This document shows positions 1-64,000 of a DNA stretch of 64,000 nt, one piece after another. The notes below the pieces were generated by a model. That model had not been told where the DNA came from. It was given only the letters and a program-made list of their open reading frames with translations, and did not search any database. Source of the stretch: Eutreptiella sp. 'Long Island Sound 2002' (Eukaryota; Protista; Euglenida). The first letter of the stretch is position 1. Every line of letters starts with the position of its first letter. The stretch spans positions 108,686,001 to 108,750,000 of the forward strand of contig OZ038378.1 of assembly GCA_964036045.1 (NCBI GenBank), read 5' to 3'. The position numbers were made by a program, and so were the translations under genes.

Positions 1-47
1 CGACCAGGTGGCCCCCCGGGGCCAAAAGGTGTCTAGTACCCGTAAAA

Positions 48-470
48 TCAAAACTCAAACCTCAAACCGCTTGACGTGTGTTCAGACTGCTCGAGTGGCA
101 CAGATTCCCCTCCATCACCATGGTCTGCTTGGAGGACATAAGGTGCTTGCAGCGTGAGGGATAGAGTCTGGGCGTGCTCGACGAAAAGGTCCGTCCCCAG
201 TACGAAGTCTAAGGCTTCAGTGTCCATCACGTAGAACCGAAGGGCAATGCTCCTTGATCGCATAGGCACGTGGACCTCGCAGTCCCCACAACTGTTGACC
301 ACATGACCATCTGCCATGCGAATGGCTGCAGTAAGTATGATGTGCTTCAGGTCCCCACGAGGTAAAATGTTTTTGGCCACAATAGATATAGTAGCCCAAG
401 TATCCAGTACCCCCAGGTATTCTCGTCCCCCAAGAAGGATACGTACCCAGAACGCAAGGTCTGTAGATCC
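48..470 (-). pseudogene. Retroviral-type aspartic protease region
   Basis: Manual upstream extension of ORF 48..380 gives LGVLDTWATISIVAKNILP (D-T-G-A motif mutated to DTWA) and C-terminal DFVLGTD. Confidence 0.75.
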
Positions 471-893
471 CCCAGAGCGTGCCTGTCAGGACTCCGCGGG
501 GCAGGTCACTTTGTACCCCTTCTTCTGCAGTTTCTGCGCCATGCGCATGAAGCGGGAACGTTCGCGGGCATTAGACTGCCCCCCGTCTTCGTTGGCACAC
601 TTAGTCCATTGTTCTTGTTGGGCTTGCGTCTGCGAACGGGTAGTAGGACCGGGACTCGACTGCCCACCAGAGGGCCCCGATTCCCCCCATGGTGTCGCAT
701 TCGGGTTCTCAGCGTTCTTGTTCTTGTCAGGCTTGCGATCAGAGCCTCCTCATCCACCTTTGCCCTCCTCTTGGCCTTTGCGACGTCCATTGGGCTTGCC
801 CTTGCCACTTTCCTGGTCGTTGTTGCCCTTGCCACTGCCTTTGCCACTGCGGTCCTCGCTCTTGAGCTTCGCCGAGAGGCGTTGCTTGTGGTA

Positions 894-935
894 GCACTTG
901 TCTTCGTAGTGCTTCATCTTACCACAGAATGCACA
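894..935 (-). other. Gag nucleocapsid CCHC zinc knuckle
   Basis: C-AF-C-GKMK-H-YEDK-C in ORF 750..1112. Confidence 0.85.
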
Positions 936-1542
936 GGGGATAGTGCACAACAGTGCACGGCCTGCAGTGGTCCGGCAGCTCTCCTTTGCTGCCGGTGCTG
1001 GTCTCCTGCTTCTTCCCCTGGACCATGGGACAGTTCCGCTGATCCCAATCATGGGCATGAAGCAGGCAACCCTGCTCATCTCTCGCATCACACCGGAAGA
1101 GCTCCTCGACACTGCTCATGATGCGAATATTTTTTGTGGTAGTCCCCTGTACAGGTCGGGGGCCCTGGCACCGCGGGCCATGGCTCCCAGAGCCGCTCCC
1201 TCCCGGACGGTAGGCATTCAGGTGCTGGTCGCTTGGTGTCCATAAGGTTGTATTCCGCCCTTCAGAAGTGTTGTGAGTCTCGACGTACTGGTTGTACTGC
1301 ACGGGGTTGCAGGTACGCAAGGACTGAAAATCTCTGCTACCAGAAAGTTAGAACAGGCATCCGACGTGCGCGCGTGTGACGACAGGCGCAGGCCTTATTA
1401 TTTTTCTCCGTCCGACTGGACAGCGCCTTTTTCCACAGGCAGTGGACCAATTCCTCACGGAATTACACCTTTTTCTTCTTTCTGTACCTTTTGAATCGTT
1501 ATTCCGCAGTCTGCTCAACTTGCGGAATTCGCCTGAATAACC

Positions 1543-4028
1543 ATGCCTGGTACTAATCCCAAGTCCAAGACTTCGTCAAAAGCTACAGATAGGTCCAGCG
1601 GTAGCCTCCGCAAAAAGACTCTGGACTCCCACTCCATGTCTCGTGACATTCGTCAAACCATCCTTTCACGCATTGACCCCGAGCGAGTTTCGGTGGCAAT
1701 TGACGTTGAAAGTTTGTCAACGGCGTCGGACTTCTCTTCAATGTTCCTTCCCCTCCCACCAATCACCTCTTTGGACGATAAAGAAAATACGAATCAGCAA
1801 AAAAAAGAGAACCCAAAGAAAGGTCTCGGTGAATTTGCTTATCCGGCTCCACGGCCGCCTCCTGGCACGGCAAGCTCATCCGCTCCGAACCCCGAGTTGG
1901 CATCAATTGTTCATAATGAAAAAAATGATGCGTTAGCATCCATTGTTGATAACGGAAAAAAATGATGATCAAAAAAAAGGTGTCAACGAAGAAGAGCGCT
2001 CGAATGTAGATCGCCTCAATTCACGCTCTTTAATTTTCACCACTACCGGTGGAACCGCCCCTTTCCAACCTCCTAAAGACTCTAACCATGATCATATTAG
2101 CGTTGGCTCCGGAGAGCGGCCCCATGATTCAATGGCGGAAGATGGACATTGTGTGAGCGATTCAAGGCATGCTTTTGCCTCTCCTTCCCCAAACACAACA
2201 CCCGCTAACGTCACACGGGAAAACACACACGATGACACCGCGCAAATGCCGTATACACCACCACCACTAGCGCCTTCATTGATTCTTGAACACAACCCCA
2301 TCAAGGCCCTTGCGCAACGGACCTTCCGCCAACAAGGAGCGTTGCCGACCGGCTTCCCCGAGCCCTGTGATATGACAAAAGATGTCCAAGGTGGAAAAAT
2401 TCCGGTCAAAGGCCAAAATAGGTTTTCCAAAATTGACATCCTTTCCCACACGCCCACCACATACCACGATACCTCACCTCTACCACCGCCAGATCTTTTG
2501 GCGGCCCTCTCCCCATCCCCACAAATACTACTCTTTGGTGACGGACTCCCCTATCGTGGTGTCCTAAAATGTTTTTCCGTTGCGGACATGGCAGATTTTG
2601 AATGAAATAACCTCATAGGCCTTGTCTCTTTTGCCATCCTACCGAACTTCGCGCCATTTAAAGATGAGCCGCCCTTTCTATCTCACCGCACGATAGTGAA
2701 ACAAATTGTTGCCATGCTACGAACGGCGAAAATACAAGACAAACCCACCACCGTTTGGCTTGCCTCTAACGTCCGGAGTAACGTCGCCGATGTTGAACTT
2801 GCCGCCTTGCTAGATAGGCGCATTGACCTCGTGCCCACACTCGCATTCTTGTGGCTATCGGTAGTTTGTCAAGTGGTGCACATGGGAACACGCTCTCCGA
2901 CCACCCACGATGTGACCACCTCGCCCACCCCGCTTGATCAACCCATAGTTATTTTCCAACTCACATCATCCCCACCACCAAAAAATCACGTACCTCAAAC
3001 GATAGGATACTTCCCCAAAAATGTGGACCCCACCGAGCCAATCCCAGCCAATGTCCACACACCACAATCCTCCCTCTTCCAGATCCTGGTTGACGTCCCG
3101 ATTGACATCACAAGGGTAGTCGACGGGGTTGAGGTTAAGTGGCACATTTCTGGATCTCTTCCCCTTCATGCTGATGTTGAACGGGCTAAACCCCGATGAC
3201 ACCTCAACGGTCCTCAGGGAACTGACCATGCCGAGGATCACCAAAACTTTTTGGCCGGTTGTGGTAAACTCTGCACCCGAAGGATACAAACCTTTCGATT
3301 TTTTCGTGCCCTTTGACGTCCTGGGCAATTTTTACGACGAACAACCAGCCCTTATGGACATGGGGGTGTCTGTTGGCCTCCTTGACCGCTCGGTCAAAGA
3401 ATCCGCCCTCATCATCACACACCATCCCCGTTTCCAAAAAAATGGGCCCCGTAGACGCAAAATGCCATCGGATGAGGTGCGTACGGCCGTGGAAATGAAC
3501 CCACCACTGTACCGAAAATTCGCCTTTTTGGTATTACTGAATAAATACGATGTCCTAGGAATGGTCCACAACCCCATGCCTATCAAACCAGCAGTGCAAG
3601 AAATTGAATGCCTGGGCAAAATGATTTGCGTGTCTGCCCACACGAACAACAGGGTGTTCGCGAGGGATTTTTTCCGCGAGGTCGAGCCCCCCTACGCAAT
3701 CGCCCGCTACCCACCCACACTCGACGTCCGCGACGTGCTGAAGTCTGCCCCCCCCTTCGGACCGGTTGAGAGCCATCAAGTCTTCCAGCAGTCAGGCTTC
3801 CTAATGGTAAAATACCAGGCAGTGCAATCAGCAGCAACTGCTTACGGCGCCACAATGCCCGGTCCCATTTATATGACGGCAGGCGATGCCGACAGGAATA
3901 TCACTATCTCTCTTACGGACCGCATGGAAAAAGTGAAACTCATCTCACTCCCTCAGCCTGTGCCCAAAAAAAACGAAATTTGGCGGCAGCCACCAGTGAC
4001 CTGCCCGAATTTGACATCCCCGATATAG
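1543..4028 (+). pseudogene. LINE-A ORF1-like region, split by frameshifts/stops, with an RRM-like segment
   Basis: Overlapping + ORFs 1543-1965, 1943-2605, 2696-3199 and 3129-4028. FGPVESHQVFQQSGFLMVKYQAVQSAATA resembles an RRM; lies directly upstream of ORF2. Confidence 0.55.
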
Positions 4029-4214
4029 CGTCTGCCGCCCACCCCTCCACCATCCCCTCCGCCCCTCCCTCAACACCCGGCTCTGCCTTTCTATAAGTCA
4101 CTTAACCCATGCACTGGCCGTCCATACAGACCCTACTTCAATGTATCACGCGCGCTCGGGCTGAACAACAACAGGTGTTCACCTTCCGCTGGATCGGTAG
4201 ACGCCCTGCACACA

Positions 4215-7200
4215 TTGCTGGTTGAACATTCCTTGTCCCGGTACACCACACGCTCACAGCTCGCTCTCTGTGTCGCTTTCCCTCGCCTTATGCGCTCCCT
4301 GTGCGCCATAGCGTCCCTTGTCGCCGCACGTGCATTGGCCCTCGCCTCATCCACCGTTTCATTACTCTCGTTGATCAAGGCGGGCAAACCCCCCCCCATC
4401 GCATCCCAGTATGCGCCGGTAGCCCCGCCATCCACCACACTGACTAGAGACCCCCCTACCCCCATACCCCCACCGAGCCAACCGCCAGGAAACACACAAC
4501 TCACAGTATCCCACACAGGCGCCACCCTCTTCCACTCCTCCCTGAACGTCGGAGGACCTGACATTACCCCAAACCGGTTTTGTCACCTCCTCTCGGGCTT
4601 CCAGCCTCTGCCACATACTATGAGCCTACAGGATCTCAAACCATCCCCCACCGCCCACGTCAGAGTCTTCGAGCGTGTTGCCCTTCACTGGGGTTTCCAC
4701 CTACTACACAGCTCCCCCTCCTCCAAAAATGGTGTTGCCTTACTTAAACACACCCCCATCTCCCCGAAGCCCCCCCCGCTGAAAGTCCACATCCCTGGAG
4801 TGCTGATCTCCACACAGCTGCATTTACACCGAGACCCGCTCATACCCGCCATGCACGTTGCCTCCTTTTACGGACCACACTCCCTCAAAGAAAAACGCGC
4901 ATGTGAGCCCCACCTAGACGCACTACTACGCAACTCCTACCTAATCATGGGTGACTTCAATGGCACCACACACCCCACGCACACCAGGACCCTGCGCCCC
5001 AACCTCTGGCCCTGGCTAGCGGCGAAGGAAAAGGCAGGCTCACTAGTCGACGTGTTACTCCCACAGGTGGATGGCATCCCCTACACCAGGGTGCGCCCGT
5101 TTGGTGGCACCAAGAGCTACATAGACCGAGCATATGCCACCCGGTTGTACCAGAACTCATACGAAGTGTCCTCCGCACGCGTCATTGATTTTTCTTCTGT
5201 GCACGGAACCTCCGACCACGACCCGATACTTGTGTCCACCATCCCCTGGACCGCGCCGCACCTCCCTGAACCACGATGTGCGCTCTGGAACAGACGCGAC
5301 GTCCAGTTGTACCGTTCCCTCATATCCCACGCCCTGCAGGATTGCCCTATGCCAGAAGTATACCAAGACGTCGAGTACTGCTACCGCAGATTCACGGATT
5401 GTATGCTCTCTGCCATGAGACAGGTCAATGCTTCCCGCCCCCCCTCCCCAAGCAGACAGGTTGACGTCTCAGACTGGCACCAGCTAGTAAAGCAATTAGC
5501 ACGCCAAGAAAAACGGCGCTCCAAAATATTTTTTCGGCGAATCAAACACACCCTGCTGAGTCCCCCCACACCCTCCACACTCCCCGTACCCACAAAGAGA
5601 ATACAACGCATCCTCCGGCGCAACTCACCTTGGTGCATGTCCGCAGCCACACACATACCACGCACGCCCACGATGCACGACGTACCACCACACAGCTTCA
5701 GCGAACTGCAAGCACTGGCCCGATCAGCTCCGAAGAAGTCCCCTGGGCCGGACGGAGTACCCCCGTATCTCCTCTCTGTACTACCTGACCCCTGTTTTTC
5801 GGTCAGCCACACTTGCCTGACCCTCTGTTACGAGGCAGGAGATGTACCACACTCGTTGCTCGTCTCTGAGACCTTCCGCATCTACAAGGGCAAAGGTTCG
5901 TGGAGGGATCCAGATAGGTGGCGCCCCATCGCCATGAGCAACAGCGTCTACCGCCTGCTCATGCGATGGGTTTATAAGCGCGCCTACCCCCTGCTATGAC
6001 CCCATCTGCATAACCGCCAGTTTGGTGGATGACAAGGAGTGACAACAAAGACATTCCTAAACGATATGGACACGGGCACAACGTGGGAGGCAATATACGC
6101 CTTCAACATGTATCATGCCTTCGACAGCCCGCCCAAGATACTGATCAGGGAAGTCCCGGACCAAATGGGGACGCCACCCAAGTTACTGCTCTTAATCCAA
6201 ACGGTAGTTGAATATGGCTCCACATTCATCTGGGGAGCCCCCGATGAGATGTTCCGGACCACACACGGGGTAGAGCAAGGGTGTCCACTATCCTGCTTCC
6301 TTTTTGTGCTGGTATTCGAGATAGCCCTGCGCTTCCTTGCCTCACAGGGTGTCGTGTTGTCTGCCTTCGTTGATGATGTGTCCACACCAATACCCCCAAA
6401 AACCGGCCCACACACCGCGGCATTGGTCCGGCGCGGCCTGAACCTGATTGGCTGTCAACTCAACGTGTCCAAAAGTGAATGCTTGCCCCTCATCTCCCCA
6501 CAACCGCCCCCCCCCCTCCCTCCCCAAGTACTCACACCCCCTCCACCCTATCCAGGCTGGACCAAGCTTCTAGTCACACGTGCCTTGCGAGTCCCTACCC
6601 GATTGGGCTGACCCCACCTTGCATCCGATGTCTCAGGTATCACACCTCATGCACCTCGGTCACCCATTGCCTGCAGACCTTCACCAGAAAGCGGGCTATA
6701 AACTGATCGCCGATGAGCTGCTCAGCCAATTGGCTGATCTCAGCGCACACCCCATACAAACCCTCGAAAGGGTACTGCTTGTCAACACAGTCGTACTGCC
6801 CCGGCTACTGTACCGATGCGAGTGCTGTCTAATCTGTCTAATGCGCTAGAGCGCTTCGTTTTTGCGGTGTCTGGGTTACCCTCGCTGGTAGCCAAGAAAA
6901 CGCTGTACACGCATCGCACACGCGGGCTTGGCCTCGGTAGTTTAGCCGTACTGTACCCCACCCTCGTACTTGACTCCCTACACAGGAACCCCCTGTTGGG
7001 TGACATGCGAGTGGCCGCCGATACGATATTCTCCCCTCGCACACTCTTCACGAGTGCCTTGTCTCTATTGGGACCCCTCCCCTCATCCAGCATGCTATCA
7101 CTGACAGTGTCCTGGAGATCCACAAGCGCATTGCGCGGACCTGTTGAAATAGCATCAGTAGCAGGCATTGCAGCATATGTAATACCGAATACCGGCCCCG

Positions 7201-8432
7201 CGCCCGACTGCACCTACACTGACGGCAGTCGTTTGGGATCCCCCCCAGCCTCCGGTGCCTCTGCTGTGCTACCCGACGGCCGCATTGTCCTGTGCCGCAT
7301 ACCCAGTAACCCCAACTCGTACAAAGCAGCGGTGATAGGCATCCTCCTCGGCTTGTACTTCTCGCCCCCCCACGCACGCTTACGACTGGATTGCAAGGGA
7401 GCCATTGCCTCCACGACTGGATCCAGACGCCCAGTGCGGCACTCCAGGTGGGTGTTACAAGCCAGACAATCACTCTTCTCCAAGAACCAGTCTGTTGGTT
7501 GGTTTGAGGGACACACTGGCCATGTACACCAGGAGCGGTCCGATGAGTATGCAAAATATGGTTCGACCCTACCCCAACCCCCCCCGGACTCCCCACAATC
7601 CCCCTCGGACATTGTGTATCGAGGGGAGCTTATGCTGCCCCCACATAAAGTACTCACCCATGATCTCGTTATCCAACACTCCCATGAACATTTTCACCCT
7701 TCCTCGTGGAATCCACTGAAATTTCGACGACTGGCATGGCACAAGTGGCTTTTTGGGATGCAGTCCAGAAAACCTTATGCCCACTATGCTAGTTTTTGGA
7801 AAGATGAATCGTCCCCACACCCGTGCCCACACTGTCACCAACGCCACAACCTCAGCGTGCACTACGTGCTCGCCTACTGCACCCCCTCCCATCCCCTGCT
7901 CCAAGCGTGGTTGTCATCTTGGCCCCAGGCCTCCCTGCTCACCGCGTGGCGCTCCACAGCACTTCGCAGAGACCTCCGCATCGTTGGCCGGATGGCCGTG
8001 CCCGTTTCCTTGTACCGACACTTGTGCCACACCATTGGGGGCTCAGCGTCCGCTAGGAAGTGTATTGGCCGCTTTCAGGCCCAGGCACTCGACGCCGTAA
8101 CCTCAGCCCTCCCTGGAGAAGTCCCCAAATCATCCCCGAAGCCGAACCCCTTCAACCCCCGAGATTGGGATCGCCCCCCCCGTCAAGTTCAACACGACCT
8201 AACCCGACCAGCCCCCCCCCCCCCCCAGAGTCGTGTCAAGCGCACCACCGTCACCCGCTCTACAGGCCAATCAACCGATGTAACCGCCACAAGGAAGCCC
8301 GTGGACCCAGATGATGCATCCAGGCACGCCCCTGCCCCCTGCACAGCCTTGCTTTTTCTCGCCGCACCGCTCTGCGATTCTTGTCCTCCACTGCACTGCT
8401 CACCAGGCCAACCAGCCGCCATGCATAAGTAG
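4215..8432 (+). pseudogene. LINE-A ORF2: APE endonuclease, reverse transcriptase, RNase H, C-terminal Cys/His motif
   Basis: EN: SLNVGG, IMGDFNG, SYIDRAY, SDHDPI. RT: KSPGPDGVP, RWRPIAM, GVEQGCPLS, AFVDDV, LNVSKSE. RNase H: YTDGS, LRLDCKG, WFEGHTG..QERSDEYAK. C-terminus: CPHC..H. In-frame TGA at 5997 and 6029, frameshifts near 6.55 and 6.83 kb. Confidence 0.92.
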
Positions 8433-8522
8433 TATGCCACCCCCCACGTGCACGGCGATCTCGTCTCCCGCACGGCGCCATGATGCCCCCACACGACTGC
8501 GCCTGCCCCCCCCCCCCCGCCA

Positions 8523-9694
8523 TTTTCCATTTGCACGGCTTTAGTGATTAGTGATCTAACACTATTAGCATCACAGGAAAATTGGGAAAAAAGCTGACGT
8601 AAAATCTGCGGAAGCTGCGGAAGCGGCAGGCAGAAGCGAATTCAGCGCAATCAGCGGCAGCGCGATCAGTGGAATCAGTTTGGTGACGCAGGGTCAGCTT
8701 AGGGATGACGGTGTTGGGGGGTCAGGGGTCCACACAACATCCAAAGTTCAATGCTTGGTTTTGTAGGTCAAAATGCTTTGTCACCCCTTTTGGATCGGCC
8801 AATACTAAGATAAAAATGTAGTATGCCTTTAGGCATCTCCAAAACAAGTAAAGCCTACCTTTTGGCAGGGAAACACACTTTTTCTTACAGGGCGGATGCG
8901 GCGCAGGAGGATGGTCCAGACGTTCCTGACCTCCATTACTGCACACACTATGGGACGCCAGTTGTCCGGGTTGACCCAGTCCCTTTTTTTGTAGAAGGGG
9001 CGGACAACGTTTGCCAAGTCTGGTGGCACGGGGGTCCATCCCGTGACGATGTCCCAGAGGTGGTGGGCGAGGAGGTGGTGGTACGCCTCCGCAGGGAGGC
9101 CGTCGTAGCTCGGGGTTTTGTGTTACCGGAGAGTATTGATGGCCTTCCGGACTTCGTGGATGGTGAAGGATCGTTTCACTAGTTGCCTCCTCTGGGCGTG
9201 ATTGAAGACCTGAGGGAGGCGGTCGATTTTGTTTTGGGTGTCCGTGTCCAGTCTGTCTTCGGTTGGGGTGTGTTGATGGAGGAAGCTGTCCTCGGTGGCT
9301 TGGAGCACGGTGGCCGGGTCGTTGGTGAGGGAGCCGTCCGACCGCCCGAATGTGGTGATGATGCGGTGGCCGGTGTCAGTCATCGCGTTGTTGAGGTGGC
9401 GGATGCCTTTCAAGGGGAGTTCATGTCGCGTATACCGCCCGTGCTCTTAGGCGATGCGCGCTGCGGGGGTGGCAGGAGGACTTTGCGGGGTGGGGGGGCG
9501 CCTGGCGCCTTCTGGAGGAGCATCTGGGGTTAGGCGCCCACACTCCCCCGGCTGTCCGTCCTTTGCGCAGGTAGTCGGGGCCCGCTGCCCACATACTGTG
9601 GGTGCGGCTGTGCAGGTATGGGGACCTGGCACTGGTTCCTTGTCTCGCATGTCCTGCTGGGGGTTGCGCGTCGGGAGGGTGCTCTGGGAGATTT
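8523..9694 (-). repeat. Composite repeat copy 1 (non-coding tail, LINE RT N-terminal fragment, GC-rich unit); interrupted by LINE-B and resuming at 12608-12760
   Basis: Collinear with 12904-14050 (ttagtgattagtgatctaacactattagcatcacaggaaa..., NWRPIVCAV). Confidence 0.85.
8829..9413 (-). pseudogene. LINE ORF2 fragment (linker plus start of RT)
   Basis: FTIHEVRKAINTLR*HKTPSYDGLPAEAY ... KKRDWVNPDNWRPIVCAV; truncated at RRIRP. Confidence 0.8.
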
Positions 9695-12607
9695 TTTTTT
9701 TTACGTAGACCAGTTCGAACAAAGTTCTGGGCCGGGGCACCACCCCATGCAAAGTACATTGGTTGGGGGTATAACATACAAAAGGGGAGGTAAGTTCGCG
9801 GGTCATGGGTCATGAATGGCTATTGTGTGGGAGGTTAGCCCTGTCCCTTCTTAATTTGCTTTTTGGGTGGTGCTGAGGAAGGTTTGGGTAGAGGCCTTGA
9901 CCTGGATTGCGGCGAAGGTGGTGCGGAGGGTCGTGCTGGTGGTGGAGGTGCTGTGCGCTGCGGGAATGATTGAGGTCTAGTTGACAGTGACCTGGAGCTG
10001 GGCTGTGACCTCTTTCTCACCTTCAGTGGTATGGGTGGCGGTGCAGTGTACCCCTGTGGTGCGCGCCGTTTTTTGTGCTCTGGAAGGAAAGATGTGCTGT
10101 AGATGGAGTTTGGTGTGCAGAAGTGGTTGATTCCTGAGCGAACTGTTGGAAGTGACGGAGGGGGGTGGTCCTGCAGCCACTGGTGACAGGTGTGGACCGC
10201 TGTGGTAATGGCTGGACGTCTGTGAACCAAAAAAGCAGAGAGCTGCTCTGGCGTCATCCCAATCGAGGTTTTAAGCTTGGTATGCAGTGAAGATGGCACA
10301 AGTGTGCGAATAAGGTTTCGTTTTTCGCCGGGACGTGCGGACGACCACCAGGGGAGCACAAATTGCCAGGTACTAGAAGGCCAGGCTCTCAGGAAAAGGT
10401 CTTGCAGGAACCAAAGCGAAGTGCAGTGACTCAGCATAGATAGTGGGTCCAAAGGGTGAAGTGCATGGCACAAGTGACATCGGTAGGAGAACATGTCCTG
10501 GTGAGACGGGAAACCTTCAACCCACAAGGTCGCGGATGTCCAGAGAAATGGCAGGTTGTCGAGCTTGGATGAGTGACGGTACCAGTCATAGCTAGAGAGG
10601 TGATGGAGTGCAGAGTGAACATGCATTGGGGAGACATGCGACAGATCTTTGTTTTTTAGTTTGTTCGTGAGTGGAATCCCATTGAGAGATATGCATCTTT
10701 TGGGGGGAGGTGGAATCAGGTAAGGATGTGGGGGGCAGCTGTAGTAGATCCACTTTGCAAGCGCATCAGCGACTTCGTTTCCCAAAAAACCGACATGGGC
10801 CTTTATCCAGGCGACTTCTACTACTGCCTCAATATTGTGTAATTCGTTTTTGAACGCTACCAACCAGTTGTATCGATGTGTCTCTGAGTTAGGATGAGTC
10901 GGGCACTGTGATGGCTGATCGTCTGCTGCTTTACCGAACACAGATACTACCTCAGAGTTATCTGAGAGGATGCAGATGTGCTTGGCTGAAAGGTGAAGCC
11001 TGATGAAGCGCAAACAAAAAAGAAGTGCCCAAAACTCTGCATCACCCGACCCGCGAAAGGGGGAAGGGATGGCGATGGCGAACGTAGGGCCATTGTGCGG
11101 GAAAAAAACTGCCGCTGCGCCCGTGAGTGAGTTTTTTTCCGAACCATCAATGTAAATCCATAATGCTTGAGGGGGTGCGCGGACAAGCATCTGGTATGCT
11201 TTGGAACATTTCCATTAATGCAGATCGCTGGAAAACAGGCGGTGTTGGAAGGCCGGGAGATAGACATGCACACCAAGCTTGCAGGAGGGGCCCTGGGTCC
11301 CCCCGTGGGGGATAGGCGGTGAGGAGTGTGGTTTCGGTGAGTCGTGAATGAACGGTAGGAGTTGCTCTGGCGTCATGAGATGTGTGGGTATGGGAAGGTC
11401 CGTCGGTGGCTGAAAGGAAAATGAATGCGAGTTTTTTAGTGTGAACTTGCCGTGTGGTGTAGAAATTTGCGCTGACTTAGCCGAGGTTGATAAGACCGTT
11501 GCTGTGACCCATCCATCCGCTAACTCAACAAACAGCTTGCTGTCTGTCGGCAAGTGTTGGGTGAGAGCTGGATTCCAGACTCCAAAACCGTGGATGTCAG
11601 GTCGGAGGGCATGGGCTGCATCTACCAACCTGTCTTGTAATGGATTCGGGTTGAACTGGAAGTAGGCCGAAAGGACTGCCTCATGTACAGATAGGGGACT
11701 GTCCAGCATAAGGTGACATATGGCTCCATTGACTACGGATTTGTGCACAAAACGCGGCAGGTCCCATAGTCCCAAGCCCCCACGTACAAAGGATGAGTGT
11801 TTGTCCTTGGGGGACGTGGCCAGCGAAAATTTGGATTTGCAGGCGAGCGATTTCCAGATGCGATGTTGCAGGGAGCAAAGTTGCGCTGGAGGTAGGTCAT
11901 GGGTGAGGAGTCTGTAGTTTAACGTGGAAACAAGTAACAGGTTCGTGATTGTTACCATTTCATGAAGAGACAGATATATGTGCGACAGGCTGCTGAAGAA
12001 TGAAATTATTTCATTGTTCAGCAACTCGAACAACAGGAGGGGGTTTGGGTCAGTGAAGAGAAATACGCCCAAGTATTTGTAATATGTGTGAGGAGAGCCG
12101 TTGGGGGAGTGTGTGGAGTGTGATCCTTTGGAAGGCGTACAGATTGTAACTGGTGAAGCGCCATGCATGGCGTGGAGCTCCGTCTTTGATATGTTCATGT
12201 CAAGCCCTAACTGTCTTCCTTCCTTATCAAAAAAGTTAAAAACTGCCGCTGCGGTTGTGGGAGAGGTGGTCCTGAAGAGGAAGTCGTCAATAAATGTGTG
12301 AGTGGTGTCGGAATGTGACGTAGCTACATGCTGGGGGAGTGCCCAAAAAATTATGTTAATGTACAAGTTGAATAGAAGAGGAAAGAGGGGGCAGCCTTGT
12401 TTAACCCCCCTTAGCAGAGTCAAGTGGTGGTGTGTTTCACCATTAATGAATGGTATCTCTTTCGGAGAATGATACAGCATTTGTAGTGCTGTGATGAGCT
12501 GGGATGGTAAATTGTAATGAATTAGTGTAGACCAGAGCGCTGAGCGGGGGATGCTGTTAAACGCTTTATTAAAGTCTATATATAGGTGATAAGCTGGCGT
12601 GTTTTTT
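9695..12607 (-). mobile_element. LINE-B: 5'-truncated non-LTR retrotransposon with poly(A) tail and 5-bp TSD
   Basis: T11 at 9692-9702 (A tail on minus strand). GATTT at 9690-9694 and 12608-12612. The empty-site equivalent is at ~14030-14080. Confidence 0.85.
9835..12607 (-). pseudogene. LINE-B ORF2 (RT from motif 3 onward, RNase H, Cys/His motif); one in-frame TAA at 11215
   Basis: YIDFNKAFNSI, GVKQGCPLFP, FIDDFL, GLDMNISKTE, YKYLGV; RNase H IYIDGS, AEFWAL, LSDNSEV, WIKAHVGFLGNEVADALAK; CHLCH. ORFs 11215..12807 and 9835..11190 are in the same frame. Confidence 0.92.
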
Positions 12608-12903
12608 GATTTGTCTTGCCAAACTGAGGGGCGTTGGGGTTTAGGTGCTCTCTCTCTCACGACTCCCCGTCCCTGGAGCACGTAGCCGGGGTCCATTGCC
12701 CGTGTCTCGTGGCGCACATGGTGCGTGTATGAGGGCCCAGCACCTGCCCCATAGCGCATAGTTTGGTTCCATTCACAACAACAAGGCACATCTAAGCAAG
12801 GAAACAAAGTTCAATTGTTTACCCATACGATTCTCAATGCGACTCTAACCTTTCGGGCAGCACTAGTACCCAAACCTCTAGACAGCAGATGCGGCACCGT
12901 ATT

Positions 12904-15070
12904 ATTTTTCATTTGGATGGCTTTAGTGATTAGTGATCTAACACTATTAGCATCACAGGAAAATTTGGGGAAAAGCTGACGTAAAATCTGCGGAAGCTGC
13001 AGAAGCGGCAGGCAGAAGCGAAATCAGCGCAATCAGCGGCAGCGCGATCAGTGGAATCAGTTTCCCGACTCAGGGTCAGCTTGAGGATGACGGTGTTGGG
13101 GGGTCAGGGGTCCACACAACATCACAAGTTTAATGCTTGGTTTTATGGGTCAAAATGCTTTGTCACCCCTTTTGGATCGGCCAATACTAAGATAAAAATG
13201 TAGTATGCCTTTACGCATCTCTAAAACAATTAAATCCTACCTTTCGGCAGGGAAACACACTTTATCATACAGGGCGGATGCGGCACAGGAGGATGGTCCA
13301 GATGATCCTGACCTCCGTTACTGCACACACTATGGGACGCCAGTTGTCCGGGTTGGCCCAGTCCCTTTTTTTGTAGACAGGGCGGACACCGTTTGCCCAG
13401 TCTGGTGGCAGGTGGGTCTGCCCCGTGACGAAGTCCCTGAGGTGGTGGGCGAGGAGCTGGTAGTACGCCTCTGCAGGGTGTTGCCGGAGAGTGTTGATGG
13501 CCCTCCCGACTCCGTGGATGGTGAAGGGGCGTTTCTCTAGTTGCCTCCACTGGGCGTGGTTGAAGACCTGAGGGAGGCAGTCGATTTTGTTTTTGGTGTC
13601 CGTGTCCAGTCTTTCTTGGGTTGGGGTGTGTTGGTGGAGGAAGCCGTCTTGGTCGGCTTGGCGCACAGTGGCCCGGTCGTTGGTGAGGGAGCCATCCGAC
13701 CGCCTGACCGTGGTGATGGTGCGGTGGCCGGTGTCGGTCACCGCGTTGTTGAGGTGGCGGATGGCTTTGAAGAGAGTTCATGTTGCGCATACCGCTCGTG
13801 CTCTCGGGCGATGCGCGCTGCGGGGGTGGCAGGAGGAGTTCGCACGGGGGGGGGGGCGCCTGGCGCCTTCTGGAGGGGCATCTTGGGTTAGGCGCCCACA
13901 CTCCCCCGGCTGTCTGTCCTTTGGGCAGGTAGTCAGGGCCCGCTGCCCACATACTGTGGGTGCGGCTGTGCAGGAATGGGGACCTGGCACTGGCCCCTGG
14001 TCTGGCATGCCCTGCTGCGCGTTGCGCGTCGGGAGGGTGCCCTGAGGGTTTCGTCTTGCCAAAATTAGGGGCGTTGGGGTTTAGGTGCTCTCCCTCTCCC
14101 GACTACCCGTCCCTGGAGAACGTAGCCGGGGTCCATTGCCCGTGTCTCGTGGGCGCAGATGGTGTGTGTATGAGGGCCCAGCACCTGCCCCATAGCGCAC
14201 GCTCTTGCGAGCTGGCGTTGCGCGCTGCGTGGCTGGCAGGATGACTTCCCCGTGGGGGGGGCGCCTGGCGCCTTCTGGACGGGCGTCTGGCGTTAGGCCC
14301 CCACACTCCCCCGGCTGTCCGTCCTTGGGGCAGGCAATCGGGGCCCGCTGCCCACATACTGTGGGTGCGGCTATGCAGGAATGGGGACCTTGCACTGGCC
14401 CCTTGGCTTGCATGCCCTGCTGGGCGTTGCGCGCCGTGAAGGTGGCGGGAGGATGCTAGGGGGGGGCTCCTCACGTCGCTGTGACGGGCGTCTGGGCTTA
14501 GGCACTATCTCTCTCCCGACTACCTGTCCCTGGAGCAGGTAGCTGGGACCCGTTGCCCATGTCTCGTGGGCGCGCAAGATGTGGTTATGAGGGCCGAGGA
14601 CGCCTGCATAGCGCACGCTCCTGCGAGCTAGCCTTGCACGCTGTAGGGGTGGCAGGAGGACTTCCCCATCAAGAGCACCTCGTGCCTCCATGAGGGGCGT
14701 CTGGGGTTAGGTGCTCACCATCCCCCGGCTGCCTGTCCCTGTGGCAGGCAGTTGGGCCCCGCTGCCCAAACACTGTTGGTGCAGACGTGCAGCCTGGGGA
14801 CCTGGCACTGGCCCTTTGGCTGGCATGCCGTGCTGGGCAGTGCACGCCGCGAGGTTGGCACCAGGCGGCCCAGGGGGGTCGCTCCCGCCGTTGGAAGGGG
14901 CGTCTGGGGTTAAACGCTCCCCCTCCCCCAGCTGCCTGTCCTTGTTGCAGGCAGTAGGGACCCGCTGCCGACATACTCTGGCTGCCGGTTGCAGGCCTGG
15001 GCACCTGGCACTGGCCCTTTGGCTGGCATGCCCTGCTGGGCGGTGCACGCCGCGAGGTGGGCACGCGTCT
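12904..15070 (-). repeat. Composite repeat copy 2 (tail, RT fragment 13265-13741, GC-rich tandem array)
   Basis: High identity to 8523-9690; ORF 13265..13741 contains KKRDWANPDNWRPIVCAV. Confidence 0.85.
13800..15070. repeat. GC-rich tandem array, ~200-bp unit, about 6 degenerate copies
   Basis: Anchor ggg(c/a/t)cc(g/a)(c/t)tgcc recurs at ~13935, 14128, 14341, 14545, 14755 and 14958. Confidence 0.75.
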
Positions 15071-15109
15071 GCCCGGGGGTGTCCCTCTCGCTTTTGCGAG
15101 GGGCGTCTG

Positions 15110-16340
15110 GCGTTAGGCGCTCTAACTCTTCCGGCGCCCTTTCTTTCGTGTGGCCAGCCGGGTGTTGGTGTTGATATGGTGCCCGTGGTGCCTGTGTGCC
15201 TGTGTGGGTGCGTTGTGGTGCTGTGTGTGCCGCGGTGCTGTGTTGCGGTTTGCCCTCTCCTCTACTCCCCTTTCCCTGTCTCTTCCGTTCTCAACTACCT
15301 GTTCTTCAGGCAGGCAGCTGGGTGTGGATGTGCGTGCGGTGCCCGTGGTGCCCCCCTCCTTTCGAGTCCGGCGCGTGCCGCCCTTGTGCTTCCGCTACTC
15401 TATTGACGTGGCATACTCTTTCTTCTCTGTTCTTGCCATTTGGCGCTACTCTCTTCGGTCTCCACCCTGTGTTCTACTCATTGCATTTGGCGGGCGCCGA
15501 AGAGTAGGCGCTGTTTATCCTTTCCTCTATCCCTGCTGGCTCGGGCCGGCCCTCCTCCCTTCCACACATTTTGCCCTGTCCCGGTCCTGTGTGGGTATGT
15601 CTTTTTGTTTTCCTTCGCTCCTCCGTGGACCTGTAGGACAACATGGGGGTGCATGGCGTGGGCCGTTGCAGCATTGGTGTTCAGTTTCTCATTGCGGGGT
15701 CTGATGGTGTTACTGATTTTTTGTGATTATGTGGCGGCGGCGGCCGCATCGCACCCCCGTTCTCTGATCTGTGGAGAGGGTTCCAGGGGCTGGGGAGTCC
15801 TGGCTTAGTTGACGGTGCGGCGGTGCGGCGGTGCGGTTGCGCCCCGTTGTTTGTGGCAATTTTTTGTTCCTTTGTTCGTGCCTGCTTGCGGTTCAGCCCT
15901 ACGGTGACGGTTGTGCGCTGCATGGCATACTTCTTTGCCTTATGTGTGTGTGTCCGGATACCTGGTGTGGTCTGTGGTAGACGTCTTCTTCTCCTCTCCC
16001 CTCCGTCTGCTTGACGGTGTACCCTGTAGCGGGGAGTAGTAGGGTGGCGTGGAGTCACGCATATGTTTGTGCGCGGGGCCACTTGCGGGCAGGTTGTCTT
16101 GCGCTCTTGTGTTGGTGCTTGGATTCCCCACTCGTCCATACCATGCGACTGTCATGCCCTGTGTGTGTGGTGCCTAGGTGCTGTCCTTTTTGGTCAGGCG
16201 TTGTGTGTCCTATGTGTTTCCGGTTTGCTCATGTGCGGTTTTTTGCACTCGGTGACGCTGGTTGGCCGTGCAGTCCTCCGCGGTAGTGGCAACCTAAGGA
16301 GTGTGCGAGTAGGTGGGAAGGCGGGGCGGGTTGGTGCGTT
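15110..16340. repeat. Dispersed repeat copy 1 (~1.2 kb, GT-rich on +), possibly the 5' region of a LINE-related element on the minus strand
   Basis: Alignable by eye with 21340-22383 (about 80%, one ~190-bp indel). Confidence 0.75.
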
Positions 16341-16344
16341 GCAA

Positions 16345-16655
16345 CTGCCTTATTATGCCACACTACATGGCGCTCAGCTATGCCTGGACAGTCGTTTGCT
16401 GAGGCGTTCCGTGAAAGTCTGCTTTCCAGGCTTGTAAAGAATAAACGGCAGAACAGGGGTGCAGTGACCATTGGCGTCGTTGACGAGCTTTACCATCTAA
16501 TCTCTATCCGAAAAGGATGTCAAAGGGTTAATGTGTACAAAATCCCCAATTCCTTTGTCAATTCCGTGCGTCAGCGCCTGGGCGCTTACTTGAATGCAGA
16601 GTGTGTGTACCTGCCCTGGCTTAGGTGGTGCCCAGAGCCTACTTGTGCAATCTAG
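16345..16655 (+). pseudogene. Gene B (putative transposase) C-terminal fragment, divergent subfamily
   Basis: MPGQSFAEAFRESLLSRLVKNKRQNRGAVT..RVNVYKIPNSFVNSVRQRL aligns with LP(C/G)QAH*EEFGEGLLSKLVRDKAKNTGSVT..RVDVQNVPKNLVHRMQQRL at 28104-28330. Confidence 0.7.
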
Positions 16656-16948
16656 GCAAATTGGCCAAGCAGGGCTGGACCCAGCCTTGCACCATCTCTT
16701 CTAATTCCAAAGAGGTCTAACCATTACAAACAAGTCCTTCTGTCCGTATTGTTAGTGCTGAGCCAGCAGGGGCCGCTTAATTCTGGTTTCAAGAGAAAAT
16801 TGTCAGAGCTGGTTCCCCAGCGTACTGTGTTGGAGGAGCAGAGAGAGAGTGACACGATGCGAAACGTTCGGAGAAGATTGGGGAGCATGCAGTGATGTGC
16901 GAGGCCTCACGCAAACAGCGTGCAACAACAGGTTCTTACAGCACCTCT

Positions 16949-16970
16949 CTTGCGCGAGGCCTCGCGCAAG
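16949..16970. promoter_or_regulatory. Perfect 22-bp palindrome CTTGCGCGAGGCCTCGCGCAAG, upstream of gene A, paired with a degenerate copy 55 bp upstream
   Basis: Sequence read directly; regulatory function is inferred. Confidence 0.5.
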
Positions 16971-17462
16971 GTTGTTAGTAAAAAAAAAGTTGCAGTACCT
17001 CTCAGTTTGGCATTCCGAACAATACTGTACCCATTTTCCCTAAAACCGCCTCATATCTTGATTCTGCTGTTTGTTTTACACCTTTTTTATTGCTTCGTTT
17101 CTTGCAAAACAGGCCTTCTTCTTATGGCAGAATGGCGAGTCCAGCCAACAAAACAGGTGAGGAACGGGAGTATATCAGCTATGACGCTGAAGAAGAGGAA
17201 TCGGAAACTGGAACACCGAAGAAGGGGCGGAAGAAGAAGGAAAAACCAGATCTTGGCCTGACGATGCGTAGAGACATCGAGGACTTCCTTCAGATAGATG
17301 GGAAGCAAGCTCAGACTGAGCTGAACAAGATGAGAATCGACCAGGAGAGGGCGAAAGGACAGATTAGACGAAAAGATCCAAAATCACTGCTGAACCGTAT
17401 AGAGTCAATTGAAGCAGAACCAGCAACAGGCCCCATGCAGGTCGTTCTCTTGGAAGACAACA

Positions 17463-17535
17463 GTATGTTTCCAACTGAGTGTTCGTCATTCTCATTGCGC
17501 GAGGCCTCGCACATGCACCTCTCCTTCATTCTCAG
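17463..17535 (+). other. Gene A intron 1 (73 nt, phase 1), contains palindrome
   Basis: GTATGT...TTCTCAG; removal restores alignment with the other subfamily. Confidence 0.75.
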
Positions 17536-17895
17536 ATGGCGATCATTGGTGTGTATCTGGACAGCACAGCGTGAAAGCAGCAGTACTGAAGTTTCGGAAA
17601 AAGCGACGGACGGCATGTCTACATTTGCAGAAGTTGCATACCACATGCATGGCCGATTTTCTGAGACTAGATACACCGTGGGCCTTCCGTGCAAAACTGG
17701 GGGGCCCAAGGATGCACACCGGACTTTGAACGGTTACCACTGTGGGAGGCGGAGAATAACCTTAATCCCTGTGACAAAGATCAGCGACGGCAAGATATAC
17801 CTGACACATATAACAATCTCAAGATTGCCATTACAGATGCTGTGCAGATGAGTGCCCTTTTTCCAACCGCTTAGCTGAAGCAGCAGTGTCAATTT

Positions 17896-17965
17896 GTATG
17901 TTCATTTAGCGTCAATTCGACTCTGCCCGTTGTGCGAGCCCCGCACATGACCTTGTTCTTTGCAG
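17896..17965 (+). other. Gene A intron 2 (70 nt, phase 0), degenerate palindrome
   Basis: GTATGT...CTTTGCAG; same position as 26797-26868. Confidence 0.75.
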
Positions 17966-18263
17966 GGCAAAACGTATAAATTGTGCAAGGACTTCATGCC
18001 ATTTGCGGTTTATGCTGGTCCGGATGCTGTGAAAGGTTTGTAACGGTTGCATAAGAAAGGAGAAAGAGTGTCGAAGAACGCGCTAAAGAAGCTGGAGGGT
18101 ATCATCTTTCCGGAGTTCTAAATCAAAGTAGCAGCCGAGATGCAGGACGAACGAACGACCCTCCAGTCGTTGCAGAAATCCATTGACACCATCATCATCA
18201 AACACTGGGTCATGATGCACCTGGACCACCCACAAAACATCCAGTACGCTCGACCTGCAAAAG

Positions 18264-18337
18264 GTGTGTATAACTGACAAGGCCTGGGTTGTGGTTCCAC
18301 ACGGCTGTGTAACTCCTTCACCTTTTGTGTTTCGTAG
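18264..18337 (+). other. Gene A intron 3 (74 nt, phase 1)
   Basis: GTGTGT...TTCGTAG; same position as 26420-26492. Confidence 0.7.
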
Positions 18338-18996
18338 CCAAAGACAAGCGCACCCGCGCAGAGGTTGCAGCACTCGGGAAGCCTGCCTTGAAAGTGAGTT
18401 CTGCTACATGGGGCTATTGGCGGGTACCTGAAGGCAAGGGTTGCGGTCCATGGCCGGTGTGGAAGTCAATGTTGCGCAAATCACTGTGGCGGGAGGCAGA
18501 GAAAGCTAAGCCCGTTAGCCCGCAAATCATAAATGTCCGAAGACGCCTCGGCACAGAGGTCGCCAAGACCCGTGTGGTCCCCGCAGGATCCAATGGTCAC
18601 AAATCAGATTATCACAGTTAGGGCAGCCCAAATTGCAACTCTGGTGAAGGAACCCCCGAAGCGGTTCTTGGAGATCGACAAGACGCTGATTATCATCAAG
18701 GGCGACATATTTGAACATCTTGCCCCCAAGGCCAAGTCCCCGACCTCGTTGTATGAAGAAATGGCGCGTGCCGACACACTCATCTGCGGATCTCAAACTG
18801 TCGTTGACAATATGTACGAAGTTCTGGACAGGAAGACTCGGTGGCGCCTCAATGATGATTTCACCGCACCACGCATTGGGAACATGTTGCGTATTCCATC
18901 TTTAGTTGGCCAACCAAAGACAAGCCAGCCGGCGATCCTACTTTGTTCAACGTTGGCTGATTGCTGATTGCGTCGCTTGATAGCTGGAGCAGAAAG

Positions 18997-19063
18997 GTAT
19001 GATGTCATTGTCGAGTCCTCTCTTTGCGCGAGGCCTCGCGCAATAATAGTTCTCTCTTCGCAG
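18997..19063 (+). other. Gene A intron 4 (67 nt, phase 0), perfect 20-bp palindrome at 19024-19043
   Basis: GTATGA...TTCGCAG; same position as 25629-25714. Confidence 0.75.
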
Positions 19064-19789
19064 ATTCTGAATTATCTGACGCTCGGCCCCACCCAAGTAC
19101 AGGAGGTGGCAAACACAGAATTTTGCGGGCCGCTTCTAATAGCGCATATCATGTGGTATTTGGATACTCACCTGCATCACCTGAAGTGGAGGCCGGGCTC
19201 CACGGCTGCTTTTGTGTTCATCAATCATCGACCAGACCTGGCGTGGAGATTGCGTCCATCGAGCCTGATTCTCGCATGTACCTTCTTGTTGTGTCCACTG
19301 ACAGTGCCGCTGATTGGGTCAACAGAGTGCCAGAGTCAGCTAAACCACGTCTTGACACAAGAGGCAAAGCTGGACGAGTCTGGTGATTGGGATCAGCAAG
19401 CGAACTGGACAAACCGTGGTATTACCCTTTTGGTCCGGATGAGGAGTACAGTTCGATGCGTGCGAGCTGAAGGAGGAAGAGATCCTTCAGAAGTGTCAAG
19501 CTGCAGCTGCACAGGCCCCTGCAGCAAAGTGGAAGTTAACTGGGGAGGAACCTACCCCAAGGGAGAAGACGACTGCTTCTAAGCCCCAGGGAGCGAAATT
19601 GGTAAGCGGTGAAGATACTGACGAGAGCGATGCAGATTAGGAAGAGGACATTGAAGAAGAAGAGGAGGAGGAACCGCAAGTCTCCCAAAGCAAGACAGCA
19701 AAGAAACCGGCGGTGAAACCAGGGTCCGAGAAGCGCCGGGCTCCATTTAAACAGCCAGCTGGGGGGGGTATGTGCCCAGGCTGGGAGAG

Positions 19790-21340
19790 CCATGGCTTAC
19801 GGGGGCGGCGGGGGTTCGTCTTCTGCTCTGGTTGCTACGTGCTGGTACAGCTTGGTGGCGCGAGGGGTAGTGGCCCGCTTCGGGAAGGCCGCAGTCATCT
19901 TATGGGCGGGAGTCCTGCGGTGCACTGGGGGGGGGGGGAGGGGGGGGTGCGGCAGAGTATCATACACCGTGGTGTGCTTCAACTGCTCGTTCCCGGCTGC
20001 TTCCGAAGAATCCCGCGGGCCTTTTGGCCCGGAGCGGCGTCAGGGGCCTGATGATTATGAGTGGTGAGGGGTGGCGGCCTGGGCCAATCCTTCGCCAACT
20101 AGGGGCGGCATTTCCGGGCGGTGTGCGTGAGGGGTCCGAGGAAGCTGGGGGGTTAGTGGGTCTCGGGTCAAAAGGGGCCCGCGTTGCTGAGCCGACCTGA
20201 AGGTCTTGCCCCGCCAGCAACTTCCACAGCGACCCGGAGGTACACCCCTCGGTTTGTCTACTGCTGCTCCGGCCCACCATTGCCTGGGCCGCGTATCGCC
20301 GGCGCGCTGGCCAGGGTCCGGTGTTGTGATCCAGGGGCAGCGCCTCTTTCACGCACGTCCCGACGCTCAGAGAGCTGGGGGGGGCATGTGCTCAGGTTCG
20401 GGGGGTCAAAGCTTGCGGGGGGGAGCACCGCGGGTCACAGGCTCGCTCAAGCTCAGTTGATGGTACGCCCCCCCCCCTCCCTGTGTTCGGCGTCAGGGAT
20501 CCAGGGGGCGGTTCATGGGGTGCTAGGCGATTGCCGCTGGTAGACGCCCGGCTGGCCATCTCCAATCCCCGTGGGAAGCGCCGTCACCCGTGCTTCTGCT
20601 TTTGCAGTGGCTGCGGCTGCAGTGGCGGCGGGTTCCTCGGGCGGTAGCACCAGTGCATGAGGGCGGCATGCAGGGCATGAGCAGCGAGACATTGGCCTCC
20701 GCGTCGGTGACGCGGAGCACCCGCCCCTGCTCTGGGAAGGCCGGCCAGCCCGGCTCCCGGTCTGGCCATCCCCCCTAGTCGGGGGCTGAATGACCCTTAT
20801 GTGGTCCTGCTGGGCCAGGGAACCCCCTGGGGGCACCTCATCGTTCCCCTCGTTCGCCGGAGGAGCACGGCGTCGAACAGCCGGGGACCTTGCCTCCCTT
20901 TGGGGAAGGCGGCCCTGGGCGCCGGGGACCCTTTCGGCAGATACCGCTTGGGGGGGCTCACGTGGGTGTGGCCGGGCTTGGTGTGGGCGCGGTACTTGGC
21001 TTCCTCTCTGCTCTCCTTCGCCGCCATAGCGGCACCTTGCAGCCGGGCCGGTGAAGCGTCTTGGGCCCTTGTAGGGCCGGTCCCACGCTGCGCCTTGACT
21101 GGCTTGGGTGTCAGCAGCGGTCCCACGTGGCCGGTCTGGCGGCGCGTCTGGGGCAGGTAGCGGCCTGGGTTGCAGGAGAGGCTTCCTCACCCAGCGCCTG
21201 CTCAGGGGCCGGCGGCTCAGGGTAGCTTGGGGCCACTTGGGGCTACCCGGTTGGCGGCGCAACCGGAACCGCGGGCTCCGCCAGCCTCCGCCCCTCCCGC
21301 TCTGCGGGGGTTTCCCCTGCGCATCTGGGGGAGACGAGGT
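19790..21340. other. Very GC-rich segment of unknown origin that truncates gene A and abuts dispersed repeat copy 2
   Basis: Abrupt compositional shift; no recognisable protein motif in the overlapping ORFs. Confidence 0.35.
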
Positions 21341-22383
21341 GAAGCGCTCTCCCTCTTCCGGCTGCCCGTCTTTCCAGGCGGCTGGCTGGGTGTTGGTGTG
21401 GGTATCTTGCTCGTGATGCCCGTGTGCCTCTGTGGGTGCGTTGTTGTGCTGTGTGTGCGCAGTGACGTGTTACGGTCTGCCCTTTCCTCTACTCCCCTTT
21501 CCCTGTCTCCAAGTATCCGTCCTTGGGGCGGGCAGCTCGGTGTGGGTGTGGGTGCCGTGCCCGTGGTGCCCCCCTCCTCTTGTATCCGGCGCGTGCCGCC
21601 CTTGTGCTCCCGCTACTCTATTGACGTGGCCCACCCTTCAATCTTCGTTCTTGCGGTTTGCCATTACTCTGTTCTGTCTCTACTGTGGTCTACTCGCTGC
21701 ATTTGGCGGGTGCCCAAGAGTAGGCGCTGTTTCCCCCTTCCTCTATCCCTGCTGGCTGGGCCGGCCCTCCTCCCTTGTGGGCATTTTCCCCTGTCCCAGT
21801 CTTGTGTGGCTATGTCTTTCGGTTTTCCTCCGCTCCTCCCAGGATCTGTAGGACAACATGGGGAGGCAAGGTGTGGGCCGATGCGGGCGTGGTGTTCGAG
21901 TGCGACTTGCAAGGTGTGCTATCCATTGCGCGGTCGGAAGTTGTTACGATTATTCGTGATTACGTGGCGGCGGCAGCGGCGTCCCATCCAACTTCTCTGA
22001 CCTGCGGAGAGGGTGTGAGGGGGTGGGGAGTTGTGGGTTTCCTGTTGGTGCGTCAGTAGGGCGGTGCGGTTGCTGCCCGTCGTTTGTGGCACTTTTTCTG
22101 TGGTTTGTACTCGCCTGCTTGCCGTTCCGCCATACGGTGACAGTTATGCGCTGCATCGCATACCTCTTTGCCTTGTGTGTGTGTGTGTTGGCATACCCGG
22201 TGTGGTCTGGCGCAAACTTCTTGTTCTCCTCTCTACTCCCTCTGCTTGACAGTGTACCCTGTCGTGGGGAGTAGTAAGGAGGCGTGTTCTCGATGACGGT
22301 GGTTGGCCGTGCTGTCCTCCGCGGTACTGGCGACCTAAAGAGTGTGCAAGTAGGTGGGGAGGGAAGGCGGCTTGGCATGTTGC
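21340..22383. repeat. Dispersed repeat copy 2
   Basis: Direct-orientation homolog of 15110-16340. Confidence 0.75.
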
Positions 22384-23499
22384 TTGTGTGTTTTCATCGG
22401 CGGCGGCGGTTGCCGTACCTTGCGCTGCTTGTACTACAACGCTGGTCAGCATGCCTCTTGCTCATCTTGTGCTCACTGGGCTTGTTGTGTGTGTGTTTGG
22501 TTGCGCTGGAGTGCTCTCTGGTGTGCTGTCGTTCCCTCCTCTCATTTGCGTGTGTGTGTCCCTCATACCATATTATTTTCCGCTGCGTTGATTGCCTAGA
22601 AAGTGGATGGGGGATGTACGGCGGTGGCTTGGCTCTTGTGGCGTTTATTTGGTTCGGGGGCTAGTTGGTGGTTCCCTTGTGTGGCATGTGTCCCTTTGGG
22701 CGGTGGCATGGTTTGGTTACATACGTTGTTTTCCCTTGCCGCGGCATGTACGTGCATGCACCGGTATACTTCTTGGTCGCTTGGTGCTCCTGGGCTCGTT
22801 GCTCCTGCGTGTGTTAGGTCGTGTGGTGTGTTGTTTGTGTTCTTATGCGTTGTGTCTTTTGCTTTGTGCCCCTTGTTCCCTTGTTGCTTTCACACTTTGT
22901 CTCATGGCATCCGCTTACTATAAGTGCGGGGAATGCGCGGGCAGCGGTGGGCGTGCTCTCTTGGTTACGTTGTTGTGCTTGTGTTGTTGGACTTTTTGCC
23001 TTGTCGCATTGTTCGTCTATCCAGCCCATTAGTAGTGCTTCAATGATCCTTGCCTTCACATTCTGTTTATGACGACGGGTCCATCTCCCTTACAACAACA
23101 ATGGGCGAACCACAGGCAAAAGATAGACAATTACCGCGCAGGAGGGAGCTCGTGGGATTGCAGTGGCTTTGGCAATACTCGTCTTAGCCTTATGTGCAGT
23201 GCTCAAAACCTCCGTCAATAATGATTTGTACCTTCCTTTTGCGCCACGTATTCGGATACATAAATTCATGAGCAGATTTTCAAAGTACAGTGCTGTCAAC
23301 AAATTTGCAATTTCATGCATTTGGACTGACCTTTTCTTCAATGAAGCGTGCCTCAAGATTTGGTCTCACGGGGTAATCTGTGATGCGCACGGTGCACAAT
23401 TTCAGCGCTGTGTCTTCCGTAGCATCTAGATATTTCAAAAAAAGGATTGAGAGTTCTAAACTTTCATATTTCAATCACTAATCTAACAGTTCTTTGAAT

Positions 23500-25090
23500 G
23501 CCAGCATTAATCGCAGTCATCGGCTACCTTAGCCCACGCAAACTGCACCCCCTTTTGGAAGGAGCGGACGCAAAAAGTTGCTACCGAAGAAGCTATTTTT
23601 TTCGGAAATTTACAACACCTATGAATCAGACAACACCAAACAAATGATTTTCCACCCACTTTGCTGGTTTCTTCAACATTTTGTTTGGGAAAATAAATGT
23701 TTATTTTAATGGATTTGAAGGTTGGTATTGCCAATATTGTTGTATTTGTGTTTCAAAATCCCACATGCACGTGCATTTTCAAAAGCTCAATTTCCAAATT
23801 GTAATTTTGTGGAGCACCAGTAGTAACACAGGTTTTCCTGCGAGAATGAATTGCTTTTTTCTGTCACTCAGTGCGCCAGGGCTCGCGCACTGAAGGCCGT
23901 GGAATCAATTGTGGACAGAAGGCAACAAACACAGGACAGAAAATGCAGTACATGCAAACACTGAACCAAAAGCTCCCTAATGATGTACAAGGCCTTAAGG
24001 GCATATAAATGCATTGGCATCGAAGGCGCTTGTGCGAGACCTTGCGCACACATGACTGCAAAAAGGGGAAAAACATCTGCCTTAAGTTTGACTTACTTCT
24101 TCTTCTGTGGTGCCACCTTGGCCAACCTGGCATTCAGGTTCCTTGTCACTGAACCTCCCCCACCCGGGGAGGCAACGATACCACAGGATAACTGACCACC
24201 AGAACGCGATGGTGGCTTGAATTATGCAGTTCCACTCGCAGCAGTCTTCGCTTTCTTCTTTGGCTACTCCATACCCGCATCATCGGGACTTGCATCAAAG
24301 TGAGAGGCCGGCGCCCGCTTTCGCTGCTATTGGGTCTCCAGTACTTGATCCAGATTCTCATCTTCCTGCTCCTCGTCGCCAACCTCATCGTCTGTTTCTT
24401 CCGCCTTGTCCGATTCCTTTCCTTCTTCTTTTGCATGCTTCTTGCTACTTGAGGGGTTCCTTTGCCTGCTGCAGTACCCCAGGTTGGTGCATCTTGGGCA
24501 GTCTCCTTCAGCTTGGGCAGGATAGGTTGAGGCTTAGGCGCAGTAAACTCACTGTCGTCAACGGGGGCCTCAAACACAATCTGTTCTTGGGTGGCTTCTG
24601 CAGCATGCACCCTCTGGTGCCCTTCGTGACCTCCATTGCTGTCCAAAACCCAGAGTGGAATGCCACGCAAAAGCCACTCTTCTTGAGTATCCCAAGTTGC
24701 AGCTGTCACTCCCTGCCTCGTCTGATCGGCTTCCAACATGTACGGCAGGATGATGGCATCCTGCACAGCACCTCCTACAGCATAGTAGTAATATCCTTGG
24801 TGTGAGAGGCATCAGCGCAGCAATAGTTTTTTCCATAACTATCAGTTTTCGGTCTGATATTATGGTTGAACCAGGGCGTAGCAGGCCATTCTGTAGGTAA
24901 GTTAGAATAGGCTGCAACACCCGAAAAGTGTGTGTAACAACAAACTTGTGGGCGTGCCAAACATCGGAAACTACAGGTAGGTACCGCAGGTAGGCACGCA
25001 TGTTCCATCGTTGGATCTTTGCCCCATACAACAGTTTTAGTATCCTGTAGTTTGGGTTTTCATCGGCCACCAGCGGTACAGGTTGGTGCA
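23500..25090 (-). mobile_element. Internally deleted derivative of the two-gene element (partial; gene B middle fused to gene A tail)
   Basis: About 80% similar to 30700-32210; same deletion junction at ~24781-24798; palindromes at 23868 and 24031. Confidence 0.7.
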
Positions 25091-27596
25091 ACCTGGGCAG
25101 TCCTCTTCAGCTTCGGCAGGGTACATTGAGGCTTAAGCGCAGTAAGCTCACTGTCGTCAACGGGGGCCTCAAACACAATCTGTTCTTGGGCGGCTTCTGC
25201 AGCATGCACCTTCTGGTGCCCTTTGCGACCTTGGTCGCTATCAAAAACCTAGAGTGGAATGCCACGCAATGGCCACTCTTCTTGAGTATCCCAAGGTGCA
25301 CCTGTCACTCCCCTCTCCACCTGATCGTCTTGCAACATGTACCGCATGACGATGGCATGCTACAGAGCACCTCCAACGGCATTGCCAAGGTCCTTTTGCT
25401 TGATCGCTGATACAGCCAGAAACGCCACCTTAGTCCTCCCTCTGAAATTGCAATACTTGCGGCCATGGCCGGCATCTCATCCACAACAACCACTGCATCA
25501 ATGTTCCCACAATCAACCAGATACTTGTCAAGGTACAACAGCACGTGACTCAGAGGCATGAAACCACCGGGGTTCTTGATCTGCATCTCTTCGAAATGTC
25601 CAGCGAAGTACGTCAGATAGTTCTGCAACTGCAAATGCGACGAAGAAAGATCAGTAACTGAGACACCAGTGCGCAGGGCCTCGTGCACTCGACAGCGTCA
25701 AAAACAGCATATACCTGCTTATCCCAGCGGCTTGTTGTTCCAATCCACATAGTGTGCTCGTCAAACTAATACATGTTGGTTGTGACGGAACCCGCCATCC
25801 AGGAGTATACCGGCATCCGGGGATGATAGAAAGGCACTGTAGTTGGATCCTACTCCTTCTCAATACGCCACAGCCTCTGCATGTCTCGGCCAATACGGTA
25901 CACCACATCAGTCTCGCCATAGAAAATCACATCCTCACCCAACATCACCACATCTGACAACCACTTAGGAACGAATTCTGCAGAGTTGTATTCCACGAAG
26001 AGGTCAGCCTTGACAACTGTCGACGGGTACCGCAAGTCCCGGAAACGGGCTCGTGGTGGCTCTTCAATATCCTCAATACGGCATGGTGGCGAGCTGCACT
26101 CTGCCCCCTGGTCGTCCTGCTTGGAGACATTGATCACTTCGCCAGTGCTCAACTGTGTCTATGTCGTTTGCGCCGATGCTGGTTCCTCAGTCTTCCTCCG
26201 CAGTTGCTTCCGCATGCACGGACAGGGTCCGCGGTGACGGAGGTGCTCCCCTGTCCCCAGTCCGCCACAGGGGTGCACCAGTCAACGTTTTTCATTCTGG
26301 CCACGGCGACCAGTACTTCCAACTTTTTGCATTTTCCCGATAGCCCGAGTTTGCCAGACCAATCTTCAGTTGCGACGTGCCCGGTGCTGCGGCTTCTGCT
26401 CAAATCTTCGCAGCGGCAGCTGTGTACATGTGAAAAAATGGCGGATGCGTTCGCGAGCCCTCGCGCACCGAACCTGCGAAACCGCCGCATACCTGCGGTT
26501 TGCTTGGCGAAATCCTTATTGTGGCAGTGGTCAACGTGGAGAGTAACCGATTGTTCCGTAATCAACGCATCAATCTGGGGCTGGGTATTGTGTGTGGTCG
26601 CATCTTTCAGTTTATGATGCGCGCAAACACTTTGCAATAAACTTTGTAGATGCTGCCCCTCCAGCTTCTTGAAGGCATTCCTCGCGACATCCTCTTTCTT
26701 GCTCCTACTCTCGAGGTTCTTCATGTCTCTCACCGTGTCGTGGCCGCAGTAGTATGCCAGGGAGAAGACGCCCCTGCAGTGCTTGAATGCTGCCTCCTGC
26801 AAAGAAACAGGTGCAATATGGTGCGTGAGACCTCGCGCACTGCGACTGTGTGGCGCACCAACACATACTGTGTACCCTGGTTCTTCCAAATGCTCGGGGG
26901 CAAAAAACGCGGAATCGACCGCAGCCTGGACTACAGAAGTTTCGGACCCTTCGAAATCTTGTGGTTCCTTTTCCCGCTTCTGGTCCTGAGAAAAGCAACT
27001 TGTCTGGTGACTGGGACAGCGCATTCGACGTCACAGACTGGCTGCTAGCTTGCTGTAATCCTGCAACCTTGGCCTAGATGCTCCAAGGGGACTCGTACTA
27101 GAGATTGTCAACATAGCAGTATTCCTGCGGGTCCTCCAGCTCTCTGCTTTCTGCTAGCCGCACGTTATTAATCGGCCTGCATGTCTCTGTCCCGTCTTGC
27201 CCATGTAAAATGCAAAGTGAGCCATCTGCAAGGCAAATCATGTACCGCAGCACAGCAGGGAGGCGAAATGTTGTCGACCTTCCTTACGCAAAAATATAGA
27301 GCGAGTCATACCACTGCCCTCCCAAGCGGTTACGGGCAACGGTCCCGGTGGCGGCAACGCTTGGTATCCCGCCACTTTCTTGACAACCTCGTCTTGGTCG
27401 ATGGCTTGGATCTGTCCTCGTTCCCTTGTGTTGTTGCCCTTCAAATCAGCCCATTTTATCTTCACTGCCTTTCCATCATCTCCGGTATTGGCTTCTTTTC
27501 CCCTTCTTCTTCCGCCCTTTCTTCAGTGTGTTCTCTTGGTCGTCCCTGGTGATCTGCGTCTGGTGGCCTCCTTTCTGGCAACCCTGGTTGACTCAT
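25090..27596 (-). pseudogene. Gene A, subfamily 2 (introns 27226-27311, 26797-26868, 26420-26492, 25629-25714)
   Basis: GT-AG introns of 86, 72, 73 and 86 nt at positions matching the + copy; spliced protein aligns with 17132-19790. Three of the four introns carry the palindrome. Confidence 0.75.
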
Positions 27597-28103
27597 GGTG
27601 AGAACAAATACCTGAAGACAGAAAATGACATGATACAGAACACGTTCATTGGGCTCTGAATTCAGTCGAAACGCCACATTGCCACTTGTCCCCGCAATTC
27701 TGTCACACGACCGTATTTCCTGCAACCAATTTCACGGGACTTCGCGACCTACTCAGTGCGCGAGGTCTCGCGCACTCACACCGGATTACAGACCTGTTTC
27801 TCGTGTACTCTAGTGCACGCGGCCTTGCACACTGCAGGAATCAGGTACCGCACTCGCTGCCGCACGTTGCGCGGCGCATGTGCCTATCTGTCGGCATCCA
27901 AATCTGTTCTCCTCCCATCAACATCCTCTATTTTCCGTTTCAGTTGGTTTGTGGGCTTTGTCTTTTGGTCGATGAGGGCATCCAGCACGCTGTGACGGAG
28001 TAGCCCGTAATGGTCGTAACCGAGGGGTTGTATTGGTGAGGGTGGAACTCTCAGTAACCTCGCTGGCCACAAAATTTGCAACAGTACTGATGCACTTTGG
28101 ATC

Positions 28104-30700
28104 TCATTCCACGTAGGCCAAAAGTCTTGTTAGTCGTTGTTGCATCCTGTGTACCAGGTTCTTGGGAACGTTTTGTACATCCACGCGTTTACTACCTGGA
28201 AAAACCTGTAGTAACAAGTAGTTGTTTTTCACCTCCTCAACAGTAACAGACCCGGTGTTTTTCGCCTTATCACGCACCAGCTTGCTCAACAACCCCTCAC
28301 CAAACTCCTCCTAGTGTGCCTGGCAGGGCAGGTCCTGGGGCCACTTGCTGCTGTACAGCAATGTGCACATAATGGTCCGTTCATACTTCAGAACGTTGTC
28401 GCACGGTCCGCGTCCCAACCTCCGCAACAGACCGAAACTCAACTCCAACACCTCCTGGGCCCGCGACCCTGTACTGTTATTTCCCCCCGCCCAGTTGCAC
28501 TCTCCTACCAGGTGACCCAAGTAGAATAGCAATGGGCACCATTCCAGCATCAACCACAGCACTGTGTTTGCCACTGCTGTCCTGTTGGCATCCGATGTAT
28601 CACAACCACTAATTGCAGTTGCAGCCTGTGCCTTGCGATGGTACGGGGTAGGATCCTTGGGCTTCCAAGCAGCAGCGCAACAATAGTGTTTTCCATAACT
28701 ATCAATTTTGGGTACGATAGTATGGTGGTACCAGGGCGTAGCAGGCCTTTCTGTAGGAACGTTAGAATAGGCCAAAACACCTGAAAGGTGTGTGTAACAA
28801 CAAACCTGTAGGCGTGCCATACACAAGAAACTACAGGTACATAACGCAGGTTGGCATGCATGTTCCATCGTTGGGTCTTTGCGCCATACAACAGTTTTAA
28901 TATCCTGTAGTGTATGTTTCCGTCAACCAACAGCTGCAAGACCCTGTTTTTTTCTTCTGCATGAAGGTTGCCCCCCGCAAGCATTACTCAAAGCGGTTTA
29001 ACCACGGGCAACAGCGTTCATGGCCAGCCAAAGTACAAAGCAAGAAAACGTATACACAACAAATAGTATATGAACCTGTTTTTGTCTCGACGTGGTCACT
29101 CACCCGGATCATCTGGGTGCAGTGCACTGCCCTGCTTGGCACCAGAGGCCAGATGGTTACCTGAACAACCCGCTGGGTGGTGGACCTGAGTACATTGCTG
29201 AGAAAAGAAAAAAATAGAAAATGAAAAATTCAAAATATATGAAGAGTAGGGAGTTGGCCCAGTCATGGTTGCCAAGAACTGCAGTAAGGGGGAGGGGGGG
29301 CGCTGCAGTTGACAGTGAGGAGATGAAGGCAGAGGAGAACGGAAAATAACTGGCGGGGGGTACCTTTCCCCGAATCTCAGTGCGGGGCAGAGACCCCCCG
29401 GTCGCTAGTGGAGCTTAGCCTCCTTTCACACTGAAGTCTTAGGCGACTGTGACCGGTGAAGCTATTGCTGTGGGTGCTCGAGGTCTGGTGAGCTGGACAG
29501 TGTTGGTTTTAGTAACTGTGTGGTGTGTTGCACTGCAGCGTTTTCTTTGGGTGTTTGTTAAGGGGGGGCGGATGATTTAATTTTGGGATATGAGAGTCGA
29601 GTGCGGTGGTGAGCTGATGTGATGTGGATGGAAAAAGGATTTTTCCAGGGTTTGTGAGTTGTGTCTGGTTGTAAGGTGTGTAGGTCTGGTATGGGGCTAG
29701 ACCCTGTTTGTCCGTTTTTTTTTAGGCATGGCGGTCCCCCGCTCAAGACTACACAAATCTGCTCAACTGCGAGGTTCCTCGAAGGACAGCCGCTATTTAC
29801 AGCAAAACCATACAGAATTCAGACATAAGGTGTCAGAGACACTTTTGGAGAAAACCATAGGCTTAGGCCTGTTTGTCTGTTGTGCTGTGTCTTGCGCAAA
29901 CTGCAACAGGTTTAACAGCCCGATACCGCAGGTTACCTTTTCCTTCGACAGGGCAAACAGGGGCCACACCATAGCCTGCACAGCTGTTGTATCCCTCCTA
30001 ACTTCCAACAGTGCCCTCACATTTCCGGTATTTGGTACACAACCATCCACATATCCCATGTCACGAACAGTCTGGGTGATTCTCCTTTCCCGCTGTTGCG
30101 GAGCCCGTGCCACTGTCGTTATGTGTGGTGCCAGGTACTGAACGGTACGGTGGTCTGTCCAGTACGTCCGTCTCTGCCCAGCTGAAGTACTGCCATTGCA
30201 GTACATTTTTGCGACCGGTCACTTTTGTCTGGGTGTGTCGTGTATTGTGCCCGGTACCAGTTGTCCATCCGCAGCATGCAACACGATGCAACCACCTATG
30301 TCCACGTTCCCTTGAATGCGGCTGGTGCCTGTTCGTCCATCATATTTGCGGCGGCGTCTGCTTGCGCGGGTCGTACTTTTGTTCGTCTTTCTCTTTGTGT
30401 TAGGTGCTTTTTTGTGTTTCCCGGTTTTGTCCTGTTTGGTACTGCCCGTCATCAACAGGTACAGGTTCCCGGCGTCTTGTCGCAAAATGCGCACCCAGCG
30501 CTTGTCCTCCTGCGTTTTAGCTGCGGATAAACTGTGTCGCGTCCTTTTGTTGAACCTTAGTCGCTGTGCAAATGTTAACACCAGTTGTGCCGCCAGGTCG
30601 TTTGGTTCCAGTCCGTTCCACAAGTCATCAGCTGTATGGTATGCTGGTTCTGCAGCACATGCCTCTCATAGCCCACACAAACTGCGGCCCCCTTTAGGAA
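28104..30700 (-). pseudogene. Gene B: putative RNase H-fold (DDE-like) transposase, interrupted by a 918-bp insertion
   Basis: Motifs in order (consensus over copies): L(W/R)(I/M)DNW(Y/D)RAQY..., LLVD(G/E)NIHYRILKLLY, PVV..VWHA(Y/H)(K/R), AH.EEFGEGLLSKL. Their order and spacing resemble D/D/H/E of DUF6589-like or 'GxFH' transposase families (by eye). Confidence 0.55.
28950..29867 (-). mobile_element. 918-bp non-autonomous retroposon-like insertion with 7-bp TSD CCTGTTT and short A tail
   Basis: CCTGTTT at 28943-28949 and 29868-29874; only one CCTGTTT in the empty site at ~32215 and ~39985; minus strand ends gcagaagaaaaaaa. Confidence 0.8.
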
Positions 30701-30799
30701 GGGGAGGACACAAAAAACGGCAACCGAAGGAACTATTTTTTTTGGACATTTACAGCACACATGATTCAGATATCACCAAAAAAACCGTTTTTTACGCAA

Positions 30800-33750
30800 C
30801 TTGCTGCTTTTCTTAAGATTTTGTTTACGAAAATAAATTATTGTTTTGATTGATTTGAAGGGTGCGTATTACCAATGTTGTTGTTTTGTATTTCAAAATC
30901 CCACCAGCACGTGGCTTTTCAGAAGCTCTTTTTCAAAAATGACATTCTTTGGAATTCCAGTTGAACCAAAGTTTGTCCTGCGAAATAAATTGCTTTTTTC
31001 TGCGCCTCAGTGCGCGAGGCCTCGCGCACTCAAGGTCGTGGAGACAAATGTGTACAAAAGGCAAAGAAATCACAACACGAAATACACAACATGCAAACAC
31101 TGAAAGAAAGGCTCGACAAAAATGTACAAGCCCCTAAGGGCATATAAATGCATTCCCGTCGAAGGCGAGTGCGCGAGACCTCGCGCAACCATGACTGCAA
31201 AAAGAGAAAAACACCTGGGTTAATCATGACCTACTTCTTCTTCGGTCCTGCAAATTTAGCCAACCTGGAATTAAGGCTCCTTGCCACTGAACGTTCCCCA
31301 CTTGGCGAGGCAATGGTACCAGGGGATGGCTGAGCACCAGAACGCGATGGCGGCTTGAACTCTGCACTAGCACTTGCAGCAGTCTTCGCTTTCTTCTCTG
31401 GCTGGTCCTTACCCGAATCATCGGGACTTGCATCAAAGTGAGAGGCGGGCGCCCGCTTCCGCTTCTGCTGTGTCTCCAGTACTTGCTCAGGATCATCTTC
31501 TTCCCCCTCGTCGCCATCGTGGTTGTCTGATTCTCCCGTCTTGTCCGATTTCTTTCTCTTTTCTTTTGCCTGCTTCTTGCTACTCGAGGGAATTCCTCTC
31601 TGGCTGCAGTACCCCGAGTCGGTACAACTTTGGCCGCCTTCTTCAGCTTGGGCAGGGTAGGTGCGTTCTTAGGCGCAGTAGACTCACTCTCGTCAACGGG
31701 GACCTCCGACACGATCGGTTCTTGGGCGGCTTCTGCAGCATTCACCTTCTGGTGCCCTACGTGTACAAAACCTGTACAAAACCCAGGGTGGAATGCCACG
31801 CAAAAGAGACTCTTCTTGAGTATCCAAAGTTGCAGCTGTCACTCCCTGCTCCAGCTGATCATCTTCCAACACGTACCGCAGGATGATGGCATGCTGCAGA
31901 GCACCTTCAACGGCATAGTAGTAGTATCCTTGTTGTGGGGGGTATCAGCGCAGCAATAATTTTTTTCATGACCAACAGTTTTGGGTATGATAGTACGGTT
32001 GAACCAGGGCGTAGCAGGCTGTTCCGTAGGTAAGCTAGAATAGGCTGGAACACCCAAAAAGTGTGTGTAACAACAAACTTGTGGGTGTGTCAAACACCGT
32101 AAAGTACAGGTACGTACCGCAGGTAGGCACGCATGTTCCATCGTTGGATATTTGCCGCATTCAACAGCTTCAGTATCCTCTAGTGTCGGCTCTCATCAAC
32201 CAACAGCGGTAAAACCCTGTTTGTCTCCTGTGCTGCGTCCTTCACAAACTGCAACAAGTTTAACAGACCGACACGGCAGGTTACCATTTCTTTCCACAGG
32301 GCAAACGGGCCTCACATCGGTGCCTGCACTGTCGTTGTTTGCCTGTTCACATCCAACGGTGCTCTCACATTTCCGGTATCTGGTACACAACCATCCGCAT
32401 CTTCCATGTCAGGCAGAGTCTGGGTGATTCTCCTTTCGCGTTGTTGCAGAGCCCGTGCGACTGTGGTTTTTCGTGCTGCGAGGTCCTCAATGGCTGGGTG
32501 AAATACTGCAATTACAGTACAGTTTTTCTATTGGTCACTTGCGTTTGGGTGTGGCCTGTATTGTGCCCGGTCCCAGTTGTCAATCCACAGCACGCAGCAC
32601 GATGCAAGCACCAGTGTCCACGTTGCTTTAAGTGCTGCTGCAGCCTGTTCGTTCGCTGTATTTGCGGCGGCGTCTGCTTGCCCAAGTCGTACCTTCGTTT
32701 ATCTTTCTCTTCGTGTTAGGTACCCTGTTGTGTTTCCCGGTTTTTTTCTGTTTGGTACTGCCCGTTGACGCATCAACAGATACAGGTTCGAGGCGTCTTG
32801 TCGCAAAATGCGCACCCAGCGCTTGTCCTTCTGCCTTTTAGCTGCGGCCTGACTGTGTCGGGTTCTTTTTTTGAACCTGAGTCGCTGTGCAAATGTTAAC
32901 GCCAGTTGTGCCGCCTGGTCCTTTCGTTTCAGTCCGTTCCACAAGTCGTCAGCTGTTTGATATGATGGTTCTGCAGCGCATGCCACTCTCGGTGATGCTG
33001 CCCCTTTGCTTATTTCTGCAATCATGCGATGCGTTACGGATTTTCTGGGGCGAAGCGGCATTCTGCATTTTCTGTGTTAAATTGAATTGAGGCGTACATT
33101 TTAATTAGCGTTTCGCATAGCATTCTTTATAAACAGTGTGGCCTTTTTCATGTCGTCATTACTAGTGCGCACACAGCCGTCGCAATATGTATTCGGTGTC
33201 TGCGTGCGCTCTGTTGCCAGTAACCGAAAACCGTTTTCCCAACCACAATCTCCTGTTCGATTTCCTTCTTTCAATCCAGTCAAAAAAAACCCTATCCTTT
33301 GGGCAGCGAAGGCTACAACCGCCCCTAAAACTGGACACGTCTGCCATTGAGTGGCTGTTGGGAAACAAAATCATTCCCCTCACCGCCTGACGGATATGAC
33401 GAAGGTGACCGATGTATAATCGACAGTCACAAGTGGTAGGCTTGAAAGGGAATGTAAATGCCGGCGCAGCCTGACCAGCCCGCTTTTTCATTTCCTTGTG
33501 TGATTTGAGTGCGGGAGGGATCACGCACTGATTGTTTCCGGTGGACAATGTTGTGTACCGTGTCATACGTGACCAACATTGTGTCTACACACACGTACAT
33601 CGCAAAAATCAAATGTACTTGTCAGTATAGTACTGCCACTGCAGTCTTACGCGTCTTATCCACCCTGTAAACCATTACAGAACGTGATCAGAGTGCGCGA
33701 GGCCTCGCGCACCCCGGATGCCTAAATTTGTATGTCATTTTTAAGTTAGA
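30800..33750 (-). mobile_element. Internally deleted derivative carrying the gene B N-terminal part fused to the gene A tail
   Basis: Gene B motifs (WIDNWDR, LLVDE, YPKL) run into the gene A tail at ~31917-31931; palindromes at 31009, 31170 and 33693. Confidence 0.7.
31009..31030. promoter_or_regulatory. Perfect 22-bp palindrome AGTGCGCGAGGCCTCGCGCACT (duplicate at 38778-38799)
   Basis: Sequence read directly; function is inferred. Confidence 0.5.
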
Positions 33751-33829
33751 GTGTATGTGTTTCACCGAACATGGGAAGTCTGGCCGTCATACACTTTCCA
33801 TGCACCTCCGTCAATACAATGTGAGTACA

Positions 33830-35374
33830 GGCTCGTGGTGGCTCTTCAATATCCCCAATACGGCATGGTGGCGAGCTGCACTCTGCCCCCTGGTCGTCCT
33901 GCTTGGAGACATTGATCACTTCGCCAGTGCTCAACTGTGTCTATGTCGTTTGCGCCGATGCTGGTTCCTCAGTCTTCCTCCGCAGTTGCTTCCGCACGGA
34001 CAGGGTCCGCGGTGACGGAGGTGCTCCCCTGTCCCCAGTCCGCCACAGGGGTGCACCAGTCAACGTTTTTCATTCTGGCCACAGCGACCAGTACTTCCAA
34101 CTTTTTGCATTTTCCCGATAGCCCGAGTTTGCCAGACCAATCTTCAGTTGCGACGTGCCCGGTGCTGCGGCTTCTGCTCAAATCTTCGCAGCGGCAGCTG
34201 TGTACATGTGAAAAAATGGCGGATGCGTTCGCGAGCCCTCGCGCACTGAACCTGCAAAACCGCCGCATACCTGCGGTTTGCTTGGCGAAATCCTTATTGT
34301 GGCAGTGGTCAACGTGGAGAGTAACCGATTGTTCCGTAGTCAACGCATCAATCTGGGGCTGGGTATTGTGTGTGGTCGCATCTTTCAGTGTATGATGCGC
34401 GCAAACACTTTGCAATAAACTTTGTAGATGCTGCCCCTCCAGCTTCTTGAAGGCATTCCTCGCGACATCCTCTTTCTTGCTCCTACTCTCGAGGTTCTTC
34501 ATGTCTCTCACCGTGTCGTGGCCGCAGTAGTATGCCAGGGAGAAGACGCCCCTGCAGTGCTTGAATGCTGCCTCCTGCAAAGAAACAGGTGCAATATGGT
34601 GCGCGAGACCTCGCGCACTGCGACTGTGTGGCGCACCAACACATACTGTGTACCCTGGTTCTTCCAACTGCTCGGGGGCAAAAAACGCGGAATCGACCGC
34701 AGCCTGGACTACAGAAGTTTCGGACCGTTCGAATTCTTGTGGTTCCTTTTCCCGCTTCTGGTCCTGAGAAAAGCAACTTGTCTAGTGACTGGGACAGCGC
34801 ATTCGACGTCACAGACTGGCTGCTAGCTTGCTGTAATCCTGCAACCTTGGCCTAGATGCTCCAAGGGGACTCGTACTTGAGAATGTCAACATAGCAGTAT
34901 TCCTGCGGGTCCTCCAGCTCTCTGCTTTCTGCTAGCCGCACGTTATGAATCGGCCTGCATGTCTCTGTCCCGTCTTGCCCATGTAAAAGGCAAAGTGAGC
35001 CATCTGCAAGGCAAATCATGTACCGCAGCACAGCAGGGAGGCGAAATGTTGTCGACCTTCCTTATGCAAAAATATAGAGCGAGTCATACCACTGCCCTCC
35101 CAAGCGGTTACGGGCAACGGTCCCGGTGGCGGCAACGCTTGGTATCCCGCCATATTCTTGACAACCTCGTCTTGGTCGATGGCTTGGATCTGTCCTCGTT
35201 CCCTTGTGTTGTTGCCCTTCAAATCAGCCCATTTTATCTTCACTGCCTTTCCATCATCTCCGGTATTGGCTTCTTTTCCCCTTCTTCTTCCGCCCTTTCT
35301 TCAGTGTGTTCTCTTGGTCGTCCCTGGTGATCTGCGTCTGGTGGCCTCCTTTCTGGCAACCCTGGTTGACTCAT
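33830..35374 (-). pseudogene. Gene A subfamily 2, duplicated copy, 3'-truncated by the duplication junction
   Basis: Near-identical to 26048-27596. Confidence 0.72.
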
Positions 35375-35880
35375 GGTGAGAACAAATACCTGAAGACAGA
35401 AAATGACATGATACAGAACACGTTCATTGGGCTCTGAATTCAGTCGAAACGCCACATTGCCACTTGTCCCCGCAATTCTGTCAAACGACCGTATTTCCTG
35501 CAACCAATTTCACGGGACTTCGCGACCTACTCAGTGCGCGAGGTTCCGCGCCCTCACACCGGATTACAGACCTGTTTCTCGTGTACTCTAGTGCACGCGG
35601 CCTTGCGCACTGCAGGAATCAGGTACCGCACTCGCTGGCGCACGTTGCGCGGCGCATGTGCCTATCTGTCGGCATCGAAATCTGTTCTCCTCCCATCAAC
35701 ATCCTCCATTTTCTGTTTAAGTTGGTTTGTGGGCTTTGTCTTTTGGTCGATGAGGGCATCCAGCACGCTGTGACGGAGTAGCCCGTAATGGTCGTAACCG
35801 AGGGGTGGATTGGTGAGGGTGGAACTCTCAGTAACCTCGCTGGCCACAAAATTTGCAACAGTACTGATGCGCTTTGGATC

Positions 35881-38470
35881 TCATTCCACGTAGGCCAAAA
35901 GTCTTGTTAGTCGTTGTTGCATCCTGTGTACCAGGTTCTTGGGAATGTTTTGTACATCCACGCGTTTACTACCTGGACAAACCTGTAGTAACAAGTAGTT
36001 GTTTTTCACCTCCTCAACAGTAACAGACCCGGTGTTTTTCGCCTTATCACGCACCAGCTTGCTCAAAAACCCCTCACCAAACTCCTCTTAGTGTGCCTGG
36101 CCGGGCAGGTCCTGGGGCCACATGCTGCTGTACAGCAATGTGCACATAATGGTCCGTTCATACTTCAGAACGTTGTCGCACGGTCCGCGTCCCAACCTCC
36201 GCAACAGACAGAAACTCAACTGCAACACCTCCTGGGCCCGCGACCCTGTACTGTTATTTCCCCCCGCCCAGTTGCACTCTCCTACCAGGTGACCCAAGTA
36301 GAATAGCAATGGGCACCATTCCAGCATCAACCACAGCACTGTGTTTGCCGCTGCTGTCCTGTTGGCATCCGATGTATCACAACCACTAATTGCAGTTGCC
36401 GCCTGTGCCTTGCGATGGTACGGGGTAGGATCCTTGGGCTTCCAAGCAGCAGCGCAAAAATAGTGTTTTCCATAACTATCAATTTTGGGTACAATAGTAT
36501 GGTGGTACCAGGGCGTAGCAGGCCCTTCTGTAGGAACGTTAGAATAGGCCAAAACACCAGAAAGGTGTGTGTAACAACAAACCTGTAGGCGTGCCATACA
36601 CAAGAAACTACAGGTACATAACGCAGGTTGGCATGCATGTTCCATCGTTGGGTCTTTGCGCCATACAACAGTTTTAGTATCCTGTAGTGTATGTTTCCGT
36701 CAACCAACAGCTGCAAGACCCTGTTTTTTTCTTCTGCATGAAGGTTGCCCCCCGCAAGCATTACTCAAAGCGGCCTAACCACGAGCAAGAGCGTTCATGG
36801 CCAGACAAAGTACAAAGCAAGAAAACATATACACAACAAATTCTTCTGTTCTTGTCTCCACGTGGTCACTCACCCGGATCATCTGGGTGCAGTGCACTGC
36901 CCTGCTTGGCACCAGAGGCCAGATGGTTACCTGAACACCCCGCTGGGTGGTGGACCTGAGTACATTGCTGAGAAAAGAGAAAAAATAGAAAATGAAAAAT
37001 TCAACATATATGAAGAGTAGGGAGTTGGCCCAGTCATGGTTGCCAAGAACTGCAGTAAGGGGGAGGGGGGGCGCTGCAGTTGACAGTGAGGAGATGAACG
37101 CAGAGGAGAACGGAAAATAACTGGCGGGGGGTACCTTTCCCCGAATCTCGGTGCGGGGCAGAGACCCCCTGGTCGCTAGTGGAGCTTAGCCTCCTTTCAC
37201 ACTGAAGTCTTAGGCGACTGTGACCGGTGAAGCTATTGCTGTGGGTGCTCGAGGTCTGTTGAGCTGGACAGTGTTGGTTTTAGTAACTGTGTGGTGTGTT
37301 GCACTGCAGCGTTTTCTTTGGGTGTTTGTTAAGAGGGGGCGGATGATTTATTTTTGGGGAATGAGAGTCGAGTGCGGTGGTGAGCTGATGTGATGTGGAT
37401 GGAAACAGGATTTTTCCAGGGTTTGTGAGTTGTGTCTGGTTGTAAGGTGTGTAGGTCTGGTATGGGGCTAGACCCTGTTTGTCCGTTCTTTTTAGGCATG
37501 GCGGACCCCCGCCCAAGACTACACAAATCTGCTCAACTGCGAGTTTCCTCGAAGGACAGCCGCTATCTACAGCAAAACCATACAGAATTGAGACACAAGG
37601 TGTCAGAGACACTTTTGGGGAAAACCATAGGCTTAGGCCTGTTTGTCTGTTGTGCTGTGTCTTGCGCAAACTGCAACAGGTTTAACAGCCCGATACCGCA
37701 GGTTACCTTTTCCTTCGACAGGGCAAACAGGGGCCACATAATAGCCTGCACGGCTGTTGTATCCCTCCTAACTTCCAACAGTGCCCTCACATTTCCGGTA
37801 TTTGGTACACAATCATCCACATATCCCATGTCACGAACAGTCTGGGTGATTCCCCTCTCCTGCTGTTGTGGAGCCCGTGCCACTGTCGTTATGTGTGGTG
37901 CCAGGTACTGAACGGTACGGTGGTCTGTCCAGTACGTCCGTCTCTGCCCAGCTGAAGTACTGCCATTGCAGTACATTTTTGCGACCTGTCACTTTTGTCT
38001 GGGTGTGTCGTGTATTGTGCCCGGTAACAGTTGTCCATCCGCAGCATGCAACACGATGCAACCACCTATGTCCACATTCCCTTGAATGCGGCTGGTGCCT
38101 GTTCGTCCACCATTTTTGCGGCGGCGTCTGCTTGCGCGGGTCGTACTTTTGTTCGTCTTTCTCTTTGTGTTAGGTGCTTTTTTGTGTTTCCCGGTTTTCT
38201 CCTGTTTGGTACTGCCCGTCATCAACAGGTACAGGTTCCAGGCGTCTTGTCGCAAAATGCGCACCCAGCGCTTGTCCTCCTGCGTTTTAGCTGCGGATAA
38301 ACTGTGTCGCGTCCTTTTGTTGAACCTTAGTCGCTGTGCAAATGTTGACACCAGTTGTGCCGCCAGGTTGTTTGGTTCCAGTCCGTTCCACAAGTCATCA
38401 GCTGTATGGTATGCTGGTTCTGCAGCACATGCCTCTCGAAGCCCACACAAACTGCGGCCCCCTTTAGGAA
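35881..38470 (-). pseudogene. Gene B, duplicated copy
   Basis: Near-identical to 28104-30700. Confidence 0.55.
36727..37637 (-). mobile_element. Duplicate of the retroposon-like insertion
   Basis: TSD CCTGTTT at 36720-36726 and 37638-37644. Confidence 0.8.
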
Positions 38471-38579
38471 GGGGAGGACACAAAAACGGCAACCAAAAGA
38501 ACTATTTTATTTGGACATTTACAGCACACATGATTCAGATATCACCAAAAAAACCGTTTTTTACGCAACTTGCTGCTTT

Positions 38580-41500
38580 TCTTAGGATTTTGTTTACCAA
38601 AATAAATTATTGTTTTGATTGATTTGAAGGGTGCGTATTACCAATGTTGTTGTTTTGTATTTCAAAATCCCACCAGCACGTGGCTTTTCAGAAGCTCATT
38701 TTCAAAAATGACATTCTTTGGAATTCCAGTTGAACCAAAGTTTGTCCTCCGAAATAAATTGCTTTTTTCTGCGCCTCAGTGCGCGAGGCCTCGCGCACTC
38801 AAGGTCGTGGAGACAAATGTGTACATGAGGCAAAGAAATCACAACACGAAATACACAACATGCAAACACTGAAAGAAAAGCTCGGCAAAAATGTACAAGC
38901 CCCTAAGGGCATATAAATGCATTCCCGTCGAAGGCGAGTGCGCGAGACCTCTCGCAAACATGACTGCAAAAAGAGAAAAACACCTGGGTTAATCGTGACC
39001 TACTTCTTCTTCGGTCCTGCAAATTTAGCCAACCTGGAATTTAGGCTTCTTGCCACTGAACGTTCTCCAGTTGGCGAGGCAATGGTACCAGGGGATGGCT
39101 GAGCACCAGAACGCGATGGCGGCTTGAACTCTGCACTAGCACTTGCAGCAGTCTTCGCTTTCTTCTCTGGCTGGTCCTTACCCGAATCATCGGGACTTGC
39201 ATCAAAGTGAGAGGCGGGCGCCCGCTTCCGCTTCTGCTGTGTCTCCAGTACTTGCTCGGGATCATCTTCCTCCCCCTCGTCGCCATCGTGGTTGTCTGAT
39301 TCTCCCGTCTTGTCCGATTTCTTTCTCTTCTCTTTCGCCTGCTTCTTGCTACTCGAGAAAATTCCTCTCTGGCTGCAGTACCCCGAGTCGGTACAACTTT
39401 GGCCGTCTTCTTCAGCTTGGGCAGGGTAGGTGCGTTCTTAGGCGCAGTAGACTCACTCTCGTCAGCGGGGACCTCCGACACGATCGGTTCTTGGGCGGCT
39501 TCTGCAGCATACACCTTCTGGTGCCCTACGTGTACAAAACCTGTACAAAACCCAGGGTGGAATGCCACGCAAAAGAGACTCTTCTTGAGTATCCAAAGTT
39601 GCAGCTGTCACTCCCTGCTCCAGCTGATCATCTTTCAACACGTACCGCAGGATGATGGCATGCTGCAGAGCACCTTCAACGGCATAGTAGTAGTATCCTT
39701 GGTGTGGGGGGTATCAGCGCAGCAATATTTTTTTCCATGACCAACAGTTTTGGGTATGATAGTACGGTTGAACCAGGGCGTAGCAGGCCATTCCGTAGGT
39801 AAGCTAGAATAGGCTGGAACACCCAAAAAGTGTGTGTAACAACAAACTTGTGGGCGTGTCAAACACCGTAAAGTACAGGTATGTACCGCAGGTAGGCACG
39901 CATGTTCCATCGTTGGATATTTGCCGCATTCAACAGCTTCAGTATCCTCTAGTGTCGGCTTTCATCAACCAACAGCGGTAAAACCCTGTTTGTCTCCTGT
40001 GCTGCGTCCCTCACAAACTGCAACAAGTTTAACAGACCGACACGGCAGGTTACCATTTCTTTCCACAGGGCAAACTGGGCCTCACATCGGTGCCTGCACT
40101 GTCGTTGTTTGCCTGTTCACATCCAACGGTGCTATCACTTTTCCGGTATCTGGTACACAACCATCCGCATCTCCCATGTCAGGCAGAGTCTGGGTGATTC
40201 TCCTTTCGCGTTGTTGCAGAGCCCGTGCGACTGTGGTTTTTCGTGCTGCGAGGTCCTCAATGGCTGGGTGAAATACTGCAATTACAGTACAGTTTTTCTA
40301 TTGGTCACTTGCGTTTGGGTGTGGCCTGTATTGTGCCCGGTCCCAGTTGTCAATCCACAGCACGCAGCACGATGCAAGCACCAGTGTTCACGTTGCTTTA
40401 AGTGCTGCTGCAGCCTGTTTGTTCGCTGTATTTGCGGCGGCGTCTGCTTGCCCAAGTCGTACCTTCGTTTATCTTTCTGTTCGTACCCTGTTGTGTTTCC
40501 CGGTTTTCTTCTGTTTGGTACTGCCTGTTGACGCATCAACAGATACAGGTTCGAGGCGTCTTGTCGCACAATGCGCACCCAGCGCTTGTCCTTCGGCTTT
40601 TTAGCTGCGGCCTGACTGTGTCGGGTTCTTTTATTGAACCTGAGTCGCTGTGCAAATGTTAACGCCAGTTGCGCCGCCTGGTCCTTTCGTTTCAGTCCGT
40701 TCCACAAGTCGTCAGCTGTTTGATATGATGGTTCTGCAGCGCATCCCACCCTCGGTGATGCTGCCCCTTTGCTTATTTCTGCAATCATGCGATGCATTAC
40801 GGATTTTCTGGGGCGAAGCGGCATTCTGGATTTTCTGTGTTAAATTGAATTGAGGCGTACATTTTAATTAGCGTTTCGCATAGCATTCTTTATAAACAGT
40901 GTGGCCTTTTCCTGTCGTCATTACTAGTGCGCACACAGCCGTCGCAATATGTATTTGGTGTCTGCGTGCGCTCCGTTGCCAGTAACCGAAAACCGTTTTC
41001 CCAACCACAATCTCCTGTTCGGTTTCCTTCTTTCAATCCAGTCAAAAAAAACCCCATCCTTTGGGCAGCGAAGGCTACAGCCGCCCTTAAAACTGGACAC
41101 GTCTGCCATTGAGTGGCTGTTGGGGAAAAAAATCATTCCCCTCACCCCCTGACGGATATGACGAAGGTGACCGATGTATGATCGACAGTCACAAGTGGTA
41201 GGCTTGAAAGGGAATGTAAATGCCGGCGCAGCCTGACCTGCCCGCTTTTTCATTTCCTTGTGTGATTTGAGTGCGGGAGGGATCGCGCACTGATTGTTTC
41301 CGGTGGACAATGTTGTGTACCGTGTCATACGTGACCAACACCGTGTCTACACACACGTACATCGCAAAAATCAAATGTACTTGTCAGTATTGTACTGCCA
41401 CTGCAGTCTTACGCGTCTTATCCACCCCGTAAACCATTACAGAACGTGATCAGAGTGCGCGAGGCCTCGCGCACCCCGGATGCCTAAATTTGTATGTTAT

Positions 41501-41590
41501 TTTTAAGTTACAGTGTATGTGTTCCACCGAACATGGGAAGTCTGGCCGTCATACACTTTCCATGCACCTCCCTCAATACAATGTGAGTAC
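38580..41590 (-). mobile_element. Internally deleted derivative, duplicated copy
   Basis: Near-identical to 30800-33828; junction at ~39684-39700. Confidence 0.7.
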
Positions 41591-41599
41591 TAATAACGT

Positions 41600-42145
41600 G
41601 TAAAAGCTGTTTACTTCTCAAACCTCTGGTGCTTAGGGATTTTATGTTTAGTAGTAAGCTGTACCTGGGATATCTTGAGTGAGCGTGGCCTCGCGCACTC
41701 AGAGCAACGTAAAATATAAAAAACGTCCCATTCAGGAATAATTTTTTTCACAATGCCCAAGAACACGGTCATCAAATATACAAAAAAAATAGTTTTTTGG
41801 CACTGTTGTGAAGCAGTCCTTCTCTACACGTTTGATGCGCAAAAAAAAGGTGCAGTTTGCATGAGCTAGGTATCTTAATGCGGCAGCTCCCTGGTTTACC
41901 TCTGCAATCATTCCATGTGTTACTGATTTTTCTGCGCGAAGCGGCATTCTGTGTGATTCTGCGTTAAATCAAATTTGCGCGTATATTTTGAGTCACATTT
42001 CACACAGCATAATTTAAAAACAGCGTGTTTGAAATCATCTGTCATTTGCCTATCGCCATTACTAGTGCGCTCGCTGCCGTCGCAATTTGTAGTTGCTGTC
42101 TGCGTGGGCTCCGTCGCCAGTAACCGAAAGCCGTTTTCCCAACCA
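41600..42145 (-). mobile_element. Further, more diverged fragment of the two-gene element's 5' region
   Basis: 41900-42145 matches 33000-33245; degenerate palindrome at 41677-41700. Confidence 0.6.
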
Positions 42146-43083
42146 CTAGCCGACGTCGGGACCCGAGCCCCCCACATCCGGAAAGGCGAACCCCTACACG
42201 TGTTGGACACCACAATCCACCTGGGAATCACACAGGCCACGGGACACCACCACATCGCACTCCCAAACACGCTGGAAGGGCACCTCACCCAACTACCCCA
42301 ACTTGCCAGGCGGGACCTCCTGTCTGCGCAGGGCCCCGCATACTTCATGGAAGCGGTGCTCAACGCAGCCATCGGATACCAACACCTGCACCTCCCGCAC
42401 CCCCAAGACGCCCTACGCCACACTGGACAGCAAGTAACAAAGGCATCGGCGCAACACGGAGGCTGGCCCACGTCTTTCCCCAAGGAGGCCATGATGGCCC
42501 ACTGGCGCTACTACGGGGACAATACCGGCGCCCTAGTCGACACGGCCTATGCCAAACATGCAGCGCACCTCCTGCACAGAGTAACACATAACCACCAACC
42601 AGAGGTCGGCGAAGCGGCAGCCATACGCATTAAAGAAGCGCAAACAGCCCGCAACGCCTGCCATTGGTGGATACTGGCACAGCACGGTGTCCCCACCTCC
42701 GTGGGTACCAGCATTTGGGCCCAGCTACACGTCTTTCTACTGCACCACACACACGCCATCCTGACAAACCACCATTCTGATCAGCAGGGGCCAATCGTGG
42801 CCACGCACTCCGACATCCAGCGACACCAGGCTGGCAAGGTGGACACCCTTCGCCTCGTGGGGGCCACCATCACCATAGTGTACATCACCCCCACGCAGAT
42901 CGGGGTCATGGCCCTTTGCGGAGCGCACCACGCCCTGATCCTCTCCGACCCGCAATTATCAGCGCGCCGCATCTTCCAAGCGTACCTCCGCACATGCGCT
43001 ACAAAGGCAGTGCGCACGATGCCAGGACCCAGGGATATCAACATGGCGTACAAGACCTTCCAACGCCAACACCCCCGACTGTG
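42146..43083 (+). pseudogene. LINE ORF2 post-RT (thumb/connection) fragment
   Basis: Stop-free His/Thr-rich frame TTIHLGI...AVLNAAIGY...WPTSFPKEAMMAHWRYYGDNTG resembles the YLG...P...L...GG.G region of LINE ORF2. It begins exactly where element homology stops. Confidence 0.45.
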
Positions 43084-46000
43084 AGAAGTCAGGGCATTTG
43101 GGCCTCTCAGAAGCTTTCTGTAGGATCTGCACTAGACCTCCCAAAGCTTCAAGATCCTAGAACACTAGGATATTTGCTCATATTTGGCTTATATTCCAAG
43201 CCTATAGCTTGCTGCTAGACTCTACTGCTCTTAGGTACACTACAGAGAGCAAGGATCTAGGATACATTAGCCACTAGCCATACATGAATAATCACATCCC
43301 ATATGCTTATAATGTGATTTAATCATGTTGTATTGCATTCTAGAAGGTTTCAATGTAATGGAAGCTATTTTGAAGCTATTTCAAAGCTTCAGATGGCCTG
43401 TCGCGACTGTCGCCGTCTTTTGCCGTCGACAGCAAATTACGTAATGTTGACAAGGCCTGTGATAAGATAGACTACCCAGAAAGATGATAAAATATAGGTT
43501 TTATTGCCTCTTCAATGAGAATTTTTTGATATATCAATTTTCTTGTTATTTAGGCATGTGAACTCGTATTACTGGACCAGCCAGTTGGTCCAGCTCAATC
43601 TTCGTTCACGACGTCGTTTTCCTGCTGTTGCCTACTTTGTGCTTACCAAGGGAATCAATTGGAATTGAGAAATTCATTTGAAACAATTTGATTTTGAAGT
43701 GCAAGACAAGGACAAAAGGGTTTATTGTGCACCCTAAGTACAAGCACAATACGGTGCAGTAATCTGAAGTTCCAGCAGGTCGACGATGACGAGGATGACG
43801 AGCAGCAGCTGGGCAAAGGTACGCTGTTCAAGTAGAGTGAGTTCCTTGCTTGAATTTATTGAACGGTTCAAGAAACCTTCAAGTCTTGAAGGTATACTTT
43901 CTTGTACCTCAAAAACAAGCTTCAAATCAATTCAAAACTGGAGGAGCGCAGCTCCAGGCGCGCTGAAGCGACGACGAGCGACGCCTGTGGCTGCAGCAGA
44001 CTTCCAAAAGACGCACAGAGCCCTTCTTCCATTGAGTTTGGTGAAAATTTTGAAGGATTTTAAGCTAACAAGAAGTTTCAAATATGTGGTGAACTTCTAC
44101 AACACAAGGCGACTTCCCAGCGCTCCAGCGACGACGACGACGCCTTCTACGACGACGACGTGCTGCAGGAGCGCTGCGACCGAGCTTCCAGAGGCTCTCT
44201 TGAGGCGCTTTGAGGACTAGAGCCATTGATTTTGTTGCTTTTGTTTGCTCCTCTTTGCATACGCCTTGTGGTGCATTTTCAAGGCTTATCATCTCCTTGC
44301 TTACGGTCCTTCAAGAGACCCTATGTCAAGGGAAGGGACTAAAGGGACAGTCCATGACTATAAATCCCCACCCGAGTTACTGTAGACCCTCTTGGGAGTC
44401 CACAGACTTTAAATTCTTTCTTGTTTGTTCCATCTCATTGGTGTACCAAAAGGCCAAAAATGTCGAAAATGGCCTAACCTATGTTACGCACACCTTCGGA
44501 GCAGGGCGTTGAATCGCGCCAACTAAAGCGCTGTTGTAAAGTAGGGAGCAACAGCTTCCAAATGCGACTGTCACTTTGTTTTAACTCATCAAGGGATTTT
44601 TTCTGTGATTTTTTCAAGATGACCCATGAATCACAATTTGCCCAACCCTTTAAAACAGCCCAAAATGACATTTGGTGTTTTACGCATATCTTCGCGCCAC
44701 TGCGCCGGAAAAATCTGAAGTAAGTATTTTTCGAAAGTAGACAGCAGTATGCTGTCATCCTCATCTTCAACTAATTGGAATCAAGTTTCGTACAGCATCG
44801 TTATCTCCAATAAGGTCACCCATGAACCACACCCCGAATACTCTTCAAAAGTGCCTTTTGTGCTTCCTTCATATGTCGCAGAGAAAAAAGGTTTGAGGTT
44901 CGACATTATTTTTCCAAACAACACTGAAGTACGTGCTCTCAAACCCTGAGCCTTTTTATTTTCAGAAAAAAAGAATGGCTATGATAAAATGGCAACACGT
45001 TACCACACAAATCACTTGGTGAAAAATCATGCAAAATGATTTTGGAGGTTTACTCTTTCCTCTGAGACCATGGTGGGTCCGACCCTGAACTAAGGTGTTT
45101 TGTCAACACTGGAGTATGCAGTTTATGACACATATTTATTTTGAATTTTCGTGGTCAGTAATGGATGTTTCCCATGGCAATCAACTTGGTGCATGAAAGC
45201 ATGTTTTCAATTCTTGTGTTCATGATGCTACAAGAAAAAAGCCTTTCCCAGAGCGTGTGGTGAGTTAAAACTTCATCACAGCTGTTTTGGAAAGGTATTG
45301 GTGTCTAGTTTGCAGATTTTATGTCATTGGACTTTATTGAAAATAAGATGGCAGTGAAAAAGTTCGATTTCCTTCTGCTTTTTTGATAGTTTTTCAGCAT
45401 ACGTTGCATGTGATGTTCATGTGTCTCCCCCCAACTTCTATTCCTCTGAGCCTATGATGAGTTGGGGCAACACCAAATTTGTTTCAAACACCTGGTGACA
45501 TGCCCCACACAGTGCAGATATTCATTCTCTGACATATCAGCAACATAGTACAGAAAAGAGCTGCAGAAATTGGGCATTCTTGAAGAAAAACAGGATTCTT
45601 ACATCATTGTTTTGCTAAACGATTCGCAAATCTTTGGTCTTTTAACCTTGAATCATTGTATGATATTGCAGTTTGTGATTGTATGCATCAGTTTTGATTC
45701 AGTCTGACTAAGCTTAGCCTCGGTAGAAAGGTAGATACCTCAGAATTACTTAGACACAGAATAAATGGTAAAACATTTTGCTCTCTTTTTCGGACACAAA
45801 ACAAACTTGGCCACAACCGTTAACAGACCGTTTGCATCCGCCACATTCACCGTCTAAGCCTTTCCCTTCGACTCTCCAGGCTGAGTGGTTCAGTTCGGCT
45901 GGCCCGTTCTCATGGGGACAAAGAAGGTGTGGGGCTTGTTGCCACCAGGGACTAGGGGGGTGATTGATGGGTGTGAGCGGAAGGCGGAATGAAGACTCAA

Positions 46001-46138
46001 TGCAGGAGCACCCAAGTGAAACATTCAAAGACCGCACTCGACCAAACCATTGGCATTGACCTCTCTCGGGGTCCTTGTGACCATTCTCCGATGAGAGAGG
46101 TTGGTGGTGGTAACTGGTCGCGGTAGAGGCTTGCAAAA

Positions 46139-46190
46139 CTTACTTACTCTTACTTACTTACTCTAGCCAGCTAGCTAGCTAACTAGCTAG
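46139..46190. repeat. Compound microsatellite (CTTA)n/(CTAG)n
   Basis: cttacttactcttacttacttactctagccagctagctagctaactagctag. Confidence 0.8.
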
Positions 46191-47699
46191 TGTAGGAAGT
46201 GCATTGATTTTATGGTATTACCCTAATGCTAACGGTTGGGTAAGCAACTTAATGTCTCTGGTCCTCCCCCTGTAGGGGAGGGTGGTGACGCGAAGTGCCG
46301 CAAGGCTCTCGTACTGTAATAGGGGTAACCATTCCACTAGGTGCAGGCCAGAATATTAGCGTGGAATGCCTTTAACTGATTTTCATCTCTTTACTGAATT
46401 ACCTGACACAGTTCAATGTAGTTCTGAGCACGGTCCGTGCCCTCTCATGGGGTGCTGAGACTCTGCATAGACTGCATAACTTCTGGTCTTGGTTCGCCAC
46501 TCATGCGGGTGCTGAGACCCTTTCCGGATGCCTGAATTTGTCAAGCTCCTTCATTTGAGCACAATTGCATTTGAGCTAGGTAGTGATTTGTCCTCATTTC
46601 ACTTTACCATGCATCTCATCCTTCACTGCATGGCCGTCAAGGCAAGTGTTTGACTAGTGACGTATTCTACTCTCCATTCGGATTGCATTTCATTCATTTC
46701 GTTCAGAAAGGTCACTCATTCATTGCATTTCACTTTGCAAATCTTACATTTCATACTTATTGCATTACTTCCTGATTGCAAGGGCTTGCCCATACCGCTC
46801 AACATGCAATATGATCCGTAATTGATCTGCCCTACGTAGTTCTATGAGCACCTTTTGCTCAATAGACCCCGAGTTTTGGATCGCAGCGACAATCAATCAG
46901 TTCGTATCAACCCAACTTTTGTTGATCAGCTGCAAGTTGTGAGGAATGAATCCATTTTGCAACCCTCGCGATCATGGACCTAGGTCATTTGGTCTAAAGA
47001 GCTTTTTTATCCTCACATTTGCTACCGAACCACTACGGGTACGTTCCGCTTCGTTAACTTTCGCTGGATCGCCTGGTACAGCCTCAATTACCGGGTTTGA
47101 GAGTGCTCAATTGAGTGTCCACAATCTACAATATCACATTCTCTATCCCTCTGACAAGCATGACAGACTTACTTGGATTTTTCACACATTCCCTCCCTCA
47201 TCACACTACACATACAACACACACACAAACACATACCATGAGTCATTTGATTATTCCATGTATTTCTTTGGATATCACACTCTGGTGCATTGCTGTAGTA
47301 CCACTTCCATCAGATTTTTGCCTACGGGCCAATTTCTAAGTCATTCCCTTCGTGTAGATAGTCAGTGTCCGCTTACAGGAGCCGGCATTGGTCTCACCCC
47401 GCCACATCTTTGTTGTGTAACACAAGTGAACAGGTTTAAGGTTGGTCACTCACCTAGGATTTTATGGGGTCCAAAAATCCCAAAACCACCTACAGTCAGA
47501 AATACTACTTTTTTTGTCAAATTATACCATACAGAGCTTTTTTTCCGGAGTTAGCCCCCACCCCCACCCTCCAAATTGGAAATTTTCCAGCCCCTAGATC
47601 GACAATGCAGCCTTGATTCCATCTAAAATCGGCCCTATTCGAGAAATATGACATTCACCACCTAGTTGCGAATAGAAGCTTTTGTATAGCTCAAACCAT

Positions 47700-49090
47700 A
47701 CATGTTTGTTTTTTTGCAAGAAGAACGGTTTTTTGGTGATGGCGGCTCCAAACACTCAAAAAAAGGCTCCCAAACTTTGCAAAACACGTTTTTCTGAGTG
47801 CACCACACTAAAAATAATGTATGGGGCCCTACAACTGACCACTCATGCCCCAAAAATGCTGTTTTATGCCAAAAAAATGGCTTTTTTTAGGCACAAAAGG
47901 CGGTTTTTTGATGATTGTGGCTCCGGAACCCTTGATCATTTGCTCCGGAACACTGCAAAGCACGTTTCTTCAGAGTCCAGCACCCTCAAAATAGGGTATG
48001 GGGCCCTACCTGTGACCACTCAGGCCCCAAAAACACTGTTTTAGGCCAAAAGATGGCTTTTTTGGCAATTTTTGGCCAAAAAATGCATTTTCTTGGTGAT
48101 GGTGGCCCTGAAACCCTTGATTACGTGCTCTAAAACCGTGTAAAACACTTCTCCTCGAGTTCAGCACCCTGGAAATAGGGTATGGGGCCCTACAACTGAC
48201 CACTCAGGCCCCAAAAACACTGTTTTACCCTACAAAATGGCATTTTTTGGCAATTTTTGGGCACAAAATGGGGTTTTTTTTGGTGATGGTGTCTCCAAAA
48301 CACTCAATAACGTGCTCCAAAAACTTTGCAAAACACATTCTTCTGAGTCCACCACACTCAAAATAGGGTATGGGGCCCTACAACTGACCACTCATGCCCC
48401 ACAAATGCTGTTTTAGGCCAAAAATTGGCATTTTTTGGCCAAAAAAGGGGTTTTCTTGGTGATGGTGGCTCCAGCACCCTGGATCATTTGCTCCAAAACA
48501 CCCCAAAACACGTCTTTGGGAGTCCAGCATCCTCAAAAGAGGGTATGGGGCCCTACCTGTGCCCACTCAGGCCCCAAAAACACTGTTTTAGGCCAAAAAA
48601 TGGCCTTTTTTGGCCATTTTTGGCCAAAAAATGCGTGTTTTTGGTTATGGCGGCCCTGAAAACCTTGATCATCTGCTCCAAAACCCTGCAAAACACTTTC
48701 GTTCGAGTCCAGCACCCTGAAGATAGGGTATGGGGCCCTACAACTGACCACTCAGGCCCCAAAAACGCTGTTTTAGCCTACAAAATGGCTTTTTTGGCCA
48801 TTTTTTGGCAAAAAATGCGGTTTTTTTTGGTGATGGCAGCTCCGAAACACTCAATAACTTGCTCCAAAACCTTGCAAAACACGTCTATTCGACTCCAGCA
48901 CCCTGGAAAATACGGTGGGAGGCCCTACAACTGCCCAGTCAGGCCCCAAAAACACTGTTTTGCGAAAAAATGCCTTTTCTGTGCCATTTTTGGGCAAAAA
49001 ATGCGGTTGTTTGGTGATGGCGGCTCCAAAACACTCGATAACCTGCTCCAAAAACTTGTAAAACACATTTCGTTGAGTCCAGCACCGTCG
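47700..49090. repeat. Satellite 1: 175-188-bp monomers in a ~548-bp trimeric higher-order repeat
   Basis: atggggccctac anchors at 47821, 47998, 48182, 48370, 48545, 48730 and ~48915. Confidence 0.9.
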
Positions 49091-49289
49091 AAATTAGGGC
49101 GTGGTTAGCATGCGGCTCAGTAAACCCCGTTCGAAAAGTCATATCGCATTGCAAGTGCTTCTCGAGGTTTAAGCCTTGAAGCTAGCATTTTCGGCGGGGG
49201 CACGGTTGGTGCCCATGAACTGCAACCCGGGCAGAAAGATAATAACTCTACCTAGGTACGTATGCACATGCCACATTATCTTGATCTTT

Positions 49290-49560
49290 GAACTCATTTG
49301 TGCTTGCTTCTGTTTGGTTCAGTGTGTCAATGCATGGGAAGGGTAACAATTTTCAGTGGTTCCTTTGCACGCCGGCGGCATGTCTCCTTAGTGAAGATAA
49401 TACAATCATGCCTATTGCAGAACTCAGAACTCATTTGTGGCTTGCTTCTGTTTGGTGCAGTGTGTCAATGCATGGGAAGGGTAACAATTTTCAGTGGTTC
49501 CTTTGCATACCGACGGCATGTCTTCGTAGTGAAGATAATACCATCACGCCTATTGCAGAC
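49290..49560. repeat. 137-bp tandem duplication
   Basis: gaactcatttgtg starts at 49290 and 49427. Confidence 0.9.
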
Positions 49561-49914
49561 ACGTACTTCCTATCAGAGGCAGCACAGTGTCAGAAATACA
49601 CACTCGGTTACCTCGTAGATCATGTGGACCCGAAACACACAGCGGCCCAGCAAGTTGTTACTATTGCGGCGTTTCGTTACCCCATGTTGGGTTATTTGAG
49701 GGAGAAGGACACACCCTACAACCCATACAAACGCAGCTTGTATGTGCTCACGTACAAGGGGGATTCCTTTTTGTTTTTTCTGACAGGCAGTGCCAAGGGA
49801 GTCTGGCTCTGACCATTACAGCATTTGCAAATCTAATGATGGTGTGTGTGCAAATACAGTTGTTTTTCAGCGTTTCTTTGCACCCTCCGGTTCATATTCT
49901 AGAGTAAAGAGGAT

Positions 49915-51270
49915 GCACAGGCACAAATTGTTCATTGTCTAGCCTCACCTACCACTAGTGACCAACTTGAACAACTTGAAATCACACACATGGGCAGCGA
50001 TAGCACTTTAATCAACATTTATGTGTTCAAAAGTGCAAACGTAGCTGTTTCGGGCCTTTTTTGGCACCCTCCGGGCCCTAACCCTGAGTAAAGAGCATGC
50101 AGGGTCACAACCTGTTGTTTGCCAAGCCTCACCTAGCACTTGGGACACATTTCATCAACTTGAAATCACACGCAAGGGCGACCATATCACTTTAATCAAC
50201 ATTTGTGTGTTCAAAAGTGCAAATATAGCTGTTTTGGGCCTTCTTTTGCACCATCCGGACCGCAACTTTGAGTAAAGGGCATGCACGGGCACAAATCATT
50301 GCTTGCCAAGCCTCACCTAGCACTAGGGACACATTTCATCAATTTGAAATCACACGAAAGCGCGACCGTATCACTTTAATCAACATTATTGTGTTCAAAA
50401 GTGCAAATATAGCTGTTTGGGGCCTTTTTTGGCACCCTCCAGGCCATAACCTTGAGTAAAGGGCATGCACGGTCACAAATTGTTGCTTGCCAAGCCTCAC
50501 GTAGCACAGAGGACAAACGTGATCAATTTGAAATCACACAAAAGCACAACCGTATCACTTTAATCAACATTTATGTGTTCAAAAGTGCAAAAATAGCTGT
50601 TTTGGGCTTTTCTTGGCGCCCTACGGATTATTATCTTGGGTAAAGGGCATGCATGGGCACAAATCATTGCTTGCCAAGCCTCACCTAGCACTAGGGACAC
50701 ATTTCATCAATTTGAAATCACACGAAAGCGCGACCGTATCACTTCAATCAACATTATTGTGTTCAAAAGTGCAAATATAGCTGTTTTGGGCGTTTTTTGG
50801 CACCCTCCGGGCCATAACCTTGAGTAAAGGGCATGCACGGTCACAAATTGTTGCTTGCCAAGCCTCACGTAATATAGCCGACAAACGTGATCAATTTAAA
50901 ATCACACGAAAGCACGGCCGTATCACTTTAATAAACATTTATGTGTTCAAAAGTGCAACCATAGCTGTTTTGGGCGTTTTTTGGCCCCCTCCGGATTCTT
51001 ATCTTGGGTAAAGGGCATGCATGGGCACAAATCATTACTTGCCAAGCCTCACGTAGCGCAGCTGACAAACGTGATCAATTTGAAATCACATGAAAGCACG
51101 GCCGTATCACTTTAATCTACATTTATGTGTTCAAAAGTGCAAATATAGCTGTTTTGGGCGTTTTTTTTGCACCCTCCGGATTATTATCTTCGGTGAAGGG
51201 CAGGCACGGGACCAAATCATTGCTTGCCTAGCCTCACAGGTCACTAGGGACAAACTTGATCCATTTGAAA
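49915..51270. repeat. Satellite 2: 184-bp monomers (about 7.5 copies), partly dimeric
   Basis: gcctcac...tgaaatcac...gtgttcaaaagtgcaa recurs every 184 bp; repeat-derived ORFs start at 50268, 50452, 50636 and 50820. Confidence 0.9.
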
Positions 51271-54200
51271 TCTCGTGACACCACAAAGGACATCATCGAA
51301 ATGACCGTTTAGGGCTCGAAAGTGGCAAACATGGCCAAAAAAGGTCGTATTTAGGGTTTATCTGGACATCCGGGAATGCAATTGACGTGATTTCAATACA
51401 GCAACTAGATAACGTCGTATTTTACCCATTGCGCTATCTAAATCGGGGACGATGTGCACAGATTTGGCACAAATCACCAAAACCTCGGCAAAATTGGGTT
51501 GCGGCGGGCCGTAAATCGCGATCGCGGCAGTTTTTGGACGGTTCAGTTACGGGATTCCGGTACCTCATAAAATCCTACGTGTTAGCCTGTGACTTGGCTA
51601 ATGAATTCCGCGATGTGTTAGTGAAGAGCCCTACGCCAGTAGTCACCGAGACCGGCGGTGCACTACGGTAGACTCATCGAAAAGGATTATCGAAAGGTAT
51701 CGAAAGCCTAGAGTAATGGGCTTCTACCCTCGCGCGGGTAGATAAGTACTTTCCCTGCAGTCGGATAGACCCCTTCTCTTGCGGTAGAGATAGATGACGG
51801 AGTTAAGCTCCAGGAGGATAGCCTGAATCCTGCAATTCAGTTGAGCGAAATTCTCTCTTCATGTAGGACGACAGGCCCCCGCACGGATGGCTTTGTACAA
51901 CCATCTGCTGGGCAAGGGGCTCGCCGTAACTGGTCTTCCGGTAAAGTACAGAACACACTTTAACTACGATAGCACTTTTCGGAGATTTGCTACTTCTACT
52001 TGTCTGAGACAACTTGACAATGATACATTTCGCGTAGGAGGCAGTGGGGACCCTCTAGTCGTGTAGGATATCCGTTGACCCGCACTAGAGCTGAACGGCG
52101 TTCCATGAAAGATCCGACCTTTCCACTTTTTTCACTTATCACTTACCTACTTCGTTTCCAACCAACCCCAGGGGACCAACCAACCCCTACCCTTGAACCC
52201 AACCCCAACATGCACACATACAATTCATTGGTTTTGTCATCTTTAGCACCTTCTCGCAACTCATACATCTTCTTTCTCTGAATTTACATGATGAACACAC
52301 TTCTACATTTTCACTTCTTCGTGCAAATTATTTGCTTTGGTGATTTGAGTCATTTAGGACATTTCTACAAAAATCAGAATTTCCGCTAGCTTCATATCTC
52401 ATTGGAATCCTGTGGGCTATGTCCTATTGAGGAACATGGTTCATATGCTCTGCATCTGTGGCCCAGAGCACTTTCCCGTGAACGAATATTGATTCTTTTG
52501 TATATGATTTCTAGGCATGTTAGGTAACTGACGTTTCAGCTTGGTTTTTAGAGATAGCCAGAAGGTTTGAGTAAAAGGTTGGTAATGACGGACTATATCT
52601 TTCAATGTTTTTTTTGGTTGACGTATTAGTATAAATCCCCATACCCCAAGACGGATCAATCCCCATGGCCGGGATAAGAAAGAGCAGATCCGGGTCAGAT
52701 GATGTCTACTCATCGTAACTGCCACCCCCTCCACACACTATGAGTCTATACCTACCCGCTAAACTAATCAACAGTTCGTCATTACTGATGCTGCCTCGCT
52801 TTCTCTGTCCATGTAATGCAGGCCGAGAAACCTATTGCATCAAATAGGTACCACTGCAACCATTGCATTAGGTAGCCACGGGTAACGCGTCCGTTGAGTA
52901 AGGTGGTATATCCTCTCTTTGGATGACGAAGACAAGCCTGTCAATAGACAGCTTGGGCAGAGCTTGAATTGAAGCGGTACCCAGAACCTATGGCCCATGG
53001 CCCAGAGGCCTGTGAGCCGTCACACCCGTTGCGGAAGCCGTTGACACCGGCTGTCAGCGGGATATCCCTGTTCTCTAATCCGCGACATCTGGAACCTGAT
53101 CCCTAACAATTAAATCGATGTAGAAATGCCATAATATTACTGTCTTGGTCGTTTTTCGTTTAGAAATCGGTGAAATACCCGATTTCTACCGCGATTTCTA
53201 ATTGCCGTGAAATCGCCGCCTTTTGTCGCCTGTTCGCGTGCTTGCGTCGCTTCTCCGTGGCGAGTTTTGTGATGGATTTTTCTCGCGTACCTTTGAGGTT
53301 CTGAAGGAACTTAGGGGCTGGATCTAGAGGGTTTTTCTTGTACTTTGAACTGGTGTGTTCACCAGAATTTTTCGCCGTTGCGTCTGAGAGAAAATCAGCG
53401 CGCAAGCTTTTCCGTCGATCGCTCGAACTCATGGTTCTCAAGGACCATGAGTTTGGACGGAACCCTACATTCCCCCCCTATGCCTTTCATCCATGCCCCT
53501 TTCACGTGGGCATATCACGTTCTATAGAGAAGCGAGCAATAGGGTTGTTTTAGGCAGCGTATGGGTCTTGTAAGCCCAAGTTCTTTGCGTGCGCAAACAC
53601 TAACTTTGTGGCCTTGTGAGCATGCACGTTAATAACTGCAAACAATGCTCATCAGACCAAGAGCCCTAGGTCATTTTCGTTTTTCGAGCCGACTCAACGA
53701 TTTCTCCACGCAATTTAATGCGTACCAAAACTCATTTTTTCAAAAAGGGCACATTTTGGTCGAAAATTAGGCCAAAATGGCCAATCTCCGGAGGCTGGTA
53801 CTCGAAGCCTATGGAGAGTTGAGCTTTGAACCAAGGCAATATGTAGTGTAGAGACCACAAGGGACATGGTGGATGGCTTCGTTGATTTTTGCAACCTTGT
53901 CTTCTATTTTATATAACGTTGCCTTGTGAGTACGCGTCCCATGCTGCCTCTTTGCACACGCGCTCATATGAAAACACTAATGACACGAGTGCGCGGAGAC
54001 AATCTAACCATGGTGTGCATATTTGAAGGCACCTACTATGGGCCTACTCCAAAGGTGTTTACTCATATTTTTGTTCCTCAATGACCCAAAGATATGTACA
54101 TGCCAATATCGCCGATTTATGCACTTTTTCCCATAAATAGTGTGCTTCAAGGATTGAGGTATCAAAAATGTTTCTCTTATGCTTTGAACCTCAACCCTTG

Positions 54201-54952
54201 TTGCAAATAGGAAGCAAAGCTTTGGTTTGCATCCATGCAAAAGCCCGAGGCTCACTTGGTTTGGTTTGGTTTGGTATGCCCGGGCGTGGGGGCGGCCGAT
54301 CGGGGGCGTTGTGCACTCTCACCCTTCTACGTGTTGCTCCCTGCCCCTACCCTGCACAAGACACGAGCAGCGGAACCAGTCAATAACCCGCTAACGGCGC
54401 CGTGGAATATCTCGAGTCAGCGAACACTGTCCATCTGACCCCCGCCTGCACCACGTTCCATTGTTCTGGAGCCTGACCAAGGCAGGTGCAGACTACCAGT
54501 AGGCGCTGTAATTGTGGTCTCTCTTGACGATGACAGCAAAAGGGAGTACAAGCTAAAACATGGTACATTAGAGGTCCGTGACTCCTGTTGTGAATGGGAA
54601 GAAACACGTGCATAGGCCGTGTGTGTGTGTAGCGCAGACGTGGATCCCATCGAAGCAGCCAAGCTAATACTTGCTGTGCAAGCAAGGGAACCTCTGCTGG
54701 TGCGACAGACAGCGGAATATAAGGACTGTGCTGCCCGTCAGGCACCTTCAAGGGCCAGCGTACCCCGGGCACATTGTCTTGACCGCGTTCCATACCTGAC
54801 AGCACCCGGCACATAAGGCTTCGCACTACCGCTGCAGAAATGTATCTGTGGTCGGTTCTGTGCCTGTACTTCACCCACGACAGGCCAGACCAGGTCAGAA
54901 TCAGGACCTGTGCCTCGCTGTGGCGTGACGCGATGTGCTGGAAAAAATGCAC

Positions 54953-57900
54953 TCACAAGTCGGGCACCAGCATGCACCAGTACTCGCTGTGGCTCACCAT
55001 GACTCTGATGTGCAGATCCCACTGGGCCTGCTGATTACCCCGAACACCCGCGGTGAATGTCTCAGCCACCTGTGCAAAGGTGGCACATGCACACACGTAC
55101 AACTGCAAGCAGTCATCCACGTGCGACCCCTCATTACCGGACTCCAGGTGACAGAACCGGCATGGTGGTGTGTCGAAGTACATGCCCGGCAGATACGCGA
55201 TGCTGCGCAAATACGCTGCCTGTCTGTGCTGCTGCAGCGTAATCTGATGAGACTCACATACAGCTACCCAGTGGTCAGTGTTTATGTCCAGACGCCGGAC
55301 CATGTCTGCCATGGGAGATGCGCGTGCTACAGCTACTGAGTAGAGCGCTGACAGGAACTGTGCTCGATGAAACACGCACGGATCGTGAAAAAAAGGAATC
55401 AACACGTCCGCTTCGCAGGACAGCAGTAATGACCAGGGCAAAGGCACGGCTGATGGGTGGGAATTGCCAAATGTGGCCAGTGCGTCCGACTGCGCCTGCC
55501 ACCTTGCCGCCTGACCCTGATCATGTGTGTCATGCTGCGCTGGCAACCAACACTCGCGGACGTTGCTGAACACAGGGAGCTGCAGCACCCTCCTGGCCAG
55601 TCGATCTACCCAACTTTGCGTGGTAACTATGGTACTATGTGTGGACACCTGCACTGACGCATTATCACAGAACATGTACAGCTCAGCTCTGCAGTGTTGC
55701 AGCAGCAACATGGCAAGAAGTTTCGCCAGCCACTCAAGTGCAGACGATGACACAGCAGCGGCCAGCACACTGAAACTGAATTCCTGGCACTCTATTCCGT
55801 CTGTGACTACTATGCCGACGCCTGCGAATTCTGGCTGTAACAGACCGTCAGGGACGTCTCGAGCCGCGTCTGTCGTAACATACAGCGCCTCTGCCTGTAG
55901 AAGTGTTGCCCGCAGGACTGGGGGAGTGAAGCCCTGCGCAAGCTCCGACACCGTCCGTATGACGACGCCGTGCTCAGTGCAGCAAGTCTCGAACTGCTCA
56001 TAATCTCCCTGGCGCAAAGGCATCAGACATGTGGCCTGTTCCAGCAGCGCTGTCTGAGCCAGCGAGCTGCGACTATCGATGGCGGACAGATACCCCTGCA
56101 CGAAATTCAAGGCCGCATGCGTGGCGATCTGCAGACAACCCCATCCCCCATACACCACCGGAGTGTGCAAGATCACCAGGGGCGTGTCGGCTGGCATGGC
56201 CAGGATGCGCCAATACAAATGGTTCACCTGCACCTGTGAGTCATGCAGCACCTGTGCTGGCAGCCAGGACCCTTTAGCCACGTAATCAACACGCGACACC
56301 AGATACGCTATGATCGAGCGCACAGCCAGTAAAAGATTCGGCTGGTACTTGGTGATGAAGTACTGCAGACGGCGTGCACTCTTGACCACGTGGCTCAGCA
56401 ACTGTGGCGGTGCTGTGTGGGGCTCCAGTGTTAGGCCTATAACCTCGGGAACACTCTGTGCTGACTCCACAGGCATGCCGTAAGCTTATATGACATGGCG
56501 CGTCCGCTGTATAATACCTGATGGCGCCAGCTGCAGACGGGTGTACTGCTATTTCGCTTTGTTGCTTGGGGCGCACGCGTCTTGCGACAGCACATGGGCC
56601 GCTGTGGCCAAACGCGTGACTTCCTCTGCTGTTCTGCCGAACCACCTTCTATCGTCACTAAACACCACCTCACTCAGACTGACTCCCCGCACCCACCAGC
56701 AATCACCCAGGTACTGCAAACCCCTGGTCCTGTAATTACCATACTCCAGGTACGCTGTGGCTGCCACCTTGCATCCTTGTGAGAAACCTAACTGTGGCAC
56801 GACCGGCGGTGCCAACCCCTGCACTGTCCATAACCGGACCTTCTGCCGGCCGTAAAAATCCGCTGCCCACTCCCCGTAGGCACACTGTGTGGCCCAGTGG
56901 GCACCACATGTGGCAACATCCTCCCTGATCGGCATGTCAAAAGCACCTGGGTCGTCACCCTGGACTATGTGCACATCCCCCCCTTCGGACAGGGCGACAC
57001 AAACTCTTGCTCTCGCTGCAAGTGCCAGATATTTAGGGCTCAGCCCTTTGCAATATGAGAACGTGTTCCCCGTCCATGATCCGTCCGCCTCCGCCCAAAA
57101 ATTCACTTCGTGTTGTACTATACCCGCCTGCATGGAATTCGCTGCGGACCCCAATTTGATTGGACGGTACGACTGAAAAAGGTGCGGGAGGCCTGATTTA
57201 TATATACCAAGCTGCAGAATCTGGTCAGAAATGGTGTCTGGATACTGGCACAGCCGCTGTGTATATGTATACAGGGCCTTGTCACCCGTGTGCGGCATGG
57301 CTGCCAGTAAGCTCACCGGTACTTTGTCTTGTGACGTGCCGTCTGACCCCCCCCTGTCTAGTGCCCCTCTCAGAGTATACACATTGATTTGTGGGGCCCG
57401 CGGCAGGACCGCCAGCTGTGACTGTGCGTCAGCGGGATTGGTGGGGAAATTCAACGCGCGCAGGCGCAAGATGGTGTCAAAATGTGGTTCGTCCCACGCG
57501 GCTAACTGCTTCCCCGGCTGAGCCGCAAGCACCAAAACAGACACGATGACTGACTGCCCGCGTGTTATATGATAAAACTCCAACTGACTTGCTGCAGTGC
57601 GCAGCGCTTCCTGCACCTCCTGTCGCTGATCTGCGCAGGACTTGAGTTGTGGGTAAGGACGTGGCGCTTTGGTTGTGGGCTGTATGGCCCGCGTGGTGTG
57701 TGACGTGATACTGACCGTACTCAGCACCTGATCGTTCATACGCACCCCACGCACATACAGGTGCTGTTGCACTTCCTCGTGCCATGCACACAGCTCCTGC
57801 TGTGTAACCCCCTTGTTTACTAAACCCTTCTTCCTGTCCAGAATTGCCTGGACACTGACTCCATGCGAGCTCGGGGGCAGTATACCATCAGCCATGCTCC

Positions 57901-58636
57901 AGTAACATGCCACCCAAGCGTCAGGATGTGCCCCTGTGCCTGCCAACCACCACCAGTACAAGGCCAGCAGCCGCGCTGCCCGCTGCTTTTGGTCTTCTGT
58001 TGTTACTCGGTGTTTGTAGCGCTTCTGCACTGTCACCGGCTGACAACCAATACCCGTGAGGGTACAAACGAGGGCCATGTGCGTCAGAACTCCTGGGTAC
58101 ACTCCCTTCTATGCCACTCCTATGTGCTTGGAGACCAGGATATAATCTATGTCTGTGGCCACTGTTGCGTGTCCTGAAGACGTATTTTTGGTCTTCTCCC
58201 CTCTGTCGTACGGTATATGCAGTTTACTCAGTGCGTGCCCCTTGCTCACCACTCTCTCTACCAAACGTTTGCTGTTCCTGGGGACATTGAAGTCGCCCGA
58301 TACCACTGCCTCGTGCAGGCGCACCCTGTCAATCATGGCATTCACCTCACTCAGTATCTCCTCCTTCGCTGTGCTATTGATCTCTGGATCCATATGTACA
58401 TCCACAAGCAGAGTCACGACATTGGTGTCACGGTGTAGCAACACCGCTAGCCACGACCGTTCATCAATGAACACATCACAACTCTGCTGCATTTCTGGCG
58501 TCCAAAGCCGGCGATGCACCAACACGCACATGCCATTACCAGGTCCTTGAACTGCACTCATACACACTACATACATCTGTAACGCAAACTGGCTCTCTAT
58601 GTCTGCGTCCCAACATTCTTGTAAAGACCCACCCAC
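54953..58636 (-). pseudogene. LINE-C ORF2, split into three ORFs
   Basis: EN: LQECW, GNGMCVLV, VSGDFNV, TDIDYILVS. RT: YRPIKL, DDPGAFD, GFSQGCK, VVFSDD. Then GGWG; RNase H YVTTDAA, SALEWLA, MFCDNASV, WLPAQ..QSDALA; CRFCH..H..DC. Confidence 0.82.
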
Positions 58637-58797
58637 CTAACTTCAGGACTGGGCGCGTCTGGACATTCCCTCCTACAGTCATAGTGCGTCACTAAGTACA
58701 GAGGTACCACAGCGCCGACATATGAATCATGCACACACACACTACTCGCCGCTGCCAGCGACTTTTGCATGTACGATACACCCGTGACACGGCAGAG

Positions 58798-59406
58798 TCA
58801 CACTGCTCGTGGCGTGCTTGAACACACGTGACCCACTACACGCACGTCGCACCATCGAACCCTGGAGCAAGTAGGACACCGCTGTGTTCCCACGAGAAAT
58901 TGATACGCTGTGACTTTGGGGCTCCCTGGCTTCACAGCTTTGCAACCCTCTGAGTAAGCGCCCACCGGAGGCTCTGTGTGCAGCCTTAACAGGGCATCAG
59001 CATGCCAAACTGGCGGGGACACCCTTGCCCTGCCATCCTGCACTGAGCGCAAGCTGCGCCGCTGAAGCAAACGCGCCCACCTGGACAGGCTGTGCAGCAC
59101 AAACACAAACACTGGACTGGGAAACTTCTCTAACACTGACATCACGTGTGACGGCAAGAAACTTAGGTCAGAATGGACCGGCAGTAGTGACACACCGTCC
59201 ACCTCAAACCATGCATGCAGGCCACACTCTGGACATTCTGCAGGCCCCCTGGCCTGCCATAGGGTACCGCATTGCCAGCAGATGCGTGCCTCCTTCTTAC
59301 CGAAGACTTGTGGCAACAGGCTGGACTCTGGAAACACGGATAGCGACCAGGACTGCAAAAAACTCTTTATATGCTTGCGTGACACAGTGCACGCACACTG
59401 ATACAC
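58798..59406 (-). pseudogene. Possible LINE-C ORF1 remnant with CxxC...CxxC motif
   Basis: CWQCGTLWQARGPAECPECG, directly upstream of the EN domain. Confidence 0.35.
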
Positions 59407-60040
59407 AACCCAGTGCGTGATGGGGTCAACTGAGTAACTGTGCGGCAGATACGGCAGTCAGTACCAAGACTGCCAGCGCGTGCCCCCCCATGGCGCTTGA
59501 TACGACATGTACTCTGGCGTCGCGCTTTGACCTGTTGAAATGGGATACGCCTGTTTGTTCCCTGTATCCGCCGGGTAATCGTACTGGTCTGAGAAAGGTT
59601 TATAGTGTTTTCAGCACTGTGTTTTTGCTTCTCCTGCTGCTTGCTGTTGCTGTAGGGTGTCCTGCTGCTTGTTTTGGGAGATGAAAAGCTTTTGTTTATT
59701 GAAATACAGTAAGTCCAAGTCAATCCAGGATAGCCCAAGCCAGAAGTGTGCAAGGAGAAGGTAATTCAGGATCAAAGCATGAAGGGCTGCAGTGTAAACA
59801 GTGAAAGGTGATTGGATATTCACAGAAACTGCAACTCGGGTCACATATGAATGCATATTCACAAAGATAGCTGAAATGCTTTTGGAAAAGAGTTAGAAAA
59901 CTGCCTCATGGTCACTCTCTCTCCATAGTGCCATTACAGGAGATGTGCACTCTTTGTTTTGGGTCCCATATGTGCTGAGGTGGCATGGTATGTGGCGATG
60001 AGGTCACCGCAATGTCACATGGGATCTTTCTACTTAGCTA

Positions 60041-60114
60041 GGCTGACCAGGAATTGAACCCAGGACCTCTCAAAAAGAGGTGCCTAGCCCCCTAGGGTGT
60101 ATACCACTAGGGCA
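60041..60114 (-). pseudogene. tRNA-like remnant / candidate tRNA-derived SINE head
   Basis: Minus strand shows A-box-like CCTAGTGGTATA and B-box GGTTCAATTCC; no pairing acceptor stem. Confidence 0.4.
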
Positions 60115-60221
60115 GATAAGTATTCATGGAAAAACATAGATAAATTCATAGGCTCTACCTTAGGTATGTCAGAGCTCAGTCAACTCAGGAAATGATGAAT
60201 AGCTTCACATTGAAAGGGGAT

Positions 60222-60388
60222 TAAGGGGTCCACTCCATATCCTGATTGGGTGTTTGGTTCCATAGGTCAAAATGTGTTATCACCACTTTTGGTGGGACCA
60301 ATACTAAGATAAAAATGCATGGATGCTCAGTGCATCTCTAATACAACTAGAGTATGTCCCAAAGCATTGGAAAAGCACTTTTTCTTAC
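60222..60388. repeat. Diverged third copy of a ~170-bp segment found at 8722-8888 and ~13104-13270
   Basis: Shared aggggtccac, taggtcaaaatg, ccaatactaagataaaaatg, cactttttcttac. Confidence 0.7.
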
Positions 60389-61720
60389 TCCCCCCTTGTG
60401 CTGTGGTGGCCACCACTGTCGCACTTTAGGAAAAAGGGAATTTTTCTTGGCCTTTCCTTGGTTTCCACATCTACTTTAAAATACCTACAGTTTCCCTCAC
60501 ACTGAAAAATGAGCGCTCACCATGGCTGGCGCTCTTTTGCTGCTCTGTACGTAACATGTCCTACAGAAGACTCAGCGCTCATGGCGCTGCCGGGGCTCCT
60601 GTGGCTTGGTTGGGTTAGTATGGGAGCATGCCAAAACATGTGCATATGCATCCCTCCCTCCAAGACGCAGCGTGGACACAACCCAAACGCAAGACACAAT
60701 ATACACACTCGCATGGGTTCTTGTAAACCTGCTGGCGACCTGTGACCTGTCTTAGGGCGAAGGGAGTCTCAAAAAAATTAAATTGCCCCTTGGTGGGGTC
60801 TTGGGTTCTGCTCAGTCTCTCCAGGCTGCTGCGTTTCGGCCCGAACACGGCCTACTCAGCGAAGCTGCGCGTGGGTATCTGCAGAGGCAGGAATGGGTGA
60901 ATTATGGACGTATCCACGCAAAAACAAAGCGACGACACCAAAATCCGTCAAATGACGGCGTAGAATTTTTCTGAAACGACACACCTGAGCAGATTCCAAT
61001 TGTGCATCAGAAGCACACTTTTATAGAAATTATAGTCATCTCTGGATTTTTTAAATCCAGAAATTCATACGCATAAAATGGCGGCGCGCAGGAGCGGCTC
61101 CTAGCGAAGCGCCGGAAAATGGAGAAATAATGGAATTATAAACGTATGTCTCACGTAGTCTTGAAAATGACGAGACACACATTAATAAATAAACATACAG
61201 ATTCCACCCACACTAATAGAAGCTTCAAAAATTCAAGAATTCGAAAATGAACGAAAAGACTTCAATGAATCAGGTATAAACTACAGGTATGCTCGTCTCG
61301 TATGCAGCATACACATTGCTCGTCTCGTGTCTCCGTGAACGAGCCTTGTAGCAGCGCTAACAAAGATAGAACGCGATAGAGGGATTGATTAGAAAGATTG
61401 CAGATGATTAGCGGTCAGATCAGGGTGATTAGACATACACACAAGTGCATAGCAACGTTCTTCGCGTGCGCCCCTCACTTGCTCTCTCTCCCAGCGGTAG
61501 GTAAGGTGAGTAAGCCCAGGCGGGGCCACCCCCTGGTGGAGTTCAGATTGTGGCTGAGATGGGCAGGTTTGCCCACGGTGATCGTGCATACTCGCGCATG
61601 CACACACGCATTAAAGGGTAGGCCACGCGAAGTGCGCACGGTAAACCTTGTTTAGGCTACCCTGGGGCTCCTCGGTACACTCTTTAAGAGAACCTGAGGA
61701 GTCCCTTAAGCTTGCTTGCC

Positions 61721-62257
61721 TGACAAGGGTAGCTGGTCCTCCAGCGTGTTTGCGGACAGTGTATTATAGGTCACACTGAGAAGGGTATAATACCTGGAGT
61801 GTGGCTCGGTTCCTCCGCCGCAAACGCCCTTTCATTTGCCTTTGTTTTACAGGTGGGCAGGTAGGGTGATTGGTGCAGCAGCCTTTTTTTATGCCCTGCT
61901 AAAGAAGGGCGCAGGTCGCACAAACAAGTAACTCCGCTGCGCCTGTGGCAGAGCAGGGAGTCCGACTTCATCGACATCTGCGCCTTGCACGCGAGAGCAC
62001 TCCTTCCCTCCAAACCCTAGCAGGGGACACCCGTTGTGGCGTCCCCTGTTGGGCCACAGTTGCTTAGCAGCGCTGTGTTCTCTTGTCATTTCACAGGAGG
62101 GTCGCTAGGACCCACGACCCCTTTGACTTCGCAACGCCCAGTAGAGTGTGCGTGTAGGAGTGGTAGTCCTGAGTGGGGGCTTGAGCCAGTTGCCCCAGTG
62201 CTCGCCCACCAGGATGGTGCCAATGTAGGGTGTGTAGGACCTGTAGTGCGTGTGTCA
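61721..62257 (-). repeat. Candidate 3' LTR (537 bp, TGACA...TGTCA)
   Basis: 5-bp terminal inverted repeats, adjacent purine tract, position downstream of pol. The 5' LTR is not in the window, so this is unconfirmed. Confidence 0.55.
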
Positions 62258-62275
62258 CTGTCCCTCCCGTTTCCT
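62258..62275 (-). other. Candidate polypurine tract AGGAAACGGGAGGGACAG
   Basis: Immediately upstream of the LTR's TG. Confidence 0.5.
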
Positions 62276-62638
62276 GCAATTTGAGCAGGGGTGGTGGGCT
62301 GTGGCAGTGGTTAAGTCAGTGTTTTGGCCACATAGCAAAACGGCGTTTTCATGCCTTCATAGCTTTTGGCCACCCCTCTTTGTAGTAGACAGATAGATAG
62401 GGAAATCAATACCTGGATAAGTACGCTGGGTATTCCCCAAAGGTTTTGCGCGAGCACAGAAATTGGGCGCTTAGGGGAGGGGAGACCCGGGGCGTACCCC
62501 GTGGCATCAATAAGCCAACCCTCCACGTTTAGCAAGGGCGCAGACTTGGGTATAATTAGGACACCACTTCTGCGGCTTGCTCTCAGGACCTTAGGACTAG
62601 CACACTCACACATACGCTTTGGCAGGTAAGGGTAAGGT

Positions 62639-64000
62639 TCAGTCCCTAGCTTTAGTCTTGGAGGCAAGCGTCTCAGCGAGCCTCAGCAACTCACCAAGGT
62701 TGTTCTGGGACAAGTAGTCAATGAGAACTGAGGTTAGGCGTCCCCAAGGTAGAACAAATGCAGAGAAGGGCTCCCAGGTGGCCTCTTCGACTCCAAACCC
62801 TTCCCAGAGGGTGAGGAAGCGCCAACCCTGGCGATAGCGGTGGCGTAGGACAGACTTCACCAGGTAGAAGCCCTCCTTAGCCATCTCCTCGGCGTTCATG
62901 TCGGGGAGTTCACCTTCAACTTCCATAGGGCTGGCAGCCCCTTGTAGGTCCAGAGCGGCGATTTCCTCGTCGTTCAGCTCCCACTCCTCCCCACAGAGGT
63001 CTTCAGGATCATGGTTGCGCTTCAGGTGTTGGGCAGCGCACACCAGGGTCCCCCCTAGACGGGGAGAACACCGCACGGTGATACGGTGTCGGTCCACAGA
63101 TAGGATCTTGTACGGCCCGAAGTATGGGTCATCGCTGGTAGAGCGTGGCCAGGCGGGTAGTCGACTGTGGTGCACCAGCACCCAGTCCCCCTCTTGGTAG
63201 GTGGCCGGTACACGGTGCTTGTTCTTCTTGTTCCACTGACGCTCCCTCACTCTCTGGAGCATAGCCTTGGCCTTGTCCACCTTCGCTTGTTGCTCTTGGA
63301 CCCATTCACCCACAGAAGAATGGGTGTCCTTTGGATAGGGGGCATGTAGGAACCATGCCGGGCGCCCCATGAATAGCTCATGTGGCGAGTAGCCAGTAGC
63401 TGAACTCTCTTGGGAGTTCATCATCAAGGATATGACGGGGAGTAGTCTCACCCAGTCTCTGGTGCGTTCAGTTTTGCACCATATCCTGACGTTCTCCTTC
63501 AGGACACGAATCTGTCGCTCACATAGGGGGTTGCTCGTGTGAGAGTAGGGAATTCCCGTAGACACCTGGACATTGAGGGATCTCAGGACCCTCTTGTACC
63601 AGCCAGTATACGAGCGTACTCGTACGTCCTGATCGGAGTTGATCTCCTTGGGCGCCCCATAGACACAAGACCACTCCTCCAGGAGTATCTTGATAGTCTC
63701 CTCTCCGGTAATGTGCTTGGTACATGGGAACACCCTGGAAAACCTGGTCAACCCACAGGTTACCACGAGGGCAAAGTCATAGCCCCCGAACTTCGGCATC
63801 TCCGTGTAGTCCACGTATAGAACACTGTTAGCACAGTGAGGGATGGGCAGGGTCGAGTAGAGACCTCTGTCCCTGATATCCCCTGGTTTACAGGACCTGC
63901 ACGGGCACTTGTCCACGATAGGCTGGAGGGTTTTCCGCAGTTGGTCGTCAGTCCACGTAGTGTGGAACCACTGCTTGAACAGCCTCAGGGTACGGTCAGC
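62639..64000 (-). CDS. Ty3/Gypsy pol C-terminus: integrase (DDE, GPY/F) plus chromodomain; open frame continues off the window
   Basis: CRSC; YVDY, INSDQD, PLCERQ; TGYSPHELFMGR; YFGPYKIL; chromodomain YLVKSVLRHR...FLTLWEGFGVEEATWEP. Confidence 0.93.
   Translation of the reverse strand, partial: ADRTLRLFKQWFHTTWTDDQLRKTLQPIVDKCPCRSCKPGDIRDRGLYSTLPIPHCANSVLYVDYTEMPKFGGYDFALVVTCGLTRFSRVFPCTKHITGEETIKILLEEWSCVYGAPKEINSDQDVRVRSYTGWYKRVLRSLNVQVSTGIPYSHTSNPLCERQIRVLKENVRIWCKTERTRDWVRLLPVISLMMNSQESSATGYSPHELFMGRPAWFLHAPYPKDTHSSVGEWVQEQQAKVDKAKAMLQRVRERQWNKKNKHRVPATYQEGDWVLVHHSRLPAWPRSTSDDPYFGPYKILSVDRHRITVRCSPRLGGTLVCAAQHLKRNHDPEDLCGEEWELNDEEIAALDLQGAASPMEVEGELPDMNAEEMAKEGFYLVKSVLRHRYRQGWRFLTLWEGFGVEEATWEPFSAFVLPWGRLTSVLIDYLSQNNLGELLRLAETLASKTKARD

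Follow-up and report, generated by a model that had tools for sequence, protein, structure and literature searches.

The 64,000-nt stretch of Eutreptiella sp. DNA that was analysed (the window) contains decayed copies of a TIR "cut-and-paste" DNA transposon carrying two genes, and these copies host a short, repeated palindrome. An earlier note on this DNA had described genes A and B, both of which proved real; that the element is a TIR DNA transposon had not been established there. Two intact copies elsewhere in the same assembly (L003 and L005) have perfect 29-bp TIRs, which start with CTTAG, and 5-bp TSDs. The two-gene family is apparently previously undescribed.

The gene B product is 661 aa long (ORF of L003), and its AlphaFold model is confident (pLDDT 89.5). 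The best Foldseek matches of this model were the P-element, Hermes (hAT) and Transib transposases (6p5a, E 6.8e-4 and probability 1.0; Hermes, 0.97-0.99; Transib, 0.47), with TM-scores of just 0.2-0.4, and residues D158, D295 and E372 are invariant. Judged by the model, gene B resembles a transposase of P-element/hAT/Transib-like fold. Gene B had no Pfam or PDB sequence matches, and neither a THAP nor a BED zinc finger was found in it. Gene A, which is fast-evolving and confined to the transposon family, has five exons and four short introns (~70 nt), with a 790-codon ORF in the model of the intact L003. Its product has no recognisable domain, neither Myb nor MADF, and sequence searches of Pfam, NCBIfam and PDB revealed no DNA-binding domain for either protein. 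A ParB-like domain in gene A, prompted by a conserved G-Q-H motif, was also considered, and the searches gave it no support.

Two subfamilies are represented in the window. A decayed subfamily-1 fragment on the plus strand (16338..19759; 76% DNA identity to L003 7868-11338) runs from the end of gene B through the spacer and gene A; it is truncated on both sides and has no TIRs. Its gene B (transposase) remnant (16338..16895, plus strand) covers the last ~28% of the gene, aligns collinearly with the C-terminal end of the 661-aa L003 ORF and contains one in-frame stop. The gene A remnant (17132..19759, plus strand), delimited by protein-level exon matches to subfamily 2 and by the L003 model, has five exons and four short introns, with ~7 frameshifting indels, two in-frame indels and five stops. 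The palindrome is present at spacer site 1 (16897..16912, two mismatches, orthologous to L003 8427) and, in exact form, at spacer site 2 (16952..16967), ~20 nt 3' of a conserved GT donor. Within gene A it lies in intron 1 (17497..17512, one mismatch, orthologous to L003 9026), in intron 2 (17932..17947, strongly decayed, orthologous to L003 9463) and at the centre of the 67-nt intron 4 (18997-19063), where an exact-match search located it at 19026..19041.

A rearranged subfamily-2 cluster occupies 23528..41870 on the minus strand, as delineated by blastn against L004, self-comparison and TIR matches. It combines one long copy with internally deleted ones and also includes a nested insertion and a segmental duplication of 7.78 kb; a further 5' remnant of the long copy is located at 41873-42146. 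The 3' TIR at 23528..23550 (minus strand) is identical to the L004 5' TIR at 23/23 positions, and a mismatch search placed the 3' subterminal pair of palindromes at 23873..23888 (one mismatch) and 24032..24047 (two mismatches). The gene A remnant of the long copy (25082..27552, minus strand) shows 76% identity to L004 13874-16377 and a protein-level match to subfamily-1 gene A; palindromes are found in its intron 4 (25671..25686, three mismatches), intron 3 (26451..26466, one mismatch) and intron 2 (26823..26838, one mismatch), orthologous to L004 15770, 14991 and 14618, respectively. One spacer site is exact (27758..27773, orthologous to L004 12034) and the other is decayed (27815..27830, orthologous to L004 11977). 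The gene B remnant, identified by blastn against L004 (27846..30671, minus strand), is missing its first few codons, is interrupted by one ~0.9 kb insertion and contains ~4 frameshifting indels, one in-frame indel and five stops.

A non-autonomous, internally deleted copy follows at 30667..33828 (minus strand), in which L004 9198-11138 is joined to 16074-16739; its 3' TIR was matched at 30667-30689, and its 5' side is cut at the duplication boundary. Both members of its 3' subterminal pair (31012..31027 and 31171..31186) were recovered by the exact-match search; from the 5' subterminal trio, 33695..33710 is exact and maps to L004 9294, and 33511..33526 is decayed (three mismatches) and maps to L004 9479. 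The two units of the segmental duplication (26045-33828 and 33827..41590) are 97.5% identical, and nine palindromes are duplicated in unit 2, including the copies of 26451 (34229..34244), of 26823 (34601..34616, here exact), of 27758 (35536..35551, here with two mismatches) and of 27815 (35593..35608, decayed). A complete 3.4-kb internally deleted copy with both TIRs (38437-38459 and 41848-41870) spans 38437..41870 on the minus strand. It retains the 3' pair (38781..38796, exact-match search; 38940..38955, one mismatch, mismatch search) and the 5' trio, composed of a decayed site with two mismatches (41273..41288, mismatch search), an exact one (41457..41472, exact-match search) and the outermost, ~170 bp inside the 5' TIR (41681..41696, two mismatches), which maps to L004 9068. 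This copy likely sits inside the beginning of the long copy's gene B; the nesting is likely rather than certain because the flanking 5-bp duplication has diverged and matches at 3/5 positions.

The consensus palindrome is GCGCGAG-NN-CTCGCGC (16 bp). Nine exact matches to GCGCGAGNNCTCGCGC were found in the window (0.01 expected from shuffles), and 25 matches when up to three mismatches were allowed (1.67 expected). All matches with two mismatches or fewer lie within 16897-41696; the outliers at 13794 and 62192 have three mismatches each, which is chance level. The earlier note had listed 23 copies, and a position-by-position check found the motif or a decayed version of it at every one, those at 17932, 27811 and 35589 being strongly decayed (at least three changes each); the decayed palindromes at 33511 and 41273 were absent from that list. 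Approximately half of the 23 are non-independent, because the 7.78-kb segment is duplicated. The variable central dinucleotides (GC, AC, GT, CC, GG) were correctly reported, and the longer perfect palindromes noticed at some copies are real (18-24 bp). The absence of the motif outside the element also holds, with no copy in ~85 kb of non-element DNA (host and other-TE DNA), drawn from the remainder of the window and from the sequence flanking three further copies. In old copies the mismatches are mostly CpG transitions. Decay of the palindrome in the dead copies of the window is roughly neutral (~10% of core positions), and constraint is therefore deduced solely from between-lineage comparisons.

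An intact element of either subfamily carries ten palindromes in a 3+2+3+2 layout: three near the 5' end, upstream of gene B; two between the genes, upstream of gene A; three in the ~70-nt introns of gene A; and two near the 3' end. The two subfamilies are 46% identical in gene B, their gene A exon blocks match at the protein level only, and their non-coding DNA is unalignable; the same 16-bp core is nevertheless common to both within one genome, in agreement with the previous description of an element-specific motif kept in the non-coding DNA of both subfamilies although the introns are otherwise unrelated. An independent exon model gave three of four gene A introns per subfamily with a palindrome, matching the six of eight non-duplicate introns counted before; the introns lacking a full palindrome are subfamily-1 intron 3 (a collapsed remnant only) and subfamily-2 intron 1 (none). 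The intronic sites are central, directly before the likely branch point; those of subfamily 1 are separated from GTATGT-type donors by 29-36 nt and from the acceptor by 19-23 nt, and the predicted fold of intron 4 is the palindrome hairpin alone (-12.2 kcal/mol). The second spacer site is found 20 nt past a conserved donor in both subfamilies. Demonstrable gene A introns hold only 3/10 sites per element, possibly with one between-gene site in addition, the others being subterminal or between genes. One palindrome sequence is shared by all sites of a lineage, including subfamily-specific flanks: T:A at ±2 in 6/10 subfamily-1 sites, and G:C at ±2 in 7/8 and A:T at ±3 in 6/8 subfamily-2 sites. 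Palindromic flanks vary between sites (CTTT..AAAG, CATT..AATG, GAGT..ACTC), and the extension beyond the core averages 2.1-3.25 extra pairs, compared with ~0.33 expected.

All five distant relatives, which come from other samples, have their own, different palindrome of 16-18 bp, in 8-23 copies each compared with ~0 in shuffles, and these occupy the same kinds of places as the sites of subfamilies 1 and 2. Positions 3-4 of the half-site are CG in all lineages; six of the eight arm positions differ between lineages. The lineage's own palindrome is held by intron 2 in L128, intron 4 in L007 and intron 1 in L006; gene A intron 1, missing from L007 and L128, exists in subfamily 1 and L006, where it carries palindromes. 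In L128 and L129, gene A (tblastn matches) is on the minus strand and gene B on the plus strand, so that the genes run in opposite directions, and the intervening few hundred bp contain arrays of 4-5 sites immediately upstream of gene B; at least part of this region is probably not transcribed. L128 and L006 have tandem arrays of 4-5 copies, spaced 24-29 bp and 69 bp apart, and the L128 sites are AT-rich and of the form 8-1-8. The palindrome of L007 has an asymmetric 4-nt centre present in both orientations (CTGT and ACAG), and L007 gene B contains three or four in-frame copies, three of them clustered in a segment missing from relatives. An in-frame site occurs at the same gene B position (~aa 200) in L007 and L128, with different sequences.

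From these comparisons of sequence we infer, with a probability of roughly 0.55, that the palindromes, placed in non-coding DNA, are putative binding sites of a dimeric DNA-binding protein encoded by the element. The earlier note had offered a dimeric-protein site or a functional RNA hairpin; the anatomy was as it described, and of its two proposals the evidence leans to the DNA-binding site, with a hairpin still conceivable for the intronic subset. The evidence leans this way because each lineage uses one sequence, where a purely structural stem should vary, because different palindromes occupy the same places in distant relatives, with the L128 and L129 arrays and the in-frame gene B sites among them, because CG is kept at half-site positions 3-4 throughout, and because so few sites lie in demonstrable gene A introns; moreover, the two orientations of the L007 centre are as expected for recognition of duplex DNA. 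Against binding sites, the sequence searches revealed no DNA-binding domain for either protein, an internal position, as seen for half of the sites, is unusual for transposase-binding repeats, the varied palindromic flanks are the outcome expected from selection for base pairing, the central position in introns, just ahead of the likely branch point, hints at a role at the RNA level, and a core common to both subfamilies in one genome would also be explained by a host factor.

If the palindromes instead acted as stem-loops in the element pre-mRNA (a 6-8-bp GC stem with a 4-nt loop), they would influence splicing efficiency, intron retention or transcript fate from short introns or UTRs, possibly via an RNA-binding protein. 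We consider this unlikely. It would account for the central palindrome directly before the likely branch site in three of four gene A introns per subfamily, for the intron 4 fold, for the presence of the lineage's own palindrome in the same introns of L128, L007 and L006, for arms that change between lineages yet stay complementary, for flank extensions that are complementary in varied sequences, and for the second spacer site following the donor in both subfamilies. However, purely structural constraint would require neither one and the same stem at each of the 8-23 sites within a lineage nor a CG fixed at one place in every lineage; many of the sites occupy subterminal DNA or form arrays between genes of opposite orientation, the L128 sites would form weak hairpins, the L007 loops are found in both orientations, and gene A introns without a palindrome indicate that splicing does not need one. 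Recruitment of a host transcription factor or chromatin protein, e.g. a CpG-reading factor, which would drive expression or shield the element from silencing, appears slightly less probable again. Different hosts would then have different motifs, as in the relatives from other samples, and the identical core in two subfamilies of one genome would follow; the sites are CpG-dense and upstream of both genes, and the CpG transitions of old copies suggest that copies become methylated. Yet no sites were found in flanking host DNA, including the region of a CPSF73-like gene, host factor specificities are rarely so divergent, and the conserved half-site register and the fast-evolving, family-specific gene A fit an element-encoded partner better. 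Least probable in our judgement is a selfish or mechanistic by-product, in which minute inserts, self-propagating or driven by conversion and comparable to Rickettsia palindromic elements or mitochondrial GC clusters, multiplied inside the element, with introns or tolerant protein loops evolving around them. Copying predicts the identity of copies within a lineage, and the in-frame cluster in L007 gene B, the tandem arrays of L128 and L006 and the patchy presence of palindrome-bearing intron 1 point in the same direction, whereas the lack of copies outside the family in ~85 kb, the absence of flanking direct repeats (the flanks are inverted) and a number and layout kept between subfamilies at 46% protein identity do not, and the CG register conserved across lineages suggests recognition, not drift.

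Among known systems, the TIR transposons En/Spm-CACTA (TNPA + TNPD) and Ac/Ds have subterminal protein-binding repeats. Like these, the present element is class II with TIRs and repeats an element-private short motif inside both ends, with some inverted pairs; the CpG in the motif offers methylation sensitivity, and a second element-encoded protein beside the transposase is the presumed binder. Unlike in these elements, half of the sites lie deep inside (between genes, within introns and even in coding sequence), every single site forms a full palindrome of 16-22 bp, and the TSD is 5 bp; no sequence similarity to their transposases or accessory proteins was found. The KorB operators of RK2 and parS are dispersed palindromic operators of plasmid ParB-family regulators, where about a dozen 13-16-bp palindromes over one replicon are bound by a replicon-encoded dimer of lineage-specific specificity, a comparable arrangement although prokaryotic. 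Structurally, the gene B model comes closest to the P-element, hAT (Hermes) and Transib/RAG1 transposases, and the Transib TSD is also 5 bp; gene B differs in having no THAP/BED zinc finger, and the TIR in starting with CTTAG. Rickettsia palindromic elements, bacterial REP elements and mitochondrial GC clusters are short palindromes dispersed genome-wide that can sit in-frame in genes, as in L007 gene B, whereas the present palindromes are restricted to one mobile element with a conserved layout. PIF/Harbinger elements are two-component, with a DDE transposase and a Myb/MADF-like DNA-binding protein (bioRxiv 10.64898/2026.05.26.728016). The likeness lies in two genes, one a DDE transposase and the other, here, a would-be DNA-binding partner addressing the element; the differences are a gene A without Myb/MADF, a TSD of 5 bp rather than 3 bp and a fold nearest P, hAT and Transib. 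Short spliceosomal introns with an internal inverted repeat are described for Hypoxylaceae fungi (PMC8469720). Such internally symmetrical introns and Introner-like elements resemble the introns seen here, in which, by contrast, only the 16-22-bp core is shared, the remaining intron sequence is unrelated, and the core also occurs outside introns, in one transposon family only and not across host genes.

Under the favoured reading, the palindromes would be cis-acting sites of a cut-and-paste transposon, bound by a two-fold symmetric, sequence-specific protein, the candidates for which are the product of gene A and the N-terminal region of the gene B transposase. The recognition unit would be a half-site of 8-9 bp with an invariant CG. 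Introns, spacers and subterminal DNA would host the sites since an unchanging stretch of 16-22 bp is not easily accommodated in coding sequence, and in relatives with a site in gene B the protein sequence yields to the site. Once occupied, the sites may regulate both genes, help to assemble the element, or label it, for its own transposition machinery, or do both. Protein and sites would evolve together, giving each lineage a private address.

The palindrome GCGCGAG-NN-CTCGCGC was found nine times in exact form in the window, against 0.01 expected from dinucleotide-preserving shuffles, and 25 matches were obtained when up to three mismatches were allowed, against 1.67 expected from the shuffles. 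All matches with no more than two mismatches lie within 16897-41696. Each of the 23 positions listed in the earlier note proved to be the motif or a decayed form of it, and two additional decayed sites were identified at 33511 and 41273. Many sites reach perfect palindromes of 18-24 bp, and about half of the copies are non-independent, the region 26045-33828 being duplicated as 33827-41590 with 97.5% identity. The claim that the motif does not occur outside the element also held, because the family motif was absent from approximately 85 kb of non-element DNA, taken from the window and from the surroundings of three other copies and including a host CPSF73-like gene. The motif is thus short, private and multi-copy, with ten sites per intact copy and none in these 85 kb. 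A scan of the JGI metagenomes with TGCGCGAGNNCTCGCGCA gave only isolated single matches, on bacterial contigs of median 68% GC where no gene B was present, and neither an Rfam nor a tRNA match was obtained in the window.

The window corresponds to about 1,059,010-1,123,009 of ctg10794, a 1.75-Mb contig in the ENA metagenome assembly ERZ25074135. The structure of the element was established from two intact subfamily-1 copies of the same assembly, located at 5552-11946 of locus L003 and 9113-15505 of locus L005, which are 97% identical across 6.4 kb. Both are bounded by perfect 29-bp terminal inverted repeats (TIRs) beginning CTTAGGCGGCTCAAG, and the two independent insertions are flanked by 5-bp target site duplications (TSDs), CAAGA in L003 and TCACA in L005. 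On account of these perfect TIRs and target duplications, the element is a TIR (class II, cut-and-paste) DNA transposon; the features of membership found are TIRs at both ends, a TSD of fixed length and a transposase of the DDE/RNase-H fold, the last by fold similarity only. The subfamily-2 TIR, CTTAGCCCACGCAAACTGCACCC, is 23 bp long and was located at window positions 23528, 30667, 38437 and 41848, and a related TIR was also observed in L007, a locus with a distant gene B relative. The genes at 16.4-19.7 kb (forward strand) and 28.3-25.1 kb (reverse strand) resemble each other at the protein level only, in collinear blocks of 25-41% identity. With clustering at 90%, an exon of this gene has at least 264 relatives, all of them on Mb-size ENA assembly contigs, which assigns the gene to a high-copy repeat. 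A host gene with ORFs matching Beta-Casp and CPSF73-100_C contains the intact L003 copy in antisense orientation; the distance from the copy to an exon is about 60 bp, so that the copy is apparently intronic. Literature searches on the motif, on intron palindromes of high GC content in transposons and on superfamilies with 5-bp TSDs turned up no description of the element family or of its palindromes.

Gene B is a single-exon ORF of 661 codons, for which no Pfam match was obtained, nor any PDB sequence match with either the single sequence or a 50-sequence profile. The profile search recovered at least 1514 representatives (50% identity clusters, public metagenomes) at E ≤0.001, and all the relatives sampled are unnamed metagenome ORFs without annotation. 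IMG/VR contains no gene B relative, and hence nothing points to a viral origin. An AlphaFold (AF2) model built from the 50-sequence alignment had a pLDDT of 89.5 and a pTM of 0.83, and its best PDB matches in Foldseek were the P-element transposase (6p5a, E 6.8e-4, probability 1.0), Hermes (hAT), Transib and RAG1, with low TM-scores of 0.2-0.4. No variation occurs in the alignment at residues D158, D295, E372 and W330-H331. From the predicted fold, gene B is read as a putative DDE transposase of an unclassified family. Membership of the P, hAT or Transib superfamily was rejected at the sequence level, given the lack of Pfam and PDB sequence matches mentioned. TSDs are 8 bp long in hAT and P and 5 bp in Transib; the observed 5-bp TSD fits Transib only, yet Transib is the weakest structural match of the three (probability 0.47).

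Gene A is located after gene B. The source organism has GT-AG introns, and removal of four predicted GT-AG introns (73, 71, 74 and 67 nt) from L003 gene A yields an uninterrupted ORF of 790 codons in place of an unspliced reading with 16 stops. The intron positions are common to both subfamilies. No Pfam, NCBIfam or PDB match was obtained for gene A with the unjoined sequence as queries, and searches of the same three databases recognised no DNA-binding domain in the proteins of the element. A ParB/DndB-like domain, considered because of a conserved G-Q-H motif in gene A, was unsupported by Pfam, NCBIfam and a PDB profile search. The stop codon of gene B overlaps a possible GT donor (L003 8420-8470; L004 11975-12020, L004 being the reference locus with a subfamily-2 copy), and a CAG|GT donor conserved in both subfamilies lies between the two palindromes of the spacer; together they hint that gene A may possess a leader intron or that an alternatively spliced B-A fusion may be made. 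Intron 1 of subfamily 2 (L004 14159-14233; window equivalent about 27200-27250) is without the family palindrome and contains TTCGATCGAA, a palindrome of 10 bp that belongs to the TTCG..CGAA type employed in the distant relatives L006 and L128; this stretch is open in frame in L004.

All copies of the element in the window are dead. The subfamily-1 fragment (16338-19759, forward strand) has lost both ends; about 28% of its gene B is left, with one stop, and its gene A carries approximately seven frameshifting indels, two in-frame indels and five stops. The subfamily-2 cluster (23528-41870, reverse strand) comprises a long copy and internally deleted copies. In the long copy, gene B is without its first few codons and contains one insertion of about 0.9 kb, and approximately 4-5 frameshifting indels and 4-5 stops are found in each duplicate. 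An internally deleted copy of 3.4 kb (38437-41870), which has both TIRs and has kept its subterminal sites, appears to be nested in the start of the long copy's gene B, and the target duplication around it has diverged (three of five positions match). The 7.78-kb duplication spans parts of the long copy and part of a deleted copy. Window repeats of about 80% identity were considered as non-coding repeats and turned out to be decayed subfamily-2 copies, whose codon periodicity indicated neutral divergence. The segment 28950-29868 (0.9 kb) of the window is absent from L004, and L004 12255-13874 (1.6 kb) is absent from the window copy; both are probably secondary insertions. A local 304-bp duplication (24480-24783 and 25079-25382, 86% identical) sits at the junction of the long subfamily-2 copy with a piece of an internally deleted copy.

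About 10% of the core positions of the palindromes are altered in these dead copies, which is close to the neutral expectation. Since most changes away from the motif are transitions at CpG (C to T or G to A), and since the observed/expected CpG ratio across the window is 0.6-0.9, the sequence suggests CpG methylation in the source genome.

Several other repeats surround the element. Two non-LTR (LINE-like) retrotransposon copies, at 3129-8432 (forward) and 9835-12807 (reverse), carry endonuclease, reverse transcriptase and RNase H ORFs, and the 3' regions of the two copies (8522-9686 and 12904-14044) share 89% identity. A pol fragment of an LTR retrotransposon with an integrase core and a chromodomain (62639-64000, reverse) runs past the end of the window; related Ty3-like pol ORFs occur in L004, and window 59592-60389 (0.8 kb) is 94% identical to L004 2751-3548. 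Pfam scans of 20 window ORFs identified only these neighbouring retrotransposons and gave nothing for the element. Satellite arrays are present at 47729-49099 and 49848-51272 (about 7.5 units each, with periods of 185 and 184 bp), with a 138-bp duplication between them. The blocks at 14000-16050 and 20000-22290 are rich in GC (63-66%), are strongly skewed towards T over A and contain 203-bp tandem repeats, and direct repeats of 79% identity (15117-16051 and 21344-22286) bracket the subfamily-1 fragment. Two adjoining ORFs of 507 and 517 aa (54953-58102, reverse), without a Pfam match, may belong to another unclassified element.

The arrangement of the palindromes follows a shared plan. In L003 and L005, three of the ten sites lie upstream of gene B, 200-490 bp inside the 5' TIR, two just past the gene B stop with a spacing of 55 bp, one in each of gene A introns 1, 2 and 4, and two 365-473 bp inside the 3' TIR. 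Only half of the sites (5/10) are consequently located no more than about 500 bp from an end, and the remainder lie 2.9-5 kb inside. Gene B of subfamily 2 is 46% identical to that of subfamily 1 and the non-coding DNA is unalignable, and the plan deduced from L004 and the window copies combined is likewise 3+2+3+2, where introns 2, 3 and 4 contain the gene A sites. All 25 window sites fit it. Three sites per element are therefore located in introns of the splice model, and a collapsed palindrome remnant can be observed in intron 3 of subfamily 1. The intronic sites are central, 29-36 nt past a GTATGT-type donor and 19-23 nt before the acceptor in subfamily 1, and 26-39 nt and 27-43 nt from donor and acceptor, respectively, in subfamily 2. 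For intron 4, the predicted RNA fold consists of the palindrome hairpin alone (a 6-8-bp stem with a 4-nt loop, -12.2 kcal/mol).

Within a lineage, one sequence is found at all sites, including flanks specific to the subfamily: TT..AA in subfamily 1, with T:A at ±2 in six of ten sites, and AGT..ACT in subfamily 2, with G:C at ±2 in seven and A:T at ±3 in six of eight. These flanks are inverted repeats, and direct repeats or TSDs around single palindromes are absent. Mobile palindromes of the MITE, REP or RPE kind were rejected on that ground and for want of dispersed copies in the 85 kb of flanks. Introner-like elements were also rejected, as repetition is limited to the 16-22-bp core, the remaining intron sequences cannot be aligned, and no copies occur in flanking host DNA.

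The comparison was extended to seven lineages in total by including five distant gene B relatives (about 22-31% identity) from other metagenomes, each of which has its own palindrome: TGCGCGC-N4-GCGCGCA in L007 (13 sites), TTCGTAAC-N-GTTACGAA in L128 (23 sites), AACGGGATCGATCCCGTT in L129 (9 sites), TTCGCTCCATGGAGCGAA in L006 (11 sites) and TCCGCGAA-NN-TTCGCGGA in L130 (about 8 sites). About none were obtained in shuffles in each case run. The contig of a sixth relative, L131, measures 3 kb and consists almost entirely of ORF, and it contributes nothing to this comparison. When the half-sites were aligned from the outside, CG was found at positions 3-4 in every lineage, whereas six of the eight arm positions differ between lineages, the other arm always being changed complementarily; no arm drift at all was observed within a lineage. 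The sites occupy like places, namely the region upstream of gene B, the stretch just past it, gene A introns and the neighbourhood of the ends. Intronic examples are three sites in intron 2 of L128, a double site in intron 4 of L007 and two sites in intron 1 of L006. In L128 and L129, where genes A and B are oppositely oriented, the few hundred bp that separate the two genes contain arrays of 4-5 sites, immediately upstream of gene B. Sites were also found in frame inside the transposase ORF, four in L007 (1239, 1854, 1881 and 1920, translated L/M-R-A-Q-A-R-N) and others at L128 6117, L006 2893 and L130 4005. One L007 and one L128 in-frame site share the same alignment position (about aa 200) and have different sequences, so that the protein sequence follows the DNA site there.

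We favour, with a probability of roughly 55%, sequence-specific, two-fold symmetric recognition of the palindromes by a putative factor travelling with the element, on the basis of the uniformity within lineages, the conserved half-site register with its invariant CG, and the wholesale replacement of the other positions between lineages. The product of gene A or the N-terminus of the transposase is the likely candidate for such a factor. The earlier note had offered a dimeric-protein site and an RNA hairpin side by side, and the former is the one preferred here. A hairpin retains some weight, as the intronic sites are central and adjoin the likely branch site, and the complementary flanking extensions vary in sequence; a stem maintained by pairing only would nevertheless not predict zero drift within a lineage, and duplex DNA is favoured over RNA because sites lie in probably untranscribed DNA and asymmetric centres in L007 are present in both orientations. 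We consider the hairpin unlikely. Recognition by a host factor, which would agree with one core being common to two subfamilies of one genome, seems less likely again. The lowest probability is given to a selfish or copy-driven origin of the palindromes, to which the tandem arrays and in-frame clusters could be attributed, but for which the dispersal test failed, no copies having been found in the 85 kb outside the family.

Recognition by a factor of the element can be placed, tentatively, in a wider reading that we hold to be possible rather than probable, in which these elements would form an undescribed, superfamily-level group of eukaryotic DNA transposons with operator-like self-recognition. 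An element-encoded dimeric protein, probably that of gene A, would read some 10-20 palindrome copies over the whole element; palindrome and protein would co-diversify, giving each lineage a private address apart from its relatives, in a manner likened to plasmid partition or incompatibility systems; and introns would be maintained, or perhaps born, as housing for the sites. The closest working likeness is to the subterminal binding repeats found in two-protein TIR transposons (En/Spm, Ac, PIF/Harbinger), and, by analogy, to the dispersed palindromic operators of plasmid ParB-family regulators. The private multi-copy motif agrees with the transposon repeats, whereas their confinement to the subterminal few hundred bp does not. 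The present system differs in three respects: each site forms a whole palindrome; half of the sites occupy interior positions far from the ends, within introns and now and then within coding sequence; and the proteins are without recognisable relatives.

The system is tied to DNA methylation by its CpG-rich core, which decays through CpG transitions. As the family has at least 1514 representatives without annotation, the lineage-specific palindrome is also a practical marker to find and classify copies, non-autonomous ones included. If the palindromes are docking sites of an element-encoded protein, this would be a eukaryotic transposon that addresses itself along its whole length and not at its ends alone, and it would show a protein-site pair diversifying into lineage-private codes. 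The family would then offer a tractable natural system for the co-evolution of DNA-binding specificity, the cross-talk of related transposons and the retention of introns in transposon genes.
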